Part shown: one piece after another, positions 1-64,000 of the stretch
How positions within the stretch are numbered: the first letter of the stretch is position 1
How the letters are laid out: each line of letters starts with the position of its first letter
Source of the DNA: Candidatus Gottesmanbacteria bacterium
Lineage (GTDB): Bacteria; Patescibacteriota; Microgenomatia; UBA10105; UBA927
Length of the DNA stretch: 64,000 bases
Assembly (NCBI GenBank): GCA_963711735.1
Contig: CAVQFA010000003.1
Coordinates: 146,971-210,970 of the forward strand
Direction of reading: 5' to 3'
Position numbers and translations under genes: made by a program
Notes under the pieces: model-generated
Databases searched by the model: none
The model's input: only the letters and a program-made list of their open reading frames with translations
What the model was told of the DNA's origin: nothing

Positions 1-2
1 AC

Positions 3-842
3 ACCTTTGTTGAGGTTGTCAGGGTTTTAACCGACAGCGCGTTTGTGCAGGAGCTTCTGCCGAAAGTGACTGACCCCATCATCCGCCGCTACTGGACAGA
101 CCAGATTGCCCAGACTGCCGATTTTCACAAGTCCGAGGTTTTGGACTATATCGTCTCCAAATTCGGCAGGTTCGTCACCAATAAACTCATGAGAAATATC
201 ATCGGACAATCCCGGTCTTCGTTTGACTTCCGTAAGGTTATGGACGAGAAAAAAATACTCCTTATCAATCTGTCTAAAGGGAAAATAGGGGAGGAAAACA
301 GCAACTTCCTCGGGCTTATCCTCGTACCGAGGATCCTCATATCCGCCATGAGCAGGCAGGATGTTCCTGAAAATCAAAGGGAGGATTTTTACCTCTATGT
401 CGACGAGTTTCAGAACTTCGCGACCCCCGACTTTGCACAGATTCTCTCAGAAGCCCGTAAGTACAAACTCAATCTCATTGTCGCCAACCAGTTTATCGGG
501 CAGATGGAAGAGGAAGTGAAAAATGCGGTCTTCGGCAACGTGGGAACGCTTGTGGCATTCCGCGTCGGGGTGACGGACGCTAACTATCTCCAGCATGAAT
601 TCCAGCCGACGTTTAACGAAACAGACCTTATCAATATCGACAAGTTTAATGCGTATATCAAAACGACGGTCAAAAATGAACCGGTCAAGCCTTTTTCTCT
701 CGACCTCACGAAGGATATGAAAAGGGTGTCAAATGAGAAAAACCCCAACGTAGCTGCTGCGGTTATCCAGCTCGCGCGCCTTAAGTTCGGCAGGTCGCGT
801 GAGCTTGTTGAGGCGGAAATCTCCCAGAGGGCACGGCTATAA
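3..842 (+). CDS. VirD4/TraG-like T4SS coupling-ATPase paralog, C-terminal part (5' truncated at window edge)
   Basis: The reading frame is open from the first bases of the window. It aligns closely to the C-terminal 270 aa of the 723-aa protein at 17427..19598: shared 'DFYLYVDEFQNFAT...LSEARKY(K/R)LNL..ANQ(F/Y)IGQ' block and flanking residues. Confidence 0.7.
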   Translation, partial: TFVEVVRVLTDSAFVQELLPKVTDPIIRRYWTDQIAQTADFHKSEVLDYIVSKFGRFVTNKLMRNIIGQSRSSFDFRKVMDEKKILLINLSKGKIGEENSNFLGLILVPRILISAMSRQDVPENQREDFYLYVDEFQNFATPDFAQILSEARKYKLNLIVANQFIGQMEEEVKNAVFGNVGTLVAFRVGVTDANYLQHEFQPTFNETDLINIDKFNAYIKTTVKNEPVKPFSLDLTKDMKRVSNEKNPNVAAAVIQLARLKFGRSRELVEAEISQRARL

Positions 843-911
843 AAAAAGAAACTTGGGAGTTTAACGTTATAACTTACTTCTTATAACCCACAACTTATAA
901 CCTGGAACGTG

Positions 912-2900
912 TTATGGCACTATTTCCTGCCATCGGTATTGGACGTCTTTCATATCCTCCGGCATAGCAAAAATAAGTGCGGGGTTGTAGATAAACCCTT
1001 CTGCAGGAAAAGAGATATTGTCAGATAAATCCCTTTGAAAGTCGAAGCTGTTTGCAACAAACGTTCCTCTTCCGACAAACTGCTTGTCATCCGGAGGGTC
1101 GTTTCCCTTCGTTTCAAAAATCATCGTGCCGTTTGCGACATAAAGCCCGTCAACGCCACCCAATGCTGCGCCCGGTAACGCTTCCGGCGTTCTCCCGACA
1201 TCCTTATTTATTGTTATATTACCATTAACGATAAATGATATAAATGCGTCTGCGTTGTCCAGGAAAATTTTGTTGTGGATTGTCAGTGATGCCGTTCCGG
1301 CTTCTTTTCCGATGAGCACGATGATTTTACTGTCGGGGTCCGAAAATCCCCAAGCACCATCCGGGGTTGATAGGTTACCTTGAAATGAACAGATGCGTGT
1401 ATTCTCGTCGTCACCGGGCAAACAATTCCCAAAAGGTGGTAATTTTAAGTCGTTCCAATCAATCACAGGACCAACATCTACGGGTTCCGGTGATCCGAGT
1501 AAGGTGTAGAAATACGTAAAGTAATCCTGGGCGGGTTGAGGATTTAGACTATTAGCAAGCCAATTGAGAGGATCCGGCGGGGTATGCGAGTTAACGGACA
1601 CGCGGTCCGCTCCTTTATCTGTTCCGCCCAGGAGGGAAAAGTCGTAGTCCGATGAGGCGCCTCCATACTGCACGACCCCGGGCAGTCCGCTTCCTCCGTA
1701 TCTGCTGAAGTAGGAAAGCGGACTATTAACAGGCTGGTGTGAGAATATGCCAGCGCTGGAATACACGTCGCCTCCTGCCGTCTGGAACCACCCACTAGGA
1801 GGGATAAATCCTATTTCCCACGTCAACGGGGAATCCCCTGAGTTCATTATGCGGCTGGAAGATTGCTGTACATTACCAGGTGGAATGTTTTTATACACAC
1901 AAGAAAAAGGTGTGTAGTTGTCCGGAGGGGTTGGTTGTATGGTATATGGATATGCAACACCATACCCCATACCAGCTCCTACCCATGTTGCGTAAGTATT
2001 ATTTATAGACTCCCGTGTTCCGTGACCGCTTTCCAGGTTAAACGTTGTTGTTTGGTATGACGTTCCCCACTGACTATCGATGTCACCGTAGTTCACACAC
2101 GCTACGTTTGGAGATGAAAGTGTCCGCGCCCGCGCACGCACTAATGGCGTCGGGGTGGGGGTGTGAGTGGGAGTCGGGGTGAGGGTGGGTGGTATCGGAA
2201 CGCACCGAAACCACAAATCTACATACGCAAATCCAACTCCCGGGTCAACCGTAGGAATATAGAATTGTCTTGATGGTCCGTCCACCCACACATTGCCATC
2301 CTGGGCGGATGGGTGATTGGTGCAGTTGTCACACTGTGAATTTTCCGCTGTATATCCTTGCGGAGCCCCAAACAGCACAACGTATTGATTCCCCGGGGTT
2401 ACTTCACCAAGGGTCGTCATGTATGAATCTCCGTTGTTGGAAAGCTGAAATGTTTTACTATACCCGTCGTTAATTCCAACTATTGATACACTTGTAAGCG
2501 TCCCTGCCGGACATCCGGAGTCCCGCATTCCTTGAATGCGTCCCTGTAACCCGGCGGGCGGGGTGGTTCCGGGAGGTTCCGTACACGGGGTATCCCTGCA
2601 AGCCAGTCCGTTGCACGAGTCTATGTATTCATATTCAGGATAGGGCGGGTTGCACTGAAACCCCTGACACCCTACGTCTCCGGGTTCACAGCACCGGTCC
2701 CAAATCGGATGGCACTCCCCGCACTCGGGAAGCGCTGCGCAGGATGTTCCCGCGTTTGGATTGTCGTGACCGGAATCAGCGTCGTAATCTGCCCTTGACA
2801 GCCAGCACCACACTTCCCAACAATTCTCACCGGCTCCACACGGTGTACATTGTGCACGATCGCATTTGTTCACGCAGTATGGCCCCGGGCAGCATTGCAT
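912..2900 (-). CDS. large Cys-rich secreted/surface protein with PT linker (main body; likely continuous with ORFs up to 3533)
   Basis: 662-aa ORF with many C-x-x-C modules and a 'PTLTPTPTHTPTPTP' linker. It shares a reading frame with the signal-peptide ORF at 3132..3533. Confidence 0.55.
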   Translation of the reverse strand: MQCCPGPYCVNKCDRAQCTPCGAGENCWEVWCWLSRADYDADSGHDNPNAGTSCAALPECGECHPIWDRCCEPGDVGCQGFQCNPPYPEYEYIDSCNGLACRDTPCTEPPGTTPPAGLQGRIQGMRDSGCPAGTLTSVSIVGINDGYSKTFQLSNNGDSYMTTLGEVTPGNQYVVLFGAPQGYTAENSQCDNCTNHPSAQDGNVWVDGPSRQFYIPTVDPGVGFAYVDLWFRCVPIPPTLTPTPTHTPTPTPLVRARARTLSSPNVACVNYGDIDSQWGTSYQTTTFNLESGHGTRESINNTYATWVGAGMGYGVAYPYTIQPTPPDNYTPFSCVYKNIPPGNVQQSSSRIMNSGDSPLTWEIGFIPPSGWFQTAGGDVYSSAGIFSHQPVNSPLSYFSRYGGSGLPGVVQYGGASSDYDFSLLGGTDKGADRVSVNSHTPPDPLNWLANSLNPQPAQDYFTYFYTLLGSPEPVDVGPVIDWNDLKLPPFGNCLPGDDENTRICSFQGNLSTPDGAWGFSDPDSKIIVLIGKEAGTASLTIHNKIFLDNADAFISFIVNGNITINKDVGRTPEALPGAALGGVDGLYVANGTMIFETKGNDPPDDKQFVGRGTFVANSFDFQRDLSDNISFPAEGFIYNPALIFAMPEDMKDVQYRWQEIVP

Positions 2901-3073
2901 ATGCCCTGAGCTTCATTACATCCCCACTGGCAATTCCACTCGTTCGCCCACGACCCGGACGCACAGTACTGCTGCCAATCGCCACTGCAGCGATGTGCGT
3001 CCTCTCTACATTTACAAGTACCCCCAACACAGACTTCTCTGGGACTGTTACACAAATTACCTGCACAGCACAC
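2870..3073 (-). CDS. Cys-rich segment in alternate frame (probably part of the same disrupted gene)
   Basis: 67-aa ORF with the same Cys-rich composition, in a different frame, bridging the two flanking ORFs. Confidence 0.3.
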   Translation of the reverse strand: MCCAGNLCNSPREVCVGGTCKCREDAHRCSGDWQQYCASGSWANEWNCQWGCNEAQGICNAARGHTA

Positions 3074-3131
3074 CTGGTTGTATTCACCGCACGTGGGTTG
3101 CGAATTGTCTACACATTCATGATTCTCGCAG

Positions 3132-3533
3132 TCAAGTGATCCGTCGCACTATCGCCGAAAAACAACAAGATTCCCCCTCACGTCCGCAGTTTTGGACGCA
3201 CGTGTCTGAATAGTCGCACTCTAGATTACCATTACACTCATGACCATCACAACAGTCCTGTCCTGCGTAGCCGCAATTAGCAGTATTTTCGCATAAACCG
3301 GTATTACTGTTACATAATTGACCAGTAAGACAGTTAGTTACACTTTGGTCACAAAAGCCGCTAAACCAATAACAGTAATGTTCTTGAAATGCGTTATGAC
3401 AATGCGACGAGCAATTTGATTGTGTGTTGCATGTTTCTGCGTAAACCGGGAGGATTGGCGCTGTTAAAACCCCTGCCGCAACAACAAGAAACATCCAAAG
3501 AAAAAATGAGGTGACAAAAGATTTAATTTTCAT
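3132..3533 (-). CDS. Cys-rich secreted protein, N-terminal part with signal peptide
   Basis: N-terminus 'MKIKSFVTSFFLWMFLVVAAGVLTAPILPVYA' is signal-peptide-like, followed by Cys-rich repeats. Confidence 0.5.
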   Translation of the reverse strand: MKIKSFVTSFFLWMFLVVAAGVLTAPILPVYAETCNTQSNCSSHCHNAFQEHYCYWFSGFCDQSVTNCLTGQLCNSNTGLCENTANCGYAGQDCCDGHECNGNLECDYSDTCVQNCGREGESCCFSAIVRRIT

Positions 3534-3554
3534 TTTAGTAACGCGATAAACACT

Positions 3555-3974
3555 TTATGTCTGCCTGCACCCCCTTGGGCCTCTGTTTCGTATGTCATCC
3601 GGCCGGGAAGGAAACGGCTCGCTTGTGTTTTTATATACAAGCCACAAGGTATCACCAGCGCAAAACGCGGTTTGCCAGTCCTTTCCGCTGGACGGAAACA
3701 CGACGCGTTCGTTCCTCTTTTCACCCTGTTTATTAACGGTGATAACCACCATGGGTTTAGGAGGAGAGACTGTCAGCGACGAAGAACAAAAAAAACCCTG
3801 CTTAAAGGATAACGTGCGGGTGTTTGCGTTCCATGATACAGCCTTTACCTCAGCGACGCCATTGCTGTCCGGTTGAAAACATGATGCTTTTGAACGGAAA
3901 ACGAGCGCATACAGCACCGAAATGATGCTCCCGATTGTAAATATCAGAATGATTACTACGGACCATTGTTTCAT
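3555..3974 (-). CDS. small membrane-anchored hypothetical protein
   Basis: ORF with an N-terminal hydrophobic helix 'WSVVIILIFTIGSIISVLYALVF'. Confidence 0.4.
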   Translation of the reverse strand: MKQWSVVIILIFTIGSIISVLYALVFRSKASCFQPDSNGVAEVKAVSWNANTRTLSFKQGFFCSSSLTVSPPKPMVVITVNKQGEKRNERVVFPSSGKDWQTAFCAGDTLWLVYKNTSEPFPSRPDDIRNRGPRGCRQT

Positions 3975-4225
3975 ATGAGACAAGGAGAATCACGCATTCC
4001 TTTATTCTCTATTGTAATCATATATTCACTACACATGCAACATATCACCAAGAACAATGCGGGTGGTTTTTTCTAAATACTAAATGTGACATACAAAACG
4101 GGTTGTTTTGTTTGAAGCGGGATAAGTCGCCCTATAAATTATAAGTTGTTTACCGAAAATCTTAAAATCAGGAAAGGTACGTGGTTTGGGATTTCTGCTC
4201 TATTCAATTAAATTTTTATAGAATA

Positions 4226-6865
4226 CTAATGTTGGTATATCAAAAACGTAGGTATAATTATGGTGTTTAGATGATTGGGAGAGAGATTGTGATTATAATA
4301 TTGTGTATAATAGTCTGCGTAGTCTCCTGTCGTTGGCGTAGAATACGCAGAATAATACAGTTGGTTGTTAATCTCAATCATTCTCCTTGTGTATTCCCAA
4401 TGATTAATTGTTATAAGATTCTCGTACGTTGGATTTACCATCCCACTCACCCAAAACATAATACTGTCAATAGTATCAGAGGCATACAATGACAGAATAT
4501 CAATGGGGTAATCATGGGTGTCATTATTAATGTCTCCGTATATTCCGGAAAGGTCGTGGCCATAATGGAGCACTGTGTTTTCGTCAGGCATTCCCCAGAC
4601 CGCAAAAAGGCCTGTTCCGCTATTTTCCTGAAATGGCCTCATGAAATTACAGGAAACCAGGCTTAAATCGCGATTATGTGTGGATCCGCTCTTTGTATAA
4701 AAAGGCCTGTCTGCTATCCAATCACCTGAGTTATATGGGTTAAACGTGTTTCCGCTTGCCAGGAGTTCGGCCTGAAAATATGACATCTCGCGCGTGGTGA
4801 GGGCGTCCATGTAGGCTTCGCGGTCGGCATCAGGCATGCTGTAAATGTCTTTTAGTCGCCCGCATGCTCCTATGTCTTCGGTAATGCCAACCGCCGGTTC
4901 TGCGGACTGCCAGACGCCGTATTCAGGCAGGTAAACCTTCAGCGGATTGCCAACTTCATCATACACAACAAGGTCATGGTATTCGTCGCTCCAGCGGAGC
5001 CTTTCAGTGTCTACTGTAAGTGTTGCTTCCTGCCCGCTTCCTGATGTGAAGTCCGTGTACCTGATCGTTGCAGTCCCGTCCGGGTTTATTGTCGCTGCGT
5101 CGTGAGCTTCCCATCGTGGCACACCCGGGTTCATCTCCCGTCCCGGCTCTGCCCGGACGGACAGCGTCGCGCTTCCGTCCCCGTTTGCGGTATAGCTGTA
5201 ATCATGGTTGTACCCTTTGCTTTCAAGGTCCGCAACAAGGGTATCGACGTATGGTACAACATCGAACTCCGGAAGGGCGCCGATTGCTTTAAGCGTTTCT
5301 TCATTCGGAAGAGTTGATGCCTCGAGGTTGTACCAAAACTCTCCTGATGCGGGATTTCTGAATGCAAGGAGGTTTCCGCCCCCGTCCCGCACGACTGCGG
5401 TCCATACGCCGTTTACAACCTCAAGCCTGCGCACCACCGACCTGTCATACCCGTCTGTAATGTGAATGAAGTGATCAAACGTCCCTTCTCTCATGTCTGC
5501 GGGGTTGTAAAGAAGCGTTTCCTGGCCTTCCTGTCCTGATGCAGCCCACAGAATCCCCCTGTTGGTAAATCCTCCGATTGTCCATTCTCCCTGCCCATCC
5601 TGAACGCCCGTAAGGAAAACATCAGTGTCACTTCTGATGCCATCGGGCGAAGCAACGATCGTATATCCCTGAACCACAAGCTCTGCGGCAACGGCATTGT
5701 ACTGTGCAATGACGTTGGGCGCTGCGGACTCGGGGTTGTTCGGGTCAATCGGGAAAAACACGCTGTCTATCCTTATGTCCTGCAGGTTTTCGCGCACCAC
5801 AACAACGGGCGTTGGGGGCGCTTCGGTCGGAGAAGTGTCTGTCGGTGGTCCGCCGGAAAGGGGAGTGGGCAACGCATACGTCGGAGGAATGGTTGGTATT
5901 ATATCAGTCGGCGGTGTGGTGGGAGTCATCTCCACAAGGGTTGCGTCCGGAGGAGTAGGAGTGAGAAACTCGACTATACCGGAACACGCAACGCTCCCAA
6001 GCCCAAGAGCCGTAATTGCAAGAACTGTCCTTGTCGCTCTGGATGATGAAAATGTCTCGTGTGTCTTGAAAACTTGAGCGCTGTCTGTTTTTACATCCAT
6101 GGCTTGAGACGGACGGACTCCGGCGCTTCCGAGGTTGCTGATATAAAGAGCACCCGATCGAAATCTACTTTTTTGTTCTGGTTCTTTATCCTGTGTGTGT
6201 CTTGCCACCGTCCTGGGAGCGTTTGTTATTTCGTTTAAACGCGAGACAACAAGCTCTTCAACGTCTTTTTGTGTCAATGATATATTATTTAAAGCGGCTG
6301 TTTCTACCTCAAACGCAACTTCGCTTGCTACCGCAGAAGGTATTGCAAGCCCTTGGGGCATTCTGTTTCGCGCGTTTTCCCAACTGAGAACGGAAGCCTG
6401 AAACTTGACGTTTGCAGCCGCTAGTTTGGCTTTTTTTAGTATGGTTTTCTTCAATATTTTTTCGCTTGTCCGGATGGAACCATTCCAACCATCAAGCACG
6501 CGCTTTGCGGCAAGAGATCTTGCCGACTGAATCATGTGCCGCGTAGCATCTTGAAAATATTGTTTTTGTTCCTCAGAAATCCGCTCGCCGTTCAGTTCCG
6601 ATAAATACACTTCGTCGGGATTAAAAACAATCTTGGATCCGATGTGTACAACCTGCGTTGTTGTAAAGAGGTTTCCGTCGTTGCCCCTCCACAAACACTT
6701 AGTAATGTGACTGTTTTCTTGTATTGCCTCGACAAGGTCTTGTGGTGTGTGAACATATACGGGCCGCCCGTGTTTCTGTTCCAAAGGCGGTTGAAAGCGC
6801 TCAGTTGATAAAATGCCTTGGTGTTGTGGTGCGCTTGCCGTGCCAGCCTCAATGTGTGAAAGCAT
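4226..6865 (-). CDS. large membrane-anchored surface protein with Pro/Thr-rich linker (hypothetical)
   Basis: 879-aa ORF. Central TM 'TVLAITALGLGSVACSGIVEFL' is followed by a 'TPTPPDATLV..TPTTPPTDIIPTIPPT' linker and a large C-terminal domain. Confidence 0.6.
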   Translation of the reverse strand: MLSHIEAGTASAPQHQGILSTERFQPPLEQKHGRPVYVHTPQDLVEAIQENSHITKCLWRGNDGNLFTTTQVVHIGSKIVFNPDEVYLSELNGERISEEQKQYFQDATRHMIQSARSLAAKRVLDGWNGSIRTSEKILKKTILKKAKLAAANVKFQASVLSWENARNRMPQGLAIPSAVASEVAFEVETAALNNISLTQKDVEELVVSRLNEITNAPRTVARHTQDKEPEQKSRFRSGALYISNLGSAGVRPSQAMDVKTDSAQVFKTHETFSSSRATRTVLAITALGLGSVACSGIVEFLTPTPPDATLVEMTPTTPPTDIIPTIPPTYALPTPLSGGPPTDTSPTEAPPTPVVVVRENLQDIRIDSVFFPIDPNNPESAAPNVIAQYNAVAAELVVQGYTIVASPDGIRSDTDVFLTGVQDGQGEWTIGGFTNRGILWAASGQEGQETLLYNPADMREGTFDHFIHITDGYDRSVVRRLEVVNGVWTAVVRDGGGNLLAFRNPASGEFWYNLEASTLPNEETLKAIGALPEFDVVPYVDTLVADLESKGYNHDYSYTANGDGSATLSVRAEPGREMNPGVPRWEAHDAATINPDGTATIRYTDFTSGSGQEATLTVDTERLRWSDEYHDLVVYDEVGNPLKVYLPEYGVWQSAEPAVGITEDIGACGRLKDIYSMPDADREAYMDALTTREMSYFQAELLASGNTFNPYNSGDWIADRPFYTKSGSTHNRDLSLVSCNFMRPFQENSGTGLFAVWGMPDENTVLHYGHDLSGIYGDINNDTHDYPIDILSLYASDTIDSIMFWVSGMVNPTYENLITINHWEYTRRMIEINNQLYYSAYSTPTTGDYADYYTQYYNHNLSPNHLNTIIIPTFLIYQH

Positions 6866-6927
6866 AATAACCTATAGTATATACATACAGACCCCTTTTT
6901 GTCAATCCCTTTGTTCTCTTGACATAT

Positions 6928-6968
6928 ACCACATTTCTCTTTATATTGTGGATAACTTGTCCACACCC
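6928..6968 (+). promoter_or_regulatory. dnaA promoter (TTGACA, 17-nt spacer, TATATT) followed by DnaA boxes
   Basis: 'cTTGACAtataccacatttctctTATATTgTGGATAActTGTCCACA'. TGTGGATAA is the reverse complement of the TTATCCACA consensus. Confidence 0.55.
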
Positions 6969-6996
6969 TGCAACTCCTACCCGTTTTCAATTGTAT

Positions 6997-8364
6997 ATGG
7001 ATTTATCACTACTCTGGAAGGGGGCGCTTGCGGAAATTGAGCTGTCCGTGTCGCCCGCAGTCTACAAAACACACTTTGCGTCAAGCGAGCTTGTCTCGTT
7101 TGAAAGCGGGGTTGCAAGCGTCGGGCTTCCAAACCCGATGATGCGCACCATGGTCGAGACGCGCTACTACTCGCTTGTCAAGTCCGTCCTTGACCACCAG
7201 ACCAAACAAAATACGAGCGTTCTTTTTGTCCTGCACATGAAAAAAACGCGCATGTCGGACGCTGACGCGGGACCGTTATTTTCGCCTGTCAAAGACACAT
7301 TTGCCGGGCCCGACGCGGCATCCTCAGCCCGGAGGGCCCATATCCGGACGGATCTCACGTTTGACAGTTTTGCGGTGAGCTCGTCCAATCAAATTGCCTA
7401 CGCTGCAGCAACCGCCGTTTCTAAAACGCCGGGAGGAGCGTATAACCCGCTTTTTATCTACGGCGGGGTGGGGGTCGGGAAAACCCACCTCATGCACGCA
7501 ATTGCCAACGCGATGTTTACCAAAAAACCGGGAACGCGCGCAATTTACTGTATGGGAGAGGAGTTCCTCAATGATATTATCGAAGCCATTCAGACGAAAA
7601 CTGCCCGTCAGTTCAAGCAAAAATACCGGAGCGCTCAGCTTCTCTTGGTTGATGACGTCCAGTTTATCGCCGGCAAAACAACCGCTCAGGAAGAATTTTT
7701 TCACACGTTTAACGCGGTCCTCAGCGAGGGCGGCCAGGTGGTTTTAACGAGCGACCGCCAGCCCTCGGAAATCTCCCGTCTTGAAGATCGGTTACGGAGC
7801 CGGTTTGAAGGAGGGTTAATCGTTGATGTATCCCAGCCGGACTATGAACTCCGGGTGGCAATTGTCAACATAAAATCCGCCTCGCTTGGTCTCACTCTTG
7901 ATGCGGAGGCGGCACAGACAATTGCCGCCAACACGATGGACGCCCGCGCAATTGAAGGGTTCCTGCGGAGATTGACAACCGAACTTGCGGCCGGAAAACC
8001 GGAAATTACTACAGAGCTTGTTTCCTCGCTTCTCAAAAGCCGCGGGGTAACGATGGAAGAAAAAAGAGTTGCCAAGAGGGTGAGTGCAGGAGAGGTTCTC
8101 GAAACGGTCGCGTCTTTTTTTACCATCAAACCGACGGCAATCAGGGGATCCAAGCGCGACCGTCCGATTGCCCGTCCGCGCCAGATTGTGATGTACCTTT
8201 GTAAAACCGAGCTTGGCATGACGCTTGCTGATATCGGCGGGATCCTGGGCGGGCGCGATCATACCACCATCATGCACGGGGTGGAAACAATAACGAGGGA
8301 GTTGTCCACAGATACGCGTTTACGTGAGTCTGTTGAGGGGATAAAAAGGAAGCTGTGGGTATAA
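6997..8364 (+). CDS. dnaA: chromosomal replication initiator DnaA
   Basis: N-terminus 'MDLSLLWKGALAEIE'. Walker A 'GGVGVGKTHLMHAIAN', Walker B 'LLLVDDVQFIAGK', C-terminal DNA-binding 'DIGGILGGRDHTTIMHG'. Start placed at the internal ATG at 6997. Confidence 0.95.
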   Translation: MDLSLLWKGALAEIELSVSPAVYKTHFASSELVSFESGVASVGLPNPMMRTMVETRYYSLVKSVLDHQTKQNTSVLFVLHMKKTRMSDADAGPLFSPVKDTFAGPDAASSARRAHIRTDLTFDSFAVSSSNQIAYAAATAVSKTPGGAYNPLFIYGGVGVGKTHLMHAIANAMFTKKPGTRAIYCMGEEFLNDIIEAIQTKTARQFKQKYRSAQLLLVDDVQFIAGKTTAQEEFFHTFNAVLSEGGQVVLTSDRQPSEISRLEDRLRSRFEGGLIVDVSQPDYELRVAIVNIKSASLGLTLDAEAAQTIAANTMDARAIEGFLRRLTTELAAGKPEITTELVSSLLKSRGVTMEEKRVAKRVSAGEVLETVASFFTIKPTAIRGSKRDRPIARPRQIVMYLCKTELGMTLADIGGILGGRDHTTIMHGVETITRELSTDTRLRESVEGIKRKLWV

Positions 8365-8545
8365 TATGTTTCCCTTATCCACTTATCCACAAAACAAATT
8401 GCCTTATCCACCGACTTATCCACTGGCGTTTCCACATAAACCGGATGTTATTGCAGACTGCACAATCTTGCCGTTGACATACTCTCCCGTATTTCGTACA
8501 CTTTTCCACACTCCTACTATCTACTATTACTATTAATACATACAT
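8365..8545. promoter_or_regulatory. oriC: DnaA-box cluster plus AT-rich unwinding element between dnaA and dnaN
   Basis: TTATCCACT at 8375, TTATCCACA at 8383, TTATCCACC at 8404, TTATCCACT at 8416. AT-rich 'ctatctactattactattaatacatacat' lies before the dnaN start. Confidence 0.8.
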
Positions 8546-9655
8546 ATGAAACTTCACATTCTTCAGGAAAACTTACTTAAATGTTTACAGCGAACGGGAA
8601 GAATTGTCTCAAACAAACCACAGCTTCCTATACTTCAAAATATACTTCTCGAGACACAGGGTAACCTTCTCCATATAACAGCAACAAATATGGAAACAAC
8701 GGTTATGACAACCTCCGGTGCAAAAGTGGAAAAAGAAGGAGGGCTCTGTGTACAGGCCAAACTCCTCGCGGACCTCGTCTCTTCTTTGCCGCAGGAAACG
8801 GTTGTCCTTGAGGAAAAAGAGGGAGCACTTCTCGTTTCAACGACACGGACCAAAGCAACGCTTCCCGGCATCGGGAAAGGAGAATTTCCTCCGATGAACG
8901 TGCCAAAAAAAGAAAAACGCATGATGAAGGGAGATAAAGATATTCTGGAAGGGCTCGGAAAGGCTCTTTTTGCAGCAGCAACAGATGAGGGGAGACCGAT
9001 CTTAACAGGTGTAAAAATGGAGACAAAAGGGCAATCTCTCCTTTTGGCTGCCACTGACGGGTACAGGCTATCTGTGGTTACAATTTCTGACAAAACAGGG
9101 GAAGAGTTTGATTTAGTTGTCCCCGCGCGGGCTCTTATAGAGGTCCTTAAAATTGCAGGAGAAAAAGAGGAAGGGGAAGATGGCGTTGCTTTTACCCAGG
9201 CAGAAGACGGGCAGCTGACGTTTGTTATAGGGGACACCCGCGTCATGACGCGCATTTTGGACGGAGAGTATCCGGATTTCCGGAAAATCATTCCGAAAAC
9301 CCATACGACGCGCGCAGTATTTGATGCAGGCGTTTTTTCATCAGCCGTTAAATCCGCGGCAATTTTTGCGCGGGATAACGCAAACATCGTCCGTTTACAT
9401 ATAGAGAAAAACGGCATGACGGTGTCCGCCAACACGCCGCAGGTCGGGCAAAGCGCTATAGACGTGGACGCGACGGTTGAGGGCGACGGCGGAGACATAG
9501 CATTTAACAGCAGGTTTTTGACGGAGATGCTTGCAAACTTTCCCGGCGAGGAAATTGTTTTTGAAATGACGGGGTCTCTCAATCCCGGGGTATTTCATCC
9601 GGATAAAGACGATACCTACTTTCACATCATCATGCCGGTGAGGGTACAGGGATAA
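8546..9655 (+). CDS. dnaN: DNA polymerase III beta sliding clamp
   Basis: 'MKLHILQENLLKCLQRTGRIVSNKPQLPILQNILLE' and ~369 aa length typical of DnaN. Position immediately after dnaA. Confidence 0.93.
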   Translation: MKLHILQENLLKCLQRTGRIVSNKPQLPILQNILLETQGNLLHITATNMETTVMTTSGAKVEKEGGLCVQAKLLADLVSSLPQETVVLEEKEGALLVSTTRTKATLPGIGKGEFPPMNVPKKEKRMMKGDKDILEGLGKALFAAATDEGRPILTGVKMETKGQSLLLAATDGYRLSVVTISDKTGEEFDLVVPARALIEVLKIAGEKEEGEDGVAFTQAEDGQLTFVIGDTRVMTRILDGEYPDFRKIIPKTHTTRAVFDAGVFSSAVKSAAIFARDNANIVRLHIEKNGMTVSANTPQVGQSAIDVDATVEGDGGDIAFNSRFLTEMLANFPGEEIVFEMTGSLNPGVFHPDKDDTYFHIIMPVRVQG

Positions 9656-9669
9656 ATTATATAAAATAA

Positions 9670-10683
9670 TCACTTCGAAGACGGTTGCCCCGAAACAAGC
9701 GCAGTTATCTGAACAGGCTCCGTTTCGACAACCCCTTTACCACGAATAACATAAATTGGTAAAAGACGCGTCTGATTTGAAGAATAATAGTATGCAACTT
9801 CAATGTCGGTAACGGATATGTTTTTCGGAGCAGTTTTTAACAGAACAGGTTGAGCATTAGAAGACCCCACTAGGATATTTGATATTACAGAATGCCCGAG
9901 CATCAGATTATTGATGGCGTCTTGTGCTGAAATAACGGGAATTATACCCTTTTCTTCCGTCATTTCCGGAAGAATATACACCATAAACCCTATCGGTTCC
10001 TGGTTTGTGTTGAAACGGACCCACGCAGACGGCAGCTCAGCGTCTTTTACATATACAGGAACTCCTTGTAAAGACGCTTTAAAATCTACCTGAGCAACCG
10101 TTGCTAATGCAGATTTTGTTGTTTGAGTGTTTCCGCCGGACCCCGACTGAAAATATGTCGTTTTGCTGACAGAATATTGCAGGGATGGAGACAATAATCC
10201 CAACCCTTTTAAAAAAGAAAGCGCTGAGCTTTCGAGCTCTCCGGGTGATCTCATCCCTTTGGTGGAAGAGGTTGTGTTATTGATAAATGACACTTCCTGC
10301 GGATCACCGACGGAAGATAATGACTTTTTTTCTTTTGAATATAACATCATTTGTCCCCTTGTAGATTCTATGATTTTTGGTTGTTCGGTAAACCCGAGAG
10401 CAGCAGCCACGCGAGACAGAAGAGACGAAGCGTCCTTTTTTGACAGCACATACGAAGGTACGGCTGTGGGAAGTTGTGGTGTCTGATCAATAGTATAAAG
10501 AGGAATGTTGTTGACAACAGGCGTTGGAAAACGTGGGCGTTCAGACGGAAGAACCGTCGGTCGCGGAGCATTTATGCCCGGCTTACTCTGTCGGCGTTGT
10601 CCCAACCACGCGTTTAATACCCCGCCCAATATAAGCGCTACAACAAAAAGCGCACCAAGAAGAATAAGCTGTTTTTTTTCCAT
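9670..10683 (-). CDS. N-terminally anchored extracytoplasmic protein, last gene of the T4SS-like operon (possible VirB8-like role)
   Basis: Single N-terminal TM 'LILLGALFVVALILGGVLNAWL' followed by a ~300-aa domain. Position after the M23 hydrolase gene in the operon. Confidence 0.4.
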   Translation of the reverse strand: MEKKQLILLGALFVVALILGGVLNAWLGQRRQSKPGINAPRPTVLPSERPRFPTPVVNNIPLYTIDQTPQLPTAVPSYVLSKKDASSLLSRVAAALGFTEQPKIIESTRGQMMLYSKEKKSLSSVGDPQEVSFINNTTSSTKGMRSPGELESSALSFLKGLGLLSPSLQYSVSKTTYFQSGSGGNTQTTKSALATVAQVDFKASLQGVPVYVKDAELPSAWVRFNTNQEPIGFMVYILPEMTEEKGIIPVISAQDAINNLMLGHSVISNILVGSSNAQPVLLKTAPKNISVTDIEVAYYYSSNQTRLLPIYVIRGKGVVETEPVQITALVSGQPSSK

Positions 10684-10689
10684 ATGTCT

Positions 10690-13359
10690 TTACGGACAAC
10701 CGGCAGGCAGAAACGAAAAATCCGCCCCGCGCAGCTCATAGTGTAAATGTATTCCCGGACACCAGGACTCCCCACAGCCGGATCCATACGTCGACCCCGT
10801 TGCGTCCATAGTGCCGATTTCTTCTCCGGCATTAATTACAATGGGTGGTGTAGAGGGGTCATTATCGTGGGCGCTGTCATACGCCGTTTTTACTCTCGGG
10901 TCCACGGTTAATAAATGTGCGTACATTGTATAAAAGTTTGAACCCTCCGCACTCTTTGCAACCAGTATGACAAAATTACCATAACTTCCGTTTTCAAACG
11001 TGTTTGCGGGTATACCGTCGTGATATTGGGCAACAAATCCATCATGAGACGCGTATATTGGCGTTCCTTCGGCGTTGGCGATATCATATGCGTTGGCGTT
11101 TGAGTGGCTGAATGATCCGCCGGGAGATTGGGTAATCGTTCCGCTGGCAGGGCACGATGTGATTGTTGCTATAGGCGGCTCACCCTCTCCTGTATACGCC
11201 CATGACACAGGCACGCTGCTCCATGGTGCTCCGGGAACTTCAGGGCCTCCAGGGCCTGCCCCGACGGGTGCAATAAGGGCTGCATCACGGGCTATCTCCT
11301 GTGGAATTGTCCCTCCTGTTACCGATGAAAGACCCGGAACAAGTCCCGTAGAGAATAAAACAACACAAGCGATGATGGCAAGAGTTACGACAATTGGACC
11401 CTTATCTTCTTTAGGGAGAGTGCGTGTGCCTGTAAAATACTCAATACCGGCTTTGATGTATCTACCAATGAGGGGAAAAGCCTCACCGGTTTTTAATTTA
11501 TTAATGAAAGATGATCCGGCCCGGACAACAACATCTCCGACAACAAAACCCACAATTGCCCCGACAGGCCCTCCAAGCCAACCTATGGCTGATCCTATGA
11601 GTTTACCTAATGCGGTTGAACCGATTTTTGCTGAGATTCCGGTAATGAAAGTTGTAACAACTTTTTTAATTGCTGTCCCGGACGTCGTTTTTCCTGCAAC
11701 GCTAACAATTTCTTGTGTGGCTTTTTTTCCTGCACCCTTTGCTGTCAGCCGGAATACCCACTGAATAATATTACCTGTATCAAGTCCGAGAGACGGTCTG
11801 TCAGTTGTTTTCCTGTAACTTGCTCCTGCAAAATACACACGCAGAAGCTCTACTGTGTATATGACGGAATACCGCTCCTGTACGACAGAAAATACCGGCA
11901 TACCCCCCGTACCTGCTCCGGGAACGGGAAATGCGTATGGGAACACCTTCCTCCCGAGAAACATTGTTTTCAGAAGGCCAGCCGCAGCAGGTTCCGCAAA
12001 ACCCATTGTCCGTGGACCGGTAAGGACAGACATGAGAACGTCATCAACGGCACCACGCAACCCTTCAAGTTTGGGCTTAGGAACGCCGGCTATTTGAACA
12101 GAACGGAGTAGATCCCGGAAATCTTTTGAACCGGCAAGACTTGTACCGACAAGCTCGGCTAAACGCTCAGGTTTTGAGATGATGGAGCGAAGAGTCTCAC
12201 CAATAACCGCAGATTGAACATACATCTGTGCTTTTTCAGGGAGCAAACGCATTATTGCATCCGCTGTTTTTGCAGCGGGCGACGGAGAAAGAGACCGGAA
12301 AAAGGGGACCGGTGCGGATGCGGCAAGCCTGCGCGCGGAGTCGCCGTCAAGAGAAAGAGCGCGGACGGAATCGACAACGCCAATAGACGCATCAATTATG
12401 TGAGAGACTTCTGTTCCCTGATATGACGGTTCGTCTGCGACGCTTTTTACGGCAGCATAATAAACACCCGCACTTTCTGACTTCTCGGCTCCTTCTTCGA
12501 GCGACAGACGGGTCTGAAAAATATCTTCCTTCGAAGGAATCCGGTTGGGAAAAGCAGAGCGTAAAACGCGCGCATGCGCAATAATTTCTTCTCCATATAC
12601 TTTTTTATCTTTTGGTGTATAAGGAGTAAGAACAGCCGCCTCAACATATCCGACGCCGGGAGTTTTAATTATGGTTTCCATTTCCTGCGTAACTTCTTTT
12701 GCCGCAGCCCTTACGATTGTTTGTGCAACGGGAGGAGTTTGTGTGTGGGTTTGATCCTGAATTGTCTGAATCGCTGTTTCGGAAAGAGCATAGCATAAAA
12801 CGTCCCGTTCGTTCTGACCCGGAGCGACCTTTTCCAGTTGTTGCAGAAGCTCTGCCTCCTCACGTTTTTTAAGTTCATCCGCCACCCCCTCAGGAAGGAC
12901 TTCTGCATCCGGATGAGCGCGCCGTTCTATTCGCAACCTGTTTATGTATGCATCAACAAGCCGCCGGACGGATTCTGCTTCTAACCCCCTTTGTTTAACA
13001 GTCAGCGTCCTTGCTTTTTCATATTCTTCCTGAATAAGAGCAAGCTCAGCCGTTGGCACATAACTTTCCACATGCTGTTCAGCAGCCTCTTCACTTTTAT
13101 GAATCGTCAGAAGCCTGGAATGTATCTTACCGGAAAAATCATTGAACGCACGCGTAAACGCTTCGTTGTCAAATGATAACGGAGTAGCGTCTGTTGTGAT
13201 GGCGGAATAAAATTCTTCGTACGCCCTCCGGATTTCCTCGTCGGTTTGGGTTTGCGCGTAAAGGATAAGCTTGAGAGCCGACACTCCCAAAGACGACGGG
13301 GTTTCCGCAAGAACAGCAAAATCCAGGGCTTTTTCGGAGATATCAGTTTGATCTGCCAT
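10690..13359 (-). CDS. large membrane protein with C-terminal M23 (LytM-type) peptidoglycan endopeptidase domain
   Basis: C-terminus 'GTPIYASHDGFV...GNFVIL...YAHL...AGEEIGTMDATGSTYGSG...PGIHLHYEL' matches M23 motifs. Central TM helices are preceded by a ~550-aa N-terminal domain. Confidence 0.8.
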   Translation of the reverse strand: MADQTDISEKALDFAVLAETPSSLGVSALKLILYAQTQTDEEIRRAYEEFYSAITTDATPLSFDNEAFTRAFNDFSGKIHSRLLTIHKSEEAAEQHVESYVPTAELALIQEEYEKARTLTVKQRGLEAESVRRLVDAYINRLRIERRAHPDAEVLPEGVADELKKREEAELLQQLEKVAPGQNERDVLCYALSETAIQTIQDQTHTQTPPVAQTIVRAAAKEVTQEMETIIKTPGVGYVEAAVLTPYTPKDKKVYGEEIIAHARVLRSAFPNRIPSKEDIFQTRLSLEEGAEKSESAGVYYAAVKSVADEPSYQGTEVSHIIDASIGVVDSVRALSLDGDSARRLAASAPVPFFRSLSPSPAAKTADAIMRLLPEKAQMYVQSAVIGETLRSIISKPERLAELVGTSLAGSKDFRDLLRSVQIAGVPKPKLEGLRGAVDDVLMSVLTGPRTMGFAEPAAAGLLKTMFLGRKVFPYAFPVPGAGTGGMPVFSVVQERYSVIYTVELLRVYFAGASYRKTTDRPSLGLDTGNIIQWVFRLTAKGAGKKATQEIVSVAGKTTSGTAIKKVVTTFITGISAKIGSTALGKLIGSAIGWLGGPVGAIVGFVVGDVVVRAGSSFINKLKTGEAFPLIGRYIKAGIEYFTGTRTLPKEDKGPIVVTLAIIACVVLFSTGLVPGLSSVTGGTIPQEIARDAALIAPVGAGPGGPEVPGAPWSSVPVSWAYTGEGEPPIATITSCPASGTITQSPGGSFSHSNANAYDIANAEGTPIYASHDGFVAQYHDGIPANTFENGSYGNFVILVAKSAEGSNFYTMYAHLLTVDPRVKTAYDSAHDNDPSTPPIVINAGEEIGTMDATGSTYGSGCGESWCPGIHLHYELRGADFSFLPAGCP

Positions 13360-13389
13360 ACCACTCTCTATTATAGCGTAAACATCTCT

Positions 13390-15285
13390 CTATAATTTGT
13401 TCTGGGAAGTCTGTTCGACGGTAAAAATCGGGCGGGAGTTGTTTGTTTTTTTAGGTTGAATAATTTCCGGTGCGGGTATGGGTTCTTTCTTTTGAGGCAC
13501 AACCGTTTTTCTCTCCGCAATTTCCTGCGGTTTTGTCGTTGCTATGGCGTGTTCTTCGGGAGACGCGATGATCCGGACAGCCGCGTGAGCCGGGCCGGCA
13601 AAGAAAAGCCCTTCTCCGACGTCGGCAGAAAGAAGGAGGTGTTTTTCTCCCTCAGAAAGATAAAATATTTCCGCAACTTTATCTATTGCCGCTGAAGACT
13701 GTTTGAGCAGAAGCTGCATGCTTGAGTTTTGGATGATTGCCTTGCCGAGATCCTGTGACAGGAAATCTTCAACATCCTGGGTTATTGTTGTCACCCCGAG
13801 GTAATACTTGCGCGCGCGTTTGGCTATGGAGTTTAAAAATTGCGCTGAGTCGGGATACTTCATCATATACCAGGCCTCATCAACTATAAGGAGTCTCCGT
13901 TTAATGTCCCTTCGGATCCTGTTCCATATATAATCAAGGATGAGGTACATGGCGATAGGACGAAGTTCATCCTCAAGATCACGGATGGAAAAAACCGTAA
14001 GCTGATTATTGATGTTGACGTTGGTGTGTTGGTCAAATACACCGACAAGCGATCCTTTTACGAATTTTTCTATCCGGTCAGCAAGCCCCCGGGACACCGC
14101 ATCTTCCATACCGATGAGTGTTTTATATAAATCTTCTACCAAAGGAGGCTCGCGTGTATGGGTGGCCGGATCCGGCGTTATGCCTTTTTGCTTGTACGTG
14201 AGTATTAGAGCACGGTCAAGGATTGCATCTTCGCTCGGCGTAAGCTCGCCCATGACAACACGGAAAAACCCATGAAGCGACAACACTTTCTGGGAAAGTT
14301 CGCTTTCTCCGCTTATGCCTCCTGAGAGGGCAGTCAGATCAAAAGGATTTATTTTTGTTCCGGAGGAAAACGTAAACTGGATAAGAGTCCCTCCGAGAGC
14401 CTGGGTTAAAGGACCGTACTCATTTTCCGGATCAATGACGATAACCTCAGTGTTAAACATCATTGACCTGAGAATTTCAAGCTTAATGCAGTATGATTTT
14501 CCGGCACCGGATTTACCGAACACAACAGCGTTTGCGTTTTCAAGCGTAAAACGGTCAAAAATAACAAGAGATTCATTCCCCTCATTGATGCCGTAAAGGA
14601 TGCCCTCGTTTGCCGTCAGCTCTGATGTGGTGAATGGAAATGTAGTGGCAAGCGACGTGGTGTCCATATTGCGCGTAACAACAATCCTGTCCTGGGCCAT
14701 TGGAAGCGTTGTTTTAAATCCCTCTTCGGACTGCAGAAGAGTTTTTTTTGTCATAATCAGAAGTGAGGCGAGAGTTGCCTCAATCTGTTTTGTGGTTTTA
14801 TTAAGTTCCTCAATTGATTCAGCTGGAATGGTGATATAGAGTCCAAACTGGAAAAACCGTTCCGAGCCCTTGGCAAGCTCCTGTTGGAGAGAAAGCGCGT
14901 CCTCGAGAGCAACCTGTATGGAGGGTTCCACCACACGCCCGCGCTTGAAGTCCGACTGGATAGTGGCTTCCATTTCACCCACTTTCCGCTTGAGGTTTTC
15001 AAGAACCTCCTCAGAACGCGTCGGATAGATAAACATGGATATCTCGAGAGCATGGTTAAAAGAGATGATTGGCTCGAGCCAGTTGGCGCTTACGAACCTC
15101 GGGTACCCCGCAACAAAAAGTGTCCTGTGGTACTTTTCACCCACTTTTATATTGTCGAAATCTACCTCAATGGACGGAGGCGCGATAATGTCTGCTGTTG
15201 TCATCGGTCCGGTTGGTTCAGCTCCGGACGCGCTTTGTGTTTGATTGGGATTTATGATGGTGTCGAGCAGTTTTGGCAGGTTCAT
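13390..15285 (-). CDS. virB4: VirB4/TrbE/TraE-family type IV secretion ATPase
   Basis: Walker A 'VVFGKSGAGKSYCI', Walker B 'RRLLIVDEAWYMM'. N-terminal 'YHRTLFVAGYPRFVSANWLEPIISFNHALEISMFIYP' resembles Gram-positive VirB4 homologs. Confidence 0.8.
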   Translation of the reverse strand: MNLPKLLDTIINPNQTQSASGAEPTGPMTTADIIAPPSIEVDFDNIKVGEKYHRTLFVAGYPRFVSANWLEPIISFNHALEISMFIYPTRSEEVLENLKRKVGEMEATIQSDFKRGRVVEPSIQVALEDALSLQQELAKGSERFFQFGLYITIPAESIEELNKTTKQIEATLASLLIMTKKTLLQSEEGFKTTLPMAQDRIVVTRNMDTTSLATTFPFTTSELTANEGILYGINEGNESLVIFDRFTLENANAVVFGKSGAGKSYCIKLEILRSMMFNTEVIVIDPENEYGPLTQALGGTLIQFTFSSGTKINPFDLTALSGGISGESELSQKVLSLHGFFRVVMGELTPSEDAILDRALILTYKQKGITPDPATHTREPPLVEDLYKTLIGMEDAVSRGLADRIEKFVKGSLVGVFDQHTNVNINNQLTVFSIRDLEDELRPIAMYLILDYIWNRIRRDIKRRLLIVDEAWYMMKYPDSAQFLNSIAKRARKYYLGVTTITQDVEDFLSQDLGKAIIQNSSMQLLLKQSSAAIDKVAEIFYLSEGEKHLLLSADVGEGLFFAGPAHAAVRIIASPEEHAIATTKPQEIAERKTVVPQKKEPIPAPEIIQPKKTNNSRPIFTVEQTSQNKL

Positions 15286-15289
15286 ACTG

Positions 15290-16001
15290 TTATGATGACG
15301 GGTTTACCCCGGGCGATGTCGCGGGGTTTATTTTGGGCGCCTCAATGTGTCCGCCCTGGTTTTGTACAAGTCCGGCAGTGAGCGGCTGTCCGGGATTATA
15401 GATGGTAAAAAATAACTGTGACAGTTCGTCGTTTGTAAGCTGGTGGGCACGAAGTCCGAGCCTGGATACGAGACGGATAACATGATCTTTCTTCGGCGTA
15501 AGAACCGTGAGGGCTTTCTCGATAATATATTCTTTCGGATACGGCAACCCCCGCGCTTTTCCGCCAAAAAGCACTTTCGTGGATGTTCCAAGCTCCAGAG
15601 AGGAAAACGGGATGACCACATAAAACTTTTTATCCAGTACGTCTTTTTCTTTTACCGTTGACGCGACAAAAGTTTTATATGCATTGATACTGTTTTTCAG
15701 TTTTTGATTTGTTTGTTTACCCTCCTGATCATCAAGGAGCTTAAGGTAGGATGAGATATCTTTCCGTTGTGTCCGGACAAGTACTTGGATCGGAAAGGAC
15801 AGTGAGTTGAGAAGTCCCGCGTACGCATAAATGATTGCTTCGCGTTCCTTTTCGGACAAGCAACCCAAAATTTACGGCCGTTGTCGTGACGATCAACGTG
15901 CACGATCCGTCGGCAAATAGAACAATATCGCGGACTATGTCGTTTATTTCAGTAAAACGCTGTGTTGATGCTTTGATAGGAACAACTGGTTTTTGTTTCA
16001 T
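15290..16001 (-). CDS. T4SS-associated protein directly upstream of virB4, apparently frame-broken (ORFs 15741..16001 and 15290..15868)
   Basis: The 86-aa ORF 'MKQKPVVPIKASTQRFTEINDIVRDIVLFADGSCTLIVTTTAVNFGLL' continues in another frame as '...SEKEREAIIYAYAGLLNSLSFPIQVLVRTQ'. The break sits at the homopolymer run 'aaattttggg' near 15868. Confidence 0.45.
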
Positions 16002-16009
16002 ACGGGTAC

Positions 16010-17284
16010 TTATGTTTGATTTTGTCCGAATACTTCCTTGGCAAGTTTTTCCCTCGACAGCTCTTTTTGGCTTTTAGCAATAATCTCTATTGGAGGGAGC
16101 ACTGTACCGGAAAGTGTAATCTGTGCACGGTCGAACACAAACCGGTTTCTCGGATCTTCCACCTCGATAATATACGTGTTATTAGGCAGGGGGCTTGCGG
16201 CGGCAAACTGACCAAGGCGGTTTGTCTTAAGAGCACGAACCGGCACATCATCTTTATCCCGTACGGTAACCAGAACGCTTGGAAGCAAATTGTTTTCATG
16301 ATCCTTGATGATTCCCGTTACGACATTTGGAAACGTTGTGAGTTTCGGGAGTCCCGCCCGGATTGCGCTGTCCGGCGTTATGACATTAACCGATGGTTTT
16401 GAGGGCTGTTGCATTTCTTGTGCAACGCGGTTGGGTGTCTGCTGCGGTTTTTGTGTTTGTGCAGACGAAAGCTGGATACGGAGTTTTGTTATCTCGTCCT
16501 GGGTTTTGTTTTTATCCGTCAGAGCGCCCGTTAATTCTTTTTGAAGCTCTACGATACGCTGTTCGTTTTGTGTCTTTTTTTGCAGCTCTCCGCGAAGCGC
16601 AGAAAGTTCTTTTTTGAGAAGTTCCATCTCGGGATTTATTTCGGGAGTTTCCGCTTTCAGCGGGGTCGGTTCCGTCGGCACCTGTGTCTTATGAGTCGGA
16701 GGTAAAGGCGTCTTTACGCCTATCGGAGAAAAATTTTGAACACTCGGCATAGGCGTTGTTGTTGAAGGGGTTGTGCGTTTTACTTCAGTCTTTAGAGCCG
16801 GATTTTTGTTTTGCGTTGACGGAAAAAATCCCGGGAGCACTCCGGGAAAACGAGGTTGGGTTTGAGATGCTGATGGCGGAGGAAGGGTTGCCTCTTGTTT
16901 TGCAGAAGGTGTGTGATGTGTGACAGATCCCGCACTGTTACCCTGTGGTGGCTTGGTTGGAGATGCCTGCACAGGCTTTTGTGTCGGAGTCGGAACAACT
17001 TCGCGCTTCCACACATAGAGAGTCGGACTATAGATGCTCTTGATAAACGCGAGAATCCAGACATCCATCGGACGCTCTTCAATCGGAATAAACGCCAAAC
17101 CAAATCCAAGAAGAAACACCCCAACCCCGAGGGGGAAGGTAAAAATCACAGGGAGAGGAAGTTTATAGCATACATACCCGACAATGGCTCCGAGAGCTAA
17201 ATACCCGAACTGTTTGAGAGTCATGTCACCTATGAGGCGAAACTGAAAAGTAGTGACATTTTGCGGGACAGGATGTTGTTCCAT
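16010..17284 (-). CDS. membrane protein with 2 N-terminal TM, Pro/Thr/Gln-rich linker, coiled coil and C-terminal domain (VirB10-like architecture; hypothetical)
   Basis: 'LKQFGYLALGAIVGYVCYKLPLPVIFTFPLGVGVFLLGFGLAFIPI', then a P/T/Q-rich linker, then coiled coil 'ELLKKELSALRGELQKKTQNEQRIVELQKEL'. First gene of the minus-strand operon. Confidence 0.5.
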   Translation of the reverse strand: MEQHPVPQNVTTFQFRLIGDMTLKQFGYLALGAIVGYVCYKLPLPVIFTFPLGVGVFLLGFGLAFIPIEERPMDVWILAFIKSIYSPTLYVWKREVVPTPTQKPVQASPTKPPQGNSAGSVTHHTPSAKQEATLPPPSASQTQPRFPGVLPGFFPSTQNKNPALKTEVKRTTPSTTTPMPSVQNFSPIGVKTPLPPTHKTQVPTEPTPLKAETPEINPEMELLKKELSALRGELQKKTQNEQRIVELQKELTGALTDKNKTQDEITKLRIQLSSAQTQKPQQTPNRVAQEMQQPSKPSVNVITPDSAIRAGLPKLTTFPNVVTGIIKDHENNLLPSVLVTVRDKDDVPVRALKTNRLGQFAAASPLPNNTYIIEVEDPRNRFVFDRAQITLSGTVLPPIEIIAKSQKELSREKLAKEVFGQNQT

Positions 17285-17426
17285 ACGGTTGTTTTCGTAT
17301 GATCATTGTAGGTTTTACCTCGCATTGTTTGCAAGTAGGAAAAGCGCATCAGAATCGTGAAAACTCTACATTTTACTTTTCACGACATGTTCCCAACGGG
17401 AACACACGCTGTGATATCATACATAT

Positions 17427-19598
17427 ATGGATTCGCGAATACTCCTTGAAGTGAAAAACTCCCGCGATTCGGAGGAACCTGTTGTTGCTATGGAGCAGGC
17501 CCTTTCCGCCCTTGGATCGGGACACGGACGCAGGAATTTTCTGTCAGAACTTCTGTTTGGGTTGCACGACGATAAATGGATGTGTCTCGAGATAATTGTT
17601 GCCTCATCACGCATACATTTTTTCGTTTCACTCCCTCCGCATTTGGAGACTGCATTTGTAAGTCAGATAACCGCGGTATATCCCAAAATTACCCTTACTC
17701 CCGTGGGGGAGTATATAGAGAAACTTCTGTTATTGCCGCATGCGTCGGGGCAACTGGTGTTCGGAGCACCGTTTTACTACCCCCTCAAAACACATAAAGA
17801 CGTTGCAGACCTCGATACGCTGGCAGGCATCGTCGGCCAATTATCCCGTGTGCCCGACGACCAGTGCGTGCTTGTACAGTACCGGATATCTCCAGCAGGA
17901 TCATCATGGCGTCATACGGCCCAGTCAATCATAAGCAAGGGTATTCAGGATATGTCCTACCCCGAACGGACCAAAGCACACCCTCAGGCCCGCATCATCG
18001 AGAGAAAAGCAAGCGAAACCGGATATGAAACAGGCGTGAGAATTGTAGCAACCGCTCCGGATAAGGAACGCGCAGAAATACAGATGCAGTCGGTAGCCGG
18101 AGCATTCGGAATATTTTCGCTCGGGGAGGGAAACAGTTTGCAGCTCAAAGAACCGTTGTTTTGGCAGAAAACAAAGCTCGACAAAGCAATTACCCAAAGG
18201 AGCGGTTACCTTATCCCACGTAACCACGTTTTTTCCGTTTCCGAGCTTGCAACCCTCTGGCATCCTCCCGGACTTGCGCTTGCTGCGATAAAAAATATCG
18301 CGTGGGGAACGCGTTTGTCCGGCGAAGCACCGGAAAACCTACCCATTACAGTGGGTAAAGAAGAGGAAGATGCAAAAATAAACTTTTTTGCCCGTACGGA
18401 ATATAAAAACAAGCTTTCGACATTCGGTATTAAAAAAGAAGACAGGAGAAAACATGTCTATATGGTCGGAAAAACCGGCACCGGCAAATCAACCGTTATT
18501 GCCAACATGGCGATTAACGACATGAGACACGGAGAGGGTCTTGCGGTTGTTGACCCGCACGGGGATTTATGTGAAACGATTCTTGACTACGTGCCGTCAT
18601 TCCGGATCAATGATGTGGCATACCTCAATCCTTCCGATGTAGAATATCCGTTTCACCTCAATCCTCTTGAAGTGAAAAATTCCACTTACCGCGAGCTTGT
18701 AACTTCCGGAATCGTGTCGATTTTTTATAAACTGTACCACTACAGCTGGGGACCGAGGCTCGAGTATATTTTACGCAACGCCATCTCGACGCTTCTGACG
18801 GTTCCCGATTCTACGCTCCTTTCCGTGCCGGACATCCTCACCAACGATGCGTTCCGTGCAAAAACAATTGAAAAGCTTGATGACAGGGTGCTCAAAAATT
18901 TCTGGCTGAACGAGTTTAACAAGATGACGCCTCAGATCCGCATTGAATCCATTTCACCGATTCTCAACAAGGTCGGGCAATTTCTCACGTCCCAAACCAT
19001 CCGGAATATAGTCGGAAGTCCGGTGTCTACAATTGACCTTGAAACAATGATGAACGAAGGGAAAATCGTGATAGTTAATCTGTCGCAGGGTAAACTCGGT
19101 GAGGACTCAAGTGCGCTTCTCGGGTCCATGATCATCACTAAGTTTCAGCTTGCTGCTATGAACAGGGTGTATACGACGGAAAAAGAAAGACACGATTTTT
19201 ATCTCTACGTAGATGAGTTTCAGAACTTTGCAACAAACTCATTCATCAAAATTCTTTCCGAGGCGCGAAAGTACAGACTTAATCTCATGCTTGCCAATCA
19301 GTATATCGGGCAGATTGATGAGGAAGTACAAAAAGCGATATTCGGAAACGCAGGGTCTCTTATATCCTTCGGAGTCGGTGCGGCTGACGCACGGCTCCTT
19401 TCACGCGAGTTCGGTACGAAGTATACGGAAGATGAACTCGTTGCTATGGGAAATTATGAAATAGCACTCAAACTTTCTATCGACAATCACACATCCCATC
19501 CTTTTTCCGGTATGACGCTGCCGTTGCCGAAAAGCAAAAACCAAAACAGGGAAAAGGTCATCCGTGCAAGCCGCGAACGGTACTGCAAAAAGATATAA
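17427..19598 (+). CDS. VirD4/TraG/TraD-family type IV coupling-protein-like ATPase (T4SS DNA-binding domain family)
   Basis: Walker A 'YMVGKTGTGKSTVIANM', 'DFYLYVDEFQNFAT' and 'LSEARKYRLNLMLANQYIGQ'. No obvious N-terminal TM helices. Confidence 0.75.
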   Translation: MDSRILLEVKNSRDSEEPVVAMEQALSALGSGHGRRNFLSELLFGLHDDKWMCLEIIVASSRIHFFVSLPPHLETAFVSQITAVYPKITLTPVGEYIEKLLLLPHASGQLVFGAPFYYPLKTHKDVADLDTLAGIVGQLSRVPDDQCVLVQYRISPAGSSWRHTAQSIISKGIQDMSYPERTKAHPQARIIERKASETGYETGVRIVATAPDKERAEIQMQSVAGAFGIFSLGEGNSLQLKEPLFWQKTKLDKAITQRSGYLIPRNHVFSVSELATLWHPPGLALAAIKNIAWGTRLSGEAPENLPITVGKEEEDAKINFFARTEYKNKLSTFGIKKEDRRKHVYMVGKTGTGKSTVIANMAINDMRHGEGLAVVDPHGDLCETILDYVPSFRINDVAYLNPSDVEYPFHLNPLEVKNSTYRELVTSGIVSIFYKLYHYSWGPRLEYILRNAISTLLTVPDSTLLSVPDILTNDAFRAKTIEKLDDRVLKNFWLNEFNKMTPQIRIESISPILNKVGQFLTSQTIRNIVGSPVSTIDLETMMNEGKIVIVNLSQGKLGEDSSALLGSMIITKFQLAAMNRVYTTEKERHDFYLYVDEFQNFATNSFIKILSEARKYRLNLMLANQYIGQIDEEVQKAIFGNAGSLISFGVGAADARLLSREFGTKYTEDELVAMGNYEIALKLSIDNHTSHPFSGMTLPLPKSKNQNREKVIRASRERYCKKI

Positions 19599-19600
19599 AC

Positions 19601-20155
19601 ATGAACACCGTCTTATTCGGAGGGGCTTTTAATCCGCCGCACAACGGGCATCTCGCAATCGCCCAACAGGTGCTGGACTATTTTCCGTGCGATGAGTTGT
19701 GGTTTCTCCCGAACTACGGTCAGTCGTTTGAAAAGTCGGTTGCGCCTCCGGAGGACCGCCTTGCGATGACGCGGTTTTTGGTGCTTCCGAAGACGAAAAT
19801 ATCAACGATAGAGACAGATAATAAACTGAACGGTCAGACAATTACTCTCCTTACTCATCTCCCGCGCGGAAACAAATACACGTTCCTTATCGGGTCGGAT
19901 CAGTTGCCGTTGTTTCATAAGTGGGGTAATTGGCAGGAGCTGGTAAAAAAACTTCAGTTTTTAGTTTTTCCGAGGTACGGGTTTCCGGTTGAACCTCTAT
20001 ATCCGAATATGACTGTGCTTCAAAACGAAAACCTGATGCTTCTGAATATATCATCAACAAAAATAAGAGCCCGCGTCAAAGAGGGTTTGCCGATTGACCT
20101 GTTTGTGCCTCAGGGAGTTAAGGAGTATATTGCAGAACATAACCTCTATAAATAA
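19601..20155 (+). CDS. nadD: nicotinate-nucleotide adenylyltransferase
   Basis: 'VLFGGAFNPPHNGHLAIAQ' matches the (H/T)xGH nucleotidyltransferase signature of NadD; 184 aa. Confidence 0.88.
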   Translation: MNTVLFGGAFNPPHNGHLAIAQQVLDYFPCDELWFLPNYGQSFEKSVAPPEDRLAMTRFLVLPKTKISTIETDNKLNGQTITLLTHLPRGNKYTFLIGSDQLPLFHKWGNWQELVKKLQFLVFPRYGFPVEPLYPNMTVLQNENLMLLNISSTKIRARVKEGLPIDLFVPQGVKEYIAEHNLYK

Positions 20156-20159
20156 ATGT

Positions 20160-20957
20160 ATGAAGCAAATTGATCCGGAAAAGGAAATAGCAAACATAGT
20201 ATCGTTTATTACAAACGCATTTCAAAAAGCCGGGTTTACACGGGGGGTTATCGGTGTTTCCGGCGGAGTGGATTCTGCTGTTTCACTTGCGCTTGCAATC
20301 CGCGCACTTGGCGCGGAGAATGTATTTCCCGTTTTGCTCCCTCACGGTTCCCTGTCTACCCGCTCTACACTGGATGCGATGGAACTTGTCGGTTCACTTG
20401 GCATACCCAGAAACAACATAACACGAATTGATATAGAGCCTGCCGTCCGTGAAATTTCCAAATCCGATCCGGGTATGGACAGACTCCGGCGCGGAAATAT
20501 CATGGCGCGTGTGAGGATGACGTGCCTCTTTGATCAGGCAAAAAAAAGAAACGCTCTTGTCGTCGGAACGGAAAACAAGTCCGAGCACATGCTTGGATAC
20601 TTCACGCGGTTTGGTGATGAGGCAAGCGACGTTGAGCCCTGTATTCATTTATATAAAACCCAAATCTACAACCTTGCCCGGGCACTGAAAATTTCTGAAA
20701 CAATTCTGAAAAAAACTCCTTCTGCAGACCTTTATTTCGAGCAGACCGACGAAAGTGAGCTTGGATTTACCTACAAAGATGCTGATGAAATCATGTATTT
20801 ACTGTACGACGAAAAGAAAACGGAAGCAGAAGTCGTGTTGCGCGGATTTAGCGATGGGGTCGTAAAAAAAGTCAAGCTCCGGACAGAACAAAACGCGTTC
20901 AAACACAACATGCCTATTTGTTATGTTCCGTCACTATATGAAAAAATTGTCGGATAA
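20160..20957 (+). CDS. nadE: NH3-dependent NAD+ synthetase
   Basis: PP-loop 'GVSGGVDSAVSLALAIRALG' and 'LVVGTENKSEHMLGYFTRFGD'. Start placed at the internal ATG after the nadD stop. Confidence 0.85.
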   Translation: MKQIDPEKEIANIVSFITNAFQKAGFTRGVIGVSGGVDSAVSLALAIRALGAENVFPVLLPHGSLSTRSTLDAMELVGSLGIPRNNITRIDIEPAVREISKSDPGMDRLRRGNIMARVRMTCLFDQAKKRNALVVGTENKSEHMLGYFTRFGDEASDVEPCIHLYKTQIYNLARALKISETILKKTPSADLYFEQTDESELGFTYKDADEIMYLLYDEKKTEAEVVLRGFSDGVVKKVKLRTEQNAFKHNMPICYVPSLYEKIVG

Positions 20958-21034
20958 ATAGTTTACCCAAAACAGACAAGCAGATTGCGCTAATAGGATC
21001 GAAGAGATACAATTATTTATAATATCTTTGGCGT

Positions 21035-24000
21035 ATGGCAAAATCTATGAGTGAACGGGAACCAACATATACACCGGTAGCAAAAACCATAGAACGCATA
21101 TTAGTGGCAATTGCTAAGCCTGAAAACGCTGAGAAGGTGAAAAAACTTCGAAAAGAAGAAGCCCTGAAAAAAGCACAACAAAGACAGAAAGAAATTTTCA
21201 GCCGTTTTAATAGGGAAAAAAACACGACAAACCCGGAACAAAAAGGAATAAAGGATTATGGGGAAGAGGAAATCAGAAAAGCAAAAGAGATAACGGAAGA
21301 ACTGAAAAGCAGCGGCCAGCACGCATCAAGCAATAAGTGGGTAAGAGAAAACAGATATGGAATTTCTTCAACTCCCGACACTCTTTCCACAGCCAAAATA
21401 CAACTCGAGACAGCGAGAAAAATTGCAGGACATGATAATAGTCCTCTCGGAAACATAAACCCCGAGGACCTGCAGCACAGCTCTGTGGCGGCGTATGCGC
21501 TGGCAGAATGGTCCATGCTTCCTCCTGAATTGCGTAAAAATCCGAACGTCGCGCTTACACAGGCAGCCCGTCTGGCAGCCTCCGTTAACGCAGATATGAG
21601 CGTTGAGGAACTCAACGAAATCAGGAGGGTATTGAACGCCTTTAAAAGTGAAATACGCACGCTCCGCGATGACCCTGATCGCAAAGACGGATTTAACATT
21701 GAGGACCGGAAACTAGACAATATTCTTTCCGAAATGGTCGGAGGTATTGTGACGGACGACAAATTTGTCCTTTTTGATCCCGCAACAGAATTTACCGGAA
21801 CGCTTTCACTGGATCAATCAAATTTAAAAACCCTACTTCAGGATTATAATATACAATTAGACATTTTGGATCCAAACGATGACGAAGCCATAAAATTATT
21901 AGAAAAATTCAGACTAGAGCTTGCTGGAGGAACATACAGAAAGATAGATACAGACCCAAAAAACAAAAGCGGAACCCGAACTGTTCCCATTGACAGAGAT
22001 AAAGCAAGACCCTACATTGATAAGCTTAAAACAAAAATCGAAGAATTACAGGAAAAACAAAAAATAATGCGCCAGGAGCAGTATATCCAAGAAAGGGAAG
22101 CGCAGGAGAGCCAGATGTGGTTAAAACCAAGCGAGGAACTGCATTTCGGAGAGAATCCGGAGGAAGTGTTGGAAGGGTGGATGCGGCGAATATACGCAGA
22201 AAGATCCATGGGAACAGAAGACGTGGCAAATATGAGACTTAGACTGTTCCAATCATTTCTTGTTGGCGATACATGGAAAGCTCTCTATATTAAATTCCAT
22301 CCTGCTGAATTTCCTAAGGGAATGTCGCAGGCAAGGATAGATTCACACATTGAGAGCGTGAGGGAAAGATTGTTTGAATTTACAGAGAAATCAATGATGC
22401 TGAAATTTGCGGCATCATCCATTTGGGATGGGAGTAAAAATTTTGAACAGGCAGTTAACGTTTTACGGAGAGTAGGATCCCGCGGTTGGGAGATTGTATA
22501 TATGGGTAATAACGGTATGAACGGGAAAGCATACGAGATACTTGAAGAAGAACTGTCAATAGTAACAACCAATCCAAAACCGGGAGAAATGCCCCTCCGT
22601 TTATCTTCGGAACTTCTGGAGCGTGCGCTACAAAACACACGCAATCGTATTGAACGGAACAAAACGCAGTATAAAGAAATATTCGGTAAAAAAGTTACCA
22701 CCGAAGACATCAACCATTTTGTCCGTGCGGGTGAGGTGCTTGCCGACGTCAGGCAGAAAGTCGTTCTTGCTGTTATGCGCGGCAGGGGCCCCGGGGAGAG
22801 ACCGCTGTCTGACATAGAGCCTCCTTCATCATCATTTAGAAGCACCAGCTACGCGGAAAATATCGCCGCTGTTATGGACTGGTACCGGTATGGACCGGAA
22901 AAATGGGGATATTTAACTGAGGGGGCCAAACGCGAACTTGAGTTTTCCTGCGAATTCATGGGAACAATCAGCGGGTTTGACAGCACAGTTGATTTAGAGA
23001 TAGCAAAACTGCGCGCCGACGGATCGTATCGCACCGAACGGGATAAAACATTGAAAGAGCGGTGGGGTGAACACTATGAGAATTGGAAAGAGACGAAACA
23101 CATAGATATGCACCTCGCATCATTTGTAGCAGGAACAGGATTATCCGGTGAAATCGCAGATCAGGAATACCGCCGGTTGCTCATGGTCGGGTATGGCAAA
23201 AAACGGCTCGGAGAACTCCTTGAAATGTATGATGTAGATTCCAGTGGTTGGCGCATAGCAATGGTCCTCCAGGAAAACGTACGGTTTTTCAAGGACGCGG
23301 ACACTCGGGCGCTGGGTTACTGGCTCAGATACGCAGGTAACGACTTTTTACGGGCTGAGGCAGGAGAAGCAGATGATGTTTTCCGAAACGGCGCTCACAA
23401 TGCCCAAAAACAATTAGATGAAGTACGGTTTATAGAAAACGGAGTAACGCTTAAAGCCGAGTGGAATGATGATTTCAGCGTATATAACGTTCTGAAACGT
23501 ATCGGAAAATATGAAAGTCACTGGAACGGATTATGGTTATATGAGAAGGGAAACGAAGAGTTTGTTAACTGGTGGAACAGTGCACCTGTTCAGGAGGCAG
23601 CGCGGAAGCTGACGGGATTAGCGGGTGACGTGGATTATATTCAGGCATACCGGTCAGCTATAGAAAAACATTCGTTGATTATAGGTATAGGTGATAAAAC
23701 AAGTCTTCCTGTTGTCGATTATTCCGAAGGAATTGCCGGTTTAACTCCGGAACAAAAACGGGCAGTATCAAAGGCGTTCGGATGCAGCGTTAACCAGGTT
23801 GATACAAATCAGGCAGTACAGAACCACTTTTCATTTATGGGCGAGCTTTCCAAACAAGTGCTGAAAGACGAAGAACTTATGGCATTTAAAGACCCCCGGT
23901 ACCGCCAGTATTTCAAACGGACGCAATTTACCGGAGACGCGCGTCTCGGGATGATAGAGGACCTTGAACGTTTGCCGGAAGGAGCACCGGGAAGCACGGT

Positions 24001-24685
24001 CCGTACCGGCGCAAAAGCAAAATCCGAAGCAGAGGCAAAAATAAAACGGTATTCTACAATAAGTACCGCAGAGGGAGAGGGAAGCACGGATCAGATGGTT
24101 CGGGCTTGGAACGACCTATCTACGTTTGGCATGCAGCTGCCGATTTTGTTAAAAAGTATTTACGAAGCCACAAACGAAAAAACGTTACTTGAGGGTTTAA
24201 CTAAACTTGTGGGTACTGAAGAACCGTATGCCGGAAAACAGGATGCACTCCTGGCATCAACTGCAATTCTTGCAGGATACGGCCGGATGGGAAAAGTAGA
24301 GAGTTTTTGGGTCGATTTGTGGGGAATGGATAATCTGCCCTGGACAACAGAATCAAAAAGGTATCTGGGAGATATGGGGATGGTTTTACAGCATAGAGAC
24401 CTACACCAATTGAAGGAAAAGTGGGAGCTTATACAATCCCGGCTCGAACTTTATCCTGAGTTGAAACCGGTAGTTGAAGCACTTGATGGGTATTGGGGTT
24501 CGTCCTGGAAACGATTGGATGGCGTACGGAAGGGGCTTCCTTTTATGAAAGATGAAGTATTCTGGTTGATGCAGAGTAAAAACGCCGTATTCATCGGAGC
24601 CGGCATTCTCATTGCTTTACTTGGAAAAGAAGCATTTAGTTCTATGGGCGCTTCAACCAGCGGGGGCGAATCCCATCATTCTTAG
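21035..24685 (+). CDS. giant (1216 aa) Lys/Glu-rich hypothetical protein with C-terminal TM anchor
   Basis: Continuous 3.65-kb ORF. No signal peptide; C-terminal hydrophobic 'VFIGAGILIALLG'. No recognisable catalytic motif. Confidence 0.6.
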   Translation: MAKSMSEREPTYTPVAKTIERILVAIAKPENAEKVKKLRKEEALKKAQQRQKEIFSRFNREKNTTNPEQKGIKDYGEEEIRKAKEITEELKSSGQHASSNKWVRENRYGISSTPDTLSTAKIQLETARKIAGHDNSPLGNINPEDLQHSSVAAYALAEWSMLPPELRKNPNVALTQAARLAASVNADMSVEELNEIRRVLNAFKSEIRTLRDDPDRKDGFNIEDRKLDNILSEMVGGIVTDDKFVLFDPATEFTGTLSLDQSNLKTLLQDYNIQLDILDPNDDEAIKLLEKFRLELAGGTYRKIDTDPKNKSGTRTVPIDRDKARPYIDKLKTKIEELQEKQKIMRQEQYIQEREAQESQMWLKPSEELHFGENPEEVLEGWMRRIYAERSMGTEDVANMRLRLFQSFLVGDTWKALYIKFHPAEFPKGMSQARIDSHIESVRERLFEFTEKSMMLKFAASSIWDGSKNFEQAVNVLRRVGSRGWEIVYMGNNGMNGKAYEILEEELSIVTTNPKPGEMPLRLSSELLERALQNTRNRIERNKTQYKEIFGKKVTTEDINHFVRAGEVLADVRQKVVLAVMRGRGPGERPLSDIEPPSSSFRSTSYAENIAAVMDWYRYGPEKWGYLTEGAKRELEFSCEFMGTISGFDSTVDLEIAKLRADGSYRTERDKTLKERWGEHYENWKETKHIDMHLASFVAGTGLSGEIADQEYRRLLMVGYGKKRLGELLEMYDVDSSGWRIAMVLQENVRFFKDADTRALGYWLRYAGNDFLRAEAGEADDVFRNGAHNAQKQLDEVRFIENGVTLKAEWNDDFSVYNVLKRIGKYESHWNGLWLYEKGNEEFVNWWNSAPVQEAARKLTGLAGDVDYIQAYRSAIEKHSLIIGIGDKTSLPVVDYSEGIAGLTPEQKRAVSKAFGCSVNQVDTNQAVQNHFSFMGELSKQVLKDEELMAFKDPRYRQYFKRTQFTGDARLGMIEDLERLPEGAPGSTVRTGAKAKSEAEAKIKRYSTISTAEGEGSTDQMVRAWNDLSTFGMQLPILLKSIYEATNEKTLLEGLTKLVGTEEPYAGKQDALLASTAILAGYGRMGKVESFWVDLWGMDNLPWTTESKRYLGDMGMVLQHRDLHQLKEKWELIQSRLELYPELKPVVEALDGYWGSSWKRLDGVRKGLPFMKDEVFWLMQSKNAVFIGAGILIALLGKEAFSSMGASTSGGESHHS

Positions 24686-24702
24686 TAAATTCCTGTCAGT
24701 TT

Positions 24703-25212
24703 TTAACCTCCGTGTTGCTCTTGCTGTTCTCCGGCTTGTTTTGGTTGAGGTGGTGCAAGCTTAGGCCCTTTCAGATTTTTCAGGTAATACGCAGTTGATG
24801 CAAGCTGCATAACCGTTTGATAGGATGATCCTGCGGCTTGTCCAAGCGCTGCTCCGACCGGTACAACCTGTTTTGCTTTCAGACTTTCTTTGAATGCATT
24901 TATAAACTGCGGTATGAGTACAAGTACTGCGATAGAAAACAGGCTTGTAATTGTGTCAGGCGCCACTCCGTTGCCCATAAACAGAGGTGGAGCCCAAAGA
25001 GTTTGATTTTTTCCTCCGATAGAAGCAGAAGAAACTTGGGCCGTAAGTCCGTATGATATAAGCAGTGTGCCGGCGGTTATGGGAAACGCCATGAGGTTTC
25101 CGACAAGTCCGCGTATCCATCCTCCAAACGCGTTATTTCCCGGAATGGCACCGAAGAGAAGCTGTATAGGACCCAGCAGAAGTCCAAGTATGATTTGTAC
25201 GTAACACCCCAA
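24703..25212 (-). CDS. VirB6/TrbL-like protein, C-terminal portion (different frame; probable continuation of 25077..25973)
   Basis: Further TM helices and a Gln/Pro-rich tail 'PPQPKQAGEQQEQHGG', typical of TrbL C-termini. Overlaps the upstream ORF by 136 nt. Confidence 0.5.
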   Translation of the reverse strand: MGCYVQIILGLLLGPIQLLFGAIPGNNAFGGWIRGLVGNLMAFPITAGTLLISYGLTAQVSSASIGGKNQTLWAPPLFMGNGVAPDTITSLFSIAVLVLIPQFINAFKESLKAKQVVPVGAALGQAAGSSYQTVMQLASTAYYLKNLKGPKLAPPQPKQAGEQQEQHGG

Positions 25213-25973
25213 CAGCGTGAAAAAAATGCGGACGTCACAAACAGAAGGAAAATCGCTAAAAGAAAAAGGATTATAAGCGAAATCCCGCCAACACCAACCA
25301 GCGCAGCCACTGCGAGAAAAGGGACAATGGGCGCTGTTATTCCCAGACCCAACAGTATTACTCCCGCCGCAAGAGTCGATACTCCGCCGGCTACAATTGT
25401 AGGTCCTGGCCCAACCACATCTATGAGCATTCCAAACAGGCTACCGGCTCCGAGCGGAAATAATAAATCTATTCCATCCTTTAGCTTGGCACCGAGGAAC
25501 GCATTGATGACATCGGGTGTCACCTGGATAATTCCTGACTGACCAAAAAGTCCGATTACCAGAAGAATGAGAAGATACATTATATCAATGAGTATCGCAA
25601 CAATTGCATAAGAGAATGTGATGAGAAGAAGCGTCACGACTATTTTAGGCAGGGAATTTTGGACTGTAATTACCGTTTTAGGATCTATTTTTTTCCGAAA
25701 CATGATCATAAACCCAATAATAATCATGACGACAGCAGGAATGGCATACGATATATTTCTGAACACTTTCCACATAGGGAGAAGCGGAGCCAATCCGGCA
25801 AACCCGATTCCCTGAGCGTATGTTTGTTTGGGAATAAACCCGAGCGATTGTCCTGTGTCGTTTATAAAAGCGCTATGTGGACGCTGGAGGGCTTTGATAC
25901 ATTGGATAATTGAGTTTGTGAACCCCAACAAAGCACCGCTTTTTTTTTCACCCGTTCTGCATATTCGGATCAT
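25077..25973 (-). CDS. VirB6/TrbL-like polytopic membrane protein, N-terminal portion
   Basis: Multiple TM helices: 'AIPAVVMIIIGFMIMF', 'IVVTLLLITFSYAIVAILIDIMYLLILLVIGLF', 'GGVSTLAAGVILLGLGITAPIVPFLAVAALVGVGGISLIILFLLAIFLLF'. Confidence 0.55.
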   Translation of the reverse strand: MIRICRTGEKKSGALLGFTNSIIQCIKALQRPHSAFINDTGQSLGFIPKQTYAQGIGFAGLAPLLPMWKVFRNISYAIPAVVMIIIGFMIMFRKKIDPKTVITVQNSLPKIVVTLLLITFSYAIVAILIDIMYLLILLVIGLFGQSGIIQVTPDVINAFLGAKLKDGIDLLFPLGAGSLFGMLIDVVGPGPTIVAGGVSTLAAGVILLGLGITAPIVPFLAVAALVGVGGISLIILFLLAIFLLFVTSAFFSRCWGVTYKSYLDFCWVLYSFSSVPFREITRLEDGYADLSETSWRFP

Positions 25974-26295
25974 TTTTATACGTGCCTTCGGGAACAGTTA
26001 CACCTTCAACAGCGCCAAAATTTGTTCTGTAATGACGTTCATGATTATCAAGACTAGCGGAAAAAATGTATGACGATTTGTTTACGTTGCCGGTTTGGTC
26101 AGTAGCCTGCCTCCCTTGAGGGTAGCTCGTAGTCCAGTCGTTGGATTGTGCAAAGATCCGTGGTGAATGGACGGCAAACAATCCAATGAAAATAAGCATA
26201 ACCGCAACGGCCGTCTGTCGGAGGAAACATAAGCGACGCAATCTGTCAAAGGTATTCATATATGTATTATCCCAAAAACGTATAAGCGAAATCAA
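25948..26295 (-). CDS. small secreted hypothetical protein
   Basis: Signal peptide 'AVAVMLIFIGLFAVHSPRIFAQS'. Lies between the pilin array and the VirB6-like gene. Confidence 0.45.
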   Translation of the reverse strand: MISLIRFWDNTYMNTFDRLRRLCFLRQTAVAVMLIFIGLFAVHSPRIFAQSNDWTTSYPQGRQATDQTGNVNKSSYIFSASLDNHERHYRTNFGAVEGVTVPEGTYKNDPNMQNG

Positions 26296-26304
26296 GAAAA
26301 CTTT

Positions 26305-26625
26305 TCATGGTATTATCGTAATTGAAAATTTCGTTACGTCAACACCCGTGAATTCTTTGATAAGAAGAAGGATGAGATACGCAACTGCTATAATCACAAG
26401 CCCGATGATTGCTCCGGTTATCGTACCTTTTGCCTTTTCAAGCTTTTTCTGGTCGCCTCCCGCAAAGAGGAAGTTGAACCCTCCCATGACGAGCATGAGA
26501 AACAGTCCGATACCCGCAATGGCGATAATAAAACGGAGAACGTTTTCAAAAAGCGGCTCGAGACACGCAATCTGCGCCACATCATCGCCATTTGGAAGAC
26601 AACTACTCCAGTCAACAAACGCCAT
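26305..26625 (-). CDS. VirB2/TrbC-like T4SS pilin paralog 1
   Basis: Two hydrophobic helices flank the family motif 'MGGFNFLFAGGDQKKLEKAKGTITGAIIGLVIIAVAYLIL'. Own promoter and an upstream terminator. Confidence 0.7.
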   Translation of the reverse strand: MAFVDWSSCLPNGDDVAQIACLEPLFENVLRFIIAIAGIGLFLMLVMGGFNFLFAGGDQKKLEKAKGTITGAIIGLVIIAVAYLILLLIKEFTGVDVTKFSITIIP

Positions 26626-26704
26626 ATATTCTCATTATCACCCAGAAAATATATTTATACAAGAACACGGTAGGGTACATAATGTAGAGAATGCCACCAA
26701 AAAC

Positions 26705-26733
26705 CCCGCTTTTGGCGGGGTTTATCGAAATTC
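26705..26733 (-). terminator. Rho-independent terminator after pilin gene 2
   Basis: 'aaaaaCCCCGCttttgGCGGGGttt' is a GC hairpin flanked by T/A runs on both strands. Confidence 0.55.
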
Positions 26734-26741
26734 ACAAAAAA

Positions 26742-27116
26742 TTATGGTGTATACGGAAGAGGTATCTTTACTCCTGATCCCAAAAGCGTAATACCAAGGA
26801 ATTGCTGTACCAGCATCATGATTGCCCACGCTGCTCCGACAATAATAAGTCCGACAACTGCATGCGTGATTTTGTTGCGTGCTGCCTCCATACCGGACTT
26901 GTCGCCGCCCGCGGTGATCCATTGAATTCCGCCGAGAATGAGATAAAGAAACGCAAGAAGCGCAGCTATGATCATAAGCAAACCGACAGCGGCTCCGATA
27001 AGCTCACCCAGACTTGTGATCTTAATAAGTTCCGTGTTTCTGGTAACTGCTATTGTGCTGGGATCGTCCTGTGCATATATAACTGGTGCTAAGAAATTCA
27101 TACGTTCCTCCTTCAA
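26742..27116 (-). CDS. VirB2/TrbC-like T4SS pilin paralog 2
   Basis: 'LILGGIQWITAGGDKSGMEAARNKITHAVVGLIIVGAAWAIMMLV'. Confidence 0.7.
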   Translation of the reverse strand: MKEERMNFLAPVIYAQDDPSTIAVTRNTELIKITSLGELIGAAVGLLMIIAALLAFLYLILGGIQWITAGGDKSGMEAARNKITHAVVGLIIVGAAWAIMMLVQQFLGITLLGSGVKIPLPYTP

Positions 27117-27207
27117 TGTATACTATAGTTGATTATATCGTACCTCTAATTGTGTCGCAACTCTTCCTACTTTGTCAATACACGCAATATGAGATCAGGT
27201 GTACACA

Positions 27208-27627
27208 TCAGCACGGTTGTCCCGGTGCGCACGTTGGGGCGGGTACTCCCCCGGGTCCGACATTTGATGGAGAAAGAACGCTGGGAAAAGGAATGTTCGG
27301 GAAAGAAATTCCAAAAAATGTGCCAAGAAAAAGCATAATTGCCCAGACGGATCCCACAATGAGAAGGCCGACAATTGCATGCGTTATTTTATTCCGTGCA
27401 TCCTCTAGCTTCGCTTTGTCTCCGCTTGCTGTAATCCATGATATACCGCCAAGAAGGAGATATACGAGGGCAAAAATGAACGAGAATATAAAAAACGCAG
27501 CAATAAAAGCACCCAATAAAGATCCAAAAACTAAACCTCCGGTTGTATATTCACCCGGATTTCCGCTTCCGCCCAAAAACGAAGGTAAAACAGGATTTTT
27601 CAGTTGTGCTAAAAGATGTGTGCTCAT
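27208..27627 (-). CDS. VirB2/TrbC-like T4SS pilin paralog 3
   Basis: 'LLLGGISWITASGDKAKLEDARNKITHAIVGLLIVGSVWAIMLFL'. Confidence 0.7.
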   Translation of the reverse strand: MSTHLLAQLKNPVLPSFLGGSGNPGEYTTGGLVFGSLLGAFIAAFFIFSFIFALVYLLLGGISWITASGDKAKLEDARNKITHAIVGLLIVGSVWAIMLFLGTFFGISFPNIPFPSVLSPSNVGPGGVPAPTCAPGQPC

Positions 27628-27630
27628 ATA

Positions 27631-28065
27631 TTATGGTGTTCCTCCGCTTCCGGGCAGCTCAAGCTGTTGTATTACCGTTGCCGGATCTATAAGCGTGTCA
27701 AACCCGAAGAACATCCCGACAAGCGCGAGTATCGCCCAACCCGCAATAACGATGACAAGACCGATAAACGCGTTCGTTATTCTGTCTCTTGCCTGTTGGA
27801 GTTTTCCCTTGTCTCCGCCTGAGGTAAGCCAGTTCAAGCCTCCCACAAGGAACTGGAAGATAAACCAGATAAGTGCAGCAATTGTCATGATGCCGATGAT
27901 GGATGATACGACCTGAGTGACTTTGGTAAGTGCACTGACCGCACCGGCACTTCCTCTGCCTATAACATCGGACCCGATGTTTCCAAACGGACCTAACCCC
28001 CCTCCGCCAATCGTTCCGAGGTCAGTGCCAACAGGATCTGCTGCATAAATGTGTTCTGATATCAT
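27631..28065 (-). CDS. VirB2/TrbC-like T4SS pilin paralog 4
   Basis: 'FLVGGLNWLTSGGDKGKLQQARDRITNAFIGLVIVIAGWAILALV'. The gap to paralog 3 is 3 nt. Confidence 0.7.
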   Translation of the reverse strand: MISEHIYAADPVGTDLGTIGGGGLGPFGNIGSDVIGRGSAGAVSALTKVTQVVSSIIGIMTIAALIWFIFQFLVGGLNWLTSGGDKGKLQQARDRITNAFIGLVIVIAGWAILALVGMFFGFDTLIDPATVIQQLELPGSGGTP

Positions 28066-28068
28066 AAA

Positions 28069-28437
28069 TTAGTTACCCGGACCATATATTTTCGGATTCA
28101 GCATGAATCCGGGATCTCCGAATATCAGGTATCCGAAAAGTGCTGCCAGCACAAATGATCCGATGAGAATGACAAGTCCGATAAGCGACTGCCAGATTCT
28201 CGCCCAGGCAGCAGTGAGCGCCTTTGCATCACCTGCCGCCGTCATATACTGATATCCGGCTATTATAATATTAAAAAAAGCAAACGCCCCCGTCACGGAA
28301 AATATAAGGCGGAGAACGTTAGTCAGAAGCGCAATGATACCCGTGTTATAAGAGCCATACGACGCGTTCATGGGGTTTGTAACAGTGCCGATAACTGATG
28401 ATGCGTCTGCAAGCACTTGTATATAATTCATAGACAA
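28069..28437 (-). CDS. VirB2/TrbC-like T4SS pilin paralog 5 (more divergent)
   Basis: 'IIAGYQYMTAAGDAKALTAAWARIWQSLIGLVILIGSFVLAALFG'. Confidence 0.65.
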   Translation of the reverse strand: MSMNYIQVLADASSVIGTVTNPMNASYGSYNTGIIALLTNVLRLIFSVTGAFAFFNIIIAGYQYMTAAGDAKALTAAWARIWQSLIGLVILIGSFVLAALFGYLIFGDPGFMLNPKIYGPGN

Positions 28438-28447
28438 TAAATATGTA

Positions 28448-28759
28448 CTACGGCAATGGCGCCGAAAGGAGCGTCATGCCTGTTAATTTTTCCAATATTT
28501 GGACGATCCAGTACGATACGACAATCAGGATAAGACCCAGAACCGCTCCTGTTATCGTTTTTTGTCCCTGTTCGAGCTTTTTGGTATCACCGGCTCCAGC
28601 GCCCATTATAACGCCGAATCCGCCCAACACCAAGAGGAGGAAGGTGAGAACCGCCGCTAACATAAAAGCATTTTTTACGATGATGTTCACGAGATCACCA
28701 AATGATGCAATCGGAGACGGAGCAACGGTGCCAAGATCCAGAGCAAAAACACGGTTCAT
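28448..28759 (-). CDS. VirB2/TrbC-like T4SS pilin paralog 6 (first in operon)
   Basis: 'LLVLGGFGVIMGAGAGDTKKLEQGQKTITGAVLGLILIVVSYWIVQILEKL'. Confidence 0.7.
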   Translation of the reverse strand: MNRVFALDLGTVAPSPIASFGDLVNIIVKNAFMLAAVLTFLLLVLGGFGVIMGAGAGDTKKLEQGQKTITGAVLGLILIVVSYWIVQILEKLTGMTLLSAPLP

Positions 28760-28799
28760 ATCTACTAGTGTACGGAATCGGTAATTGCCTTGTCAATCC

Positions 28800-28848
28800 G
28801 TTTGCGCGGTATTTTTAGTTTGTCAAATAAGAGGTCTCATGCTATAGT
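28800..28848 (+). promoter_or_regulatory. sigma70-type promoter for the ECF sigma gene, in the divergent region shared with the pilin operon
   Basis: 'tTTGTCAaataagaggtctcatgcTATAGTtacaacGTGgaaaac': a -35 TTGTCA, a 17-nt spacer and a -10 TATAGT lead to a GTG start. Confidence 0.45.
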
Positions 28849-28854
28849 TACAAC

Positions 28855-29406
28855 GTGGAAAACAAGGAAGATACAAAAGAGATTGTTGCACGCATACTTG
28901 CCCGGGACAAAAACGCGCTTCTGAAATTTTACCGTACGTATGCGCCGCAAATCCGAAGGCATATCGCACATAAAATTCACGACCCTTCTGACGTAGAAGA
29001 AGTACTGCAGGATACCCTCTATGCATTTTTGGAAAGCATACGCGATTTTACGTATGCCGCAAGCATCCGGACATATGTATTTTCCATATGCCGCCATAAA
29101 ATTGCAGATTACTACCGGAAGCGTGAGATCAAACACGCTGTGTTTTCACGCATACCGCAGCTTGAAGCGCTCATCATGCCTCTCGTGTCGAGTGAAGAAA
29201 AGCTTGATGCAGAACTTATGTCTAAAAATGTAGTACAAACACTCGGTCGTTTAATGCCCGCTTACAAGGACGTGTTGTCGCTTCGGTATATTGACGGCAT
29301 GGCAGTTTCTGATGTAGCACAGAAGCTCGCGCTCACAGTTAAAAGCGCCGAATGCAAGCTGTTTCGTGCCAAAAAAGCATTTGTAAAAGCATTCATTGCA
29401 ACCTAG
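28855..29406 (+). CDS. ECF-type sigma-70 family RNA polymerase sigma factor
   Basis: Region 2-like 'LQDTLYAFLESIRDF...YVFSICRHKIADYYRKR'. Region 4 helix-turn-helix 'LSLRYIDGMAVSDVAQKLALTVKSAECKLFRAKKAF'. Confidence 0.75.
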   Translation: MENKEDTKEIVARILARDKNALLKFYRTYAPQIRRHIAHKIHDPSDVEEVLQDTLYAFLESIRDFTYAASIRTYVFSICRHKIADYYRKREIKHAVFSRIPQLEALIMPLVSSEEKLDAELMSKNVVQTLGRLMPAYKDVLSLRYIDGMAVSDVAQKLALTVKSAECKLFRAKKAFVKAFIAT

Positions 29407-29416
29407 AAAGATTTAT

Positions 29417-29647
29417 ATGTCTGACATAACGTACCGACACTTTGTTAAACGATGGCAGGAGGTAACGGATCTCCCGACACAAACAGTCGGACCGCTCACA
29501 CCCCTCTATAAATTTGTTGCATCCAGGCTCAAAACCATGCCGTGGTTTGCTCTCATTGTTATCAGCGTATGCGGGGTTGGTTTGCTTTATGTGCTTATCG
29601 GATCCACAATTACGCTCCTCACGTCCATTCTCCAGCGAGGGTTTTAA
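29417..29647 (+). CDS. candidate anti-sigma factor (small single-pass membrane protein)
   Basis: Immediately downstream of the ECF sigma gene. Single TM 'WFALIVISVCGVGLLYVLIGSTITLL'. Confidence 0.4.
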   Translation: MSDITYRHFVKRWQEVTDLPTQTVGPLTPLYKFVASRLKTMPWFALIVISVCGVGLLYVLIGSTITLLTSILQRGF

Positions 29648-29653
29648 GTCCCT

Positions 29654-30301
29654 TTGTACGACTATATATATATGGGCACCGGAACCGTTTGCGGAATTAT
29701 TGAAAGCGGGATTGGCTTTGTGAAGCACACTGCCGGACTCGTCACTAAACCGTACGAAACATACAGAAACATCGTTTTAAAAGAAGACATCCGTGAAATT
29801 ATCTATATCGGGTGTGTCGTCGGTTTGTATTTTGCCCTGGCATCTCTTATCAGGACAGCCGCATTCCGTCCGTTTTTACTCACAAAGCAATTTATTGTTC
29901 TTGCGGGAGGAGCGTTTGCGGGATATATGCTGGCCTCAGGTATGCTTTGGGTTTCCGGACGGATTCTGGGGGCACGTACCTCTTTGAAAACAGTAATGAC
30001 AGCATGGGGGTATTCGCTTCTGCCGACTGTCGCGTGGTTTATGATGACGTCTGTACTGTATATTGTTCTGCCGCCCCCGAGGACAACACACATAGCGGGT
30101 ATTGTATTTAGTGCGGTATATTTGACAATTTCTGTATCTATCCTGTTTTGGAAAGTAATATGTGCGTATTTAGCTGTCAGATTCAGCATGAAGTTTGATC
30201 TTGTGAGAATTTGTACGGTATACGCCATAACATTACCGGTTCTTGTGCTCTATAGCTTTGTCATGTACCGTTTAGGCATTTTCCGCATTCCATTTTTATA
30301 A
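29654..30301 (+). CDS. Yip1-like polytopic membrane protein
   Basis: About five TM helices; composition resembles YIP1-domain proteins. Confidence 0.4.
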   Translation: MYDYIYMGTGTVCGIIESGIGFVKHTAGLVTKPYETYRNIVLKEDIREIIYIGCVVGLYFALASLIRTAAFRPFLLTKQFIVLAGGAFAGYMLASGMLWVSGRILGARTSLKTVMTAWGYSLLPTVAWFMMTSVLYIVLPPPRTTHIAGIVFSAVYLTISVSILFWKVICAYLAVRFSMKFDLVRICTVYAITLPVLVLYSFVMYRLGIFRIPFL

Positions 30302-30305
30302 ATAT

Positions 30306-31517
30306 ATGAACACATCAAACAGAACCTTATCTCCGCACGCACAAATGAAGCTGCATATGATGGATTCTGCAAAAGACAGAAGATCGGTAGTTGAGAAAGA
30401 GCGCCGCGTTGTACTTCCTCAAATCGCAGCATTCAGTTTCGATGAGGATGTGGCGGGGAGCCACAACTGCGAAAACCTTATCGGAGGAACACAGATTCCT
30501 CTGGGGATTGCAGGGCCAATTCACATTAAACCCCGTGCGGATTATTTTATCCCTTTGGCAACGACAGAAGGTGCGCTTGTCGCATCAGTTAACCGCGGGT
30601 GTAATGCCATATCTCAAAGCGGTGGCGCATCAGTTTTGGTTGTCCGTGTGGGAGCTACCCGCGGGCCGGTATTTAAAGTGAAATCAATGGCCGAAAATTC
30701 GTCTCTGTATGATTTTATTTATTCAAATGAAGACACTATACGTAAAATTGCGGAATCTACATCACATCATTTAAAGTTATTACACATTGAAACAAACAGC
30801 GTTGGTTTGTACCGGTTTATCCGGTTTGTGTACGATACCAAAGACGCCATGGGGCTTAATATGGTTACTATCGCAACCGACGTGGTTGTTACATATATTG
30901 AAAAGGAAACCGGGGCAGTCTGTGTCAGTCTGTCCGGTAATTACTGTACGGATAAAAAAGCTTCATGGTTAAACGTGGTGAGTGGTAGGGGGTTTGAGGT
31001 ATGGGCGGAGGCGGTTATTCCGTCTGACATAGTACGCACCATACTAAAAACGACACCTCAGGCTGTTTATCAGACATGGCTGTCCAAGTGTATGATCGGA
31101 AGCGCCATGTCAGGGTCACTTGGATTTAACGCGCAGTATGCCAACATTCTGTCTGCACTCTTTATCGCAACCGGTCAGGATCCTGCACACGTGGCAGAGT
31201 GTGCGGTGGGAATTACGACGGCAGAAGTTGTTGGTGGCACATTGTCGGGTGACGATAAACAAAAAGAGAGTTTATATATGAGTATATATCTGCCGGACGT
31301 GATGGTGGGGACTGTCGGCGGAGGAACGGGACTTCCGACACAGAAAGAAGCACTGTCAATTCTGGGTGTGTCCGGAGGAAATGACGGAAAAAATTCGGAA
31401 AAGCTAGCTGAAATAGTCGGTGGCGCAGTGCTCGCAGGTGAAGTGTCATTCTTAGTCTCACTTTCTGAAGGTTCTTTAGCCCGTGCGCACATAAAACTGG
31501 GAAGAGGAGGGAAATGA
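30306..31517 (+). CDS. hydroxymethylglutaryl-CoA reductase
   Basis: 'ENLIGGTQIPLGIAGPIHIK', '...ATTEGALVAS' and 'DAMGLNMV' are HMGR catalytic motifs. The exact start is uncertain because several in-frame Met residues are candidates. Confidence 0.85.
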   Translation: MNTSNRTLSPHAQMKLHMMDSAKDRRSVVEKERRVVLPQIAAFSFDEDVAGSHNCENLIGGTQIPLGIAGPIHIKPRADYFIPLATTEGALVASVNRGCNAISQSGGASVLVVRVGATRGPVFKVKSMAENSSLYDFIYSNEDTIRKIAESTSHHLKLLHIETNSVGLYRFIRFVYDTKDAMGLNMVTIATDVVVTYIEKETGAVCVSLSGNYCTDKKASWLNVVSGRGFEVWAEAVIPSDIVRTILKTTPQAVYQTWLSKCMIGSAMSGSLGFNAQYANILSALFIATGQDPAHVAECAVGITTAEVVGGTLSGDDKQKESLYMSIYLPDVMVGTVGGGTGLPTQKEALSILGVSGGNDGKNSEKLAEIVGGAVLAGEVSFLVSLSEGSLARAHIKLGRGGK

Positions 31518-31580
31518 GTGATGAGTGGTCGGTTGTGAGCATAAACTCACAACCCACAACTTACAACTTACAACTCGATT

Positions 31581-32627
31581 ATGGTAGACATTATTTCATA
31601 CGGGACATATATTCCGAAATACCGGATCCGTACCGCGGATATTGCCGATGTTTGGAAAAAAAACGCGGACGAAATCATACACTCACTGGGAATAAAAGAG
31701 AAAAGTGTTCCGGCTATAGATGAGGATGCGGTGACAATAGCCATAGAGGCGGCTCTTGGGTGTTTCCGTGTGCAGAAAACCGGCAAACCGTCTGATACAG
31801 GAGCGTTGTTTGTCGGTTCTGAAAGTCATCCGTATGCCGTAAATCCCACCTCTACGATCGTAGGGGATTTTTTGGGTATCGGAAACAATTACCTCGCTGC
31901 GGATTTGGAGTTTGCGTGCAAAGCAGGAAGCGCCGGAATGCAGGCACTTGCCGGGCTTATCGCGTCCGGCCAATACGCGTTTGGTTTGGCAATCGGCGCA
32001 GATACCGCACAGGGAAGACCTCATGATGTTTTGGAATACACCTCAGCAGCGGCAGGTGCAGCGTTTCTTCTCGGAAAAACTGATGGTATAGCCCGATTAG
32101 TGGGATATACATCCTATTCCTCCGATACACCGGATTTCTGGCGCCGCGACGGTATCAGGTATCCAAGCCACGCCGGACGGTTTACAGGAGAGCCTGCATA
32201 TTTCACCCATGTGGTCGGTGCAGCAAGGCAATTGTTTGAAAGAGAGCACATTCAACCGGAAAAAGTGGATTACTGCGTGTTTCATATGCCCAACGGAAAG
32301 TTTCCCCGTGATGTAGCAAAGCGGCTCGGATTTACCCCGAAACAGTTAGCACCGTCCCTGACAGTTGATGCAATCGGCAACCCGTATTCTGCGTCATCGC
32401 TTTTGGGACTTGCCGCACTTTTGGATGTTGTCGAACCGAATAAAACGATCTTTATGGTGTCATACGGATCGGGAGCAGGCAGCGACGCGTTTTTATGGAA
32501 AACAACCAACCGGATACGCGATATACAAAGAAACAGAAAACACGAAAGATGTACCGTACATGATCAGACGGAAAACGAGTCGTATATCAACTACACGGAA
32601 TATTTAAAGAAAACAAATAAAATATGA
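31581..32627 (+). CDS. archaeal-type hydroxymethylglutaryl-CoA synthase
   Basis: 'MVDIISYGTYIPKYRIRTADIADVW...AIDEDAVTIAIEAA' and 'YGSGAGSDAF'. ATGA overlap with the thiolase gene downstream. Confidence 0.85.
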   Translation: MVDIISYGTYIPKYRIRTADIADVWKKNADEIIHSLGIKEKSVPAIDEDAVTIAIEAALGCFRVQKTGKPSDTGALFVGSESHPYAVNPTSTIVGDFLGIGNNYLAADLEFACKAGSAGMQALAGLIASGQYAFGLAIGADTAQGRPHDVLEYTSAAAGAAFLLGKTDGIARLVGYTSYSSDTPDFWRRDGIRYPSHAGRFTGEPAYFTHVVGAARQLFEREHIQPEKVDYCVFHMPNGKFPRDVAKRLGFTPKQLAPSLTVDAIGNPYSASSLLGLAALLDVVEPNKTIFMVSYGSGAGSDAFLWKTTNRIRDIQRNRKHERCTVHDQTENESYINYTEYLKKTNKI

Positions 32628-33775
32628 CAATTTCAATCATAGGCGCTGCAACGACAAAATTCGGAGAACTCTGGGACACGTCTCCCCGTACCCTTGCCGG
32701 GCGCGCGGCAATAGGTGCAATAGAAAACGCAGGTATCACGAGGAAAGACATTGACGGGTTGTTTGTTGGTAACATGCTGTCGGGCATTCTCGGCGGCCAG
32801 GAACACCTGGGAGCGTTTTTTTCTGAAGAACTTGGTCTGGGTGTGCCGGCATGTAAAGTAGAGGGAGCATGTGCATCCGGCGGACTTGCGGTTCATGCTG
32901 CGTATATAGCTGTTGCATCCGGTGAGTATGACACGGTACTGGTTCTCGGAATAGAAAAAATGACGGATTATAAACCGGAAGAAGTGGCAACTGCGCTTAT
33001 GGGGGCAGGGAGCGACGATGAAAGGATGGCAGGGGCAACGTTTCCGGGTTTATATGCGATAATGGCCCGCTCGCATATGGACATGTACGGAACCACACCC
33101 GAAGATCTGGCATCGGTTGCCGTTAAAAATCATTTTCATGCAAGTTTCAATCCCAACGCCCAGTTTCACGCGCTTTTAACCGTTGAACAAGTGCTTACGT
33201 CATCATGCGTTGCTGACCCTTTGAGGCTTCTGGATTGCTCTCCCATATCCGACGGTGCATCAGCAATCGTCATTACCTCCAAGGAGGGGAAAATAAGGAG
33301 AAAAGGAGCAATATCTATTGCCGCTTCGGTTGTGGCGACGGATTCGCTCGGACTGTTCGGACGGAAAAGTCTGACAGGGTTGTCTGCAACGGACAAAGCA
33401 GCCAAACATGCGTATGAAAAAGCAGGGATAGGGCCTAAAAACATTGATGTTGCAGAAGTGCATGATTGTTTTACCATCGCGGAAATTTTTGCTATGGAAG
33501 ATTTAGGAATATATAAAAAAGGAGATGCAGCCGGACGTATAAGCAGGGGAGAAACGAAACTTGATGTTTCCAAACATCTCGTCGTAAACCCTTCAGGGGG
33601 GCTTAAAGGTTGCGGACATCCGGTAGGGGCAACGGGAGTTAAACAAATTGCGGAAATTGTCGAACAACTCCGTGGAAATGCAGGGAAACGGCAGGTAAGC
33701 GGAGCGCATATCGGTCTGACACATAATGTCGGAGGAAGCGGAGCGACGGCAGTCGTGCATATATTAAAAAAATAA
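32624..33775 (+). CDS. acetyl-CoA acetyltransferase (archaeal-type thiolase)
   Basis: 'VEGACASGGLAVHAAYIAVASGEYD' carries the active-site Cys; 'NPSGGLKGCGHPVGATGV'. Confidence 0.85.
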   Translation: MTISIIGAATTKFGELWDTSPRTLAGRAAIGAIENAGITRKDIDGLFVGNMLSGILGGQEHLGAFFSEELGLGVPACKVEGACASGGLAVHAAYIAVASGEYDTVLVLGIEKMTDYKPEEVATALMGAGSDDERMAGATFPGLYAIMARSHMDMYGTTPEDLASVAVKNHFHASFNPNAQFHALLTVEQVLTSSCVADPLRLLDCSPISDGASAIVITSKEGKIRRKGAISIAASVVATDSLGLFGRKSLTGLSATDKAAKHAYEKAGIGPKNIDVAEVHDCFTIAEIFAMEDLGIYKKGDAAGRISRGETKLDVSKHLVVNPSGGLKGCGHPVGATGVKQIAEIVEQLRGNAGKRQVSGAHIGLTHNVGGSGATAVVHILKK

Positions 33776-33802
33776 TTGGATTACGTTAAGTAACTTAATT
33801 GT

Positions 33803-34103
33803 ATGATGAGTCCTGTTAAACTTTGGAGAAATCAGAAAAAAACACGGAAACTGGTTGACAAAACCGGCACGGTTATATCCTGGACTATTGTGCGCGTACC
33901 GCCCAGCGGTTTTGTGTCACAGGCTCCCTATGTTGTAGCGGTTCTTGAGCTTAACCGACACAAGCCGCATTATGTGCCAGCTTGCAGACTGCAGTGAAAA
34001 TGATGTGAAAACAGGACAGACATGCAGACTTGTAATCAGGAAAATCGGCGAACAGGGGACAGACGGGATTATACAGTACGGGATAAAAGCGAAGATTATA
34101 TGA
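33803..34103 (+). CDS. DUF35 OB-fold scaffold protein of the thiolase/HMGCS complex, with an apparent +1 frame break near 33966
   Basis: N-terminus 'TGTVISWTIVRVPPSGFVSQAPYVVAVLELNRHKP' in frame 0. The C-terminus 'IMCQLADCSENDVKTGQTCRLVIRKIGEQGTDGIIQYGIKAKII' reads in frame +1 and ends in an ATGA overlap with idi. Confidence 0.5.
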
Positions 34104-34657
34104 ATACGAACAGAAACGTGATAGTTGTAGACAATAACGATACTCAAATCGGAGAACTCGGTATTATAAAAGCCCATACAGGAGGCGGCACGCTTCATCG
34201 GGCTTTATCAGTTCTGTGCTTTCGGGAATCATCAGGGGGTCCTGAGATATTGCTTCAGAAACGGAGCAAGACAAAAACGCTTTGGGGTGGATTCTGGACC
34301 AACACCATTTGTACGCACCCGGCACCACATGAAACAACGGGAAGTGCGGGAGCAAGAAGACTGAAAGAGGAAATGGGGATTGATATTTCCGAAAAAAAAC
34401 TCACCTTTCTTTACTCGTTTGTCTACCGAGCGCAATACACAAAAACACTCAGTGAACACGAGTACGATCATATTTTTGCAGCTAAATGGAATGGGGCATG
34501 TGTGATGAATCCCAAAGAGGCAGATGACGCAAAATGGTCATCTTTGTCACGTCTCAGGAAAGATATGCATGGCAATCCTCATGTATATACTCCATGGTTT
34601 CATTTAATTATGAACGACAAGCGGACAGTACGGTATTTTGACAATATAACGGCATAA
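34100..34657 (+). CDS. idi: isopentenyl-diphosphate delta-isomerase, type 1 (Nudix fold)
   Basis: 'LHRALSVLCFRESSGGPEILLQKRSKTKTLWGGFWTNTICTHP...GSAGARRLKEEMGI'. Confidence 0.8.
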   Translation: MNTNRNVIVVDNNDTQIGELGIIKAHTGGGTLHRALSVLCFRESSGGPEILLQKRSKTKTLWGGFWTNTICTHPAPHETTGSAGARRLKEEMGIDISEKKLTFLYSFVYRAQYTKTLSEHEYDHIFAAKWNGACVMNPKEADDAKWSSLSRLRKDMHGNPHVYTPWFHLIMNDKRTVRYFDNITA

Positions 34658-34660
34658 CAA

Positions 34661-35362
34661 ATGACAACAAACACTAAACCCACGCATATCGCAATTATTA
34701 TGGACGGAAACCGGCGGTGGGCAAAAGCACACAATCTTCCGCCGATTGCCGGACATAAAAAAGTGGCAGATGATATGCTGGAACCTCTCATAGAACACGC
34801 TGCAAAAATAGGAATTAAGTATGTTACTCTCTGGGCATTTTCTACGGAGAACTGGCAGAGGGAACCGGCAGAAGTGCAGGGCATCATGGGGATATTGCGT
34901 AAATCCCTGAAAACATTCGGAGAGAGAATGCATAAAAAAGGAATACGGATACTGACAATAGGAGATCTGTCGCGTTTTGATACGGACATCCAAAAAACTA
35001 TTGCTGATCTGAAAAATCTGACCTGCAATAATAAAAAAATAACGGTTGTTTTTGCGCTCAACTACGGTGGCAGGGACGAAATTATCCGGGCAGCTCAAAA
35101 ATTCAATGACCTGCAATCGGCAACGCGCAACTTACAACTTACCTCTAATACATTTAGTGATTTTCTCGACACTAAAGGAATTCCTGATCCCGAGCTTATT
35201 GTAAGAACCGGCGGTGAGATGAGACTCAGCGGGTTTCTGCTCTGGCAATGCCAGTATAGCGAGTTATATTTTCCTTCCTGGTATATGCCGGAGTTCACAC
35301 CCGTTCGGCTGGATGAGGCAATTCATGAATATGAGCGCCGGACGCGGAGATTCGGGGCTTAA
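34661..35362 (+). CDS. uppS: undecaprenyl (isoprenyl) diphosphate synthase
   Basis: 'HIAIIMDGNRRWAKAHNLPPIAGHKKV...YVTLWAFSTENWQR' and 'RTGGEMRLSGFLLWQ'. Confidence 0.9.
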   Translation: MTTNTKPTHIAIIMDGNRRWAKAHNLPPIAGHKKVADDMLEPLIEHAAKIGIKYVTLWAFSTENWQREPAEVQGIMGILRKSLKTFGERMHKKGIRILTIGDLSRFDTDIQKTIADLKNLTCNNKKITVVFALNYGGRDEIIRAAQKFNDLQSATRNLQLTSNTFSDFLDTKGIPDPELIVRTGGEMRLSGFLLWQCQYSELYFPSWYMPEFTPVRLDEAIHEYERRTRRFGA

Positions 35363-35365
35363 TTC

Positions 35366-35740
35366 TTACGGAGTACCGGGAAACGTTTCCTGTATCGGTG
35401 TAAATCCAAGTATTGTTCCTGCAATCTGGACGATCCAGTATGCTGCGAAAATAAGGAAAAATCCCAAAAGCGCGTTTGTCAGACGCTGTTTGCCCGATTC
35501 CATTTTTTTAGCATCACCCGCAGCGGTAAGGAACGTGAACCCCGCGCTTATGAACATAAGAAGAACCCCGATTCCTGCTGCCGCAAATATATACGGCAGG
35601 GTCATATAAACAATATCACCGATGTGTTTGCCTCCGAATTTAGATGCGAACCCGGACATTTCGTTGGGATAGGGAACATCGGTATGTGTGCCGGGTGTAG
35701 GTCCGGGTAAATGTAATGCCTGTGCGAGCGTGTGATGCAT
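35366..35740 (-). CDS. VirB2/TrbC-like T4SS pilin paralog 7 (distal copy)
   Basis: 'FISAGFTFLTAAGDAKKMESGKQRLTNALLGFFLIFAAYWIVQIAG'. Confidence 0.65.
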   Translation of the reverse strand: MHHTLAQALHLPGPTPGTHTDVPYPNEMSGFASKFGGKHIGDIVYMTLPYIFAAAGIGVLLMFISAGFTFLTAAGDAKKMESGKQRLTNALLGFFLIFAAYWIVQIAGTILGFTPIQETFPGTP

Positions 35741-35744
35741 ATAA

Positions 35745-36592
35745 TTATCCGAATCCCGGTATGCCCAGGATGTCTAAACCAATAAGCCTCAGGATAAACA
35801 GAGAGAAGATAATAAGGATAAGTCCTGTGATAGCTGAGCCCACAAGTTCTTTGCCGGCATTGAGCTGTTCAGGATTACCGGCACTTGTCATAATCTGAAA
35901 CCCGCCAAGTATGATAAGAAGGAACGCAATTCCACCGCCAATCCCTATACCAAAGACGAGAAGCCTTCCGATAAATGCTGCCGGTGTTGTTTCGATACAT
36001 CCGATTGCCGTCCAGGAACCGTGTTTGTTAGTTCAAGCAATCGTAGCATTGCTGCGAGGACTGCCTGAACCAAGTATGACCCCGGGATATAATCGCAGAG
36101 CTGTTGTTACGCTCCCAGGTAAGGCGTACGGAATAATTGGAAGGATCAATGCATGTTTTATTAAAACACGAGCCGGCACTTCCCCCTTCACATACTAATG
36201 GGGATGTACAATCCGAATTATCATCGCAACAGACTATAGGAAGCGTGTCTCCGTCACCAGGATCGGGAACCGGTATAGTTACCTCTAATGTAGGATACGC
36301 TGTTGGGGTAACCTGATTGGCGAGTACACAAGGAAAATATAAATTTCCGACATCACCGATACAGTTCATCGGGCAACTCTCAACAGTCGGTATTTTGGCA
36401 ATCAGCCGGATTTGGTGCATACCCGGAAGCGCAGGTGTTATTGCTTGCTGCAACACAGGATGAACCCGTTGTGAGATAGAGCGTTTCGCAACAGAAAGTG
36501 TTGTCCGGAGGGGCGGCAAACGCATTGTTCACAAAAATAAACCCGGTCAGAAAAATGACGACAATAAATAGAGCAAAACGGATATATTTCAT
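35745..36592 (-). pseudogene. signal peptide + Cys-rich domain + pilin domain in three different frames (pilin paralog 8; fusion gene or pseudogene)
   Basis: Frame 1 reads 'MKYIRFALFIVVIFLTGFIFVNNAFAAPP...CQNTDC'. Frame 0 reads '...CPMNCIGD...CCDDNSDCTSPLVCEGG...QQCYDCLN'. Frame 2 reads '...GIGIGGGIAFLLIILGGFQIMTSAGNPEQLNAGKELVGSAITGLILIIFSLFILRLIG', which carries the pilin motif but has no start codon. Confidence 0.45.
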
Positions 36593-36671
36593 AAGGTATG
36601 TACGTCAAGTTATGTTTCAAGTGTATCAAAGGGATGATGGAAAAGGAAGATCTGGTAGAATAGGAGATACG

Positions 36672-38417
36672 ATGAAGAATAAAATATCCGGTTTGCGAAA
36701 CATCATATTTGTAATGAAGAATATTTGTCTTGTTATATTCACCGTAATTTTTACAACATACCTTCTTCGACATGCAACTATAGTCTACGCGCAGTCCTGT
36801 GATTCTTCCTGCGCGTCAACTGATGAGTGCCGCGATAAAATTGCCAAGTGCCAGGAGGCATGGAACATGATGGAGGCTGCCAAAAAGCCACACATCGACA
36901 CGCTCCGGAAAATGGAATCGGATATCGCAGCATTTCAGGCGCGCATAAAGATAATCGAAGCAGATCTTGTGAAAAAGTCTCAGGCTATCGCATCCGGCGA
37001 GGAAGAGCTGGGTGAGTACCTCGATCTTGCCGACCGGAGAATCCGCCGTTTTTACAAGCGTCACGCGATGTTTGATGTTCTCACACCGTTTTTATCCTCC
37101 TCCAATGTTGGTTTAGCCTTACGGATGCTCGGGTACCAGCAGGCAGTGACCAACGTCGATAAACAGTCAATTACGAAAACCGCCATCTCCGTACGGGATT
37201 TGGAAGAAAAAAAGTCTAGTCTTGAGCGGGAAAAAGAATCCCTTGCGTATATTAAAACGGAAACAGATAAGCGTGCCGTAAGTGTCCGGAAACTTGTCGG
37301 AGAAGCGGAAAGTTACCAGGGTCAGCTTACCGGCATCATTGCGAGTTTAACCGCCCAACAGACAGCAATCCTCTCCGCCAGATCCGGTGTGTTTACAACG
37401 AGTGTCGGTGATGTACCCCTCGCTGACGATCCCAACGCCAGCCCTTCGTACAATCCCGGATTTAGCCCGGCATTCGGAGGATTTTCCTTCGGAGCGTATA
37501 CGCACAAAAAAGGCATGAGTCAGTACGGGGCAAAAGGAAGGGCTCAATCCGGTCAAAATGCACGTGACATACTCAGGGCGTATTACGGTAAGGAGCCGGT
37601 TGGGAAAGACACCGGCGGGGATATATCCGTTTCCGGGTATGGCAACATGAATTTTGAAGACAGGTATCTTATGGGTATTGCGGAAATGCCGTCGGATTTC
37701 CCGAAAGAAGCACTCAAAGCACAGGCAATTGCCGCACGGTCATATGCATGGCGGTATAAAACAGGCGGACAGACGATCTGCACTACACAGGCATGCCAGG
37801 TATACAACGACGGTAAGGCAAACAACCCGCCCGGACCGTGGCGGGAGGCAGTGCAGGAAACGAAAGGGCAGATCATCGAAGACGTTGTTGCGTACTACTC
37901 GTCCACAACCGGCGGGTACCTCACGACGATGGGGTGGGATACGAAATGCGGTAATCAGGGATGCTGGACAGGGGATGCATACGAAAAAATTGCCAACTCA
38001 CCATGGTTTTATAAAGGCTGGTATACGGCAGACTATTACAACTCTTCCGGCAAATGCGGCAAAAGCCACCCATGGCTCTCACAGGAGGAATTTGCCGATA
38101 TCCTCAACGCCTGGCAGGTGAGGAAAAACGGAGGAGATTCGAGCCGTATCCTGCCAATTACGATCAACGAGTGTTCGATAAACGGCGCAACAGGCAATCC
38201 GTATTCTATGAGCGAACTTCGGAATATGGGAGGGTTCACGGGTGTGTCGGGTGTTTCTGTAACGTATAACTCTGGTGGCTATACCGACACGGTTACGATT
38301 CAGACAAACAAAGGATCAGTTTCCATTCCCGGAGGCGAGTTTAAAGAAGCGTTCAATTTACGTGCTCCGGGTTATATATCCATCCGTAGTTCTTTGTATA
38401 ATATCGAGAAAAAGTAG
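36672..38417 (+). CDS. SpoIID/LytB-domain protein with N-terminal TM and coiled coil
   Basis: 'HKKGMSQYGAKGRAQSGQNARDILRAYYGK' and 'ALKAQAIAARSYAWRYK...YYSSTTGGY'. Start chosen at the ATG at 36672, after the RBS 'taggaga'. Confidence 0.8.
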   Translation: MKNKISGLRNIIFVMKNICLVIFTVIFTTYLLRHATIVYAQSCDSSCASTDECRDKIAKCQEAWNMMEAAKKPHIDTLRKMESDIAAFQARIKIIEADLVKKSQAIASGEEELGEYLDLADRRIRRFYKRHAMFDVLTPFLSSSNVGLALRMLGYQQAVTNVDKQSITKTAISVRDLEEKKSSLEREKESLAYIKTETDKRAVSVRKLVGEAESYQGQLTGIIASLTAQQTAILSARSGVFTTSVGDVPLADDPNASPSYNPGFSPAFGGFSFGAYTHKKGMSQYGAKGRAQSGQNARDILRAYYGKEPVGKDTGGDISVSGYGNMNFEDRYLMGIAEMPSDFPKEALKAQAIAARSYAWRYKTGGQTICTTQACQVYNDGKANNPPGPWREAVQETKGQIIEDVVAYYSSTTGGYLTTMGWDTKCGNQGCWTGDAYEKIANSPWFYKGWYTADYYNSSGKCGKSHPWLSQEEFADILNAWQVRKNGGDSSRILPITINECSINGATGNPYSMSELRNMGGFTGVSGVSVTYNSGGYTDTVTIQTNKGSVSIPGGEFKEAFNLRAPGYISIRSSLYNIEKK

Positions 38418-38435
38418 TACAATAAAGCCGTTTGT

Positions 38436-39041
38436 ATGGCGCAAAACACGAATCCAATCAAAACAAAAGTAAGCCACCACACAATGCAACCGCTTGCATC
38501 CTACGCATTTCAGCCGGGCGGTATCCGCTTTGAAACGCAGGAAGCTGAGGAAACTGTTGAATTGTTTTTACGTCAGCATCCGATTGTCAATATCCCGTGG
38601 ATACTTGTTTCAGTGCTTCTTCTTGCCGCTCCCATTCTTCTCTTTCCGACACTCTTTATTGTTTTAAAAATTCCCGTTCCTCCCGGGCATATGATCGTTG
38701 CTATGGTGTTTTGGTATGTAGCAACATTTGGATTTATTCTTACCAATTTCCTCCATTGGTTTTTTAACATCTATATTGTGACAAACGAACGGATCGTTGA
38801 TATAGATTTTTTATACCTTCTCTATAAACACTCGACAGTTGCAGAACTTGCAAAAATTCAGGATATTTCATATACAGCCAGCGGAATTTTAGCTACAGTG
38901 TTTAACTATGGCAACGTAATGGTTGAAACCGCAGGAGAAATTCCAAGTATCGATTTTGAAGCAGTCCCGCACCCGGATAAGGTGGTAGAAACCATCCGTT
39001 CGCTTGCGGAAGCTGCCGGCTACCTTAAACATGATGTCTGA
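38436..39041 (+). CDS. hypothetical membrane protein
   Basis: ORF with three TM helices after a soluble N-terminus. Confidence 0.5.
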   Translation: MAQNTNPIKTKVSHHTMQPLASYAFQPGGIRFETQEAEETVELFLRQHPIVNIPWILVSVLLLAAPILLFPTLFIVLKIPVPPGHMIVAMVFWYVATFGFILTNFLHWFFNIYIVTNERIVDIDFLYLLYKHSTVAELAKIQDISYTASGILATVFNYGNVMVETAGEIPSIDFEAVPHPDKVVETIRSLAEAAGYLKHDV

Positions 39042-39249
39042 TTTAGTGCCATCGGCATTTCTTTTGTTAAAAATCGGAGTTATCATCGGGCTTACATTGT
39101 ATGCAGCATTTGCGTGGATCATTGTCCGGCAGGAAATGCTTATGGCAAACGTGCTCGAAGAGGGGTTTGAACCGATTCTCAGGATGCTCGCACTTATTCA
39201 CCTCGTTGCATCTGTGGGTGTCATATTCCTTGCATTTATTCTTCTGTAG
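39031..39249 (+). CDS. small two-TM membrane protein
   Basis: 'MMSDLVPSAFLLLKIGVIIGLTLYAAFAWIIV'. Confidence 0.4.
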   Translation: MMSDLVPSAFLLLKIGVIIGLTLYAAFAWIIVRQEMLMANVLEEGFEPILRMLALIHLVASVGVIFLAFILL

Positions 39250-39295
39250 CCTCATCGTTTTTTCAATTCTTCCCATATCCTGATATGATGGTGGT

Positions 39296-41131
39296 ATGAA
39301 GATCGTTTCCGACACCGCATCCGTTATCGGCAGCAGCAACCCTACTGTTTGGGGGCAGATACTCAACGGTAAGCACGGGCATGCAGTTGTTGAAGTGAGC
39401 GGTGAAGAACAGGAAGCGGCAAAACAGGGCATTACCCTTCTTGGTGAACTTGAAAAAATTCTGGCAAATCCCCAGCAAAATCCCGAAGATCTGAAAAAAA
39501 TTTCTGCCGATCTCCGTTATCCGCACGTGGTAACGATGATTCTTTGTATACCTGTCGGCAAAATCCTCTATATAACCCTTTCCGGTGAAGGTGGTGTGTA
39601 TCTCAAAAGAGGCAATAACGTAGCGGTTCTTCTCTCGGGTGAGGGGTTTATTTCAGGAGAAGTTCGGGAGAAAGATACGCTCATTCTTGCATCCAAAACT
39701 CTCTCCGCATACATAAAAGACTGCATAGCATCATTTGACCATCTGCCGGCTGAAGAGGCAGCAGAAAAACTCACGTACCTTATCAATTCACAACACGCTG
39801 AATGGTCAGGTGCAGCGCTTATTTATCAGGTTTCGTCGCTTGAAGAGGAACCTGTTGAAACAACGGAATTGCCGGAGGTAAAAGAACAGCCCATCCGGCG
39901 GAGAATTCCTGTATGGATGTCACGCAGGGTTGCCGTGCGTGTGTTTCATGATATCCGGAACGGCCGTATACCGTATAAAGAACGCATGAAGGAAGAAATA
40001 CGGACCATAACATCAAACAAGCGGAGAGTCCTTTCTGCTGTTTTTATATGTTGTGCTGTTATTTTTCTTCTGAGTGTAGTTCTTGGAATCAGGAAACAGG
40101 TAACGGACAAAGGGAACCGCGAAACGTCAGCAGTACTTACGGAAGCGCGGCACGCGTTTGAAGAAGGAGTCGCACTTCGTGACCTCAATACTATAAAAAG
40201 CAGGGAACGGTTCAAAGAAGCGCTGAAAGTACTTGACGCTGCAATAGCAAACAAGACTGTTCCGCCGAACCTCCGTCGTGAGGTAGACACTCTCAGACAA
40301 GACGTGGCAGATAACCTGTCCGTCGTATCAGCAGAGCGGAAGGTGACCCCGTCACTTTTTTTTGATGCGGAACTTTTGAAAAAAGGAGCGAGTGTGAAGA
40401 AAATCGCCAGGGTAAGCGATACGCTTATCATCCTTGACACAAGCGCGCGGACCGTCATAGCACTTTCCGTTGCCGACAAATCCGGTCGTATCATCGGCGG
40501 CGGGGAGTATGTACAGGGCACATCACTCATAACCGGGTATGACAACCGCGCATACCTTTTTTCTGACAACGGCATTTTTATACTGCCGTTTGAAGGAAAA
40601 GCAGATAAAAAACCCGTTATTGCCAAAAACGAAGGATGGGGGAAGATAGCGGCAATGAGTGCATTTGCCGGAAATCTGTATCTTCTGGACTCGGGAAAAA
40701 ACAGGATATGGAAATATATGGCTGTCGAAAGCGGAGGATTTAGTGATATGCGGGAGTATCTCCGTCCAGACACGCTTCCTGATTTTTCCGGCGCAACGGA
40801 CATGCAGATAAACGGATCTGTCTGGGTAAGCACAAGCACGCTGGGATTCTTGAGGTTTACGCAGGGGATGGAGGAGACGTTTGTGCCGACAGGGATTGAA
40901 GGACCGGAGCTTGGTAAAAACCTGTCCGTCTATACCAGCGACGACACCGAACGGGTATACGTGCTTGATAACGCCAACAAAAGAGTTGTGGTTTTCGGAA
41001 AAGACGGCATATACCAATCCCAATATGTATGGGAAGGAGAAATAAGCCCCACAGCGCTTGCGGTGTATGAGAAAGAAAAGATAATCCTTCTCGTTTCTGC
41101 GGGAAAAATCTATTCGTTTGCGTTACAATAG
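39296..41131 (+). CDS. hypothetical membrane protein with C-terminal beta-propeller-like repeats
   Basis: Central TM 'VLSAVFICCAVIFLLSVVLGI'. C-terminal repeats of the type 'LYLLDSGKNRIWKY / VYVLDNANKRVVVFGKDG'. Confidence 0.55.
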   Translation: MKIVSDTASVIGSSNPTVWGQILNGKHGHAVVEVSGEEQEAAKQGITLLGELEKILANPQQNPEDLKKISADLRYPHVVTMILCIPVGKILYITLSGEGGVYLKRGNNVAVLLSGEGFISGEVREKDTLILASKTLSAYIKDCIASFDHLPAEEAAEKLTYLINSQHAEWSGAALIYQVSSLEEEPVETTELPEVKEQPIRRRIPVWMSRRVAVRVFHDIRNGRIPYKERMKEEIRTITSNKRRVLSAVFICCAVIFLLSVVLGIRKQVTDKGNRETSAVLTEARHAFEEGVALRDLNTIKSRERFKEALKVLDAAIANKTVPPNLRREVDTLRQDVADNLSVVSAERKVTPSLFFDAELLKKGASVKKIARVSDTLIILDTSARTVIALSVADKSGRIIGGGEYVQGTSLITGYDNRAYLFSDNGIFILPFEGKADKKPVIAKNEGWGKIAAMSAFAGNLYLLDSGKNRIWKYMAVESGGFSDMREYLRPDTLPDFSGATDMQINGSVWVSTSTLGFLRFTQGMEETFVPTGIEGPELGKNLSVYTSDDTERVYVLDNANKRVVVFGKDGIYQSQYVWEGEISPTALAVYEKEKIILLVSAGKIYSFALQ

Positions 41132-41147
41132 CGGACATTCCGATGAT

Positions 41148-41591
41148 ATGAAAATAGTACACAAACGGGCTCTGTTTGACTATACGATTTCCGAAAGACT
41201 TGAAGCCGGCATCCAGCTTACCGGTGCTGAAGTTAAATCACTCGCCGGCGGACACGCAAGCCTCGAAGGATCATTTGTTCGGATTATGGGAACCGAAGCG
41301 TACCTCGTGAATGCCCAGATATTTCCCTACATTTATGCCCGTCCGGAGGGGTATGATCCTAAACGGACGAGGAAGCTTCTTGTCCATAAAAAACAGCTGT
41401 TGAGCCTGAAATCGAAGATTGAGGGCGCCAATTTGACCCTGGTACCCATTTCTTTATATAATAAAGGACCGAAATTCAAGCTCGAGATAGGTATAGGGAG
41501 AGGGAAAAAACAGTTTGAAAAGAGGGAAAAAAAGCGGAAAGAGGACCAGAAGAGGGAGCTCGAGAGGGATTTTCGGGGAAAGATAAAATAA
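41148..41591 (+). CDS. smpB: SsrA-binding protein
   Basis: 'MKIVHKRALFDYTISERLEAGIQLTGAEVKSLAGGHASLEGSFVRI'. Confidence 0.9.
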   Translation: MKIVHKRALFDYTISERLEAGIQLTGAEVKSLAGGHASLEGSFVRIMGTEAYLVNAQIFPYIYARPEGYDPKRTRKLLVHKKQLLSLKSKIEGANLTLVPISLYNKGPKFKLEIGIGRGKKQFEKREKKRKEDQKRELERDFRGKIK

Positions 41592-41695
41592 AGGTAGTCC
41601 TCCTGATCTTACCGTTCGCCTTAGTAGATTTCTACTGCGGCTCACGGAGCGATCCAAGGAGGACAAAAATCTAGCAATATTAACGATAGATTTTT

Positions 41696-42110
41696 GGGGA
41701 TGATTGATTCGACGGGAGTAGCTCATTGACAACCGCAAGCCGGCTTTTGATATGTAGCCGTAAAAGAAGTATCAAAAAATAATTGCTGATACAAAAGCAA
41801 AACTTCGCCAAGAACTCGCGGATCTCCGCGCATACTTCGGCGAATCTCCAAGAGCATACGCTCAGCTTTCATTAGCTGCGTAAACTCCTGTGGGACGTTT
41901 TCTAAGTTACCTTTTCCGGTTGGTGCTTGGAAGGCGGAAACAATAGCCGGGACACAGAAATCAAATTGACCGATTGATTTCGGAGAAAAAGGTCAACCCT
42001 TTCCGCAGTTGTCATGTCCATGAGTCATGCGGGAAGAATAACATGGACTACGCTTGTAGACGTTTGATATAAGCTCTTTCGGAACCGGGCTCAATACCCG
42101 GCATCTCCAC
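41696..42110 (+). ncRNA. ssrA: transfer-messenger RNA
   Basis: 5' end 'GGGGATGATTGATTCGACGGG'. 3' T-arm 'CCGGGCTCAATACCCGG' plus acceptor 'CATCTCCA' gives a G3:U70 pair. The internal ORF ends '...AYAQLSLAA' then TAA. Located directly after smpB. Confidence 0.75.
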
Positions 42111-42332
42111 AGCCGTAGCCGATCCGATTTCTAATCGGGAGGCGTACGGATGTGAATGCCCCACCTTCAGCGGGGCGCCACAGCCGGATTTTTTTTATTA
42201 TAATGCTTACGAATATGTGTGTCCCGAAGAAGGCGGACGCCACATTCCTCTTCTTATAAATACATTCTTAAGATAATCCCGGGATCATCACGTTTCCTCA
42301 CGACGATATGTATTTAATGTATCATTATATTC

Positions 42333-43025
42333 GTGGGTATTCTCGACATTCTTTTTCCCAAATGGTGTTACGGATGCGGCAAATTGGGAGCCTATATTTG
42401 TTCCGTGTGTGCGTCGCGCATCAGCATTATTGAGACGAATGAAGCGATATGCCCGGTTTGTCAAAAGGGGGCAATTGACGGGATGACACACCCGCGGTGT
42501 GCTACGAAGAAGGGAATAGACGGACTGACGAGCTTCTTTCGATACGATGGTATTGTCCGTAAGATCATCAAAGCAGTGAAATACCGGTATGTCTCGCATG
42601 CCGTTGAGGAATTGGTAAGACATATTCCCCCAACGTCGTACAATTTGCTCATGGTATTCCAAAAGTATCCGCCAACGATTTGTGTTCCGGTTCCTTTACA
42701 TCCGTCGAGATTTCGTTGGCGCGGATTTAATCAGGCAGAACTCTTCGGATCGGTTTTAGCTGACAAGCTGCATATACCCATGAGGAAGGATATGCTTATA
42801 CGGACACGCTTGACACTTCCGCAGGTGAATATGCATGACCGTAAAGAGCGTCTGAGTAACATGGATCACGTTTTTGCCGTCAGATTCCGCCGGCTGACTC
42901 CTCACGTCCGATGTGTTCTCCTTGTTGATGATATATATACGACCGGAGCGACACTCCGGAGCGCAGCCAGCGTGCTTAAAAAAGCAGGAGTACAACAAGT
43001 TTGGGCCGTAACAATCGCACGGTAA
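42333..43025 (+). CDS. comFC: ComF family protein (phosphoribosyltransferase-like competence protein)
   Basis: N-terminal Zn-finger 'CYGCGKLGAYICSVCAS...CPVCQKGAIDGMTHPRC'. C-terminal PRTase motif 'VLLVDDIYTTGATL'. Confidence 0.75.
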   Translation: MGILDILFPKWCYGCGKLGAYICSVCASRISIIETNEAICPVCQKGAIDGMTHPRCATKKGIDGLTSFFRYDGIVRKIIKAVKYRYVSHAVEELVRHIPPTSYNLLMVFQKYPPTICVPVPLHPSRFRWRGFNQAELFGSVLADKLHIPMRKDMLIRTRLTLPQVNMHDRKERLSNMDHVFAVRFRRLTPHVRCVLLVDDIYTTGATLRSAASVLKKAGVQQVWAVTIAR

Positions 43026-43066
43026 TTATTCTTGTATCACAAAGGTGAATTTGAGATACTGCACGT

Positions 43067-43711
43067 GTGAAAAACCACATCCGGCGTGTTGTTATTATTT
43101 CAAACGGACAATTGCGTCCATCCATTCTAAAACTGATTCATCCCGGGGATTTTGTTATCGGCGTAGACAGGGCGGCGTACTGGCTTATAGATCACGGTAT
43201 AATTCCGCAAGTGGCTATCGGCGATTTTGATTCAACAACACGGGAAGAAATGAAAGAAATCCGGAAAAAAGTAAAAATAGTACTTACGCATCCGTCCCAA
43301 AAGGATGAAACGGATACGGAGTTGGCATTGAAATATGCAGTGAATCTGAAACCCGAAAGCATTGATATGTATGGTGCGTTTGGTACGAGAATGGATCACA
43401 CAATTGCATCAGTTTTACTGTTGGAACCATATTCGTCGCACAATATACAAATAACAGCAGTGGATAATAAAAACAGAATTCAATTTGTTGAAAATACAAT
43501 AGTAATCAAAAAAGACGCATCACTCCCCTATTTTTCAGTGGTCCCGGTTTCAACGCACATAGTTATCAGCATATATGGATGCAAATATCCGGTGGTGAAG
43601 GCAACTTTCAAACGGGGACAAACCATAGGCATCAGCAACGAAACATTATCAAAACAGACCGTTTTGACGCTCCACAGCGGAAAAGTGCTTGTCATTCAGA
43701 GCCGGGATTAA
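43067..43711 (+). CDS. thiamine pyrophosphokinase
   Basis: 'VIGVDRAAYWL...AIGDFDS', 'KDETDTELAL' and 'GAFGTRMDHTIASV'. Confidence 0.8.
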   Translation: MKNHIRRVVIISNGQLRPSILKLIHPGDFVIGVDRAAYWLIDHGIIPQVAIGDFDSTTREEMKEIRKKVKIVLTHPSQKDETDTELALKYAVNLKPESIDMYGAFGTRMDHTIASVLLLEPYSSHNIQITAVDNKNRIQFVENTIVIKKDASLPYFSVVPVSTHIVISIYGCKYPVVKATFKRGQTIGISNETLSKQTVLTLHSGKVLVIQSRD

Positions 43712-43785
43712 TGGTGAAAACAAGGTAATCTTGATATAATCAACACGGATTTATACGTAAATTTAGCTTAATAACAAACATTATA

Positions 43786-43869
43786 GGAGAGTGGGCAGAA
43801 CGGTAATGCACAGGTTTGCTAAACCTGCAACGCGCAAGCGTTGAGTGGGTTCAACTCCCACACTCTCCG
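43786..43869 (+). tRNA. tRNA-Ser (anticodon GCU)
   Basis: Cloverleaf with acceptor GGAGAGT/ACTCTCC, anticodon stem-loop 'CAGGT TTGCTAA ACCTG', a long variable arm and T-arm 'GTGGGTTCAACTCCCAC'. Confidence 0.8.
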
Positions 43870-43890
43870 CATATATGGTATACTGGTTAA

Positions 43891-44367
43891 GTGGTTGAGT
43901 ACATAAGAAACCCAAATACAAACTGTTGTGTTTGCCATAAACCAGTATACAAAAGACCCTCACAAATTAAGTTAAATCACGGAAAAGTTTATTGTGGTCT
44001 TGAGTGTTATGGTATTTCTTGTAGAAGGGAAAAACCATGTATAATATGCGGGAAGCCTGTTTTGGCAGGATTAAATAAAAAAACGTGTAGTCGAAGCTGC
44101 TCGAACAAATTAAGAATAGGAACGCATTATCATGGAGGTTATTCACGAAGTAAAGTCAAAAATTACCAAAGTTTGAAAATGCGCTTGATTGCTCAAAGAG
44201 GGAAAAAATGTGAACGATGTGGATACGGGAAACTTGAAATATTACAAGTACATCACGTGAATAAAGATCGGAACAATAATGAATTGAGCAATTTGGAATT
44301 GATATGTCCTAATTGTCATTATGAAGAACATTTGTTACAAAAAAGTTGGATGAAAACGTTGGTTTAA
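43891..44367 (+). CDS. free-standing HNH endonuclease
   Basis: Multiple CxxC pairs and the HNH core 'CERCGYGKLEILQVHHVNKDRNNNELSNLELICPNCH'. Confidence 0.75.
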   Translation: MVEYIRNPNTNCCVCHKPVYKRPSQIKLNHGKVYCGLECYGISCRREKPCIICGKPVLAGLNKKTCSRSCSNKLRIGTHYHGGYSRSKVKNYQSLKMRLIAQRGKKCERCGYGKLEILQVHHVNKDRNNNELSNLELICPNCHYEEHLLQKSWMKTLV

Positions 44368-44377
44368 TAGTAAACAA

Positions 44378-44462
44378 GGAGGGTGGGCAGGACGGTAATG
44401 CGCGAGTCTTGAAAACTCGTGGGAGCAATCCCTAACAGGTTCGACCCCTGTATCCTCCGCCA
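44378..44462 (+). tRNA. tRNA-Ser (anticodon UGA), CCA encoded
   Basis: Acceptor GGAGGGT/ATCCTCC, anticodon stem-loop 'CGAGT CTTGAAA ACTCG', long variable arm, T-arm 'CAGGTTCGACCCCTG'. Confidence 0.8.
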
Positions 44463-44543
44463 AGTTAAACTTGGCTAGGACGTTTGATGTCTTGCGTTGA
44501 TATTTTTTGTTCCCTCCGAAGTCTTAGCGAAGGAGGACTTCTT

Positions 44544-44629
44544 TGGAGAGGTCGCATAGTTGGTCTAGTGCAGCAGTTTACTAAACTGCCGTAACGCAAG
44601 TTACCGCGAGTTCGAATCTCGCCCTCTCC
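44544..44629 (+). tRNA. type II tRNA (Ser-like acceptor) with apparent anticodon ACU
   Basis: Acceptor GGAGAGG/CCTCTCC, anticodon stem-loop 'GCAGT TTACTAA ACTGC', long variable arm, T-arm 'GCGAGTTCGAATCTCGC'. The anticodon assignment is unusual. Confidence 0.5.
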
Positions 44630-44714
44630 GCCGGGTTATCTAGCCACATTTTTAATCACAAGAGAAAGATACCCCTTCCCATCCGGAAAGCATAATAATT
44701 GATATAATGACAGC

Positions 44715-45782
44715 ATGTCCGAATTAATTGATGACCCCAATAGTGCAAGAACGGGTAATGAAATTTTTGATGAATCACCGACTTCAAACCCAGATGTTAC
44801 TGAGCCGGTTGATCAAACCCCTAAAAGAAGAAATATTTCTCTATTTCAATTACTTGTGGGAGCTCTTTTTGTTGTTTGTGTGGTGATAGGTGTAGTTTTA
44901 CTGATATTTTCCGAAAACGCGAATAAATCAAACGTTAAACCAAATGATATTACAGAACAGACAAATATAAATCCAACCCTTGGTACAGGATTTTCAGCAG
45001 TTATACAAACAACCACTACACCAGCAATAATTATTGCTCCTACGAGCACACCGAAAATTTATCATACGAATACACCAATAAATACACCTACGCGTGCTCC
45101 AATGCCCACACCAACTCCAACAAGAACACCACGCCCGCCAATTGTAAATATTTCATATCCGTCAGAGATGCAGGTCATTAACATGACAGAAAACCAACAA
45201 CTCTGTGTGGCAGACGTTCCAAACGGCGGTGACACGTCGGGAACAATGAGACGTCATAATATTAACGATGGAGGATGGAGTGGGTACACCCAGGTTTTTA
45301 CTCTATGTTTTACTCCAAACGAAGGCATTAACCGGATTCAACTGCAATATAAAAATTCGTACGGAGATGAATCGACACAATATACAAGACAGTTTGTATT
45401 TCACCGGATATCTCCGATGACTATTACGTATAGCGGGCAGGTGTTTTTAGATACAAACTGTAACGGAAATTTTGACAGCGGCTCGGAAAATTATATAAAT
45501 TTTTCAACAAAAATTAATATTCTGCAGATTCCAGGAGCTCAAACGCTCGCAACACCGACAACCGGTTTATCCGGAAACTGGAGTTTTTCTAAGCAGATAA
45601 TGGATAACGAATCTATTACCCTTCAGGCTGTTGTGGATTCCTCTATACCAGCGCCTTATGTTTTGTATCCGGATTCCGATAAACGGATTTTTAACCGGAC
45701 TTTCGATACAAATAACAGAAACATTTCCATTTTGCAACCTATTGTCACAACCACTATTTATACAACCATTTGTCCCCACTAA
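44715..45782 (+). CDS. N-terminally anchored hypothetical protein with Pro/Thr linker
   Basis: TM 'ISLFQLLVGALFVVCVVIGVVLLIF' and linker 'NTPTRAPMPTPTPTRTPRPP'. Confidence 0.55.
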   Translation: MSELIDDPNSARTGNEIFDESPTSNPDVTEPVDQTPKRRNISLFQLLVGALFVVCVVIGVVLLIFSENANKSNVKPNDITEQTNINPTLGTGFSAVIQTTTTPAIIIAPTSTPKIYHTNTPINTPTRAPMPTPTPTRTPRPPIVNISYPSEMQVINMTENQQLCVADVPNGGDTSGTMRRHNINDGGWSGYTQVFTLCFTPNEGINRIQLQYKNSYGDESTQYTRQFVFHRISPMTITYSGQVFLDTNCNGNFDSGSENYINFSTKINILQIPGAQTLATPTTGLSGNWSFSKQIMDNESITLQAVVDSSIPAPYVLYPDSDKRIFNRTFDTNNRNISILQPIVTTTIYTTICPH

Positions 45783-46036
45783 CGGAGATATATAGATTCT
45801 ACAAACGACACCGACACCTTACTTATGGTCTGTTCTTAAAAGCAGGAGAAGACTATTTTTGTTTTGTTGTGTGGGTCGAAAATAACATTTTTATAAGTAA
45901 AATCGGCATACTATACCCCAGAGAGAAATACCCCTATCCGTAATAGCTTCCAAAGCCGTCAGTGGACCGATTTCAGTGTAAACTTACGCTCTCCGTATTT
46001 TTGAAATAGACAGAGGAAATATATACAATAATTCTA

Positions 46037-46684
46037 ATGGGAAAAATTATCCCTCGTCTTCTCACTCTCAGCTTCTTCTTAAGTCTTGCTCCAAATGTAT
46101 ATGCCAATATGGCTTTACCACCATCATACTACTACGGTTCCAGCGTCTTTCTACTTCTTACAATGGTTATTTCAGATGCAATAGCACTTTGGTTAGCTCT
46201 GAAACTTGTTAGGGTAAAAATAAACAAAGTAAAATTTTTCATAGCCTTAATAACAACAGTAATACTGGGAATAATTGCTGACATTTCTTCGTTAATAATC
46301 ACGAATACGCTGCTTAATACTTTTTTCCCCCTCTTTAGCCGTTATCATCAGGGTTTTCTTAGAAAAGTTGACTATCTATTATTATTTTCACCCTCATCCT
46401 TTTATATGTTGGGGGTATCTTTGAATAACTTTACGTCTCATTTTCCGGAATATGTTCCTCCTCTGGGAGTAAGTTTGCTTATGATTTCTGCATTTATCTG
46501 TATTGCATGTTTTAACTTAATTCATAAAGCAATTTTTAAAATAAGTGCCAAACAAGCATTTTTAACCGCATTATTATTGGGAATATTTACCAATCCGGGT
46601 TGGGGTTTATATCCATATGCATTTATCGCCTGGATAATAATTTTAGGGATCATATTTATTTTTATAAAGAAAAATAAGCTCTAA
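46037..46684 (+). CDS. polytopic membrane protein (hypothetical)
   Basis: About six hydrophobic helices. Confidence 0.5.
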   Translation: MGKIIPRLLTLSFFLSLAPNVYANMALPPSYYYGSSVFLLLTMVISDAIALWLALKLVRVKINKVKFFIALITTVILGIIADISSLIITNTLLNTFFPLFSRYHQGFLRKVDYLLLFSPSSFYMLGVSLNNFTSHFPEYVPPLGVSLLMISAFICIACFNLIHKAIFKISAKQAFLTALLLGIFTNPGWGLYPYAFIAWIIILGIIFIFIKKNKL

Positions 46685-46730
46685 CGTAACTACGTTTCAT
46701 TAACAAACAGGTAATACTCAATTCCCTTTT

Positions 46731-48008
46731 TTGAATAATACGAGAGCAGATCAACGTTTTATGTTTTACTACCCCTGTTTTTTTGATATAACGTCAGTAG
46801 TGGTCAAACAAATACTTTTTGTCACTCTGATTGTCTTTTTGGCATCCTCCTTGTTTTTGACTGTCGGGGTATGGTTTCACTCGTATATAAAATATTGTTG
46901 TATACCAGTGTCTGCAATAATACCGCATCATGAGGCGGTGAAGGATAAACGAAAGGAAATGTTGAAAGTATTGGCAGCCAAAAGACCCATTACCCGCCGG
47001 ATTGTACTTCTTACGCCCGACCATTTCACTTTTCATCAACAGGCGATTTCTTACACTGACCGCAATTGGAACTTGTCAAACGGAATGGTGAAATTTGATA
47101 CACAAGCAAGGGGACTCATCGCAAGCGATATGCTTCTGGATGATCAGATTGCCCAGGATCATGGTATTTACAATGTGCTTCCGGATCTGAAGGATGCCTT
47201 TGGGCAAATATCCGTTATTCCTATTGCGATAGGTCAGTCAGTAAGCATATCTCGGTTAAAAAGATTATCTGAAAGAATAAGTACGTGGTGCAAAGACGAT
47301 TGTTTCGTTGTGGCGTCGGTAGATTTTTCTCATTACTTGCCAAGCGCGCTTGCTGATATCCACGACGAAAAAACCATACGCGACCTTACGAATTTTACGG
47401 TCAATTCCGGTGATGAGGTAGACAGTTATCAGTCACTTTGGATAGCAGAAGAATTTGCCAAATCACAAAACGCGTTCGTGTTCACGGTTTTTGCCCACAC
47501 CAACTCCGCCAAGCTTGAGAAAAATCGTGACGCAGAGTCTACAAGTCATGTGTTCGGTTGGTATAGAAGGAGACTATTTGGGAAGAAATTACCGGATATA
47601 TCCGGACAAACATTTCTTATAATGCATGACATAGGCGGAAATATGAAAAAGGAAAATTTGGGAGATAGATTTTTTTATGGTACAGATATAATGGATACGG
47701 TATTAGATGACCGATTTACCCGGAAGAATCTTATAGTAGAAGGAATATCCGGCAGGTCAAAAATTACTATTCCGGGTAACAACAAATTCATCCGTATCGG
47801 CTTGGGAGACGATATGGCAATAGCCGGTGATATAAATATAAATATCCTGAAATTAATTTTTCTCCCCATTTCCTTAGAGAGAGGACAACTCACGCTGATA
47901 AAAGGCGATGAAAAAACTCAAATTCTAAACAAGCTTTTTAGTGATTTGACGGAAAAGAACGGCTTTTCCAGTAATCGGTTTGAGGGAATCATTGAATTAC
48001 AGCTATAA
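46731..48008 (+). CDS. MEMO1 / AmmeMemoRadiSam-protein-B-like family protein with N-terminal TM (tentative)
   Basis: 'IIPHHEAV' and 'VVASVDFSHYLP' resemble the PHAGY and DLSH metal-site motifs of the Memo/LigB superfamily. Confidence 0.4.
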   Translation: MNNTRADQRFMFYYPCFFDITSVVVKQILFVTLIVFLASSLFLTVGVWFHSYIKYCCIPVSAIIPHHEAVKDKRKEMLKVLAAKRPITRRIVLLTPDHFTFHQQAISYTDRNWNLSNGMVKFDTQARGLIASDMLLDDQIAQDHGIYNVLPDLKDAFGQISVIPIAIGQSVSISRLKRLSERISTWCKDDCFVVASVDFSHYLPSALADIHDEKTIRDLTNFTVNSGDEVDSYQSLWIAEEFAKSQNAFVFTVFAHTNSAKLEKNRDAESTSHVFGWYRRRLFGKKLPDISGQTFLIMHDIGGNMKKENLGDRFFYGTDIMDTVLDDRFTRKNLIVEGISGRSKITIPGNNKFIRIGLGDDMAIAGDININILKLIFLPISLERGQLTLIKGDEKTQILNKLFSDLTEKNGFSSNRFEGIIELQL

Positions 48009-48051
48009 GATAGCCTACAATAAATAATATATAAAATAATATATAAAAAAC

Positions 48052-49863
48052 ATGAATCAAACCACAATTGAACCAAAAGCACCAGCTTCACCGCAAAACC
48101 AACCTGACGAAGCTACTCCACCCACGCCTCCACCCGTAACGACCACAAAAAACAACGCGCTTATACTTGGTGTCGCGCTGGGGTTTGTTCTTTCTTTAAT
48201 CGCAGTGGCGGCAATATATTTTTTCCTGATCAAACCGGAGCTCACAAAGATGCAGAAAAGCAGTGCAAAAAATAGAGATGAATTGTCTTTGGGAATTACC
48301 CCTCGGATTTCCGGTTTTCCGGGAAGTAATATAAATATCAGTCCCGCTCCGAGCGCTACACCATATATCGGAAAAAAGGACGGCACAATATGGTATAACA
48401 CGCAGAACAAAATTACTGCCATAAAAGTGTTTCAGATCAGCAAGAACGATGATGAAGGCGCAGCAGGATACGACACGAAAAACGCAGAGTTTTATGAAAT
48501 AGCCAAACTGGAAGACGGGGGAGTACTGATAGACAGTTTTATACCGTCAATTGGGCTCGGCGGAACGACATTAATCCGATTTATCCGCTATCCGGATGGA
48601 TATTCAGTTCTTACTAATTATGTAAATCAGTGGATTAAGGAAAGTCTCGATCAAATCGTTCTCGGAGAAGTTAAACGCGTTAACAGAAGCATTACGGGTA
48701 TAGAAACTCCACAGACGATTACAGTTAATGGAATTAAATTGAAGCTGGCTTCACCGGATCCTATCAGACTTGATAATCTGAAAAACAGTACGGTGTTGGG
48801 AAACACCGATTACGGTCAGGTGTATGTTATGTACGAACCGATTTTGGATAGTGACAGAATATTTGCCCGGAGTCTCTATGTAGCATTAAAAGACGGGTTG
48901 TTTGTACCGTATGTTTTGGATAAAATTGCCTCTTCGGACGATTTCATTCCGGAGATAACATGGAATGGTAATACAAAAAACATCAGTCGATTCCGTCAAA
49001 ATTTAGTAGCAAGTTGTGGGTTGGGCATGATGTATTCTTTGCCGGTCGTGAAAAAAGAATCACCGCTTTTATCCGGTAAAAATGAAATCGGAAGAACTGT
49101 ATCCGGTCAGCCGGTGTATCAACTGATGGATACCAGCAGTTTATTGGTTCAAGCTTTATATTCTAGCTATAAAATCGGACGGGATTATACAGGTGCTCCG
49201 CCTTATTTAACCTTTGATGAATTCACGCAAAAACGCAATCATTTTCTCTGGCAGGATTCGTTGGGTGACTGGCAGATTTTTGCTGATGAAAATTATGCTC
49301 CGATGGCTGAATGCGGCAAACCTGTCATATACCTGTATCCGACACAAACGCAACAGATAAACGTTCAGGTAGGAGCACAGCTACGTGTTTCCGATCCGAT
49401 ATATAAAGATAACGGTTGGTCTGTGATAGCATATCCGGACGGAACGATTAAATACAATGGAAAATTTTACCCCTATTTATATTGGGAAGGGTTGGGTGAT
49501 GGGGTTTATCCGGACATACGGTCATCAGGAAGCGTAATCAGGCAATCTGAACTGACTGCAAAAATTACAAAAGATCTGAAAACGTTGGGTTTAAACAGTA
49601 AGGAAATTGCGGACTTTATGGAGTTCTGGGTGCCAAAAATGCCAACCACACCATATGTGAGATTGACGTGGTTGGGTACACACGACATGGATGTATTAGC
49701 GCCACTTACTATCTCACCCAAACCGGACACAATTATACGCATATTTTTGGACTTTGCCGGTTTAGAAAAACCGGTGAATCTGAAGCCACAAGTATTATCG
49801 GGAGTTGCTCGGCATGGATTTACGGTTGTTGAGTGGGGAGGATTACTACTTGGCGATAAATAG
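48052..49863 (+). CDS. N-terminally anchored hypothetical extracytoplasmic protein
   Basis: Pro/Thr-rich start, then TM 'LILGVALGFVLSLIAVAAIYFFLI'. Confidence 0.55.
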   Translation: MNQTTIEPKAPASPQNQPDEATPPTPPPVTTTKNNALILGVALGFVLSLIAVAAIYFFLIKPELTKMQKSSAKNRDELSLGITPRISGFPGSNINISPAPSATPYIGKKDGTIWYNTQNKITAIKVFQISKNDDEGAAGYDTKNAEFYEIAKLEDGGVLIDSFIPSIGLGGTTLIRFIRYPDGYSVLTNYVNQWIKESLDQIVLGEVKRVNRSITGIETPQTITVNGIKLKLASPDPIRLDNLKNSTVLGNTDYGQVYVMYEPILDSDRIFARSLYVALKDGLFVPYVLDKIASSDDFIPEITWNGNTKNISRFRQNLVASCGLGMMYSLPVVKKESPLLSGKNEIGRTVSGQPVYQLMDTSSLLVQALYSSYKIGRDYTGAPPYLTFDEFTQKRNHFLWQDSLGDWQIFADENYAPMAECGKPVIYLYPTQTQQINVQVGAQLRVSDPIYKDNGWSVIAYPDGTIKYNGKFYPYLYWEGLGDGVYPDIRSSGSVIRQSELTAKITKDLKTLGLNSKEIADFMEFWVPKMPTTPYVRLTWLGTHDMDVLAPLTISPKPDTIIRIFLDFAGLEKPVNLKPQVLSGVARHGFTVVEWGGLLLGDK

Positions 49864-49943
49864 TTTTGGATTGTCTTGTTCTACTCGGGTTTTTCGATAA
49901 CCCAAAACAAACCCACTCTCTCCGCAAATAGTATAATAATCGC

Positions 49944-50429
49944 ATGTCCTCATTCGAAATCCGCAACAAAGAGACCTCCGATGATGAATGGATAAACCTT
50001 TTGTTAGAGAAACATTGGGGGTCGGTAAAAATTGTAACAAGAGGTAAGGTTACATACGCAAATCGTATCCTTGGATTCATTGCGTCTGTTAATGACGAAC
50101 CGGTCGGACTCATTACCTATCAGATTGGAAAAGACGCTGTTGAAATAGTTACACTAAATTCCAAAAAAGAAGGTATTGGTATCGGAACTGCGTTAATACA
50201 TGCGGTGGTGAATACGGCAAAAAACCAAAAATGTAAAAGGGTCTGGGTCATAACGACAAATGATAACCTGTCTGCTATGACTTTCTATAAAAAAAGAGGG
50301 TTTTCATTGAAAGCCATTCATAAAAATGCGATTGAAAAGTCCAGAAAGTTGAAACCGGAGATACCGATGATTGGAATGGGAGGAATACCGATAAAGGATG
50401 AAATAGAGTTTGAAATAATAACGAACTGA
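49944..50429 (+). CDS. GNAT family N-acetyltransferase
   Basis: 'GIGIGTALIHAVVNTAKNQKCKRVWVITTNDNLSAMTFYKKRGF' is an acetyl-CoA-binding motif. Confidence 0.75.
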   Translation: MSSFEIRNKETSDDEWINLLLEKHWGSVKIVTRGKVTYANRILGFIASVNDEPVGLITYQIGKDAVEIVTLNSKKEGIGIGTALIHAVVNTAKNQKCKRVWVITTNDNLSAMTFYKKRGFSLKAIHKNAIEKSRKLKPEIPMIGMGGIPIKDEIEFEIITN

Positions 50430-50539
50430 CTATTAAACGTTTCAAAGCAGACGAAGAATTACTTTCTCATAGCGCGTCCTGAAGACGGGAAGCCCCAGCG
50501 GCATTGCATTGAAACTCCAAAGAACGGTATACTGGTTTT

Positions 50540-51058
50540 ATGGAGAACGACACCCCAAACGACCCGGAAAAAATGAAAATCGAAGAGCTTCTGAGGTGGA
50601 CAGCTCCATCCCGTCTTTTCAAAAAACGGGATAAAGAATACTTTACCAACATAGGTGCGATTGTATTTCTCCTTATCATTATTCTCGTATTTGCCCGTGA
50701 ATACATGTTTATCCTTGCAGTCCTGTCTATCGTATTTTTCATCTATACCATAAGTACGGTACCGCCGGAGGATATAGAGCACAGAATTACAAATTTAGGT
50801 ATCGAAAGCACTGGACATTTCTATAGGTGGGAAGAGCTCGCTGAATTTTGGTTTGAAGAACAGTGGGGTCAGGTGAAAATGGTTCTGGCTCCCATAATGG
50901 GCTCCAGGATAATACTCCTCCTCGGATCAGTCGATAAGAAAAAAATGCGTGAGATTGTATCTAAATATATTCCGTTTCGCGAACAACCCCCTTCATCTTT
51001 TGTCGATAATGCAGCCAAGTGGCTGACAGAGAAAGTTCCTCTTGATAAACCTTCGTAA
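50540..51058 (+). CDS. hypothetical membrane protein
   Basis: ORF with two adjacent TM helices. Confidence 0.45.
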   Translation: MENDTPNDPEKMKIEELLRWTAPSRLFKKRDKEYFTNIGAIVFLLIIILVFAREYMFILAVLSIVFFIYTISTVPPEDIEHRITNLGIESTGHFYRWEELAEFWFEEQWGQVKMVLAPIMGSRIILLLGSVDKKKMREIVSKYIPFREQPPSSFVDNAAKWLTEKVPLDKPS

Positions 51059-51097
51059 CTGGCTACAGAACCGAGTAAAGTGATAAAATACCGATAC

Positions 51098-51169
51098 GCT
51101 CCCGTAGTTTAACGGATAGAATAGGGGTTTGCGGAACCTCTGATCGCAGTTCGATTCTGCGCGGGAGCG
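51098..51169 (+). tRNA. tRNA-Arg with apparent anticodon GCG
   Basis: Acceptor GCTCCCG/CGGGAGC, anticodon stem-loop 'GGGGT TTGCGGA ACCTC', T-arm 'CGCAGTTCGATTCTGCG'. The body is near-identical to the tRNA-Arg(CCG) at 53406. Confidence 0.6.
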
Positions 51170-51212
51170 CACGAGAAATTTCTTGACAAGGTACGAGTCT
51201 AGAAATTTCCGT

Positions 51213-51340
51213 GCTCTGAGGAGTGGTAACGACGAAGAGCAACATTATAACGTTTGAAATGGCTCTGAGGAGCGTTAGCGACGAAGAGCGACCTTGATTA
51301 ATGTACCGCTGAGTTGCGATTAGCGACGAAGAGCGACATT
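51213..51340 (+). repeat. three tandem ~34-nt repeats with core 'TTAGCGACGAAGAGCGAC' downstream of tRNA-Arg (locus A)
   Basis: 'gctctgaggagtggtaacgacgaagagcaac', 'gctctgaggagcgttagcgacgaagagcgac', 'ctgagttgcgattagcgacgaagagcgac'. Confidence 0.7.
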
Positions 51341-51507
51341 TCAGATAAGAAGGTGGGGTGTCGGAGTGGTTAAACGGCCAGGTCTCGTCCCAGAAGTATG
51401 TTTCCGAATTGAAAATTCGGAATACAACTTCGGGATCCCGTACACTAAGCCAAATCTGAAAGATTTGGCAAGTGGTACGGGAATAACCTTAGTAGTGCGG
51501 AGAGGTG

Positions 51508-51583
51508 TGCCGAATGGTAAGGCACTGGTCTCGAAAACCAGCGTCCTGAAAGGGACTTGCGAGTTCGACTCTCGCCCTCTCCG
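51508..51583 (+). tRNA. tRNA-Ser (anticodon CGA)
   Basis: Acceptor GGAGAGG/CCTCTCC, anticodon stem-loop 'CTGGT CTCGAAA ACCAG', long variable arm, T-arm 'GCGAGTTCGACTCTCGC'. Confidence 0.75.
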
Positions 51584-51633
51584 CACTATCAGGGAGGCAC
51601 AGGTTCGAATCCTGTATCCTCCGCCTAGCAATT

Positions 51634-52170
51634 ATGAAAATTATTGTTGCCTCGACAAATCCGACGAAGATCAATTCATCAAAAATGGGTTTTATCCGCA
51701 TGTTTCCGGACATTAATGAAATTTTTATCAAAGGAGTATCCGTGGACTCCGGCGTCAGTCATCAGCCGATGAGCGACGAAGAGACGTATAAAGGAGCGGT
51801 GAACCGCGCAGGTGAGGCGAAAAAACAAATTCCGGCAGCAGACTATTGGGTGGGGATAGAAGGCGGATGCGAGGAGCTGGACGGATCCATGGAGGCATTT
51901 GCATGGATTGTGATATTGGATAGAAAAGGAAAAAAAGGCCAGGGGAAAACCGGTACGTTTATCCTGCCGAAAAAAGTTGCGGATCTTGTCCGGCAGGGTG
52001 TCGAACTCGGTGAAGCGGACGATATCATATTCAAACGGAAAAATTCCAAACTCCAGAACGGCGCAGTGGGTATTCTCACCGACAATGCACTGGACCGGAC
52101 GAGATATTACCGGGAAGCGGTTATTTTAGCACTGATTCCGTTTAAAAATTCTAAACTTTATGAACGTTAA
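51634..52170 (+). CDS. inosine/xanthosine triphosphatase, YjjX family
   Basis: 'MKIIVASTNPTKI...GVSVDSGVSHQPMSDEETYKGAVNRA...ADYWVGIEGG' aligns to YjjX-type non-canonical NTPases. Confidence 0.7.
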   Translation: MKIIVASTNPTKINSSKMGFIRMFPDINEIFIKGVSVDSGVSHQPMSDEETYKGAVNRAGEAKKQIPAADYWVGIEGGCEELDGSMEAFAWIVILDRKGKKGQGKTGTFILPKKVADLVRQGVELGEADDIIFKRKNSKLQNGAVGILTDNALDRTRYYREAVILALIPFKNSKLYER

Positions 52171-52963
52171 ACGCATACTTCTTACGGGGGATGACGGATA
52201 CAATGCCATAGGAATCAGGCTTCTTGTCCATATTTTGAAACACAAATACGATCTGTCCATTGCAGCGACCCGCGACCAGATGAGTGGAGTCGGTGGTCAT
52301 TTATCTTTACAACATGGAGGCCGATGGGGAGAAACCGAAGTTGACGGAGTTCCCGCGGTTTGGTACGAGGGATATCCGTGTGATGCGATGGAGTGTTCAG
52401 TCGCGTATTATAAAAAAGAATTTGATGTGGTCATCTCCGGAATTAATTTGGGTATAAATGTCGGAGGTGCCATCGTATCATCCGGAACATATACTGCTGC
52501 AATACGGGCCGTAAATCTGCACCTTGCTTCCAAAGCCCTGGCATTAAGCTGGCACAGTCCGGCATCATTGTGGCATACCAGTCACAACGGAAAAGAGGAG
52601 TTAGAAAAATATAAGGTGTATCCCGGTCAGACAGCAGGAGAAGTTTTGGATCTCGCAATCGCCAACGCATGGTGGGGGGCAGATATATTAAACGTTAATT
52701 TCCCGGCGAAACCTTCCCGTACTATCCGTTTTACAAAAGGATTACCTGATCTGCGTAACTTTTTTACGTATCCGATTCCCAGAGATTATAAAACAAAAAC
52801 ATACCGGTATCCCAATGACGGAATCAGAACAAAACCAACAAAACAATTGATGTATGATACGGAAAGCCTGCTTGCGGGGTATATATCCGTTACACCGTAC
52901 AAGGCGGACAATCTGGATGAGAGCGTATACACACGACTTAAAAGGAAGGTAATTACACTATGA
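52160..52963 (+). CDS. surE: 5'/3'-nucleotidase SurE family
   Basis: 'KRILLTGDDGYNAIGIRLL' is the SurE N-terminal metal-binding motif. Confidence 0.7.
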   Translation: MNVKRILLTGDDGYNAIGIRLLVHILKHKYDLSIAATRDQMSGVGGHLSLQHGGRWGETEVDGVPAVWYEGYPCDAMECSVAYYKKEFDVVISGINLGINVGGAIVSSGTYTAAIRAVNLHLASKALALSWHSPASLWHTSHNGKEELEKYKVYPGQTAGEVLDLAIANAWWGADILNVNFPAKPSRTIRFTKGLPDLRNFFTYPIPRDYKTKTYRYPNDGIRTKPTKQLMYDTESLLAGYISVTPYKADNLDESVYTRLKRKVITL

Positions 52964-53373
52964 CCATCACAATTTGCGGAAGCATGCAGTTTCACCGGGA
53001 AATGATTGAAACAAAGAAAATTCTCGAACTGGCTGGACATACGGTTTATATCCCAAGCGGCGCAACGGATTATTCCCGGAACGAGTTTTATACGAAAACC
53101 GACGAGGAAAAAATACTCATCAAGGTAGAGCATGACCTTATACGGGAACATTTCCGGCTTATCGGCAAGTCCGATGCGATTCTCGTTCTCAATTATGAAA
53201 AGAAAGGGATTGCCGATTACGTCGGCGGCAATACATTTCTGGAAATGGGATTTGCCTACGGAACGGGGAAAAAGATATTCCTTCTCCATGGTGTTCCTCA
53301 GATGGAATACAGTACGGAAATGCACGCAATGCAGCCAATCGTGATACATGGGGATCTGTCAAAAATATCCTAA
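52960..53373 (+). CDS. nucleoside 2-deoxyribosyltransferase-like Rossmann protein (tentative)
   Basis: 137 aa, 'TICGSMQF...ILVLNYEKKGIADYVGGNTFLEMGFAYGTGKKIFLL'. ATGA overlap with surE. Confidence 0.35.
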   Translation: MTITICGSMQFHREMIETKKILELAGHTVYIPSGATDYSRNEFYTKTDEEKILIKVEHDLIREHFRLIGKSDAILVLNYEKKGIADYVGGNTFLEMGFAYGTGKKIFLLHGVPQMEYSTEMHAMQPIVIHGDLSKIS

Positions 53374-53405
53374 ACAGCATACATTCGCTGTATAATACAT
53401 ACCAT

Positions 53406-53477
53406 GCTCCCGTAGTTTAATGGATAGAACGCGGGCCTCCGAAGCCTGTAATGGCAGTTCGACTCTGCCCGGGAGCG
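53406..53477 (+). tRNA. tRNA-Arg (anticodon CCG)
   Basis: Acceptor GCTCCCG/CGGGAGC, anticodon stem-loop 'CGGGC CTCCGAA GCCTG', T-arm 'GGCAGTTCGACTCTGCC'. CCA encoded. Confidence 0.8.
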
Positions 53478-53509
53478 CCATTTTAAACGCAACAAACAGC
53501 GTTTAAAAT

Positions 53510-53616
53510 GGCTCTGAGGAGCATTAGTGACGAAGAGCAACATTGATTCTGAGTTGCGATTAGCAACGAAGAGCAACGTTGGGTGTGAGTCGCAATCAGC
53601 GACGAAGAGCAACAAT
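53510..53616 (+). repeat. three tandem repeats of the same 18-nt-core family downstream of tRNA-Arg (locus B)
   Basis: 'gctctgaggagcattagtgacgaagagcaac', 'ctgagttgcgattagcaacgaagagcaac', 'gtgagtcgcaatcagcgacgaagagcaac'. Confidence 0.7.
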
Positions 53617-54195
53617 ATGAAACACATTGTCAATCTCATTTTCGAAGCAGCGGTATTGAAGCGCCTGCAAAGGACCGGCTGGCAAATCCTCGGCGACAAT
53701 CAGGAATCCGTCGGTGAACACTCCTACATGACTGCAGTCATTGGATATTTGCTGGCCCGCATGATTTCGAAACCCAAACGGTCTATTGATCTGGAGAAAG
53801 TTCTCCTTATGAGCATATTCCATGATTTCCATGAGGCACGGACCGGTGATGTGGATAAGATATCAACATTTTATGTTACGCGGGATGAAGGTCGTGCAAA
53901 CGATGACATTTTCAGTACAACAGACCCTGAAATGGCAGACACGCTCGTTGAATACGAGAAGAGGGAATCACCTGAGGCGAAGATCGTCTATGAGGCAAAC
54001 ATCGTAGCGCTTCTGGTAGAACTGAAAGCACTGCAGGAAAAGGGGAATAGAAATGTGGATGATTGGATAGAGGGAAACTGCAAACGTCTGCGTATCCCTG
54101 AGGCGAAACAGTTAGCGAAGGAAATATGTTCGTCAAACACCCAGGATTGGTGGAAAGATATACGGAAAAAGCTCCACAAGTCATTTGCCGCGTGA
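53617..54195 (+). CDS. HD-domain hydrolase (YfbR-like 5'-deoxynucleotidase family)
   Basis: 'ESVGEHSYMTAV...IFHDFHEARTGDV' is the HD metal-binding motif. Start set at the ATG at 53617; the upstream ORF extension is a translation of the repeats. Confidence 0.7.
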   Translation: MKHIVNLIFEAAVLKRLQRTGWQILGDNQESVGEHSYMTAVIGYLLARMISKPKRSIDLEKVLLMSIFHDFHEARTGDVDKISTFYVTRDEGRANDDIFSTTDPEMADTLVEYEKRESPEAKIVYEANIVALLVELKALQEKGNRNVDDWIEGNCKRLRIPEAKQLAKEICSSNTQDWWKDIRKKLHKSFAA

Positions 54196-54268
54196 AGTAC
54201 ACCGTAGCATCCACGCATCCGCCATTATTTTCAGTTATCCCCCTGTTGCCGAAAACATTCCTAATACA

Positions 54269-55198
54269 TCAGAGATATCCGCAGCGGACGAAGGGTATAT
54301 AGAAATATCCGAACAGAGTCAGAAAAGGCTTGTGTTTTATGGTGCATATAAAAATGCCCCGCGGAAAATACACCCGAATAAGTTCTTCAGAATATGGTGT
54401 AGGGGTAGGAAATATAACAGGTGTTGGTGTCGGTGTTTCGTTAACTGACGGAGTCGGAGTAGCAGTAGGTTCAGGAGTTGGTGTTGCTGTGGGTTCAGGA
54501 GTCGGTGTCGGAGATTGAATCGGGATTTCTGTCGGAGTTGGTGTGGGTTCAGGAATCGGTGTGGGTGTGAGAGTTGGCAATATAGTGGGTGTTGGAGTTG
54601 GTGTTAAAGTCGGTGTTGCGGAAACGGATGCACTGTTTTGAGGATCCGGAACGGTTCTTAGAATGAAATCATCCGCATTATTATCAGTATCCTGCATACT
54701 GATCCGCTCAATACTTTGGTTTGCGGGTGGATTAGTCGGGAACGGGGAAGATTCATAATCTGCTGCTGTCCCGAACCCCACTTTATCAACGAGCGTTATC
54801 CCCGCATCGCTGTAGAGAAGCACTGCATAGTTATTTTTCAGAGCATTGCTGGGTGCAGAATAGGGAATATCCAGAGGAACGCTCTCGTTGTATCCGCTTG
54901 AATGTCCGATAAGAAAAAATCCATGAGTTGGAATTGTTCCGTTGAGTACCGCCACGAGATTTTCCTCCGTACCGCTAGAATTTTTCCTTCGGAGTCTCCA
55001 TCCGCTCATGATAATTTGAGATGAAGTGGGATTGTACAACTCAACAAATTCGTCGGTATCGGTTTCACCGGATATCTGGACTTCGGAAATAACAAGTGAT
55101 GAGGAAGCGGAAAGTATAGGGGTGGGAGAACGGAAAAACAGAAAAGCCACGATTAAACCAAAAAGACACACTGCACAAATGGGCAGAATTCGGCGCAT
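54269..55198 (-). CDS. secreted lamin-tail-domain (LTD) protein with Pro/Thr-rich C-terminal tail
   Basis: Signal/TM 'ICAVCLFGLIVAFLFF'; 'LVISEVQISGETDTDEFVELYNPTSSQIIMSGWRLRR' is LTD-like. Long 'TPTPEPTATPTPEPT' tail. Confidence 0.65.
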   Translation of the reverse strand: MRRILPICAVCLFGLIVAFLFFRSPTPILSASSSLVISEVQISGETDTDEFVELYNPTSSQIIMSGWRLRRKNSSGTEENLVAVLNGTIPTHGFFLIGHSSGYNESVPLDIPYSAPSNALKNNYAVLLYSDAGITLVDKVGFGTAADYESSPFPTNPPANQSIERISMQDTDNNADDFILRTVPDPQNSASVSATPTLTPTPTPTILPTLTPTPIPEPTPTPTEIPIQSPTPTPEPTATPTPEPTATPTPSVNETPTPTPVIFPTPTPYSEELIRVYFPRGIFICTIKHKPFLTLFGYFYIPFVRCGYL

Positions 55199-55315
55199 AT
55201 GGTGTGATGATATGTGCGCAAAATATTTTCGTCAACGCGTAAAATCCTATGAGGCTTGACACTCTGTCCGTTTCCTTCGTGTATCGGGTATAATACAGGA
55301 TATTAGTCAAACAGT

Positions 55316-55401
55316 GGAGAGGTGTGATAATTGGTAGTCGCCTCGCTTGGAAAGCGAGTGTCCCCGTAAGGGGATTAGGGGTTCGAGTCCCCTCCTCTCC
55401 G
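55316..55401 (+). tRNA. tRNA-Ser (anticodon GGA), CCA encoded
   Basis: Acceptor GGAGAGG/CCTCTCC, anticodon stem-loop 'CTCGC TTGGAAA GCGAG', long variable arm, T-arm 'GGGGTTCGAGTCCCC'. Confidence 0.8.
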
Positions 55402-55954
55402 CCATCCTTCACTGTAGCTACGGATTAGCTACGCTGAGTGTCCTATACTTACATTATAAAAACCGGAAAAATGTAATGCATATTACGCATTTCATATATA
55501 TAATCTCACCTCAATAATGTAATGGACTTCGCTGAACTATTCTCAACTATACGATACATTCAGTGTACCTAAGTTGAGATAGACAATAACGAGAAGCATC
55601 GTGTGATACCATCTAGATTTAATATCTATCAGACACTTCTTCTTGAACTATCTCAACTTAGGCACAATAAATAAACTTATGAATATATCGCTTGATATTC
55701 CAGTGAGAGGTTATAGCCAGAGCAATGATCATCAGATCGGAGAAAGTATACATGACACATTTACGGCAAACGGCGGTATAGTTTGGGAGAATCTGGTAGT
55801 GGCAAAAGAAACTGCTCAAAGTTGGGTGAAAAAAGCCTACAGAGGAAGTATAATGCACGATTTTGTTGTGTTGTTCACATCACCGGTTTTATAGAGGAAC
55901 AACCCACAAACAGAATTGAAGTTACGTTATAATAACATCCCGAAATATTTACCT

Positions 55955-56815
55955 CTATTTCTTCACCGCGCTATGAGCATAGTACCCGAAAAGCCCGAGT
56001 TTAATTCCTTCTATAGACATCCTCATTGACACGGCATTATCCGTCACAGCACGACAAAATGGTAACGGTATGCGGCGAGACAGGGAAATGAGGAATTTAT
56101 TCTTCCGGAGAATGTTTTTCATCCTTTGTAAAGAATGCCCTACTGCCTGCGTTTTATCTTCAACCTTTGTAATTTTAAATTCAGACGCCCGTATCGCACG
56201 GGTCATTGCATCATAGGTGATAAGTTCTTTCAGGTGGAATCCCCGGCAAAAAGATGAATAAATATTTTTTTCTATCCTGTCATTTGGTATCCGTTTGGAG
56301 TATCCATCTGTAATGAAAAGCACTCCGTTTGATTTCAGTATCCTATACGCTTCTTTCAGAAATTCGTTTTTAGGGTATGCATAACAGATACTTTCAATAC
56401 CAAACACTGCATCAAATGATGCCGGCGGAAACGGGGTATGGCAGTAATCTGCAACGAGAAACTTCGTGAGAGAAGAAACGTTATTCTTTTTGGCATTTTG
56501 GAATGCCGACTGTACCTGCTCCGGCGTAATGGAAATTCCGGTAAGCCGTGCCCCTGTGTGCTTGGCAATATAGATTGATGCTCCGCCCACACCGCAACCG
56601 GCATCAAGAACACGCATACTCTTTGTTATTTTCTCTGCGTTTATGACATAGCGGTACTGGTTGATGATGGACTCATCGTCGGATTTGGTTGATGTGTCCC
56701 AAAATCCGTAGTGAAGCCCGAGGGATTCCGGAGAATACCAGAAATATTTATACAACCACTGACTGTTTTTGTAATATGATGCAATCTCAGAGACATAACG
56801 GGAATTAGTTTTCAT
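55955..56815 (-). CDS. class I SAM-dependent methyltransferase
   Basis: 'VLDAGCGVGGASIYIAKHTGARLTGISI' is SAM-binding motif I, and motif II 'ASFDAVFGIES' follows. Confidence 0.75.
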   Translation of the reverse strand: MKTNSRYVSEIASYYKNSQWLYKYFWYSPESLGLHYGFWDTSTKSDDESIINQYRYVINAEKITKSMRVLDAGCGVGGASIYIAKHTGARLTGISITPEQVQSAFQNAKKNNVSSLTKFLVADYCHTPFPPASFDAVFGIESICYAYPKNEFLKEAYRILKSNGVLFITDGYSKRIPNDRIEKNIYSSFCRGFHLKELITYDAMTRAIRASEFKITKVEDKTQAVGHSLQRMKNILRKNKFLISLSRRIPLPFCRAVTDNAVSMRMSIEGIKLGLFGYYAHSAVKK

Positions 56816-56920
56816 ATTTTGAGATAATTGCGTGCATCTATATTTATATAATATACACTCTCAATGTATAATATGCCGGTACGCATACAGGATACAAATG
56901 ACAGAGTATAAAATAACACC

Positions 56921-57982
56921 ATGATCAGCAAAGACTTTGATGAATACAAAATCCGGATGAGTGCATTCCTCACAGCCTTTTTTGCCCAAAAGACGCCACA
57001 GTACGTTCACTTTCCCATGGACCGTGAAGCATTCTCTGCACTGGGGGAGTTGGTGTGCCGCGGGAAAATGTACCGGGGAGCAATACTTCTTGCTGTGTAT
57101 CAGCTGTTAACTGACAAACCGGATACGGAAAGTGCACTCACTGTCGCATCAGCGCTTGAGTTGTTTGAAACAGGTGTACTTATCCAGGATGACGTAATGG
57201 ATAAGGATGAAACCCGCCGGGGTTTGCCGGCCATGCGTGTGCATTTCAGTACGGCAGTAAAGGAAATAGAATCTTCTCAAGCCCGGCAATTCGGTGATAG
57301 CGCAGCTATGTGCATAGGAGACATCGCTTACTTTCTTTCATACGAAATGATAAGCACGCTAAATTTGCCACCGCAAAAAAAATCAGAAATACTGCGCATA
57401 TTTTCACGCGAGATGACAGCTCTGTGTCTCTCTCAGATACAGGACATGTATCTGTCCCTGGCAACCCGCCCGGTAACCCGGAAAGAAACGATTGATATGT
57501 ATACCGGAAAAACAGCACGGTATACGTGGATACTGCCTATTTCCATTGCGCTCGTTTTATCAGGAAAACATGATGAAATGGGAGTACTTTCCGAACAGAT
57601 CGGAAAATCAGCGGGAATTTTGTATCAGCTTGTGGATGACGGAATCGGATTATTCGGAGATGTAAACGCAACAGGCAAGCCCTCAGGAGGTGATATCCGT
57701 GAGGGGAAAAAGACGCTCTACTGGCACTTCGCAAGGGAGTTGCTGAAAGGGAAAAACAGGCAGGCATTTGACAACCTGTACGGCAAAAAAAAGATCCGTG
57801 CTGAGGAAATTGACAATATAAAAAATCTGGTGAAAGCCTGCGGGGCATATGATAAAGTGGAATCACTCAAACAGGCGTATCTGAAAAAAGCCCAGAATGA
57901 CATATCCTCTTTGCCTCTGACGGATGAAAAAAAACAGAAACTGATTACGCTCGTGAATTTCGTAAGCGCAAGGAAAAGATAA
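56921..57982 (+). CDS. polyprenyl diphosphate synthase (trans-isoprenyl diphosphate synthase family)
   Basis: First Asp-rich motif 'LIQDDVMDKDETRRG' and second 'QLVDDGIGLFGD'. Confidence 0.85.
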   Translation: MISKDFDEYKIRMSAFLTAFFAQKTPQYVHFPMDREAFSALGELVCRGKMYRGAILLAVYQLLTDKPDTESALTVASALELFETGVLIQDDVMDKDETRRGLPAMRVHFSTAVKEIESSQARQFGDSAAMCIGDIAYFLSYEMISTLNLPPQKKSEILRIFSREMTALCLSQIQDMYLSLATRPVTRKETIDMYTGKTARYTWILPISIALVLSGKHDEMGVLSEQIGKSAGILYQLVDDGIGLFGDVNATGKPSGGDIREGKKTLYWHFARELLKGKNRQAFDNLYGKKKIRAEEIDNIKNLVKACGAYDKVESLKQAYLKKAQNDISSLPLTDEKKQKLITLVNFVSARKR

Positions 57983-58029
57983 TACCGGATTTATAATAGA
58001 TATTGTGAAGAGTTTATAACGTCACCATT

Positions 58030-59292
58030 ATGATAAACGTACATACGAAAACTTATGACGTTGCCATTATAGGCGGGGGAGCGGCGGGCATGATGGCTGC
58101 ACTGTCCGTCAGACACCACCATCCGGATTATTCGGTATGTATACTAGAGCGTTCCGGCGAGGTTGGTCGGAAGCTGACTATTTCCGGTGCGGGACGCGGA
58201 AATCTCACAAATATTCACATTGCACACAATCCGTCATCCGGCTACTTCGGAAATTCCGGTCTTGTTTCATCCGTATTTTCCCAATTCGGATACGACGCAT
58301 GTGTTGCGTTTTTCAATGACATAGGAATTCCGCTTTTTGAGGAAATGAAATCCGGCCGGGGAAAACTGTTTCCCGTTATAGAGAATGCCAGGACAGTACG
58401 GAATGTGCTTGTTGAAACGATGAAGGAAAACGATATCAGCGTGTTTTTTGACGCCAACGTTACGGATATACGGCGGGATAATGGCTTGTGGAATACCAAG
58501 ACTCAGGGATCTTCGTATCAAGCCCGTTATCTGATCGTTACAACAGGAGGAAAAACATATCCGGCATTCGGGTCCGACGGGTCAGGATACGCTCTTTTGC
58601 AAAATCTGGGACATACGATCGTTACGCCTGTCCCGAGCGCTGTTCCTCTGGTTTCCAAAAATCCTCTTTCTCACCTTCTGCAGGGAGAGAAGATGGTCAT
58701 GAAAGCAACGGTGATTCTGTCAGGCAAGAGAGTGGCATCATCCGTCGGGGACGTCATTTTCACCCAGTATGGTCTGTCCGGTTCCGCGATTCTGGATATA
58801 AGCAGAGCCGTATCCATACGGATAAACCGCGAAGGGAAGACCGATACAGAGGTGGAACTTTCTTTTTTTCCGGAGGATTCCAGAGGAGAAACGGAACAGC
58901 TTCTGAAAAAACGTTTCTTATCTCATCCTGACCGTACCGTGCCTGCCTGTCTTTGGGGTTTGCTCACAGTGAAAGGCGCAAATGCGGTATGTGAAGTAAG
59001 CGGTATTCCGAAAGGGAAACTCGCACGCGATGTGTCTCCGGATGATATGGTTCGGATCGTCTCAGTCCTTACCGCATACCATATTTCCGTTGCACAGACG
59101 CGGGGATGGAATGAAGCGGAATTTACTGCCGGAGGAGTAGATGCAAACGAAATTAATCCGCGCACCCTAGCATCAAAAAAAGCGGAAAACCTGTATGTTG
59201 CCGGTGAGATTCTGGATGTTGACGGACCTGTCGGAGGGTACAATCTCTCATGGGCATGGGCATCCGGTTTTGTTGCAGGAAAATTGTCATGA
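58030..59292 (+). CDS. NAD(P)/FAD-dependent oxidoreductase, HI0933-like flavoprotein family
   Basis: 'YDVAIIGGGAAGMMAA', 'ISGAGRGNLTN' and C-terminal 'LYVAGEILDVDGPVGGYNLSWAWASG'. Confidence 0.75.
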   Translation: MINVHTKTYDVAIIGGGAAGMMAALSVRHHHPDYSVCILERSGEVGRKLTISGAGRGNLTNIHIAHNPSSGYFGNSGLVSSVFSQFGYDACVAFFNDIGIPLFEEMKSGRGKLFPVIENARTVRNVLVETMKENDISVFFDANVTDIRRDNGLWNTKTQGSSYQARYLIVTTGGKTYPAFGSDGSGYALLQNLGHTIVTPVPSAVPLVSKNPLSHLLQGEKMVMKATVILSGKRVASSVGDVIFTQYGLSGSAILDISRAVSIRINREGKTDTEVELSFFPEDSRGETEQLLKKRFLSHPDRTVPACLWGLLTVKGANAVCEVSGIPKGKLARDVSPDDMVRIVSVLTAYHISVAQTRGWNEAEFTAGGVDANEINPRTLASKKAENLYVAGEILDVDGPVGGYNLSWAWASGFVAGKLS

Positions 59293-60012
59293 CAGGAAAA
59301 ATTCTCCTGAAATCCGGAAAAGCTCATCCCGGCACCTCTTCTCTTGAACTGTTTTTACGATAAGGATAGTATGCGTTGCCCCGTCAATTTCCGTGTAATG
59401 GTTATGTGACAGCTTTTTATACATTTCTTTCACCCCGATAGGTATGACTCTGTCGAGTGATCCGTATACCACATGTATTTTCCCCGGATAGCGGGACAGG
59501 GCGGAAAATGCAGGGGAGTTTTTCCAGCTTTCCGTCTTCCGGATTTCTCCTGTAAACTTTTCATTAAGCGGTAGATTTTCTGCCGGCTTACCGTATGCCG
59601 CAGCAGAATAAAGGAGCAAACCTTTAGTCTCTGGAAAAATCGTTGCAAGCTTAGACGCGACATGTCCGCCCATACTGGCGCCCGCAATAAAAAGCGCATG
59701 CGGGTTAATTAATTTGTCGGACAAAAGAAATCTATACGCAGAGGAAGCATCGCGGAGTCTGTTTTCAAGCGTACCATCCTCAAATATTCCCTCACTTTTC
59801 TCACACCCGCGGAAAGAGAAAAAGAGACTGGCAAATCCGTAACCGGCAAGAGACTGTTGCCATGGGGCGAAACGGCCGGAAAGCACCCGTCCGCCTCCGT
59901 GCAAAAAAAGAACAGCAGGAAACGGTTTATTTCCGTCCGGGAGAACGAGATTTCCGGAAATCTTGAGGTTGTCGGAAGGAAATGTTACAGTCATTGAAGC
60001 CATTGTACACAA
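59287..60012 (-). CDS. alpha/beta hydrolase (dienelactone hydrolase-like)
   Basis: 'AVLFLHGGG' and the nucleophile elbow 'GASMGGHVAS'. Confidence 0.6.
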   Translation of the reverse strand: MCTMASMTVTFPSDNLKISGNLVLPDGNKPFPAVLFLHGGGRVLSGRFAPWQQSLAGYGFASLFFSFRGCEKSEGIFEDGTLENRLRDASSAYRFLLSDKLINPHALFIAGASMGGHVASKLATIFPETKGLLLYSAAAYGKPAENLPLNEKFTGEIRKTESWKNSPAFSALSRYPGKIHVVYGSLDRVIPIGVKEMYKKLSHNHYTEIDGATHTILIVKTVQEKRCRDELFRISGEFFLS

Positions 60013-60109
60013 ATACCCAAAATATTCAGAAATATTTGGGTATATATGTATCTAATCAGATTTTTCTTCCGGGTATCGCGGAATGTAAATCTGAATAAGA
60101 TACACATAT

Positions 60110-60598
60110 ATGATTACCTGTACATTTGAAAAAGCCCTGCCTGATGGACGTGGACGATCTGCACATCTGCGCCATGTAGTAGTCCACGCAATTGTAGAGA
60201 GGGACGATTCCCTGCTTTTGGTTAAGCGTGCAGATCACTTATTGGAGGGCGGGAAGTGGTCACTGCCTGCAGGATTTTTAGATCGGGATGAAACCGCTGC
60301 CGAGTGTGCCCTCCGAGAGCTTAGGGAGGAAACAGGATGGGAAGGGGAGATTATCAAGCTGTTTCGAATAAATACAAATCCGAACCGACCGCATGAAGAC
60401 AGGCAAAACGTAGCATTTGAATACCTGATTAAACCCACACGTCAGTCCGGCGTACCGGACAACGAATCCTCAAAAATCGAATGGATTCCCATAAATAAAC
60501 TTCTGCCGTTTGACGAATTTGCGTTTGACCACGGAGAAAGTATCCGGTTATTCCTCAAATACCTGAAAAATCCCTCCGGCTATCCCATCATAGAATAA
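60110..60598 (+). CDS. Nudix hydrolase
   Basis: Nudix box 'GKWSLPAGFLDRDETAAECALRELREETGW'. Confidence 0.8.
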   Translation: MITCTFEKALPDGRGRSAHLRHVVVHAIVERDDSLLLVKRADHLLEGGKWSLPAGFLDRDETAAECALRELREETGWEGEIIKLFRINTNPNRPHEDRQNVAFEYLIKPTRQSGVPDNESSKIEWIPINKLLPFDEFAFDHGESIRLFLKYLKNPSGYPIIE

Positions 60599-60605
60599 GC
60601 TCTGT

Positions 60606-61694
60606 TTACTCGAGATAATCGCGGAGTCTTTTGCTGCGGCTGGGGTGCCTGAGTTTTCTCAAAGCCTTCGCTTCTATCTGGCGGATACGTTCCCGGGTAA
60701 CACCGAAAAGCGCACCGACTTCCTCCAGTGTCCGCGGACGTCCGTCTTCAAGCCCGAAACGGAGTATAAGTACCTTCTTCTCCCTGTCAGAGAGTGTGGC
60801 AAGCACTTCCTCCATGTGTTCTTTGAGAAGCTGACGGCTGGTCTGGTCAAACGGCGACGGTCCCTGGTCGGATATAAAGTCACCGAGATGCGAATCTTCC
60901 TCATCTCCGACGGGAGTTTCGAGACTCGTAGGTTCCTGGGATACTTTCATAATCTCCCGGACTTTGGTTGTGTCCACTTCCATGATTTTGGCGATTTCCT
61001 CCGGCTGCGGTTCGCGTCCAAGATCCTGCATGAGCCGGCGGGAAGCCCGCGCAAACCTGTTGATCGTCTCTACCATATGAACCGGGATGCGGATTGTGCG
61101 TGCCTGATCGGCAATGGCGCGTGTGATTGCCTGGCGGATCCACCAGGTCGCGTATGTGGAAAATTTATATCCTTTCCGCCAATCGTATTTTTCTACAGCG
61201 CGGATGAGTCCCTGGTTTCCTTCCTGGATAAGGTCAAGGAGGCTCATTCCGCGGCCGATATACTTTTTTGCGATTGAGACGACGAGACGGAGATTGGATT
61301 CCGTCAGTTTCTTTTTTGCTTTTTTGTCACCCTTTTCGTACCGTTTCGCGAGAGAAATTTCATCGGCGAAAGTGAGAAGCGGAATTCTTCCTATTTCTTT
61401 GAGGTACATCCGCACCGGATCAGATACACCTTCGGAGCTTGCCTTTACGAGAGCTTCTATTTCTTTTTCAAGATCCGCAATGCTTTTGGATGCTTCCCGT
61501 TCTTCATCCTGGGATGTGGTTTCAAACACATCGATATTCGCACGGATGAGTTTGTTATAGAGCTCGTCGAGATCCTTGATGCGGTCTTCGGGTTTGGGGT
61601 AGAGGTAGAGGATGTCATCCTGTGTAACAAATCCGTTGCTTTTTCCTTCCTTGAGAAGATCGGAAGCAGATGTGATCGTGCGCATTTTAGCCAT
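60606..61694 (-). CDS. rpoD: RNA polymerase sigma factor, primary sigma-70 type (short form)
   Basis: Region 2.4/3 '[29 protein letters not shown]' and region 4 '[27 protein letters not shown]'. Confidence 0.9.
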
Positions 61695-61803
61695 ATATGT
61701 AACCGTAAACCTTCGCCTGTATCCGCGTATATGTCAGTTTTTTCTAAAACAAACATATCGCATATCAAACAAACGGTTTCGCTTGATACGTGCCGAAATT
61801 ATA

Positions 61804-63609
61804 TCAGATTGAGGTGGTCTTTTCCAAGACCCGAAGTTCTTCCGTGAGTTTTGCAAGTTCCCCCTGGGATGACTGACCGTTTTCAGCCTCATTACCGCTC
61901 TGTTTTGCGGTATCACCGGTGTCGTTTGTGAGGTCACGGATTTTTTTCCGGATGACGTATTTGCGCAGTTCTTTCACTGTTTGAATCCACGCACGGGCAG
62001 TAGCCTCATCATTCTCCGTGTCAGACAGGTCCGTGAGAAACGCCTCATCAAAAACGGGGATAAGCTCTTTCGGAAGGCTGTCGGCAAACGTTGTTGCAGT
62101 AAACACATCCTTGGACGACAGGTGGGCGCTGAGTGCTTCCAGAATCCGCCGGATGGCCGGATGTGAAAATTCCGCAATACCAAACGATTCCTGAAGATCC
62201 TCAAAAAACTCTTTGGTTTTTGTCTGGAGTATATATGCAAGAATAAGAAGTTCAAGCTGTTCCTGCTGATTTTTCTGCGGCTTTTGATCTTCAGCCTCTT
62301 TATCGTCAGTTTTGCGCGGATACTCTGTTTTTGACGTACGTGCGGATTTCTTCATCGCATCATTGATGGTCGTCTCTGAAACATCGAGCACTTTTGCCAG
62401 TTTTTTCAGGTAATGTGACTGTACAACCGGATTGTCGATATCGGAGATAACCGGCAGAAGTTCGTCACCCACCTTTTTTTTGCCGTATGCGCTTGCAACA
62501 TCGTATCTGCGGAGTGCCGAGTGCAGGAAATAATCGTATATGGGTATGGCAGTTTGTATAGCCTTTTTAAAAACCGAGGGGCTTTCGCGGACCGCTTCAT
62601 CAGGATCCTTACCCCCCGGAATTTCTATAACCGAAAGATCCAACCCTTCATTTCCAGCAATGGCAATTCCCCGGCGGGACGCTGCATCGCCTGCAATGTC
62701 CGCGTCGAGAGCAAAAATGACTTTTTCGGCAAAGCGTTTGAGAAGCTGGACATGCTGCTCGGTGAGCGCAGATCCTTTTATGGCAACCGCATTGGTGATT
62801 CCCGCCTGGAATGACGATATGACGTCAAATTCTCCTTCCATGACAATGGCCGTATTTTCTTTTTGAATTGAAGCTTTTGCAACATCAAGCCCGAACAGCA
62901 TATGTCCTTTGGTATAGAGCGGTGTTTCCGGAGAGTTGATGTACTTTGCCTCTTTTGCCTTCGGGTCCAGAAGCCTGCCGGAAAAACCGATGGTTCTTCC
63001 CCTGTGGTCGCGGAGAGCAAACATGATCCGTCCGCGGAAACGGTCATACCCGCCGCGTGCTGACGGGATAATAAGACCGGACTGAGAGAGAAACGTTTCG
63101 TCGTATCCTTTTTTCCGTAAAAACCTGAGAAGCCCGTCCCAGCTGTTTGGACTGTATCCGACCATGTATGTTTTTGCTGTTTTGTCCGACACGCCGCGTG
63201 AGGAGAGGTATTCGCGCGCTTTTTCACCAAGCGGGTGGGAGGTCAGGAGAAAGTGGTAGTACTCCGAAGCCAAATGATGCGCTTCAAGCATGCGCTCCTT
63301 AGTCTTTGCCTCCGGCGTATCACCGCTTCGCCGTTCGAGTTTCACTCCGGTTTTTTCAGCCAGTGTTTCGAGCGCTTCCATGAAATCCACATGTTCATAC
63401 TCCATCACCCAGTCAATGGCAGTGCCTCCCTTGCCGCATCCGAAGCAGTGAAACGTTCCCCGCTCGGGAGAGACGATAAACGACGGCGTTTTTTCGCTGT
63501 GGAACGGGCAGAGTGCTTTATATGTCCGTCCGGCTTTTTTAAGCTTTACGCGCGCACTGATAAGGTCGACTATGTTTATCCGTGCCTTGATTTCATCTAT
63601 GTCACTCAT
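61804..63609 (-). CDS. dnaG: DNA primase
   Basis: Zinc-binding 'CPFHSEKTPSFIVSPERGTFHCFGCGKGG' and TOPRIM 'VMEGEFDVIS...DAD'. The start is probably the 'MSDIDEIKARINIVDLI' Met. Confidence 0.9.
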   Translation of the reverse strand: MSDIDEIKARINIVDLISARVKLKKAGRTYKALCPFHSEKTPSFIVSPERGTFHCFGCGKGGTAIDWVMEYEHVDFMEALETLAEKTGVKLERRSGDTPEAKTKERMLEAHHLASEYYHFLLTSHPLGEKAREYLSSRGVSDKTAKTYMVGYSPNSWDGLLRFLRKKGYDETFLSQSGLIIPSARGGYDRFRGRIMFALRDHRGRTIGFSGRLLDPKAKEAKYINSPETPLYTKGHMLFGLDVAKASIQKENTAIVMEGEFDVISSFQAGITNAVAIKGSALTEQHVQLLKRFAEKVIFALDADIAGDAASRRGIAIAGNEGLDLSVIEIPGGKDPDEAVRESPSVFKKAIQTAIPIYDYFLHSALRRYDVASAYGKKKVGDELLPVISDIDNPVVQSHYLKKLAKVLDVSETTINDAMKKSARTSKTEYPRKTDDKEAEDQKPQKNQQEQLELLILAYILQTKTKEFFEDLQESFGIAEFSHPAIRRILEALSAHLSSKDVFTATTFADSLPKELIPVFDEAFLTDLSDTENDEATARAWIQTVKELRKYVIRKKIRDLTNDTGDTAKQSGNEAENGQSSQGELAKLTEELRVLEKTTSI

Positions 63610-63666
63610 AACACCCGAAGGATACCACATAGGGAAGGGAAAATCGAAGGTGGGGAGAACTCTTTA

Positions 63667-64000
63667 TTATTCGGCCGGTGCCGTACCGTAGATGATCACC
63701 CGCGTGCCTGGATTGTCCTTGTTTGTCCGGACCGACGGTTTGCCGTCCAGATCCGGTTGAGTCCAGTAATAGATTTTTTCCGCCTCTTCTGTTTTCATAT
63801 TGATACACCCGTGGCTCATGGGGTGTCCGAAGTTGCTGTGCCAGTATGTGCCATGGATGCCGTACCCGCGCCAGGTAGGAATTTCATTATTGGAAAAAAA
63901 CATGGTGTACGGAACGTTCGGGAGATTGTAGTACGTACCCCATGCTTTATTTCCCCCGGTCATTCTCGTATACCGGAGTTTTATCCAGATGGTAAACTCA
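63667..64000 (-). CDS. L,D-transpeptidase (YkuD) catalytic-domain protein, N-terminus outside the window
   Basis: 'GYGIHGTYWHSNFGHPMSHGCINM' holds the catalytic His/Cys motif. The ORF stays open beyond the 3' edge of the window. Confidence 0.6.
   Translation of the reverse strand, partial: EFTIWIKLRYTRMTGGNKAWGTYYNLPNVPYTMFFSNNEIPTWRGYGIHGTYWHSNFGHPMSHGCINMKTEEAEKIYYWTQPDLDGKPSVRTNKDNPGTRVIIYGTAPAE

Follow-up and report, generated by a model that had tools for sequence, protein, structure and literature searches.

Background

Of the 3,035 Patescibacteria genomes surveyed by Quinonero-Coronel et al. (2025, PMC12102498), 2,417 encode a relaxase-less type IV secretion system (T4SS) near dnaA/dnaN, with TrsD, PrgI and VirB6 as well as pilins arrayed in groups of 2-11; in the same survey, VirB6 is scarce in Microgenomatia and just 148 of 5,713 T4CPs lie near virB4. 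Wang et al. (2023, PMC10633639) described the T4SS of the saccharibacterium Ca. Southlakia epibionticum (SEML1_0006-0019), whose genes, the pilin array among them, are essential to epibiotic growth (PMC10633639; PMC12857230).

Here, I describe such a locus in a window of 64 kb, that is, the whole stretch of DNA analysed. The region can be taken with considerable confidence as the core, vertically inherited T4SS of a Gottesmanbacteria-like patescibacterium (class Microgenomatia), the names carried by homologues and related loci being Gottesmanbacteria, Microgenomates and Patescibacteria. Its ancestry very probably lies in monoderm conjugation machinery of the MPF-FATA type, with a CD1110-like VirB4, from which the DNA-processing module has been lost. 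The sequence-only reading of this DNA, namely a conjugation-derived, relaxase-free pilus machine beside the replication origin and not devoted to plasmid transfer, is supported by the domains, by the absence of relaxase and integrase in the window and by the synteny with dnaA/dnaN. Both the system and its reading have been published for Patescibacteria (PMC12102498, PMC10633639, PMC12857230) and hence are not new.

Components of the locus

Table 1. Features of the T4SS locus and of its surroundings, in window coordinates
Feature	Position	Strand	Basis
T4CP2, second VirD4-like ATPase, C-terminal 279 aa (cut by window edge)	3..842	+	Pfam TraG-D_C and T4SS-DNA_transf
dnaA (context, not a T4SS part)	6994..8364	+	translation; 63-68% identity to DnaA of related loci
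dnaA-dnaN intergenic region, five DnaA-box-like sites at 8375..8510	8365..8545	.	TTATCCACA search
dnaN (context)	8546..9655	+	orthologues in L001 carry DNA_pol3_beta domains
Bitopic 337-aa membrane protein, last gene of VirB4 unit	9670..10683	-	one N-terminal TM helix predicted
889-aa protein, TM segment(s) and C-terminal M23 metallopeptidase domain	10690..13359	-	Pfam Peptidase_M23, 37.9 bits
VirB4 ATPase	13390..15285	-	NCBIfam NF045971 (conju_CD1110), Pfam P-loop_TraG and AAA_10
TrsD-like gene, VirB4 N-terminal domain homologue	15290..16001	-	tblastn, NCBIfam
PrgI/VirB3-like membrane protein (2 TM helices)	16010..17284	-	Pfam PrgI
T4CP1, VirD4/TraG-like coupling-type ATPase, 723 aa	17427..19598	+	four Pfam T4CP families
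1216-aa protein	21035..24685	+	single C-terminal hydrophobic segment at 1178-1196
Gene of a VirB6-like polytopic membrane protein, 518 aa after repair	24703..26259	-	predicted fold
Six VirB2-like pilin genes: 106, 124, 139, 144, 122, 103 aa	26305..28759	-	PF18895 T4SS_pilin
Seventh VirB2-like pilin, unlinked, 124 aa	35366..35740	-	PF18895, 31.8 bits (cutoff 26.6)

Both kinds of ATPase proposed by the sequence-only reading score against VirB4/VirD4 family models (Pfam; VirB4 also NCBIfam). VirB4 reaches 402.6 bits with conju_CD1110 (cutoff 325) and 85.6 bits with P-loop_TraG, and matches PDB 4ag5 at E=3e-46; it has at least 8000 homologues, with identities of 71-81% among the 120 matches listed. 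The protein spans positions 185-730 of the 752-position CD1110-type model and is without the N-terminal domain. In the TrsD-like gene next to it, a single surplus nucleotide near 15859 breaks the reading frame, and a relative's 220-aa protein matches the two resulting frames in tblastn. The NCBIfam TrsD and VirB4_plasma N-terminal region models match the repaired 236-aa protein weakly and match 40 of its 40 orthologues (best E=3.8e-12).

T4CP1, whose transcription diverges from the PrgI-TrsD-VirB4 unit, matches Pfam TraG-D_C, TrwB_AAD_bind, DUF87 and T4SS-DNA_transf, all over their gathering scores, and has sub-cutoff NCBIfam matches only, to CD1115, CedD and TraD. It carries Walker A (GKTGTGKST) and Walker B (YLYVDEF) motifs and an additional N-terminal domain of about 330 aa, and no TM helix is predicted in it. 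T4CP2 has T4CP domains as well, yet it is a paralogue and not the second copy that it had been taken for, because it is 40% identical to T4CP1; its orthologues (about 782 aa, 77-90% identical across Microgenomatia) possess an N-terminal TM segment.

Other component assignments of that reading were wrong too. The product of 16010..17284, formerly regarded as VirB8/VirB10-like, is instead PrgI/VirB3-like according to Pfam (PrgI, 33 bits with a cutoff of 27; CarboxypepD_reg weak): a part with TM segments predicted at 29-70 is fused to a linker rich in Pro, Thr and Gln, to a coiled coil and to a C-terminal domain that resembles a beta-sandwich. In almost every long related locus, its gene again stands two genes upstream of VirB4. 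A VirB8-like architecture had also been attributed to the 337-aa protein, for which searches of Pfam, NCBIfam and PDB returned neither a VirB8 signal nor any other relation, leaving the likeness unsupported; a single-sequence AF2 model (pLDDT 36) is unusable. Its positional orthologues are 15-27% identical, the mark of a fast-evolving accessory protein with a conserved position. The M23 cell-wall hydrolase was rightly recognised, the domain lying at the C-terminus and a TM being predicted at 651-681. Its place downstream of VirB4 is common to the relatives and to a Pontibacillus locus, and it would stand in for the peptidoglycan hydrolase (VirB1/PrgK).

The VirB6/TrbL-like gene formerly placed at 24703..25973 keeps its likeness but loses its boundaries: the predicted fold is VirB6/DotA-like, whereas those 1271 nt are not one ORF, the true span being distributed over several frames. 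Four single-nucleotide indels, near 25951, 25901, 25875 and 25227, break the gene. Pfam and NCBIfam scans gave no sequence-family match, and the fold prediction suggests a divergent VirB6-like protein. The 1216-aa protein encoded beside it on the opposite strand is likewise without a family match in Pfam and NCBIfam. A large gene retains this position in relatives and is very divergent in sequence (675-1239 aa, patchy similarity only); from its position, the protein may belong to the system.

The six-gene pilin array stands as first described, with PF18895 matches of E=2.7e-10 to 2.9e-4, four over the gathering score and two just under it. Its members are all alignable (26-35% identity to the first pilin), and each has two predicted hydrophobic helices and a common GG..TAGGD..K motif; pilin arrays are collinear in more distant relatives. 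The seventh pilin, 7 kb from the array, is alignable with the other six. This gene and the TrsD-like gene had both been overlooked by the first reading.

Comparison with described systems

In common with the T4SS of the Patescibacteria, the locus lies beside dnaA/dnaN, is without a relaxase and has an MPF-FATA-related VirB4, with TrsD adjacent to it and a cell-wall hydrolase downstream. PrgI/VirB3 and a VirB6-like protein are shared too, as are the divergent VirB2-like pilins in tandem, which number six in S. epibionticum as well. It differs in that nadD/nadE and the 1216-aa protein are inserted between its units (the division around nadD/nadE had been noticed before), and in that this assembly has frameshifts in two of the genes. 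With respect to the survey, a soluble VirD4-like ATPase is encoded at a distance of two genes from virB4 in the clade of the window, where it adjoins the cluster in 20 of the 32 long related loci, and a family invisible to Pfam, of VirB6/DotA-like predicted fold, occupies the position of the VirB6 that is scarce in Microgenomatia.

Monoderm MPF-FATA modules (CTn2 CD1110/CD1115 type, pCF10 Prg, pGO1 Trs; for instance those of Paenibacillus urinalis and Embleya plasmids) share with the window a CD1110-family VirB4 (30-38% identity) followed by a cell-wall hydrolase, along with PrgI, a polytopic VirB6-like protein and a VirD4-like ATPase. Unlike the window, they are plasmid-borne, encode an NlpC/P60 hydrolase and have a relaxase no more than a few genes away from VirB4, as annotated in the Embleya and Paenibacillus plasmids, which are true conjugative relatives; their T4CP is membrane-anchored (that of Embleya was analysed). 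In the window, in turn, there is no relaxase, the hydrolase is of the M23 type, VirB4 is split, the pilins number seven and the position is at a chromosomal origin.

Pilin-bearing, relaxase-less VirB4 loci also exist on large replicons of Bacillota (Pontibacillus sp. ALD_SL1, NZ_CP062975.1; Priestia megaterium pFDU301A). They are collinear with the window, with genes, in this order, for pilin-like, polytopic VirB6-like, PrgI-like and TrsD-like proteins, a short VirB4 (37.5% identical to that of the window) and an M23 endopeptidase, and their replicons are typed non-mobilizable. They reside, however, on secondary replicons of 0.9-1.1 Mb and not at a chromosomal origin, and have two pilin genes against six or seven.

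Proposed assembly and role

From what homologous parts do in T4SSs that have been studied, I infer pilus formation, substrate and direction of transport as follows. The PrgI/VirB3-like protein would anchor the two-piece VirB4 ATPase (TrsD-like N-domain and VirB4) at the membrane, where the divergent VirB6-like polytopic protein would form the platform; the M23 hydrolase would open the cell wall, and VirB4 would extract the seven divergent pilins from the membrane into a short pilus or conduit. The soluble T4CP1 and its membrane-anchored paralogue could feed or receive substrates. Such a machine most likely serves the host-dependent lifestyle, through protein or nucleic acid traffic with a bacterial host or by holding the cells together; service in plasmid or ICE transfer is unlikely.

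A dedicated uptake machine, importing host DNA or other macromolecules for a cell unable to make nucleotides, has been proposed for such systems (PMC12102498, PMC11665869), and in S. epibionticum ComEC-dependent competence is dispensable and the T4SS essential (PMC12857230, PMC11665869). This is a sub-hypothesis of the main reading rather than a different identity, and I regard it as a minority option. Helicobacter pylori ComB and archaeal Ced resemble the window in being relaxase-less machines with a VirB4-family ATPase and a use other than conjugative export. ComB is a diderm VirB2-10 system without VirD4, and Ced DNA import employs CedA/CedB. Both are DNA-import systems, whereas import by the system of the window, as in any patescibacterium, is a hypothesis. 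The NCBIfam models of CedB and CedD match VirB4 (E=1.2e-13) and T4CP1 (E=1.5e-9), respectively, but weakly; these are generic P-loop matches far under the family cutoffs, and Pfam detects no nuclease, DNA-binding or ComEC-type gene in the cluster.

Frameshifted genes

Since the TrsD-like and VirB6-like genes, two core genes, hold five frameshifting indels, the system may not be intact in this assembly. It is rather improbable that it is decaying or switched off in this genome, the frameshifts being real mutations or phase-variable states instead of assembly errors. All five indels detected in the window are indeed confined to these two genes, within about 2.3 kb, and the other long ORFs of the 64 kb showed no broken gene; two sites lie in or beside homopolymer runs (T7; GGG then A9), and the TrsD-like gene of a related locus (L084) likewise has in-frame stops. 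Yet the remaining T4SS genes are all intact, and in 69 of 75 related loci the TrsD-like gene runs unbroken through the junction. Of the 41 alignment columns that are invariant in its family, the repaired VirB6-like protein keeps 40 (by manual reading), and the near-invariant MYxxPPAST motif is still encoded, merely out of frame; very recent lesions or consensus errors therefore fit better than a decaying pseudogene.

Origin context and inheritance

The position of the set beside the replication origin is borne out by dnaA, dnaN and the five DnaA boxes (search with TTATCCACA, at most 1 mismatch), which fall at the cumulative GC-skew minimum (about 8-9 kb); the intergenic region is the probable oriC. 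The DnaA genes of the related locus L001 carry Pfam Bac_DnaA. The T4SS unit begins 15 nt past dnaN, in convergent orientation. That the system lies on both sides of oriC holds only for T4CP2, a paralogue whose position is not conserved in relatives.

Comparison of related genomes shows that the neighbourhood with dnaA/dnaN is kept. The order VirB6> <big <nadE <nadD <T4CP1 PrgI> TrsD> VirB4> M23> p337> <dnaN <dnaA is repeated in about 20 related loci (big, the large opposite-strand gene; p337, the gene of the 337-aa protein), with identities of 69-79% for VirB4 against 63-68% for DnaA and 49-56% for DnaN. The locus is under strong purifying selection, and the conserved order, together with a VirB4 better conserved than DnaA, indicates a vertically inherited core system rather than an integrated conjugative element. 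As the first reading had it, relaxase and VirB11 are absent, Pfam and NCBIfam scans having found neither of them, nor an integrase or recombinase, among the roughly 60 ORFs of the window.

It is highly improbable that the locus is an integrated conjugative or mobilisable element still moving DNA with a relaxase that lies beyond the window or belongs to an unrecognised family, such as a large unannotated protein (21035..24685, 4226..6865 and 912..2900 encode such proteins): the search covered 64 kb of a 567-kb contig, 'very different relaxases' are left possible in PMC12102498, and the T4CP1 that adjoins the cluster is 29.5% identical (E=3e-61) to the Embleya plasmid T4CP found beside a relaxase, but no Pfam-detectable relaxase neighbours the T4CP2 orthologue in a relative, the cluster has the GC content of its surroundings (0.45-0.48) with no anomaly of composition, and its constant place between dnaN and housekeeping genes, with VirB4 conserved as above, is the opposite of what a patchy mobile element displays.

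Gene content and organisation

The gene map of the window, built from a listing of open reading frames and their translations together with Pfam and NCBIfam scans, places the genes of a type IV secretion system (T4SS) next to dnaA and dnaN (Table); the segment from 9670 to 17284, beginning 15 nt past dnaN, forms a single unit on the minus strand. The source names attached to the homologues and loci retrieved point to a patescibacterium of the Microgenomatia as host. A previous reading made from the sequence only had seen here a conjugation-derived machine lacking a relaxase and located beside the origin; this view is supported, its parts and the absence of a relaxase having been largely confirmed in the 64 kb.

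Table. Features of the origin-proximal T4SS region
Feature	Coordinates	Strand	Remark
C-terminal part of second VirD4-like gene (T4CP2)	3..842	+	window starts inside gene
dnaA	6994..8364	+	
Five DnaA-box-like sites in the dnaA-dnaN spacer	8375..8510		at cumulative GC-skew minimum
dnaN	8546..9655	+	
Bitopic 337-aa protein (p337)	9670..10683	-	
889-aa protein	10690..13359	-	M23 peptidase domain at end
VirB4	13390..15285	-	
TrsD-like gene	15290..16001	-	
PrgI/VirB3-like protein	16010..17284	-	long extracytoplasmic extension
VirD4-like ATPase (T4CP1)	17427..19598	+	divergent from 9670-17284 unit
nadD	19601..20155	+	
nadE	20160..20957	+	
1216-aa protein	21035..24685	+	without family match
VirB6-like gene	24703..26259	-	polytopic
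Six PF18895 pilin genes	26305..28759	-	
Seventh pilin gene	35366..35740	-	

Probably a core system rather than a mobile element

Pfam and NCBIfam scans of the approximately 60 ORFs covering the window returned no relaxase, VirB11-type ATPase, integrase or recombinase, so that the earlier statement that neither relaxase nor VirB11 is visible holds. As a control, the plasmid relatives from Embleya and Paenibacillus do have annotated relaxases, only a few genes away from VirB4. The GC content of the cluster is that of its surroundings.

About 20 related loci, metagenomic as well as genomic, share the order VirB6> <big protein <nadE <nadD <T4CP1 PrgI> TrsD> VirB4> M23> p337> <dnaN <dnaA. In more distant relatives, whose VirB4 proteins are 64-67% identical, the T4CP1-nadDE insertion is absent and the order is co-directional: the pilins come first, followed by one more gene and VirB6 and, after a large gene on the opposite strand, by PrgI, TrsD, VirB4, M23 and the bitopic protein, the series again ending at dnaN-dnaA. 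Among the synteny-conserving loci, identity is higher for VirB4 (69-79%) than for DnaA (63-68%) or DnaN (49-56%). The conserved synteny, along with a VirB4 that is more conserved than both replication proteins, argues for a core function that is inherited vertically and strongly selected, and against an integrated element.

VirB4, its N-terminal domain and PrgI

VirB4 scores 402.6 bits (cutoff 325) against the NCBIfam model NF045971 conju_CD1110, which assigns it to the MPF-FATA / CD1110 type, and the Thermoanaerobacter VirB4 structure (PDB 4ag5) matches it with E=3e-46. Its identity to the best 120 homologues listed is 71-81%, those bearing a name being Gottesmanbacteria or Patescibacteria, and the best plasmid homologues reach 38%. 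The match to the CD1110-family model spans just positions 185-730; the N-terminal domain missing from VirB4 is supplied by the upstream TrsD-like gene. Once repaired (see below), the product of the latter matches the NCBIfam TrsD family as well as positions 128-233 of VirB4_plasma, the full-length mycoplasma VirB4 model, and all 40 TrsD-like orthologues tested match both models (best E=3.8e-12). Used as a profile against PDB sequences, the TrsD alignment gave chance-level matches only.

The protein encoded upstream of TrsD, with two transmembrane helices, had been likened to VirB8/VirB10; Pfam identifies it instead as PrgI, that is VirB3-like, PF12666 matching residues 5-86 with 33 bits (cutoff 27).

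The coupling ATPases

T4CP1 passes four Pfam coupling-protein families with modest scores, including TraG-D_C (31.4 bits), TrwB_AAD_bind (28.7) and T4SS-DNA_transf (25.9), all above their gathering scores, and every score against the NCBIfam coupling-protein models is below cutoff. Walker A and Walker B motifs are readable in its translation, and the coupling protein located between VirB4 and relaxase on the Embleya plasmid shares 29.5% identity with it (E=3e-61). A Kyte-Doolittle scan found no hydrophobic segment that could serve as N-terminal transmembrane anchor in T4CP1 or in its orthologue in the related locus L001; such a segment is present in the T4CP2 orthologues and in the Embleya protein. 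The analysis shows that this clade has a soluble VirD4-like ATPase conserved next to the cluster.

The partial gene at the left edge had been taken for a second copy of this ATPase. The fragment is just 40% identical to T4CP1, its orthologues are anchored proteins of about 782 aa, and a genome scan found these to be 77-90% identical in Gottesmanbacteria, Levybacteria, Roizmanbacteria and Woesebacteria; T4CP2 is therefore a distinct and very conserved paralogue, not a duplicate. Its conservation exceeds that of VirB4. In most relatives the T4CP2 orthologue lies away from dnaA, so that a system flanking oriC on its two sides is peculiar to this genome. Beside the T4CP2 orthologue of a close relative there is no Pfam-detectable relaxase, the neighbours being a ribonucleotide reductase and two unannotated genes. 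In L011 (5916..10840) and at the equivalent positions in L006-L034, the T4CP2 orthologues are preceded by two conserved unannotated genes (of about 700 and 150 aa), a class II ribonucleotide reductase and a cobalamin adenosyltransferase, and followed by an ATP-grasp-like gene.

Pilins and a candidate VirB6

The VirB2-like pilins (PF18895) comprise six tandem genes and a distal one; five of the seven score above the gathering threshold and the other two just below it.

The polytopic protein encoded next to the pilin array has no sequence-family match, which also holds for the 120 homologues listed out of 415, and its alignment as a profile against PDB sequences gave only matches at chance level. 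To judge its fold, the full-length homologue closest to it was modelled with AlphaFold (50-sequence alignment, pLDDT 78.8); the five best Foldseek matches of this model in the PDB are DotA and four TrwI/VirB6 chains, with probabilities of 0.30-0.90, E-values of only 0.1-0.7 and low TM-scores. There is thus moderate support for a VirB6-type product of 24703..26259, the missing VirB6 position being tentatively assigned, on structural grounds, to a Pfam-less protein family. Such an assignment is of some use, since VirB6 homologues were found to be scarce in Microgenomatia in a survey of Patescibacteria (PMC12102498), whereas here the position would be held by a family that is invisible to sequence models.

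The bitopic protein p337 and the 1216-aa protein

The bitopic topology of p337 goes together with a position conserved among related loci and with very fast evolution, its 19 positional orthologues being only 15-27% identical. A word-indexed homology search with p337 retrieved nothing besides p337 itself, no VirB8-type model (VirB8, PrgL or TcpC) matched it or any of the 19 orthologues, the alignment as a profile against PDB sequences yielded chance-level matches, and a single-sequence structure model had a pLDDT of 36, unusable for judging the fold. On these grounds, the VirB8 likeness formerly proposed for it is unsupported rather than disproved.

The 1216-aa protein has one C-terminal hydrophobic segment. 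A large and very divergent gene on the opposite strand (675-1239 aa) recurrently adjoins the VirB6-like gene in related loci. The possibility that the 1216-aa protein is a hidden relaxase or an adhesin was rejected, as it has no family match and only patchy similarity to its positional counterparts.

Frameshifts in two core genes

When compared with a relative's proteins, the window encodes the TrsD-like protein in two frames and the VirB6-like protein in several. Alignment of orthologous DNA locates a single extra nucleotide near 15859 (15849..15868) in the TrsD-like gene, which is continuous across this point in 69 of 75 related loci. The VirB6-like gene, for its part, needs four single-nucleotide corrections, near 25951, 25901, 25875 and 25227, after which it encodes a protein of 518 aa, collinear with the homologues. 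Two of the five sites fall within or beside homopolymer tracts (T7 and G3/A9). Consequently, the interval 24703..25973 (1271 nt) previously given as the VirB6 ORF is no open reading frame, and the gene extends to 26259. By manual reading, 41 columns are invariant in the family alignment and the repaired protein retains 40 of them, and the near-invariant motif MYxxPPAST is encoded out of frame between two of the indel sites. In the remaining long ORFs of the window no such break was noticed. Since conserved residues and motif are kept and other long ORFs show no such break, the five lesions are either localised consensus errors or very recent events.

If the frameshifts were genuine, two core T4SS genes would have been very recently inactivated or phase-varied, and the system would be dispensable or switchable in this lineage, with its other parts intact. 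This reading is unlikely. The counterparts of both genes are essential in Saccharibacteria. The TrsD-like gene is also disrupted in another related locus (L084, 9360..9956), where three in-frame stops fall within the TrsD-aligned region.

A programmed +1 frameshift of the prfB kind, to which the GGG|TGA near 25951 might point, was set aside because the same gene requires three further corrections, two of the sites flank a conserved motif that is out of frame, and the site in the TrsD-like gene has no slippery or stop context. An alternative genetic code with UGA as an amino acid is dismissed, for readthrough of TGA fails to restore homology.

Comparison with the published system

Published work has already covered this system. 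In Ca. Southlakia epibionticum, Wang et al. (2023, PMC10633639) found a T4SS cluster close to the origin in which no coupling protein or relaxase could be recognised; its predicted pilins form an essential array, and Tn-seq showed the cluster to be essential for epibiotic growth. Quinonero-Coronel et al. (2025, PMC12102498), surveying 3,035 Patescibacteria genomes, defined a Patescibacteria VirB4 clade nested in MPF-FATA with TrsD, PrgI/VirB3 and VirB6 adjacent, VirB2 arrays of 2-11 genes, particularly in Microgenomatia and Saccharimonadia, M23-domain hydrolases, almost no relaxases, and clusters close to dnaA/dnaN, and concluded that the system had been co-opted away from conjugation to another function. 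The same account appears in a review of 2025, with a pilus conduit as speculation (PMC12857230). In the light of these descriptions, the interpretation of the sequence-only reading coincides with the published one; the window holds no new kind of system, yet it is a well-resolved Microgenomatia example.

Some differences emerge. In the survey, 148 of 5,713 coupling proteins lie near virB4, whereas in this clade 20 of 32 long loci have T4CP1 at a distance of two genes from virB4, a discrepancy that may reflect sampling or model thresholds, given that the Pfam scores obtained here are just above the cutoffs. Likewise, 22.6% of the Microgenomatia VirB3 homologues were linked to virB4 in the survey, whereas a PrgI-domain protein is adjacent in nearly all the long loci considered here.

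Relatives outside Patescibacteria

Among plasmid-borne VirB4 homologues, the best (37.5% identity) is found on a 0.9-Mb non-mobilizable Pontibacillus replicon (L163, NZ_CP062975.1, 7035..17027), in a relaxase-free locus collinear with that of the Patescibacteria: a pair of pilin-like genes, one of them annotated as 'Mbov_0395 family pilin-like conjugal transfer protein', then a polytopic protein of 779 aa, a PrgI-like protein with two transmembrane segments, a TrsD-like gene, a short VirB4 and an M23 endopeptidase. A Priestia megaterium megaplasmid (L166, pFDU301A) carries a similar set plus a T4CP1-like gene. The Embleya plasmid (L164, NZ_CP108778.1) has VirB4, coupling protein and relaxase, as well as an unannotated ORF at about 5850..6100, upstream of its VirB6-like gene, with the pilin motif GG..AGGD..K. 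VirB4 loci with PF18895-like pilin genes (VirB4 identity 37%) occur on Bacillota and Actinomycetota replicons. Reviews describe Gram-positive T4SSs as being without VirB2; the sequence likeness of these genes suggests that, among monoderm systems, VirB2-like pilins are not confined to Patescibacteria. The Bacillota and Actinomycetota relatives bear on the origin of the pilins, namely inheritance from a monoderm ancestor as against borrowing from diderm systems.

Possible mechanism and role

By analogy with known T4SSs, PrgI may anchor TrsD and VirB4, with the VirB6-like protein as membrane platform, while peptidoglycan hydrolysis by the M23 protein would make room for the machine. VirB4 might then drive the extraction of pilins and their polymerisation into a short pilus or conduit, and the two T4CP paralogues could act as substrate couplers. 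The lack of DNA-processing genes and the essentiality observed in Saccharibacteria make interaction with the host the most likely role, either as transfer of macromolecules to or from it or as attachment. The patescibacterial T4SS, which proved essential in the only species tested, is among the few molecular routes into the life of these ultrasmall, host-dependent bacteria.

Other features of the window

Between T4CP2 and dnaA (912..6865) lie lineage-specific genes for cysteine-rich or secreted-looking products, of 662 aa and of 133 aa with a signal-like N-terminus, and a gene for an 879-aa protein with one transmembrane segment; they have no family match, and near dnaA or T4CP2 in related loci no match to them was found. 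A tmRNA at 41696..42112 has an unusually long predicted tag peptide of 32 residues. Among five tRNA-Ser genes within 12 kb, the one called by ARAGORN at 44545..44632 has its anticodon, ACT, at an unusual position in the loop. Lastly, the segment 43786..51170, with a low GC content (0.37-0.42 as against 0.45-0.50 elsewhere), is possibly a genomic island. It carries three tRNA-Ser genes at one end, together with a gene for an HNH endonuclease (43891..44367), and a tRNA-Arg gene at the opposite end; within it lie a Memo/AmmeMemoRadiSam-B-like gene and three unannotated ORFs (355, 215 and 603 aa).

Follow-up and report, generated by a model that had tools for sequence, protein, structure and literature searches.

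The classical mevalonate operons of bacteria, those of Gram-positive cocci, are composed of mvaS, mvaA, mvaK1, mvaD and mvaK2. A mevalonate cluster has also been described in CPR/Microgenomates genomes (Hoshino & Gaucher 2018, Mol Biol Evol 35:2185, PMC6107057), in an article that contains 0 occurrences of DUF35. In archaea, thiolase, HMG-CoA synthase (HMGCS) and DUF35 form a complex, represented by that of M. thermolithotrophicus (PDB 6ESQ; 2018 PNAS, as related in PMC12960953). The locus presented here lies within a 64-kb stretch of DNA (the window) from a bacterium that is a member of the Patescibacteria/Microgenomates, and it is probably a Microgenomates mevalonate operon whose lower-pathway genes are encoded elsewhere and whose DUF35 frameshift is an artefact or very recent.

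The cluster involves six genes on the + strand, whose identities and coordinates, as proposed in the initial annotation, are borne out by family models and the list of open reading frames. HMG-CoA reductase (HMGR; 30306-31517) belongs to class I, NADPH type, with 390 bits to PF00368 and 415.5 bits to TIGR00533 (NADPH, class I), slightly below the cut-off of 441.8, versus 60 bits to the class II model TIGR00532. HMG-CoA synthase (HMGS; 31581-32627) is of the archaeal/CPR type, scoring 413.8 bits against TIGR00748 'HMG_CoA_syn_Arc' (cut-off 353) and 454.8 bits against NF003274 (cut-off 244), versus 91.8 bits for the bacterial mvaS model TIGR01835 and 62-68 for FabH models. The acetoacetyl-CoA thiolase (THL; 32624-33775) is also archaeal/CPR type, with 475 bits to NF004720 (cut-off 420) and 460 bits to the Methanothermococcus equivalog NF053570 AcCoTHIOL_METTL, under its cut-off of 600. 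Next come the DUF35 gene (33803-34103; PF01796), in which codon comparison with relatives reveals a 1-nt insertion, idi, encoding isopentenyl-diphosphate isomerase type 1 (34100-34657; NF002995, 138 bits, cut-off 127), and uppS, encoding the cis-prenyltransferase undecaprenyl-diphosphate synthase (34661-35362; PF01255, 245 bits; TIGR00055, 232 bits, cut-off 110). The archaeal type assigned earlier to HMGS, thiolase and DUF35 thus agrees with the archaeal/CPR family models, and HMGS and thiolase did not group with bacterial FabH/thiolase families. HMGS, thiolase and DUF35 are adjacent and in that order. The ATGA coupling claimed for the cluster holds for HMGS/thiolase (32624-32627) and for DUF35, in its repaired frame, with idi (34100-34103), but not for the remaining junctions, which are gaps of 3-63 nt, including 27 nt from the thiolase stop to the DUF35 start and 3 nt between idi and uppS. 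The source annotation, on a contig of 567,027 bp, starts idi at the ATG at 34022, giving a protein of 211 aa that is 100% identical to the one described here.

The best PDB relatives of HMGS, thiolase and DUF35 are all chains of the M. thermolithotrophicus complex 6ESQ. HMGS best matches chain I (344 bits), and residue-level alignment with 6ESQ_I reveals an intact catalytic Glu-Cys-His-Asn tetrad (E82, C114, H238 and N270 in 6ESQ numbering) as well as conservation of the motifs GSESHPY, EFACKAG, VFHMPNGKF and IGNPYS. The thiolase best matches chain A (329 bits), and its motifs CAS (CxS), HDCF (HDxF) and GHP (GHx) align with those of 6ESQ_A; tetrad and thiolase motifs are defined as in PMC12960953. 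In leave-one-out HMM comparisons, HMGR scores 585 bits versus 584 +/- 29 in relatives, and the z-scores of HMGR, HMGS, THL and UppS range from +0.03 to +0.57, values so near the relatives' mean that they suggest constraint still acting on these proteins. In the proposed pathway, thiolase would convert two acetyl-CoA to acetoacetyl-CoA, to which HMGS would add a third acetyl-CoA, generating HMG-CoA, while DUF35, if the archaeal complex is a guide, probably tethers thiolase to HMGS and thereby pulls the unfavourable thiolase step forward; on the same analogy, a thiolase/HMGS/DUF35 complex is predicted to form here, even with the short DUF35 described below, which is devoid of a zinc ribbon. Class-I HMGR would then convert HMG-CoA to mevalonate, and IDI would interconvert IPP and DMAPP. 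Finally, UppS would build the C55 lipid carrier for the cell wall, primed by a trans-polyprenyl diphosphate synthase that would supply the allylic primer (56921..57982, + strand; PF00348, 159 bits) and that is of the short-chain FPP/GGPP type, NCBIfam short-chain IPPS models all scoring under cut-off. Its gene lies outside the operon, at a distance of 21 kb.

In 24 of 31 relatives, two GHMP kinases and a diphosphomevalonate decarboxylase (MDD), as named by NCBIfam, are located between DUF35 and uppS, and the same slot in this genome holds idi alone. Searches of the 64 kb by tblastn with the relatives' mevalonate kinase (MVK), PMVK-like kinase and MDD yielded nothing better than E = 0.1, bar a Nudix domain matching idi, and no IPK, UbiD/AcnX-type or MEP genes were found within the 64 kb. 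The absence of the kinases and decarboxylase that relatives normally carry between DUF35 and uppS had been overlooked in the initial annotation. The nearest homologue of idi, 49% identical, likewise follows DUF35, in the relative L086, where the order DUF35 - IDI - GHMP kinase represents an intermediate. Upper and lower blocks are separate or partly missing in L004, L008, L014, L016, L019 and L023: L008, the nearest neighbour of the window in both trees, keeps an intact GHMP1 with no MVK or MDD nearby, L016 and L019 have one kinase, and L004 has none nearby; at this locus in L089, IDI comes immediately after Yip1 and the upper genes are missing. The separation of the blocks in relatives, together with L008 and the gene order of L086, makes relocation of the lower genes plausible. 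The PMVK-like GHMP kinase, mevalonate kinase and diphosphomevalonate decarboxylase would have moved out of the DUF35-uppS slot, with idi in their place, and would be encoded elsewhere on the 567-kb chromosome.

The DUF35 gene carries one extra A in CTT-A-ACC at 33953..33954 (+ strand; sequence context TGAGCTTAACCGACA), located by codon-level comparison with L086, L008, L021, L002, L005 and L009, and delimited by a second-frame TAG (33936-33938) and by conserved residues on both sides. The existence and direction of this frameshift had been recognized, and the '+1 shift near 33966' proposed earlier is correct to ~13 nt. As sequenced, the OB fold is cut in half: frame 1 (33803-33997) encodes 64 aa and matches only profile positions 4-36 of 65 of PF01796 (37.6 bits), the remainder continuing in the +1 frame as far as the TGA (34101-34103). 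Deletion of the extra A restores VAVLELTDTSRIMCQLAD and yields a 99-aa DUF35 that aligns to relatives without gaps and scores 133.7 bits, versus 134.2 +/- 9.7 in relatives; the out-of-frame half alone scores 48.1 versus 52.8 +/- 5.3. The 33 CPR homologues are all free of a frameshift, and CPR orthologues use varying codons at the site. A second frameshift, in a T7 run at ~25220, splits a conserved ~500-aa gene (24703-25973) 9 kb from the DUF35 site, and GHMP1 carries frameshifts in the related long-contig assembly L085. The uniqueness of the DUF35 shift, the conservation of both halves and the second shift in the T7 run suggest that it probably arose in sequencing or assembly or, failing that, as a mutation of very recent date. 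Two points count on the other side, namely that long-read errors usually fall in homopolymers whereas this shift lies outside one, which speaks against an artefact, and that there is no close strain to compare with, the next-best thiolase being only 74% identical.

The same observations could be accounted for by erosion, an explanation that is possible but rather unlikely: the lower genes would have been truly lost from a reduced, probably host-dependent genome, leaving the upper module as a relic, both the DUF35 and the ~25220 frameshifts would be real, with that of DUF35 as the first pseudogenising mutation, and IPP or polyprenyl precursors would come from the host or by another route. The lower genes are indeed absent from a conserved slot and from the whole window, two frameshifts occur within 9 kb, one of them outside a homopolymer, and loss at the locus is graded in L008, L016, L019, L004 and L089, such that the retention of GHMP1 alone in L008 and the Yip1-IDI arrangement of L089 may possibly reflect real erosion. 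However, HMGR, HMGS, THL and both halves of DUF35 display no relaxed constraint, so that the pathway could only have begun to be lost very recently; idi, uppS and the trans-IPPS gene are intact, and their products still need IPP; the 3-nt gap between idi and uppS and the ATGA overlap between DUF35 and idi are as tight as in a working operon; and the ~25220 frameshift is the kind of length error typical of homopolymer runs. It is doubtful that this lineage has lost MVK together with the other kinase and the decarboxylase and is in the course of inactivating DUF35, while keeping HMGR, HMGS, thiolase, IDI and UppS. If true, the locus would provide a snapshot of a symbiont dismantling an essential isoprenoid pathway, or splitting it with its host, with mevalonate or IPP being exchanged with a partner cell.

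The gene neighborhood and the trees both speak to the origin of the cluster. The same block occurs in approximately 30 related genomes, embedded in 17-20 kb over which gene order is conserved; the order pilins-ECF sigma-small ORF-Yip1-HMGR-HMGS-THL-DUF35-...-UppS-pilin-SpoIID-bPH_2 is common to the window, L083 and L085, and uppS ends the operon in relatives too. The block is headed by the gene for an ECF-type sigma-70 factor (28855..29406, + strand; Pfam Sigma70_r2 and r4_2), found at the same position in L083, L085 and L089; the transcription unit may begin with this gene, and the sole strong promoter-like site (28820-28848) lies just 5' of it, the total count of such sites not being above chance. 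Between the sigma factor and Yip1, the ORF list contains a small ORF of 83 aa (29396..29647, + strand), and ORFs of 76-81 aa are likewise placed in L083, L085 and L089. The gene for the Yip1-domain membrane protein (29654..30301, + strand; PF04893, 45.5 bits) is 4 nt upstream of HMGR, and directly 5' of HMGR in at least 15 CPR loci. The term 'origin region', applied to the locus earlier, is loosely correct, with dnaA (6919-8364) and dnaN (8546-9655) ~22 kb upstream of the cluster, but irrelevant to the cluster itself. In NJ trees with 50 bootstraps, a bipartition of the window plus ~32 Patescibacteria sequences, with all archaea and the other bacteria outside, is recovered in 50/50 replicates for HMGS and 47/50 for THL, and the closest homologues, 49-74% identical, are those of Gottesman-, Levy-, Roizman- and Daviesbacteria and other Patescibacteria.

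It has been suggested that the cluster was acquired from archaea, and the idea that an archaeon recently donated the thiolase/HMGS/DUF35 module by horizontal transfer could draw on the fact that the three proteins best match archaeal family models and an archaeal crystal structure, with Archaeoglobales HMGS 53-57% identical. Such an event is nonetheless highly improbable, given that the window groups with the Patescibacteria to the exclusion of all archaea, that identity is 60-74% to CPR relatives versus 42-57% to archaea, that the operon and its flanks are syntenic across Microgenomates, that its DUF35 is of the CPR-specific form and that the GC content of the region is not atypical. The well-supported CPR clade, the conserved synteny and the match with PMC6107057 instead point to an old shared trait: as judged from sequence comparison, the cluster is inherited vertically within CPR, and its archaeal likeness is ancient and group-wide.

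The possibility that the extra base in DUF35 is functional has even less in its favor. In yeast Ty1, +1 slippage occurs through re-pairing of peptidyl-tRNA-Leu from CUU to UUA. A programmed +1 frameshift of the same kind at CUU-A-ACC would make full-length DUF35 and possibly set its stoichiometry; the sequence exactly at the site would formally allow this re-pairing, both halves of the protein have stayed conserved, and idi is coupled to the second frame. The chances of this are very slim, however, since all 33 CPR orthologues lack a frameshift here and codon usage at the site is not conserved, the A site holds neither an in-frame stop nor an obviously rare codon, an upstream Shine-Dalgarno-like stimulator is missing, and the presence of another, unrelated frameshift in the vicinity points to an error. 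A Friedel-Crafts C-acyltransferase of the Phl/Muc type, belonging to secondary metabolism and unrelated to mevalonate, was rejected as an identity for the trio and has a negligible likelihood, since, although homology to PhlA and PhlB can be detected (175 bits for 5M3K_A) and the fold search returns PhlB, MucC and 9SKH among its matches, the E-C-H-N tetrad and HDxF motif that are lost in Phl/Muc enzymes (PMC12960953) are intact here, HMGR, IDI and UppS flank the trio, and the archaeal mevalonate complex scores twice as high.

Within the favored mevalonate operon, DUF35 differs from the archaeal scaffold as which it had been described, since it is devoid of the zinc-ribbon domain. All 33 CPR DUF35 proteins examined are ~100 aa long and lack the ribbon, whereas its two CxxC pairs are present in 33/33 homologues from archaea, Cloacimonadota, Ignavibacteria and Chlorobi; a CxxC pair is absent from the window DUF35 and from every one of the 33 CPR homologues. 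PF12172 gave no hit in the window DUF35 or in the CPR homologues L086, L021 and L008, but did hit the four control homologues scanned. The repaired window protein matches PF01796, the C-terminal OB fold, with 60.5 bits over positions 4-64 of 65, and 6ESQ_E at E = 1e-11, while the model (pLDDT 90.6) of a homologue with 55% identity has its best matches in the DUF35 chains of 6ESQ, with an rmsd of 1.6 A to 6ESQ_F. The CPR architecture is thus an N-terminal helix plus OB fold, from which residues ~17-50 of the archaeal protein (the rubredoxin-like ribbon, PF12172) are missing. This ribbon-less form, present throughout CPR, may represent a minimal scaffold, in which case the zinc ribbon would be dispensable for thiolase/HMGS channeling.

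In comparison with known systems, the locus shares with the cluster of PMC6107057 an archaeal-type AACT and HMGS, class-I HMGR, type-1 IDI, a linked cis-prenyltransferase and proteins of the CPR clade, but differs in that MVK, PMVK and DPMD are missing from the cluster and the 64-kb window, with idi present instead; the ribbon-less CPR DUF35, the missing lower genes in the slot and a frameshift unique to this genome are new beyond that work. It resembles the 6ESQ complex in HMGS-thiolase-DUF35 gene order, catalytic motifs, best PDB relatives and the superposition of the modelled short DUF35, and departs from it in the loss of the ribbon, in the presence of HMGR in the same operon and in the frameshifted DUF35 of this genome, the CPR version being known from sequence. 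With classical bacterial operons it has in common the overall chemistry, and MVK, the second GHMP kinase and MDD, which make up the lower half in relatives, are of the classical type, whereas those operons employ bacterial-type HMGS, class-II HMGR and thiolase-II, with no DUF35, in keeping with window scores of 92 bits for TIGR01835 and 60 for class II. PhlABC and MucABC (PDB 5M3K and 9VBT) are homologous assemblies of HMGS-like, thiolase-like and DUF35 proteins that have lost the HMGS tetrad and thiolase HDxF and retained the zinc ribbon, whereas in the window the motifs are kept and the ribbon is lost.

The six ORFs lying on one strand across 30306-35362 form a genuine cluster, with the gene identities that the initial annotation had proposed. 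HMGR (30306-31517, + strand) scores 390 bits against PF00368 and 415.5 bits against the class-I NADPH model TIGR00533, slightly below the cut-off of 441.8, and the class-II model gives 60 bits. The archaeal character that had been assigned to HMGS (31581-32627, +) is confirmed by two archaeal equivalog models, TIGR00748 (414 bits, cut-off 353) and NF003274 (455 bits, cut-off 244), while bacterial mvaS (92 bits) and FabH (62-68 bits) score far lower. The thiolase gene (32624-33775, +; NF004720, 475 bits, cut-off 420) is joined to HMGS by an ATGA overlap, and a second such overlap links DUF35 to idi once the DUF35 frame has been repaired. The two remaining genes encode isopentenyl-diphosphate isomerase (IDI; 34100-34657, +; NF002995, 138 bits, cut-off 127) and UppS (34661-35362, +; TIGR00055, 232 bits, cut-off 110). 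The source annotation starts idi at the ATG at 34022 (34022-34657, a 211-aa product, database protein P0124), overlapping the out-of-frame C-terminal half of DUF35; homologues and the ATGA overlap place the start at 34100, so that idi was over-extended and DUF35 was probably missed, and the 64-aa DUF35 fragment is absent from the protein collection. Promoter and terminator scans of 28.5-36.6 kb gave counts at or below chance, and operon boundaries are thus not claimed.

Other genes of the window include dnaA, dnaN, rpoD, dnaG, those for SmpB and tmRNA, and type-IV-secretion-like and tandem T4SS-pilin genes. A Yip1-domain membrane protein gene (29654-30301, +) lies directly 5' of HMGR with a 4-nt gap, and overlaps it in some relatives; ahead of it stand genes for an ECF sigma factor and a small ORF (28855-29647), and the trio is kept in at least 15 loci of the candidate phyla radiation (CPR, Patescibacteria). 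Five small T4SS-pilin-like genes stand in tandem at 26742-28759 (-) and a further one follows uppS (35366-35740, -); the pilin array also flanks the mevalonate operon in the relatives' loci L083 and L085. VirB4-like, PrgI-like and VirD4-like genes are present as well, the T4SS-related ranges being 13390-15285 (-), 16010-17284 (-) and 17427-19598 (+). Downstream, SmpB is followed by tmRNA (41118-42112; Rfam 110 bits for tmRNA), whose tag is predicted by ARAGORN to have 32 residues, which is unusually long. Dispersed over 43786-55404, and especially at 44-48 kb, are five genes for tRNA-Ser and two for tRNA-Arg; for one tRNA-Ser (44545-44632) the anticodon call is ACT, at an odd position. At 44-48 kb, beside a gene for an HNH endonuclease (43891-44367), GC falls to 0.37-0.40.

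The operon is inherited vertically within Microgenomates, in agreement with Hoshino & Gaucher 2018 (PMC6107057). Scanning genomes at one per species returned approximately 590 HMGS relatives, of which the top 30 or so are Patescibacteria MAGs at 49-69% identity, including the Microgenomates Gottesman-, Levy-, Roizman- and Daviesbacteria; archaeal sequences rank next, at 49-57%. Neighbour joining places the window and 31-32 CPR sequences in one bipartition (50/50 bootstraps for HMGS, 47/50 for thiolase), and L008 is the nearest neighbour of the window in both trees, the grouping of the window with L008 and L086 being weakly supported (9-25/60 bootstraps). L083 and L085, obtained via thiolase, share with the window approximately 17 kb of gene order, running from a large protein, a membrane protein of about 500 aa, five or six pilins, the ECF sigma factor, the small ORF and Yip1 through HMGR, HMGS, thiolase, DUF35 and a variable middle to UppS, a pilin, SpoIID and bPH_2. 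The suggestion that the module was acquired from archaea is therefore unsupported for this genome, in view of the CPR clade and this synteny, and the accompanying suggestion that it is shared with archaea holds in a deep, CPR-wide sense and not otherwise. Archaeal-type mevalonate enzymes in a bacterium are already established for Microgenomates and enter into discussions of which isoprenoid pathway is ancestral, a question to which the present locus adds little. The genes do not fit the record label at L004, at L054 and in many loci filed as 'uncultured Gammaproteobacteria', making naming or binning doubtful: L004 ('Ca. Methanoperedens') and the 'Gammaproteobacteria' TPA MAGs carry a CPR-type operon with ribbon-less DUF35, and at L054 ('Saccharimonadales') the cluster is Micrarchaeota-like and its DUF35 has the zinc ribbon.

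At this locus the lower half of the operon is missing. In 24 of the 31 CPR loci that reach past DUF35, three genes follow it, in a set that often ends at uppS. By NCBIfam models these are an MVK-like kinase, divergent and short of the TIGR00549 cut-off (143-147 bits, cut-off 163), presumably the 'PMVK' of Hoshino & Gaucher, a mevalonate kinase (MVK; 186-204 bits, above cut-off), and a diphosphomevalonate decarboxylase (MDD; TIGR01240, 261 bits, cut-off 171). The slot between DUF35 and uppS is taken by idi alone in the window; tblastn with the relatives' three proteins found no match anywhere in its 64 kb (E = 0.1-0.7 at best), and Pfam searches of 43 window ORFs revealed no GHMP kinase, IPK, UbiD/AcnX-type or MEP enzyme. 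Variation also occurs among relatives: L008 has the first kinase only, L016 and L019 have one kinase and MDD, L014 and L023 bear 2-kb insertions, and L004 has unrelated genes 3' of DUF35. L086, where DUF35 is followed by an IDI 49% identical to that of the window and then by a GHMP kinase, plausibly represents an intermediate. In L089 (a 3.2-kb Logan ERR3478686 contig) a trans-IPPS gene is followed by those for the ECF sigma factor, the small ORF, Yip1, IDI and an uncharacterised protein; IDI there directly follows the usual upstream block, HMGR, HMGS and thiolase are absent, and the upper module may have been lost at this locus. The lower operon half thus appears as being moved or lost in the window and a few relatives (L004, L008, L086, L089). 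The removal of the lower genes with idi in their place is lineage-specific, an addition to the published picture, and bears on the dependence of tiny-genome organisms on partners for lipid-carrier precursors.

Identity of the window IDI is 25-36% to the IDI-like proteins that most relatives encode, and 45-50% to canonical IDIs, among them those of Bacteroidota crtI-crtB-idi (carotenoid) clusters. These values agree with published work, in which CPR IDI-I was not monophyletic. In L006, L009, L010, L076 and L085, a Nudix/IDI-like domain is fused to the C-terminus of MVK (for example L009 13660-15144) and reaches 82 bits on NF002995, below the cut-off of 127; descent of the window idi from such a fusion was rejected, its identity to that domain being 28% as against 45-50% to canonical IDIs.

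Is the pathway in use? In leave-one-out HMM comparisons, HMGR, HMGS, thiolase and UppS lie at or above the CPR family mean (z = +0.03 to +0.57), and idi, uppS and a trans-prenyltransferase gene (56921-57982, +) are intact, which together favour a working pathway. With the search for lower genes covering the 64-kb window, this evidence favours a mevalonate pathway that would function with its lower genes moved to another part of the 567,027-bp contig. Ongoing erosion of the pathway, the alternative, would require that the loss be very recent.

The frame shift that the initial annotation had reported in DUF35 is present, and consists of a single extra A. Frame 1, starting at 33803, is closed by a TGA at 33995-33997, and the conserved C-terminal half continues in the next frame to 34103. 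When the codons are compared with those of six relatives, the surplus base falls at 33953/33954, in CTT-A-ACC, and its deletion yields ...APYVVAVLELTDTSRIMCQLAD..., colinear with ...VELTDGKRITAQLVD... of L086. An assembly or sequencing error is the most likely reading, at somewhat better than even odds. A second frameshift, 9 kb upstream (24703-25973, -; switch near 25218-25226), splits the conserved membrane protein gene of about 500 aa into overlapping ORFs (25077-25973 and 24703-25212), with intact homologues of 507 aa in L083 and 494 aa in L085; it falls in a T7 run (A7 on the + strand), the joined frames realign through the C-terminus, and it looks like a one-base deletion. Similarly, the first GHMP kinase gene of L085 (9448-10336, on a 995-kb contig) is full-length over three reading frames, hence with at least two frameshifts, which suggests indel errors in such assemblies. 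About 20 other conserved window genes are intact, and indels are therefore infrequent in the window. A real, recent mutation ranks second, with a substantial chance that nonetheless falls short of even. The frameshift occurs in none of 33 CPR homologues. Leave-one-out family HMMs give 133.7 bits for the repaired protein (134.2 +/- 9.7 for relatives), 48.1 bits for its out-of-frame half (52.8 +/- 5.3) and -2.2 for the frame-1 tail; the first two are at family level and therefore indicate no decay after the shift. No near-identical strain was found for a test of the frameshift, the next-best thiolase being 74% identical, and a metagenome-contig scan with IDI returned two distant matches and no close one. 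Programmed frameshifting is very unlikely. The shift itself calls for caution in annotation.

Inspection by eye found in the window IDI what we take to be the His, Cys and Glu residues of E. coli Idi, and in HMGR the presumed ENxIG, DAMGxN and GTVGGGT motifs and C-terminal His. Among solved structures, the M. thermolithotrophicus complex 6ESQ/6ET9 supplies the nearest relative of each protein of the trio: chain I for HMGS (344 bits), chain A for thiolase (329 bits) and chain E for DUF35 (E = 1e-11). Mevalonate-type complexes are told apart from repurposed bacterial acyltransferases by the E-C-H-N tetrad of HMGS and the CxS, HDxF and GHx motifs of thiolase (PMC12960953, 2026). In alignments the window proteins keep all of these, and a Phl/Muc acyltransferase identity for the trio was rejected.

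CPR homologues of DUF35 are short, at 98-111 aa in all 31 species-representative loci and with a CxxC motif in none of them, and L085 and L086 encode two further short forms; those from archaea, Cloacimonadota, Ignavibacteria and Chlorobi have 122-148 aa and two CxxC pairs (33/33). Pfam finds PF01796 alone in the CPR proteins, and the zinc ribbon PF12172 with PF01796 in the controls. Residues 5-18 of the repaired window protein align with 3-16 of 6ESQ_E, and 21-95 with 51-124; because the alignment jumps from chain residue 16 to 51, the ribbon (approximately 17-50) is deleted. The repaired protein drew a single match in a word-indexed search. When 1.84 billion representatives were searched exhaustively with a homologue of 55% identity as query, 495 relatives were obtained, the best 150 of which are mostly of approximately 97-105 aa and aligned from residue 1. 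One database protein (P0259, 1126 aa) has 12 separate DUF35-like stretches and may be a tandem-repeat protein or a mis-prediction. The AlphaFold model of the 55%-identical homologue (from 55 sequences; pLDDT 90.6) has a helix at 4-17 followed by a five-stranded barrel, and the structures that it matches best are the DUF35 chains of 6ESQ (rmsd 1.6 A, TM 0.75). A literature search found no paper on DUF35 together with Patescibacteria, and the ribbon-less form across CPR is an addition to the published picture. Compared with the archaeal DUF35 of 6ESQ, the CPR protein thus keeps the helix and the OB fold but has lost the zinc ribbon, a natural deletion mutant that could show which part of the scaffold substrate channeling needs.

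Follow-up and report, generated by a model that had tools for sequence, protein, structure and literature searches.

The locus at 35366..36592 of the window (the whole stretch of 64,000 nucleotides that was analysed) raised the question of how a pilin domain without a start codon came to stand beside open reading frames (ORFs) for a Cys-rich protein. The initial annotation had joined the pieces through two frame corrections into a signal peptide, about 200 aa of Cys-rich domain and a pilin domain, and had offered two readings, a minor pilin with a tip or adhesin module or a pseudogene in decay. The analysis below indicates that 35745..36592 (-) is very probably the genome's copy of a conserved long-pilin gene of the Microgenomatia/Gottesmanbacteria type, which is frame-broken here, being either damaged or mis-sequenced.

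Layout of the locus

The locus contained the following features.

34661..35362 (+), uppS (undecaprenyl-diphosphate synthase type), convergent, conserved neighbour
35366..35740 (-), intact short pilin, 124 aa, PF18895 match of 31.8 bits
35745..36592 (-), whole interrupted long-pilin gene, ortholog of P0002 and of the genes at loci L003-L009
35745..36032 (-), pilin domain, frame C, stop codon 35747..35745, PF18895 match of 34.0 bits
36031..36078 (-), frame-B stretch HTWFRQSSQQCYDCLN with neck cysteines C2 and C3 (CxxC)
36080..36106 (-), frame-A detour QQLCDYIPG with the neck motif [VIL]-C1-[DE]-[FY]
36099..36379 (-), main Cys-rich ectodomain, frame B (ESCPMNC...CFNKTCIDPSNYSVRLTWERNN), orphan and hypervariable
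36383..36514 (-), first Cys-rich part of the ectodomain, frame A, ending at TGA 36382..36380
36515..36592 (-), signal peptide MKYIRFALFIVVIFLTGFIFVNNAFA, frame A, hydrophobic N-terminus (KD12 = 3.1)
36714..38417 (+), SpoIID-domain gene, divergent, conserved neighbour, start at 36672 or 36714

The pilin next to uppS was an intact paralog, as had been annotated. Its score with the Pfam HMM was above the PF18895 gathering cut-off of 26.6, and its start lies 4 nt past the stop of the long pilin. Its designation as the seventh pilin, and of the broken one as the eighth, was also right, as six more PF18895 paralogs lie at 26305..28759.

The description of the three ORFs held as well. The frame of the pilin domain opens after TGA 36035..36033, and its first ATG, GTG or TTG (at 35891) is within the domain. 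TAA 36030..36028, the stop of the Cys-rich ORF at 36028..36525, shares bases with the codon that opens the pilin frame. The ORF at 36380..36592, in the third frame, begins with a typical Sec signal peptide (MKYIRFALFIVVIFLTGFIFVNNAFA, followed by A), for which the usual rule would predict cleavage between AFA and A, and continues into a Cys-rich stretch. This first Cys-rich part resembled the N-terminus of homolog P0005 (HSP of 27% over 60 aa).

The frame-C domain includes a WTAIGC hairpin containing C4 and two hydrophobic helices flanking the loop TSAGNPEQLNAGKE. It was 77-82% identical to its homologs and scored 166 bits with the family HMM. The pilin frame had neither a start nor an export signal of its own; four breaks lie between it and the signal peptide, which a different frame encodes. 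From the deposited sequence only a 70-aa secreted peptide is translatable, and the pilin domain is not. As deposited, the copy is non-functional.

The long-pilin family

A search found 589 homologs, and the counts below refer to the 119 that were listed (120 rows less the window's own ORF). Among these listed matches, 107 of 119 carried a WTAIGC-type motif preceded by 60-276 residues, and 92 of the 107 also had a hydrophobic N-terminus. The motif of the first neck cysteine, [VIL]C[DE][FY], was nearly invariant (103 of 106 homologs). When 12 homologs were read over their full length, all were single ORFs consisting of a signal peptide, a Cys-rich domain and a pilin. The long-pilin build was the norm of a large family.

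The intact long pilin comprises, in order, a Sec signal peptide, an ectodomain, a neck with four cysteines and a two-helix membrane hairpin (PF18895). The neck has the form [VIL]C[DE][FY]-x7-14-CxxC-x6-7-WTA[IL]GC. The ectodomain, of 40-210 aa, is lineage-specific and hypervariable, and usually Cys-rich.

The genomic setting was conserved too. The intact ortholog P0002 (250 aa) is found between SpoIID and a short pilin with uppS and mevalonate genes. At the seven independent loci L003-L009, the order was the same as in the window: SpoIID (divergent), long pilin, short pilin and uppS (convergent). The short pilin was the constant partner of the long one at every related locus. The search of related genomes proposed by the initial annotation for in-frame Cys-rich-pilin fusions found single intact ORFs at the same position in all seven, whereas in the window the coding sequence is spread over three frames. 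None of the seven had the arrangement that had been named as the contrary case, a separate Cys-rich gene and, after it, a normal pilin gene starting at an ATG of its own.

These results upheld the fusion reading as to an ancestral protein that joined a signal peptide, a Cys-rich domain and a pilin, but not as to a peculiarity of this locus, since the build is that of the family at large. Judged by its homologs, the window copy is an ordinary family gene and not a new fusion.

The frame-B Cys-rich segment was searched with HMMER against 1.84 billion representatives. Beyond its own ORF it gave only five weak matches, three of which were to repetitive proteins matched in 9-24 stretches. The frame-B Cys-rich domain is thus an orphan.

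At least four frame breaks

The two frame corrections proposed originally were not sufficient. The motif LCDY, which contains C1, stands in frame A inside the stretch that had been assigned to frame B, and therefore at least four single-base breaks, in the order +1, -1, +1, +1, are needed. All are on the (-) strand.

36380..36396 (-), break 1, A to B, +1 (extra base), at the TGT-TGA junction or the A4 run 36396..36393
36098..36106 (-), break 2, B to A, -1 (missing base), bounded by the frame-A TAA (36109..36107) on one side and by the C1 codon on the other
36049..36094 (-), break 3, A to B, +1, somewhere between C1 and C2
36030..36036 (-), break 4, B to C, +1, in TTGAACTAA, bounded by TGA 36035..36033 of frame C and TAA 36030..36028 of frame B

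The motif [VIL]C[DE][FY] occurs twice in the 128,000 six-frame residues of the window, and LCDY (36100) is one of the two occurrences. The chance expectation for the frame-A detour that carries it is about 6e-4. The neck is thus distributed over all three frames, with LCDY in A, CxxC (CYDC) in B and WTAIGC in C, and its four cysteines are all present. Family HMM positions 28-42 matched frame B in the stretch 36031..36078.

Placing break 1 at the A4 run gave an even number of cysteines (18). Breaks 2 and 3 form a -1/+1 pair about 20-50 nt apart, and break 3 is most likely at the C3G4 run 36086..36080 (CCCGGGG). Removal of one base at break 4 produced CYDCLN-NKHGSWTAIGC, equal in length to CVDCFM-NKKGAWTAIGC of P0002. 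After repair, the spacing between C1 and C2 was 15 residues, close to the upper limit of the 7-16 seen in the family. A codon-usage frame scan was too weak across the Cys-rich part to position the breaks.

With the four corrections, the conceptual product was about 281 aa long, and its ectodomain about 165 aa rather than the 200 aa estimated before. It aligned with all invariant columns of the family, the cysteine of LCDY falling at the invariant column C166, and kept 40 of the 42 positions with a conservation of 90% or more (homolog median, 41). The window copy contained no in-frame stop codon.

T4SS genes and other broken genes in the window

The T4SS genes of the window lie 8-22 kb from the long pilin.

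13390..15285, VirB4-like gene
16010..17284, PrgI-like gene (PrgI/VirB3-like)
17427..19598, coupling protein
24703..26295, VirB6-like gene, frameshifted, with two breaks at A9 and T7 runs
26305..28759, six-pilin array of PF18895 paralogs

The VirB6-like gene is broken at the A9 run 25940-25948, the longest run in the window, and at the T7 run 25220-25226. A housekeeping gene of the mevalonate operon, the DUF35 gene, is frameshifted near 33950-33957. The rest of the T4SS was intact: the VirB4-like gene, the coupling protein, the PrgI-like gene, the six pilins and a 1216-aa protein.

The whole window had seven frameshifts, in three genes only, and no nonsense lesions. The 165 long homopolymers in other ORFs were all in frame. 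This argued against uniform sequencing noise; the frameshifts are distributed as would be expected either from a local problem of the consensus or from real damage.

NadD and NadE (19601..20957) were considered as one split gene, which was rejected; they are two separate genes. Scans for Rfam elements, repeats, promoters and terminators yielded nothing exceeding chance.

Origin of the breaks

In one alternative, the locus would encode one or two small secreted Cys-rich proteins beside a degraded pilin remnant. The depositor's annotation, which lists the 165-aa ORF as a protein (P0001), agrees with it. On the other hand, this ORF begins inside frame B without a signal peptide, the weak and mostly repetitive matches of the Cys-rich part do not point to such a protein, the related loci lack an independent Cys-rich gene, and the neck motif runs on across the ORF boundaries; separate genes are therefore highly improbable. 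A variant with recoded TGA (code 4 or 25) was rejected: frame-A read-through gave nonsense with a TAA soon after, and TGA is a normal stop in the window, ending 14 of its 60 long ORFs. The breaks might also be regulatory, with +1 frameshifting at stops, or slipped-strand switching, controlling an adhesin-pilin. Breaks 1 and 4, both +1, can be placed exactly at stop codons (TGT-TGA-G and AAC-TAA-C), and genes for variable surface proteins are of a kind that is often phase-variable. However, break 1 is placed equally well at the A4 run, away from the stop; the four breaks are of mixed sign and include a -1/+1 detour; and the orthologs, plain single ORFs at all seven loci, do not conserve a shift site. 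A programmed shift of the prfB type was rejected on these grounds and on the lack of a prfB-like slippery context, since a P-site tRNA on TGT or AAC could not pair again after a +1 slip. Phase variation is contradicted by the shortness of the runs at the pilin breaks (4 nt or less), and no Rfam element or repeat was found. We regard recoding or phase variation as very unlikely.

A frame-broken copy of the family gene remained the preferred reading. The lack of in-frame stops, the 40 of 42 conserved positions, the intact partner and the close -1/+1 pair together pointed to very recent damage or a consensus error. The second of these, in which the organism has a whole gene and the deposited consensus carries four erroneous one-base indels (such as might arise when long reads are polished across a strain-variable surface-protein locus), has in our view an even chance. 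It is favoured by the exclusively frameshift nature of the seven lesions in the window, by the two at the A9 and T7 runs, by the retained conserved positions, and by the intact state of the co-transcribed short pilin. A -1/+1 pair at this distance is typical of consensus misalignment. Also broken are the housekeeping DUF35 gene and the VirB6-like gene, which has an essential homolog in a cultivated relative (PMC12102498), and the Illumina-based (Logan) assemblies contained no protein of this population. Against it, the 165 in-frame homopolymers indicate that the assembly is not generally noisy, and four errors in 370 nt at short runs (A4, G4, AA) would need a special local cause. Real and very recent inactivation, with decay just starting, was judged to have slightly less than an even chance. 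The role of the long pilin would then be dispensable or covered by the other seven pilins, and the redundancy of eight pilin paralogs is in line with this. So are the restriction of the lesions to three genes, with about 50 kb of other ORFs uninterrupted, the several lesions per gene (four in the long pilin, two in the VirB6-like gene), and the natural character of single-base expansion at short runs. A pseudogene is, however, at odds with the absence of in-frame stops and of losses among the conserved residues, since, with four independent indels, about 2-3 changes would be expected at the 42 constrained positions by our own estimate, which assumes 5-10 substitutions per indel. Bacterial indels are usually biased to deletion, whereas three of the four lesions are insertions, and, with the rest of the T4SS intact, it is hard to see how the VirB6-like gene and the long pilin could have been dead for long.

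No closer comparator was found above 54% best-segment identity among genome contigs or 73% among metagenome contigs, and the window's proteins were singletons. Given the breaks, the suitable annotation of the window copy is provisionally a frameshifted gene or pseudogene, not three small ORFs. Of the original choice between a minor adhesin-pilin and a pseudogene, the ancestral single protein stood, but the copy as written, with four breaks, cannot make the fused product.

Structure and proposed role

In the AlphaFold model of the ortholog P0002, to which the window domain is 77% identical, the neck helices, a beta hairpin and two long helices (172-204 and 209-243) were predicted with pLDDT of about 87-94, and the ectodomain with low confidence. 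A Foldseek search of the PDB produced no significant match to a solved pilin (best conjugative-pilus match 8dfu, E = 3), and a sequence-profile search of the PDB gave no match. The label 'VirB2-like' is accordingly a provisional one, based on the Pfam match and the predicted two-helix topology.

We propose that an intact long pilin would be exported by Sec and that its hairpin would lodge in the membrane so that the polar loop (GNPEQLNAGKE) is inside and the two ends are outside. The T4SS, with its VirB4-like, PrgI/VirB3-like, coupling and VirB6-like proteins and the six-pilin array, would then pull the hairpin into a pilus. The ectodomain, presumably stabilised by disulfides, would be displayed on the outside of the pilus as a module for host recognition or adhesion.

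The value of the window itself is mainly corrective: an apparent pilin/Cys-rich fusion is the normal build of a catalogued PF18895 family. The long/short pair, with its hypervariable ectodomain and four-cysteine neck, is strongly syntenic across Gottesmanbacteria-like genomes. A published survey of Patescibacteria T4SS did not discuss the pair and found no adhesins, including none of the PrgB type (PMC12102498). In one cultivated species this T4SS is essential to epibiotic growth (PMC12102498). The synteny, taken with the survey, makes the pair a reasonable candidate for a host-contact component of a T4SS essential to the epibiotic lifestyle. A bolder proposal, which we consider unlikely, is that the long pilins are the missing adhesins of the Patescibacteria T4SS, and that the breaks, including those at the homopolymers of the VirB6-like gene, represent real on/off switching or loss of host-contact structures in the population and not sequencing error. 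If it were true, the VirB2-type core of each long pilin would bear a disulfide-rich domain for host recognition that diversifies rapidly. The fixed long/short pair is encoded beside the cell-wall genes SpoIID and uppS.

Comparison with known systems

The closest known relatives are the VirB2-like pilins (PF18895) of Patescibacteria, which occur in arrays of 2-11 genes and are common in Microgenomatia (PMC12102498). The pilins of this window match the Pfam family above threshold, have a two-helix hydrophobic hairpin as their core, occur as divergent paralogs near VirB4, VirB3/PrgI, coupling-protein and VirB6-like genes, and come from the same lineage, in which such arrays are most abundant. Unlike these pilins, the long form adds a signal peptide, a hypervariable ectodomain of 40-210 aa and the four-cysteine neck before the core, the long/short pair has a fixed place outside the main array, with SpoIID on one side and uppS on the other, and the window copy is frame-broken. 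The long-pilin architecture is not mentioned in the survey, in which the term 'signal peptide' occurs 0 times (PMC12102498).

The classical pilins VirB2, TrbC and TraA, of the T-pilus and F-pilus, are likewise small subunits that form a hairpin in the membrane and have their leader cleaved off. Once they have been drawn out of the membrane and built into a helical filament, the loop between their helices faces the lumen and their termini lie outside, so an N-terminal extension would sit on the filament surface. They differ from the long pilin in having no folded ectodomain or Cys neck, in showing no significant sequence or fold match to it through their solved members, and in belonging to diderm T4SS, whereas Patescibacteria are monoderm-like. 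The Patescibacteria T4SS belongs to the MPF-FATA type, in which pilins are otherwise missing (PMC12102498).

In its proposed role, a variable surface-recognition module associated with a secretion pilus, the long pilin would be comparable to the VirB5 tip protein, the PrgB adhesin of Gram-positive T4SS and adhesin-bearing minor pilins. It shares no homology with these, and its module, whose role is proposed by analogy, is fused directly to a core of the major-pilin type.

As for the breaks, the window copy resembles frameshifted genes of MAGs and bacterial pseudogenes in its single-base indels at runs, its adjacent overlapping ORFs and its intact orthologs. It differs from them in the high density of the lesions, with four breaks in 370 nt in an otherwise clean neighbourhood.

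The long pilin locus as deposited

The ORFs of the locus lie on the minus strand, and the pieces of the second, long pilin are spread over three frames, designated A, B and C. The Pfam cut-off for PF18895 (T4SS_pilin) was 26.6 bits.

35366..35740, minus: short pilin, intact, 124 aa, PF18895 at 31.8 bits
Ending at 35745, minus: second pilin domain, frame C, PF18895 at 34.0 bits, product TNKHGSWTAIGCIETTPAAFIGRLLVFGIGIGGGIAFLLIILGGFQIMTSAGNPEQLNAGKELVGSAITGLILIIFSLFILRLIGLDILGIPGFG
Stop TAA at 36030..36028, minus: Cys-rich ORF, frame B
Stop TGA at 36382..36380, minus: signal-peptide and Cys-rich ORF, frame A, MKYIRFALFIVVIFLTGFIFVNNAFA followed by APPDNTFCCE...CQNTDC
26305..28759: six further PF18895 paralogs

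The initial annotation had described an intact pilin, a startless pilin domain, Cys-rich and signal-peptide ORFs and six other paralogs, and this was accurate. Frame C opened immediately past a TGA (36035..36033) and contained no ATG, GTG or TTG before 35891, which is already within the pilin domain. The short pilin started 4 bases downstream of the end of frame C. By its sequence, the N-terminus of the frame-A ORF is a textbook Sec signal peptide. In the deposited sequence, this ORF's 70-aa peptide was the sole product that could be translated from a start of its own and had a signal peptide.

The intact form of the gene

A search with the conceptual fusion as query matched 589 proteins. The twelve examined at full length (excluding P0001, the window's own 165-aa Cys-rich ORF) were each one protein of 185-309 aa with four parts, in the order leader, variable stretch, conserved neck and pilin core. 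Among the matches listed, 107 carried a WTAIGC-type motif; these were 154-366 aa long, and 92 had a hydrophobic N-terminal leader. The variable stretch ahead of the motif spanned 60-276 residues and was mostly Cys-rich. The neck motif, [VIL]-C-[DE]-[FY]-x7-14-C-x-x-C-x6-7-W-T-A-[IL]-G-C, was present in 103 of 106 homologs.

The nearest full-length relative, P0002 (250 aa), lay on a contig, syntenic throughout, from a Patescibacteria MAG, with the following gene order.

SmpB, 608-aa protein, DUF5657, 200-aa protein, SpoIID
Long pilin, short pilin, uppS, DUF35, thiolase, HMG-CoA synthase
HMG-CoA reductase, Yip1, sigma factor, pilin array

The order SpoIID, long pilin, short pilin, uppS was common also to seven related loci (L003-L009; five genome and two metagenome loci, from Gottesmanbacteria and unclassified Patescibacteria). 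At all seven the long pilin, signal peptide included, was encoded by a single unbroken ORF, not by the separate Cys-rich gene and normal pilin that the initial annotation had set against its own reading. That reading, of signal peptide, Cys-rich domain and pilin as one protein, was thus right. Judged from these sequences, such a fusion is the norm of the family and no novelty.

The ectodomain of the seven orthologs was extremely variable, from ~40 to 210 aa with 2 to 16 cysteines, and was Cys-poor in two (L006 and L008). The long pilin of a Gottesmanbacteria chromosome (L007, 5629..6303) contained a 33-aa Cys-rich module, CIEDNQCKTLLQSCCSGNSVTVSAGICATTQKC, duplicated exactly and in tandem. This shows evolution of the ectodomain through duplication of modules. 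A search of 1.84 billion representatives gave no specific relatives of the window's frame-B Cys-rich segment.

Frame breaks in the window copy

The junction between frames B and C was pinned by homology with P0002. Frame B ends in ...QQCYDCLN and a stop, and frame C follows with NKHGSWTAIGCIE; the P0002 counterpart reads ...AECVDCFMNKKGAWTAIGCIE. Dropping one base within 36030-36036 made the spacing identical to that of P0002.

The first neck cysteine, C1 ([VIL]C[DE][FY]), was absent from frame B. Its motif sits in frame A (QQLCDYIPG, 36106..36080), right behind a frame-A TAA. The motif was found just twice in the window's six frames (127,996 residues), and by our own estimate its chance expectation 16 residues upstream of CxxC was ~6e-4 (~40 candidate positions x 1.6e-5). 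With C1 in frame A, CxxC in B and WTAIGC in C, the ancestral path therefore runs A-B-A-B-C, starting from the frame-A segment with the signal peptide and the first Cys-rich part.

Break 1, ~36380-36396, minus: A to B, +1
Break 2, 36098-36106, minus: B to A, -1
Break 3, between 36094 and 36049, minus: A to B, +1, probably within the CCCGGGG run 36086..36080
Break 4, 36030-36036, minus: B to C, +1

Setting break 1 in the A4 run 36396..36393, not at the stop codon, gave 18 cysteines; the number is likewise even in 93 of the 107 homologs among the matches listed. The product repaired by the four corrections was 281 aa long and matched all invariant family columns in the alignment.

Origin of the breaks

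Two other genes of the window were also frameshifted.

33803..34103, plus: DUF35/OB-fold (DUF35/OB_ChsH2_C) gene of the mevalonate operon, one +1 break at ~33953-33957 (CTTAACCGAC)
24703..26295, minus: VirB6-like multi-pass membrane protein, ~520 aa, adjoining the pilin array, three ORFs via two frameshifts

The DUF35 ortholog matched one frame with its residues 1-51 and the next frame with the remainder; the 102-aa ortholog in comparison locus L001 was intact. The VirB6-like product had no Pfam match and is probably a divergent VirB6 analogue of Microgenomatia; its 766 homologs were single ORFs of 450-530 aa. Its breaks fell at an A9 run (25940-25948, the window's longest homopolymer) and a T7 run (25220-25226). 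Errors of the consensus may explain these breaks, and so may real slippage or phase variation, for which the two runs could in principle serve as sites.

With the long pilin this made seven lesions, all frameshifts and none a nonsense codon, which favours an error in the consensus or an event that is very recent. The repaired long pilin retained 40 of the 42 positions conserved at >=90% in the family (homolog median 41), one of the two losses being an alignment effect at C1. The co-transcribed short pilin was intact, as were the T4SS genes apart from the VirB6-like gene and the long pilin, and the -1/+1 pair lay close together. These also point to an error or a very recent event. On the other hand, 165 long homopolymers within ~50 kb of other ORFs were all in frame, and 13 syntenic neighbour genes had no interruption. 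The lesions are therefore strongly localised, which speaks against uniform sequencing noise and favours lesions that are real or else some local difficulty of the assembly, for instance a mixture of strains at a surface gene that is hypervariable. A second assembly of the population, or any closer relative, was found in none of the collections searched. We consider it about an even chance that the deposited sequence carries a consensus error, and put a real recent inactivation of the long pilin slightly below evens. Any other cause is very improbable.

TGA recoding failed for the long pilin. Programmed +1 frameshifting was unsupported: the orthologs had no shift site, the breaks were of mixed sign, the codon contexts were not slippery and neither an RNA element nor a repeat was found. 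For phase variation of the long pilin, a long repeat at its breaks was lacking. The locus is ordinary in kind: a long pilin gene common in Patescibacteria, here in a frame-broken copy, with an intact short partner.

Other features of the window

30306..34657, plus: mevalonate-pathway cluster (HMG-CoA reductase, HMG-CoA synthase, thiolase, DUF35, IDI-like Nudix); a GHMP kinase takes the place of the IDI-like gene in the syntenic MAG
45..842, plus: ORF at the window start, 40% identical to residues 462-720 (C-terminal third) of the T4SS coupling protein 17427..19598
21035..24685, plus: 1216-aa protein between nadE and the VirB6-like gene, no Pfam match
13390..15868, minus: VirB4-like ATPase ORF (631 aa) and, 4 nt upstream in another frame, a 192-aa ORF with no Pfam match
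41118..41591: smpB, directly followed by tmRNA (41696..42110)
43786..55404: five tRNA-Ser genes within 12 kb and two tRNA-Arg genes; tRNA-Ser 44545..44632 has the unusual anticodon ACT according to ARAGORN

The ORF at 45..842 suggests a second coupling-protein paralog, possibly of a second T4SS locus that continues beyond the window. At the position of the 1216-aa protein, the syntenic MAG has a 1226-aa gene (L010 11540..15220), with no tblastn alignment between the two at E below 1e-5. The VirB4-like and 192-aa ORFs sum to ~820 aa, the typical VirB4 length, and may be either one more gene that is split or two genuine genes.

Structure and possible role of the long pilin

The AlphaFold model of P0002 was confident for the C-terminal module (pLDDT ~87-94) and without confidence for the ectodomain. 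In this module, C1 and CxxC lay in two short helices and WTAIGC in a beta hairpin; a GNPEQLNAGKE loop connected a pair of long hydrophobic helices. Comparison with solved pilin structures gave no significant similarity, so that only Pfam and topology place the long pilin in the wider VirB2 superfamily.

VirB2-type pilins form a membrane hairpin with both termini outside, and are pulled by a VirB4-type ATPase into a filament with the termini on the exterior. By analogy, the hairpin of the long pilin would have the same orientation in the membrane, a VirB4-type ATPase would pull it into the filament with its termini on the exterior, and the N-terminal ectodomain would decorate the filament surface. 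A role of the intact long pilin in host recognition or adhesion would fit three observations: the ectodomain varies extremely, whereas neck and core are highly conserved; the gene is always paired with one short pilin; and the window carries a set of T4SS genes.

The sole part possibly worth follow-up is the architecture at the family level, in which a T4SS pilin encoded at a conserved locus carries an adhesin-like ectodomain. A survey of Patescibacteria T4SS reported abundant VirB2-like arrays in Microgenomatia, scarce recognisable VirB6, no PrgB-type adhesin, and a T4SS that is essential in one cultivated species (PMC12102498). The long pilin form is not described in that survey.
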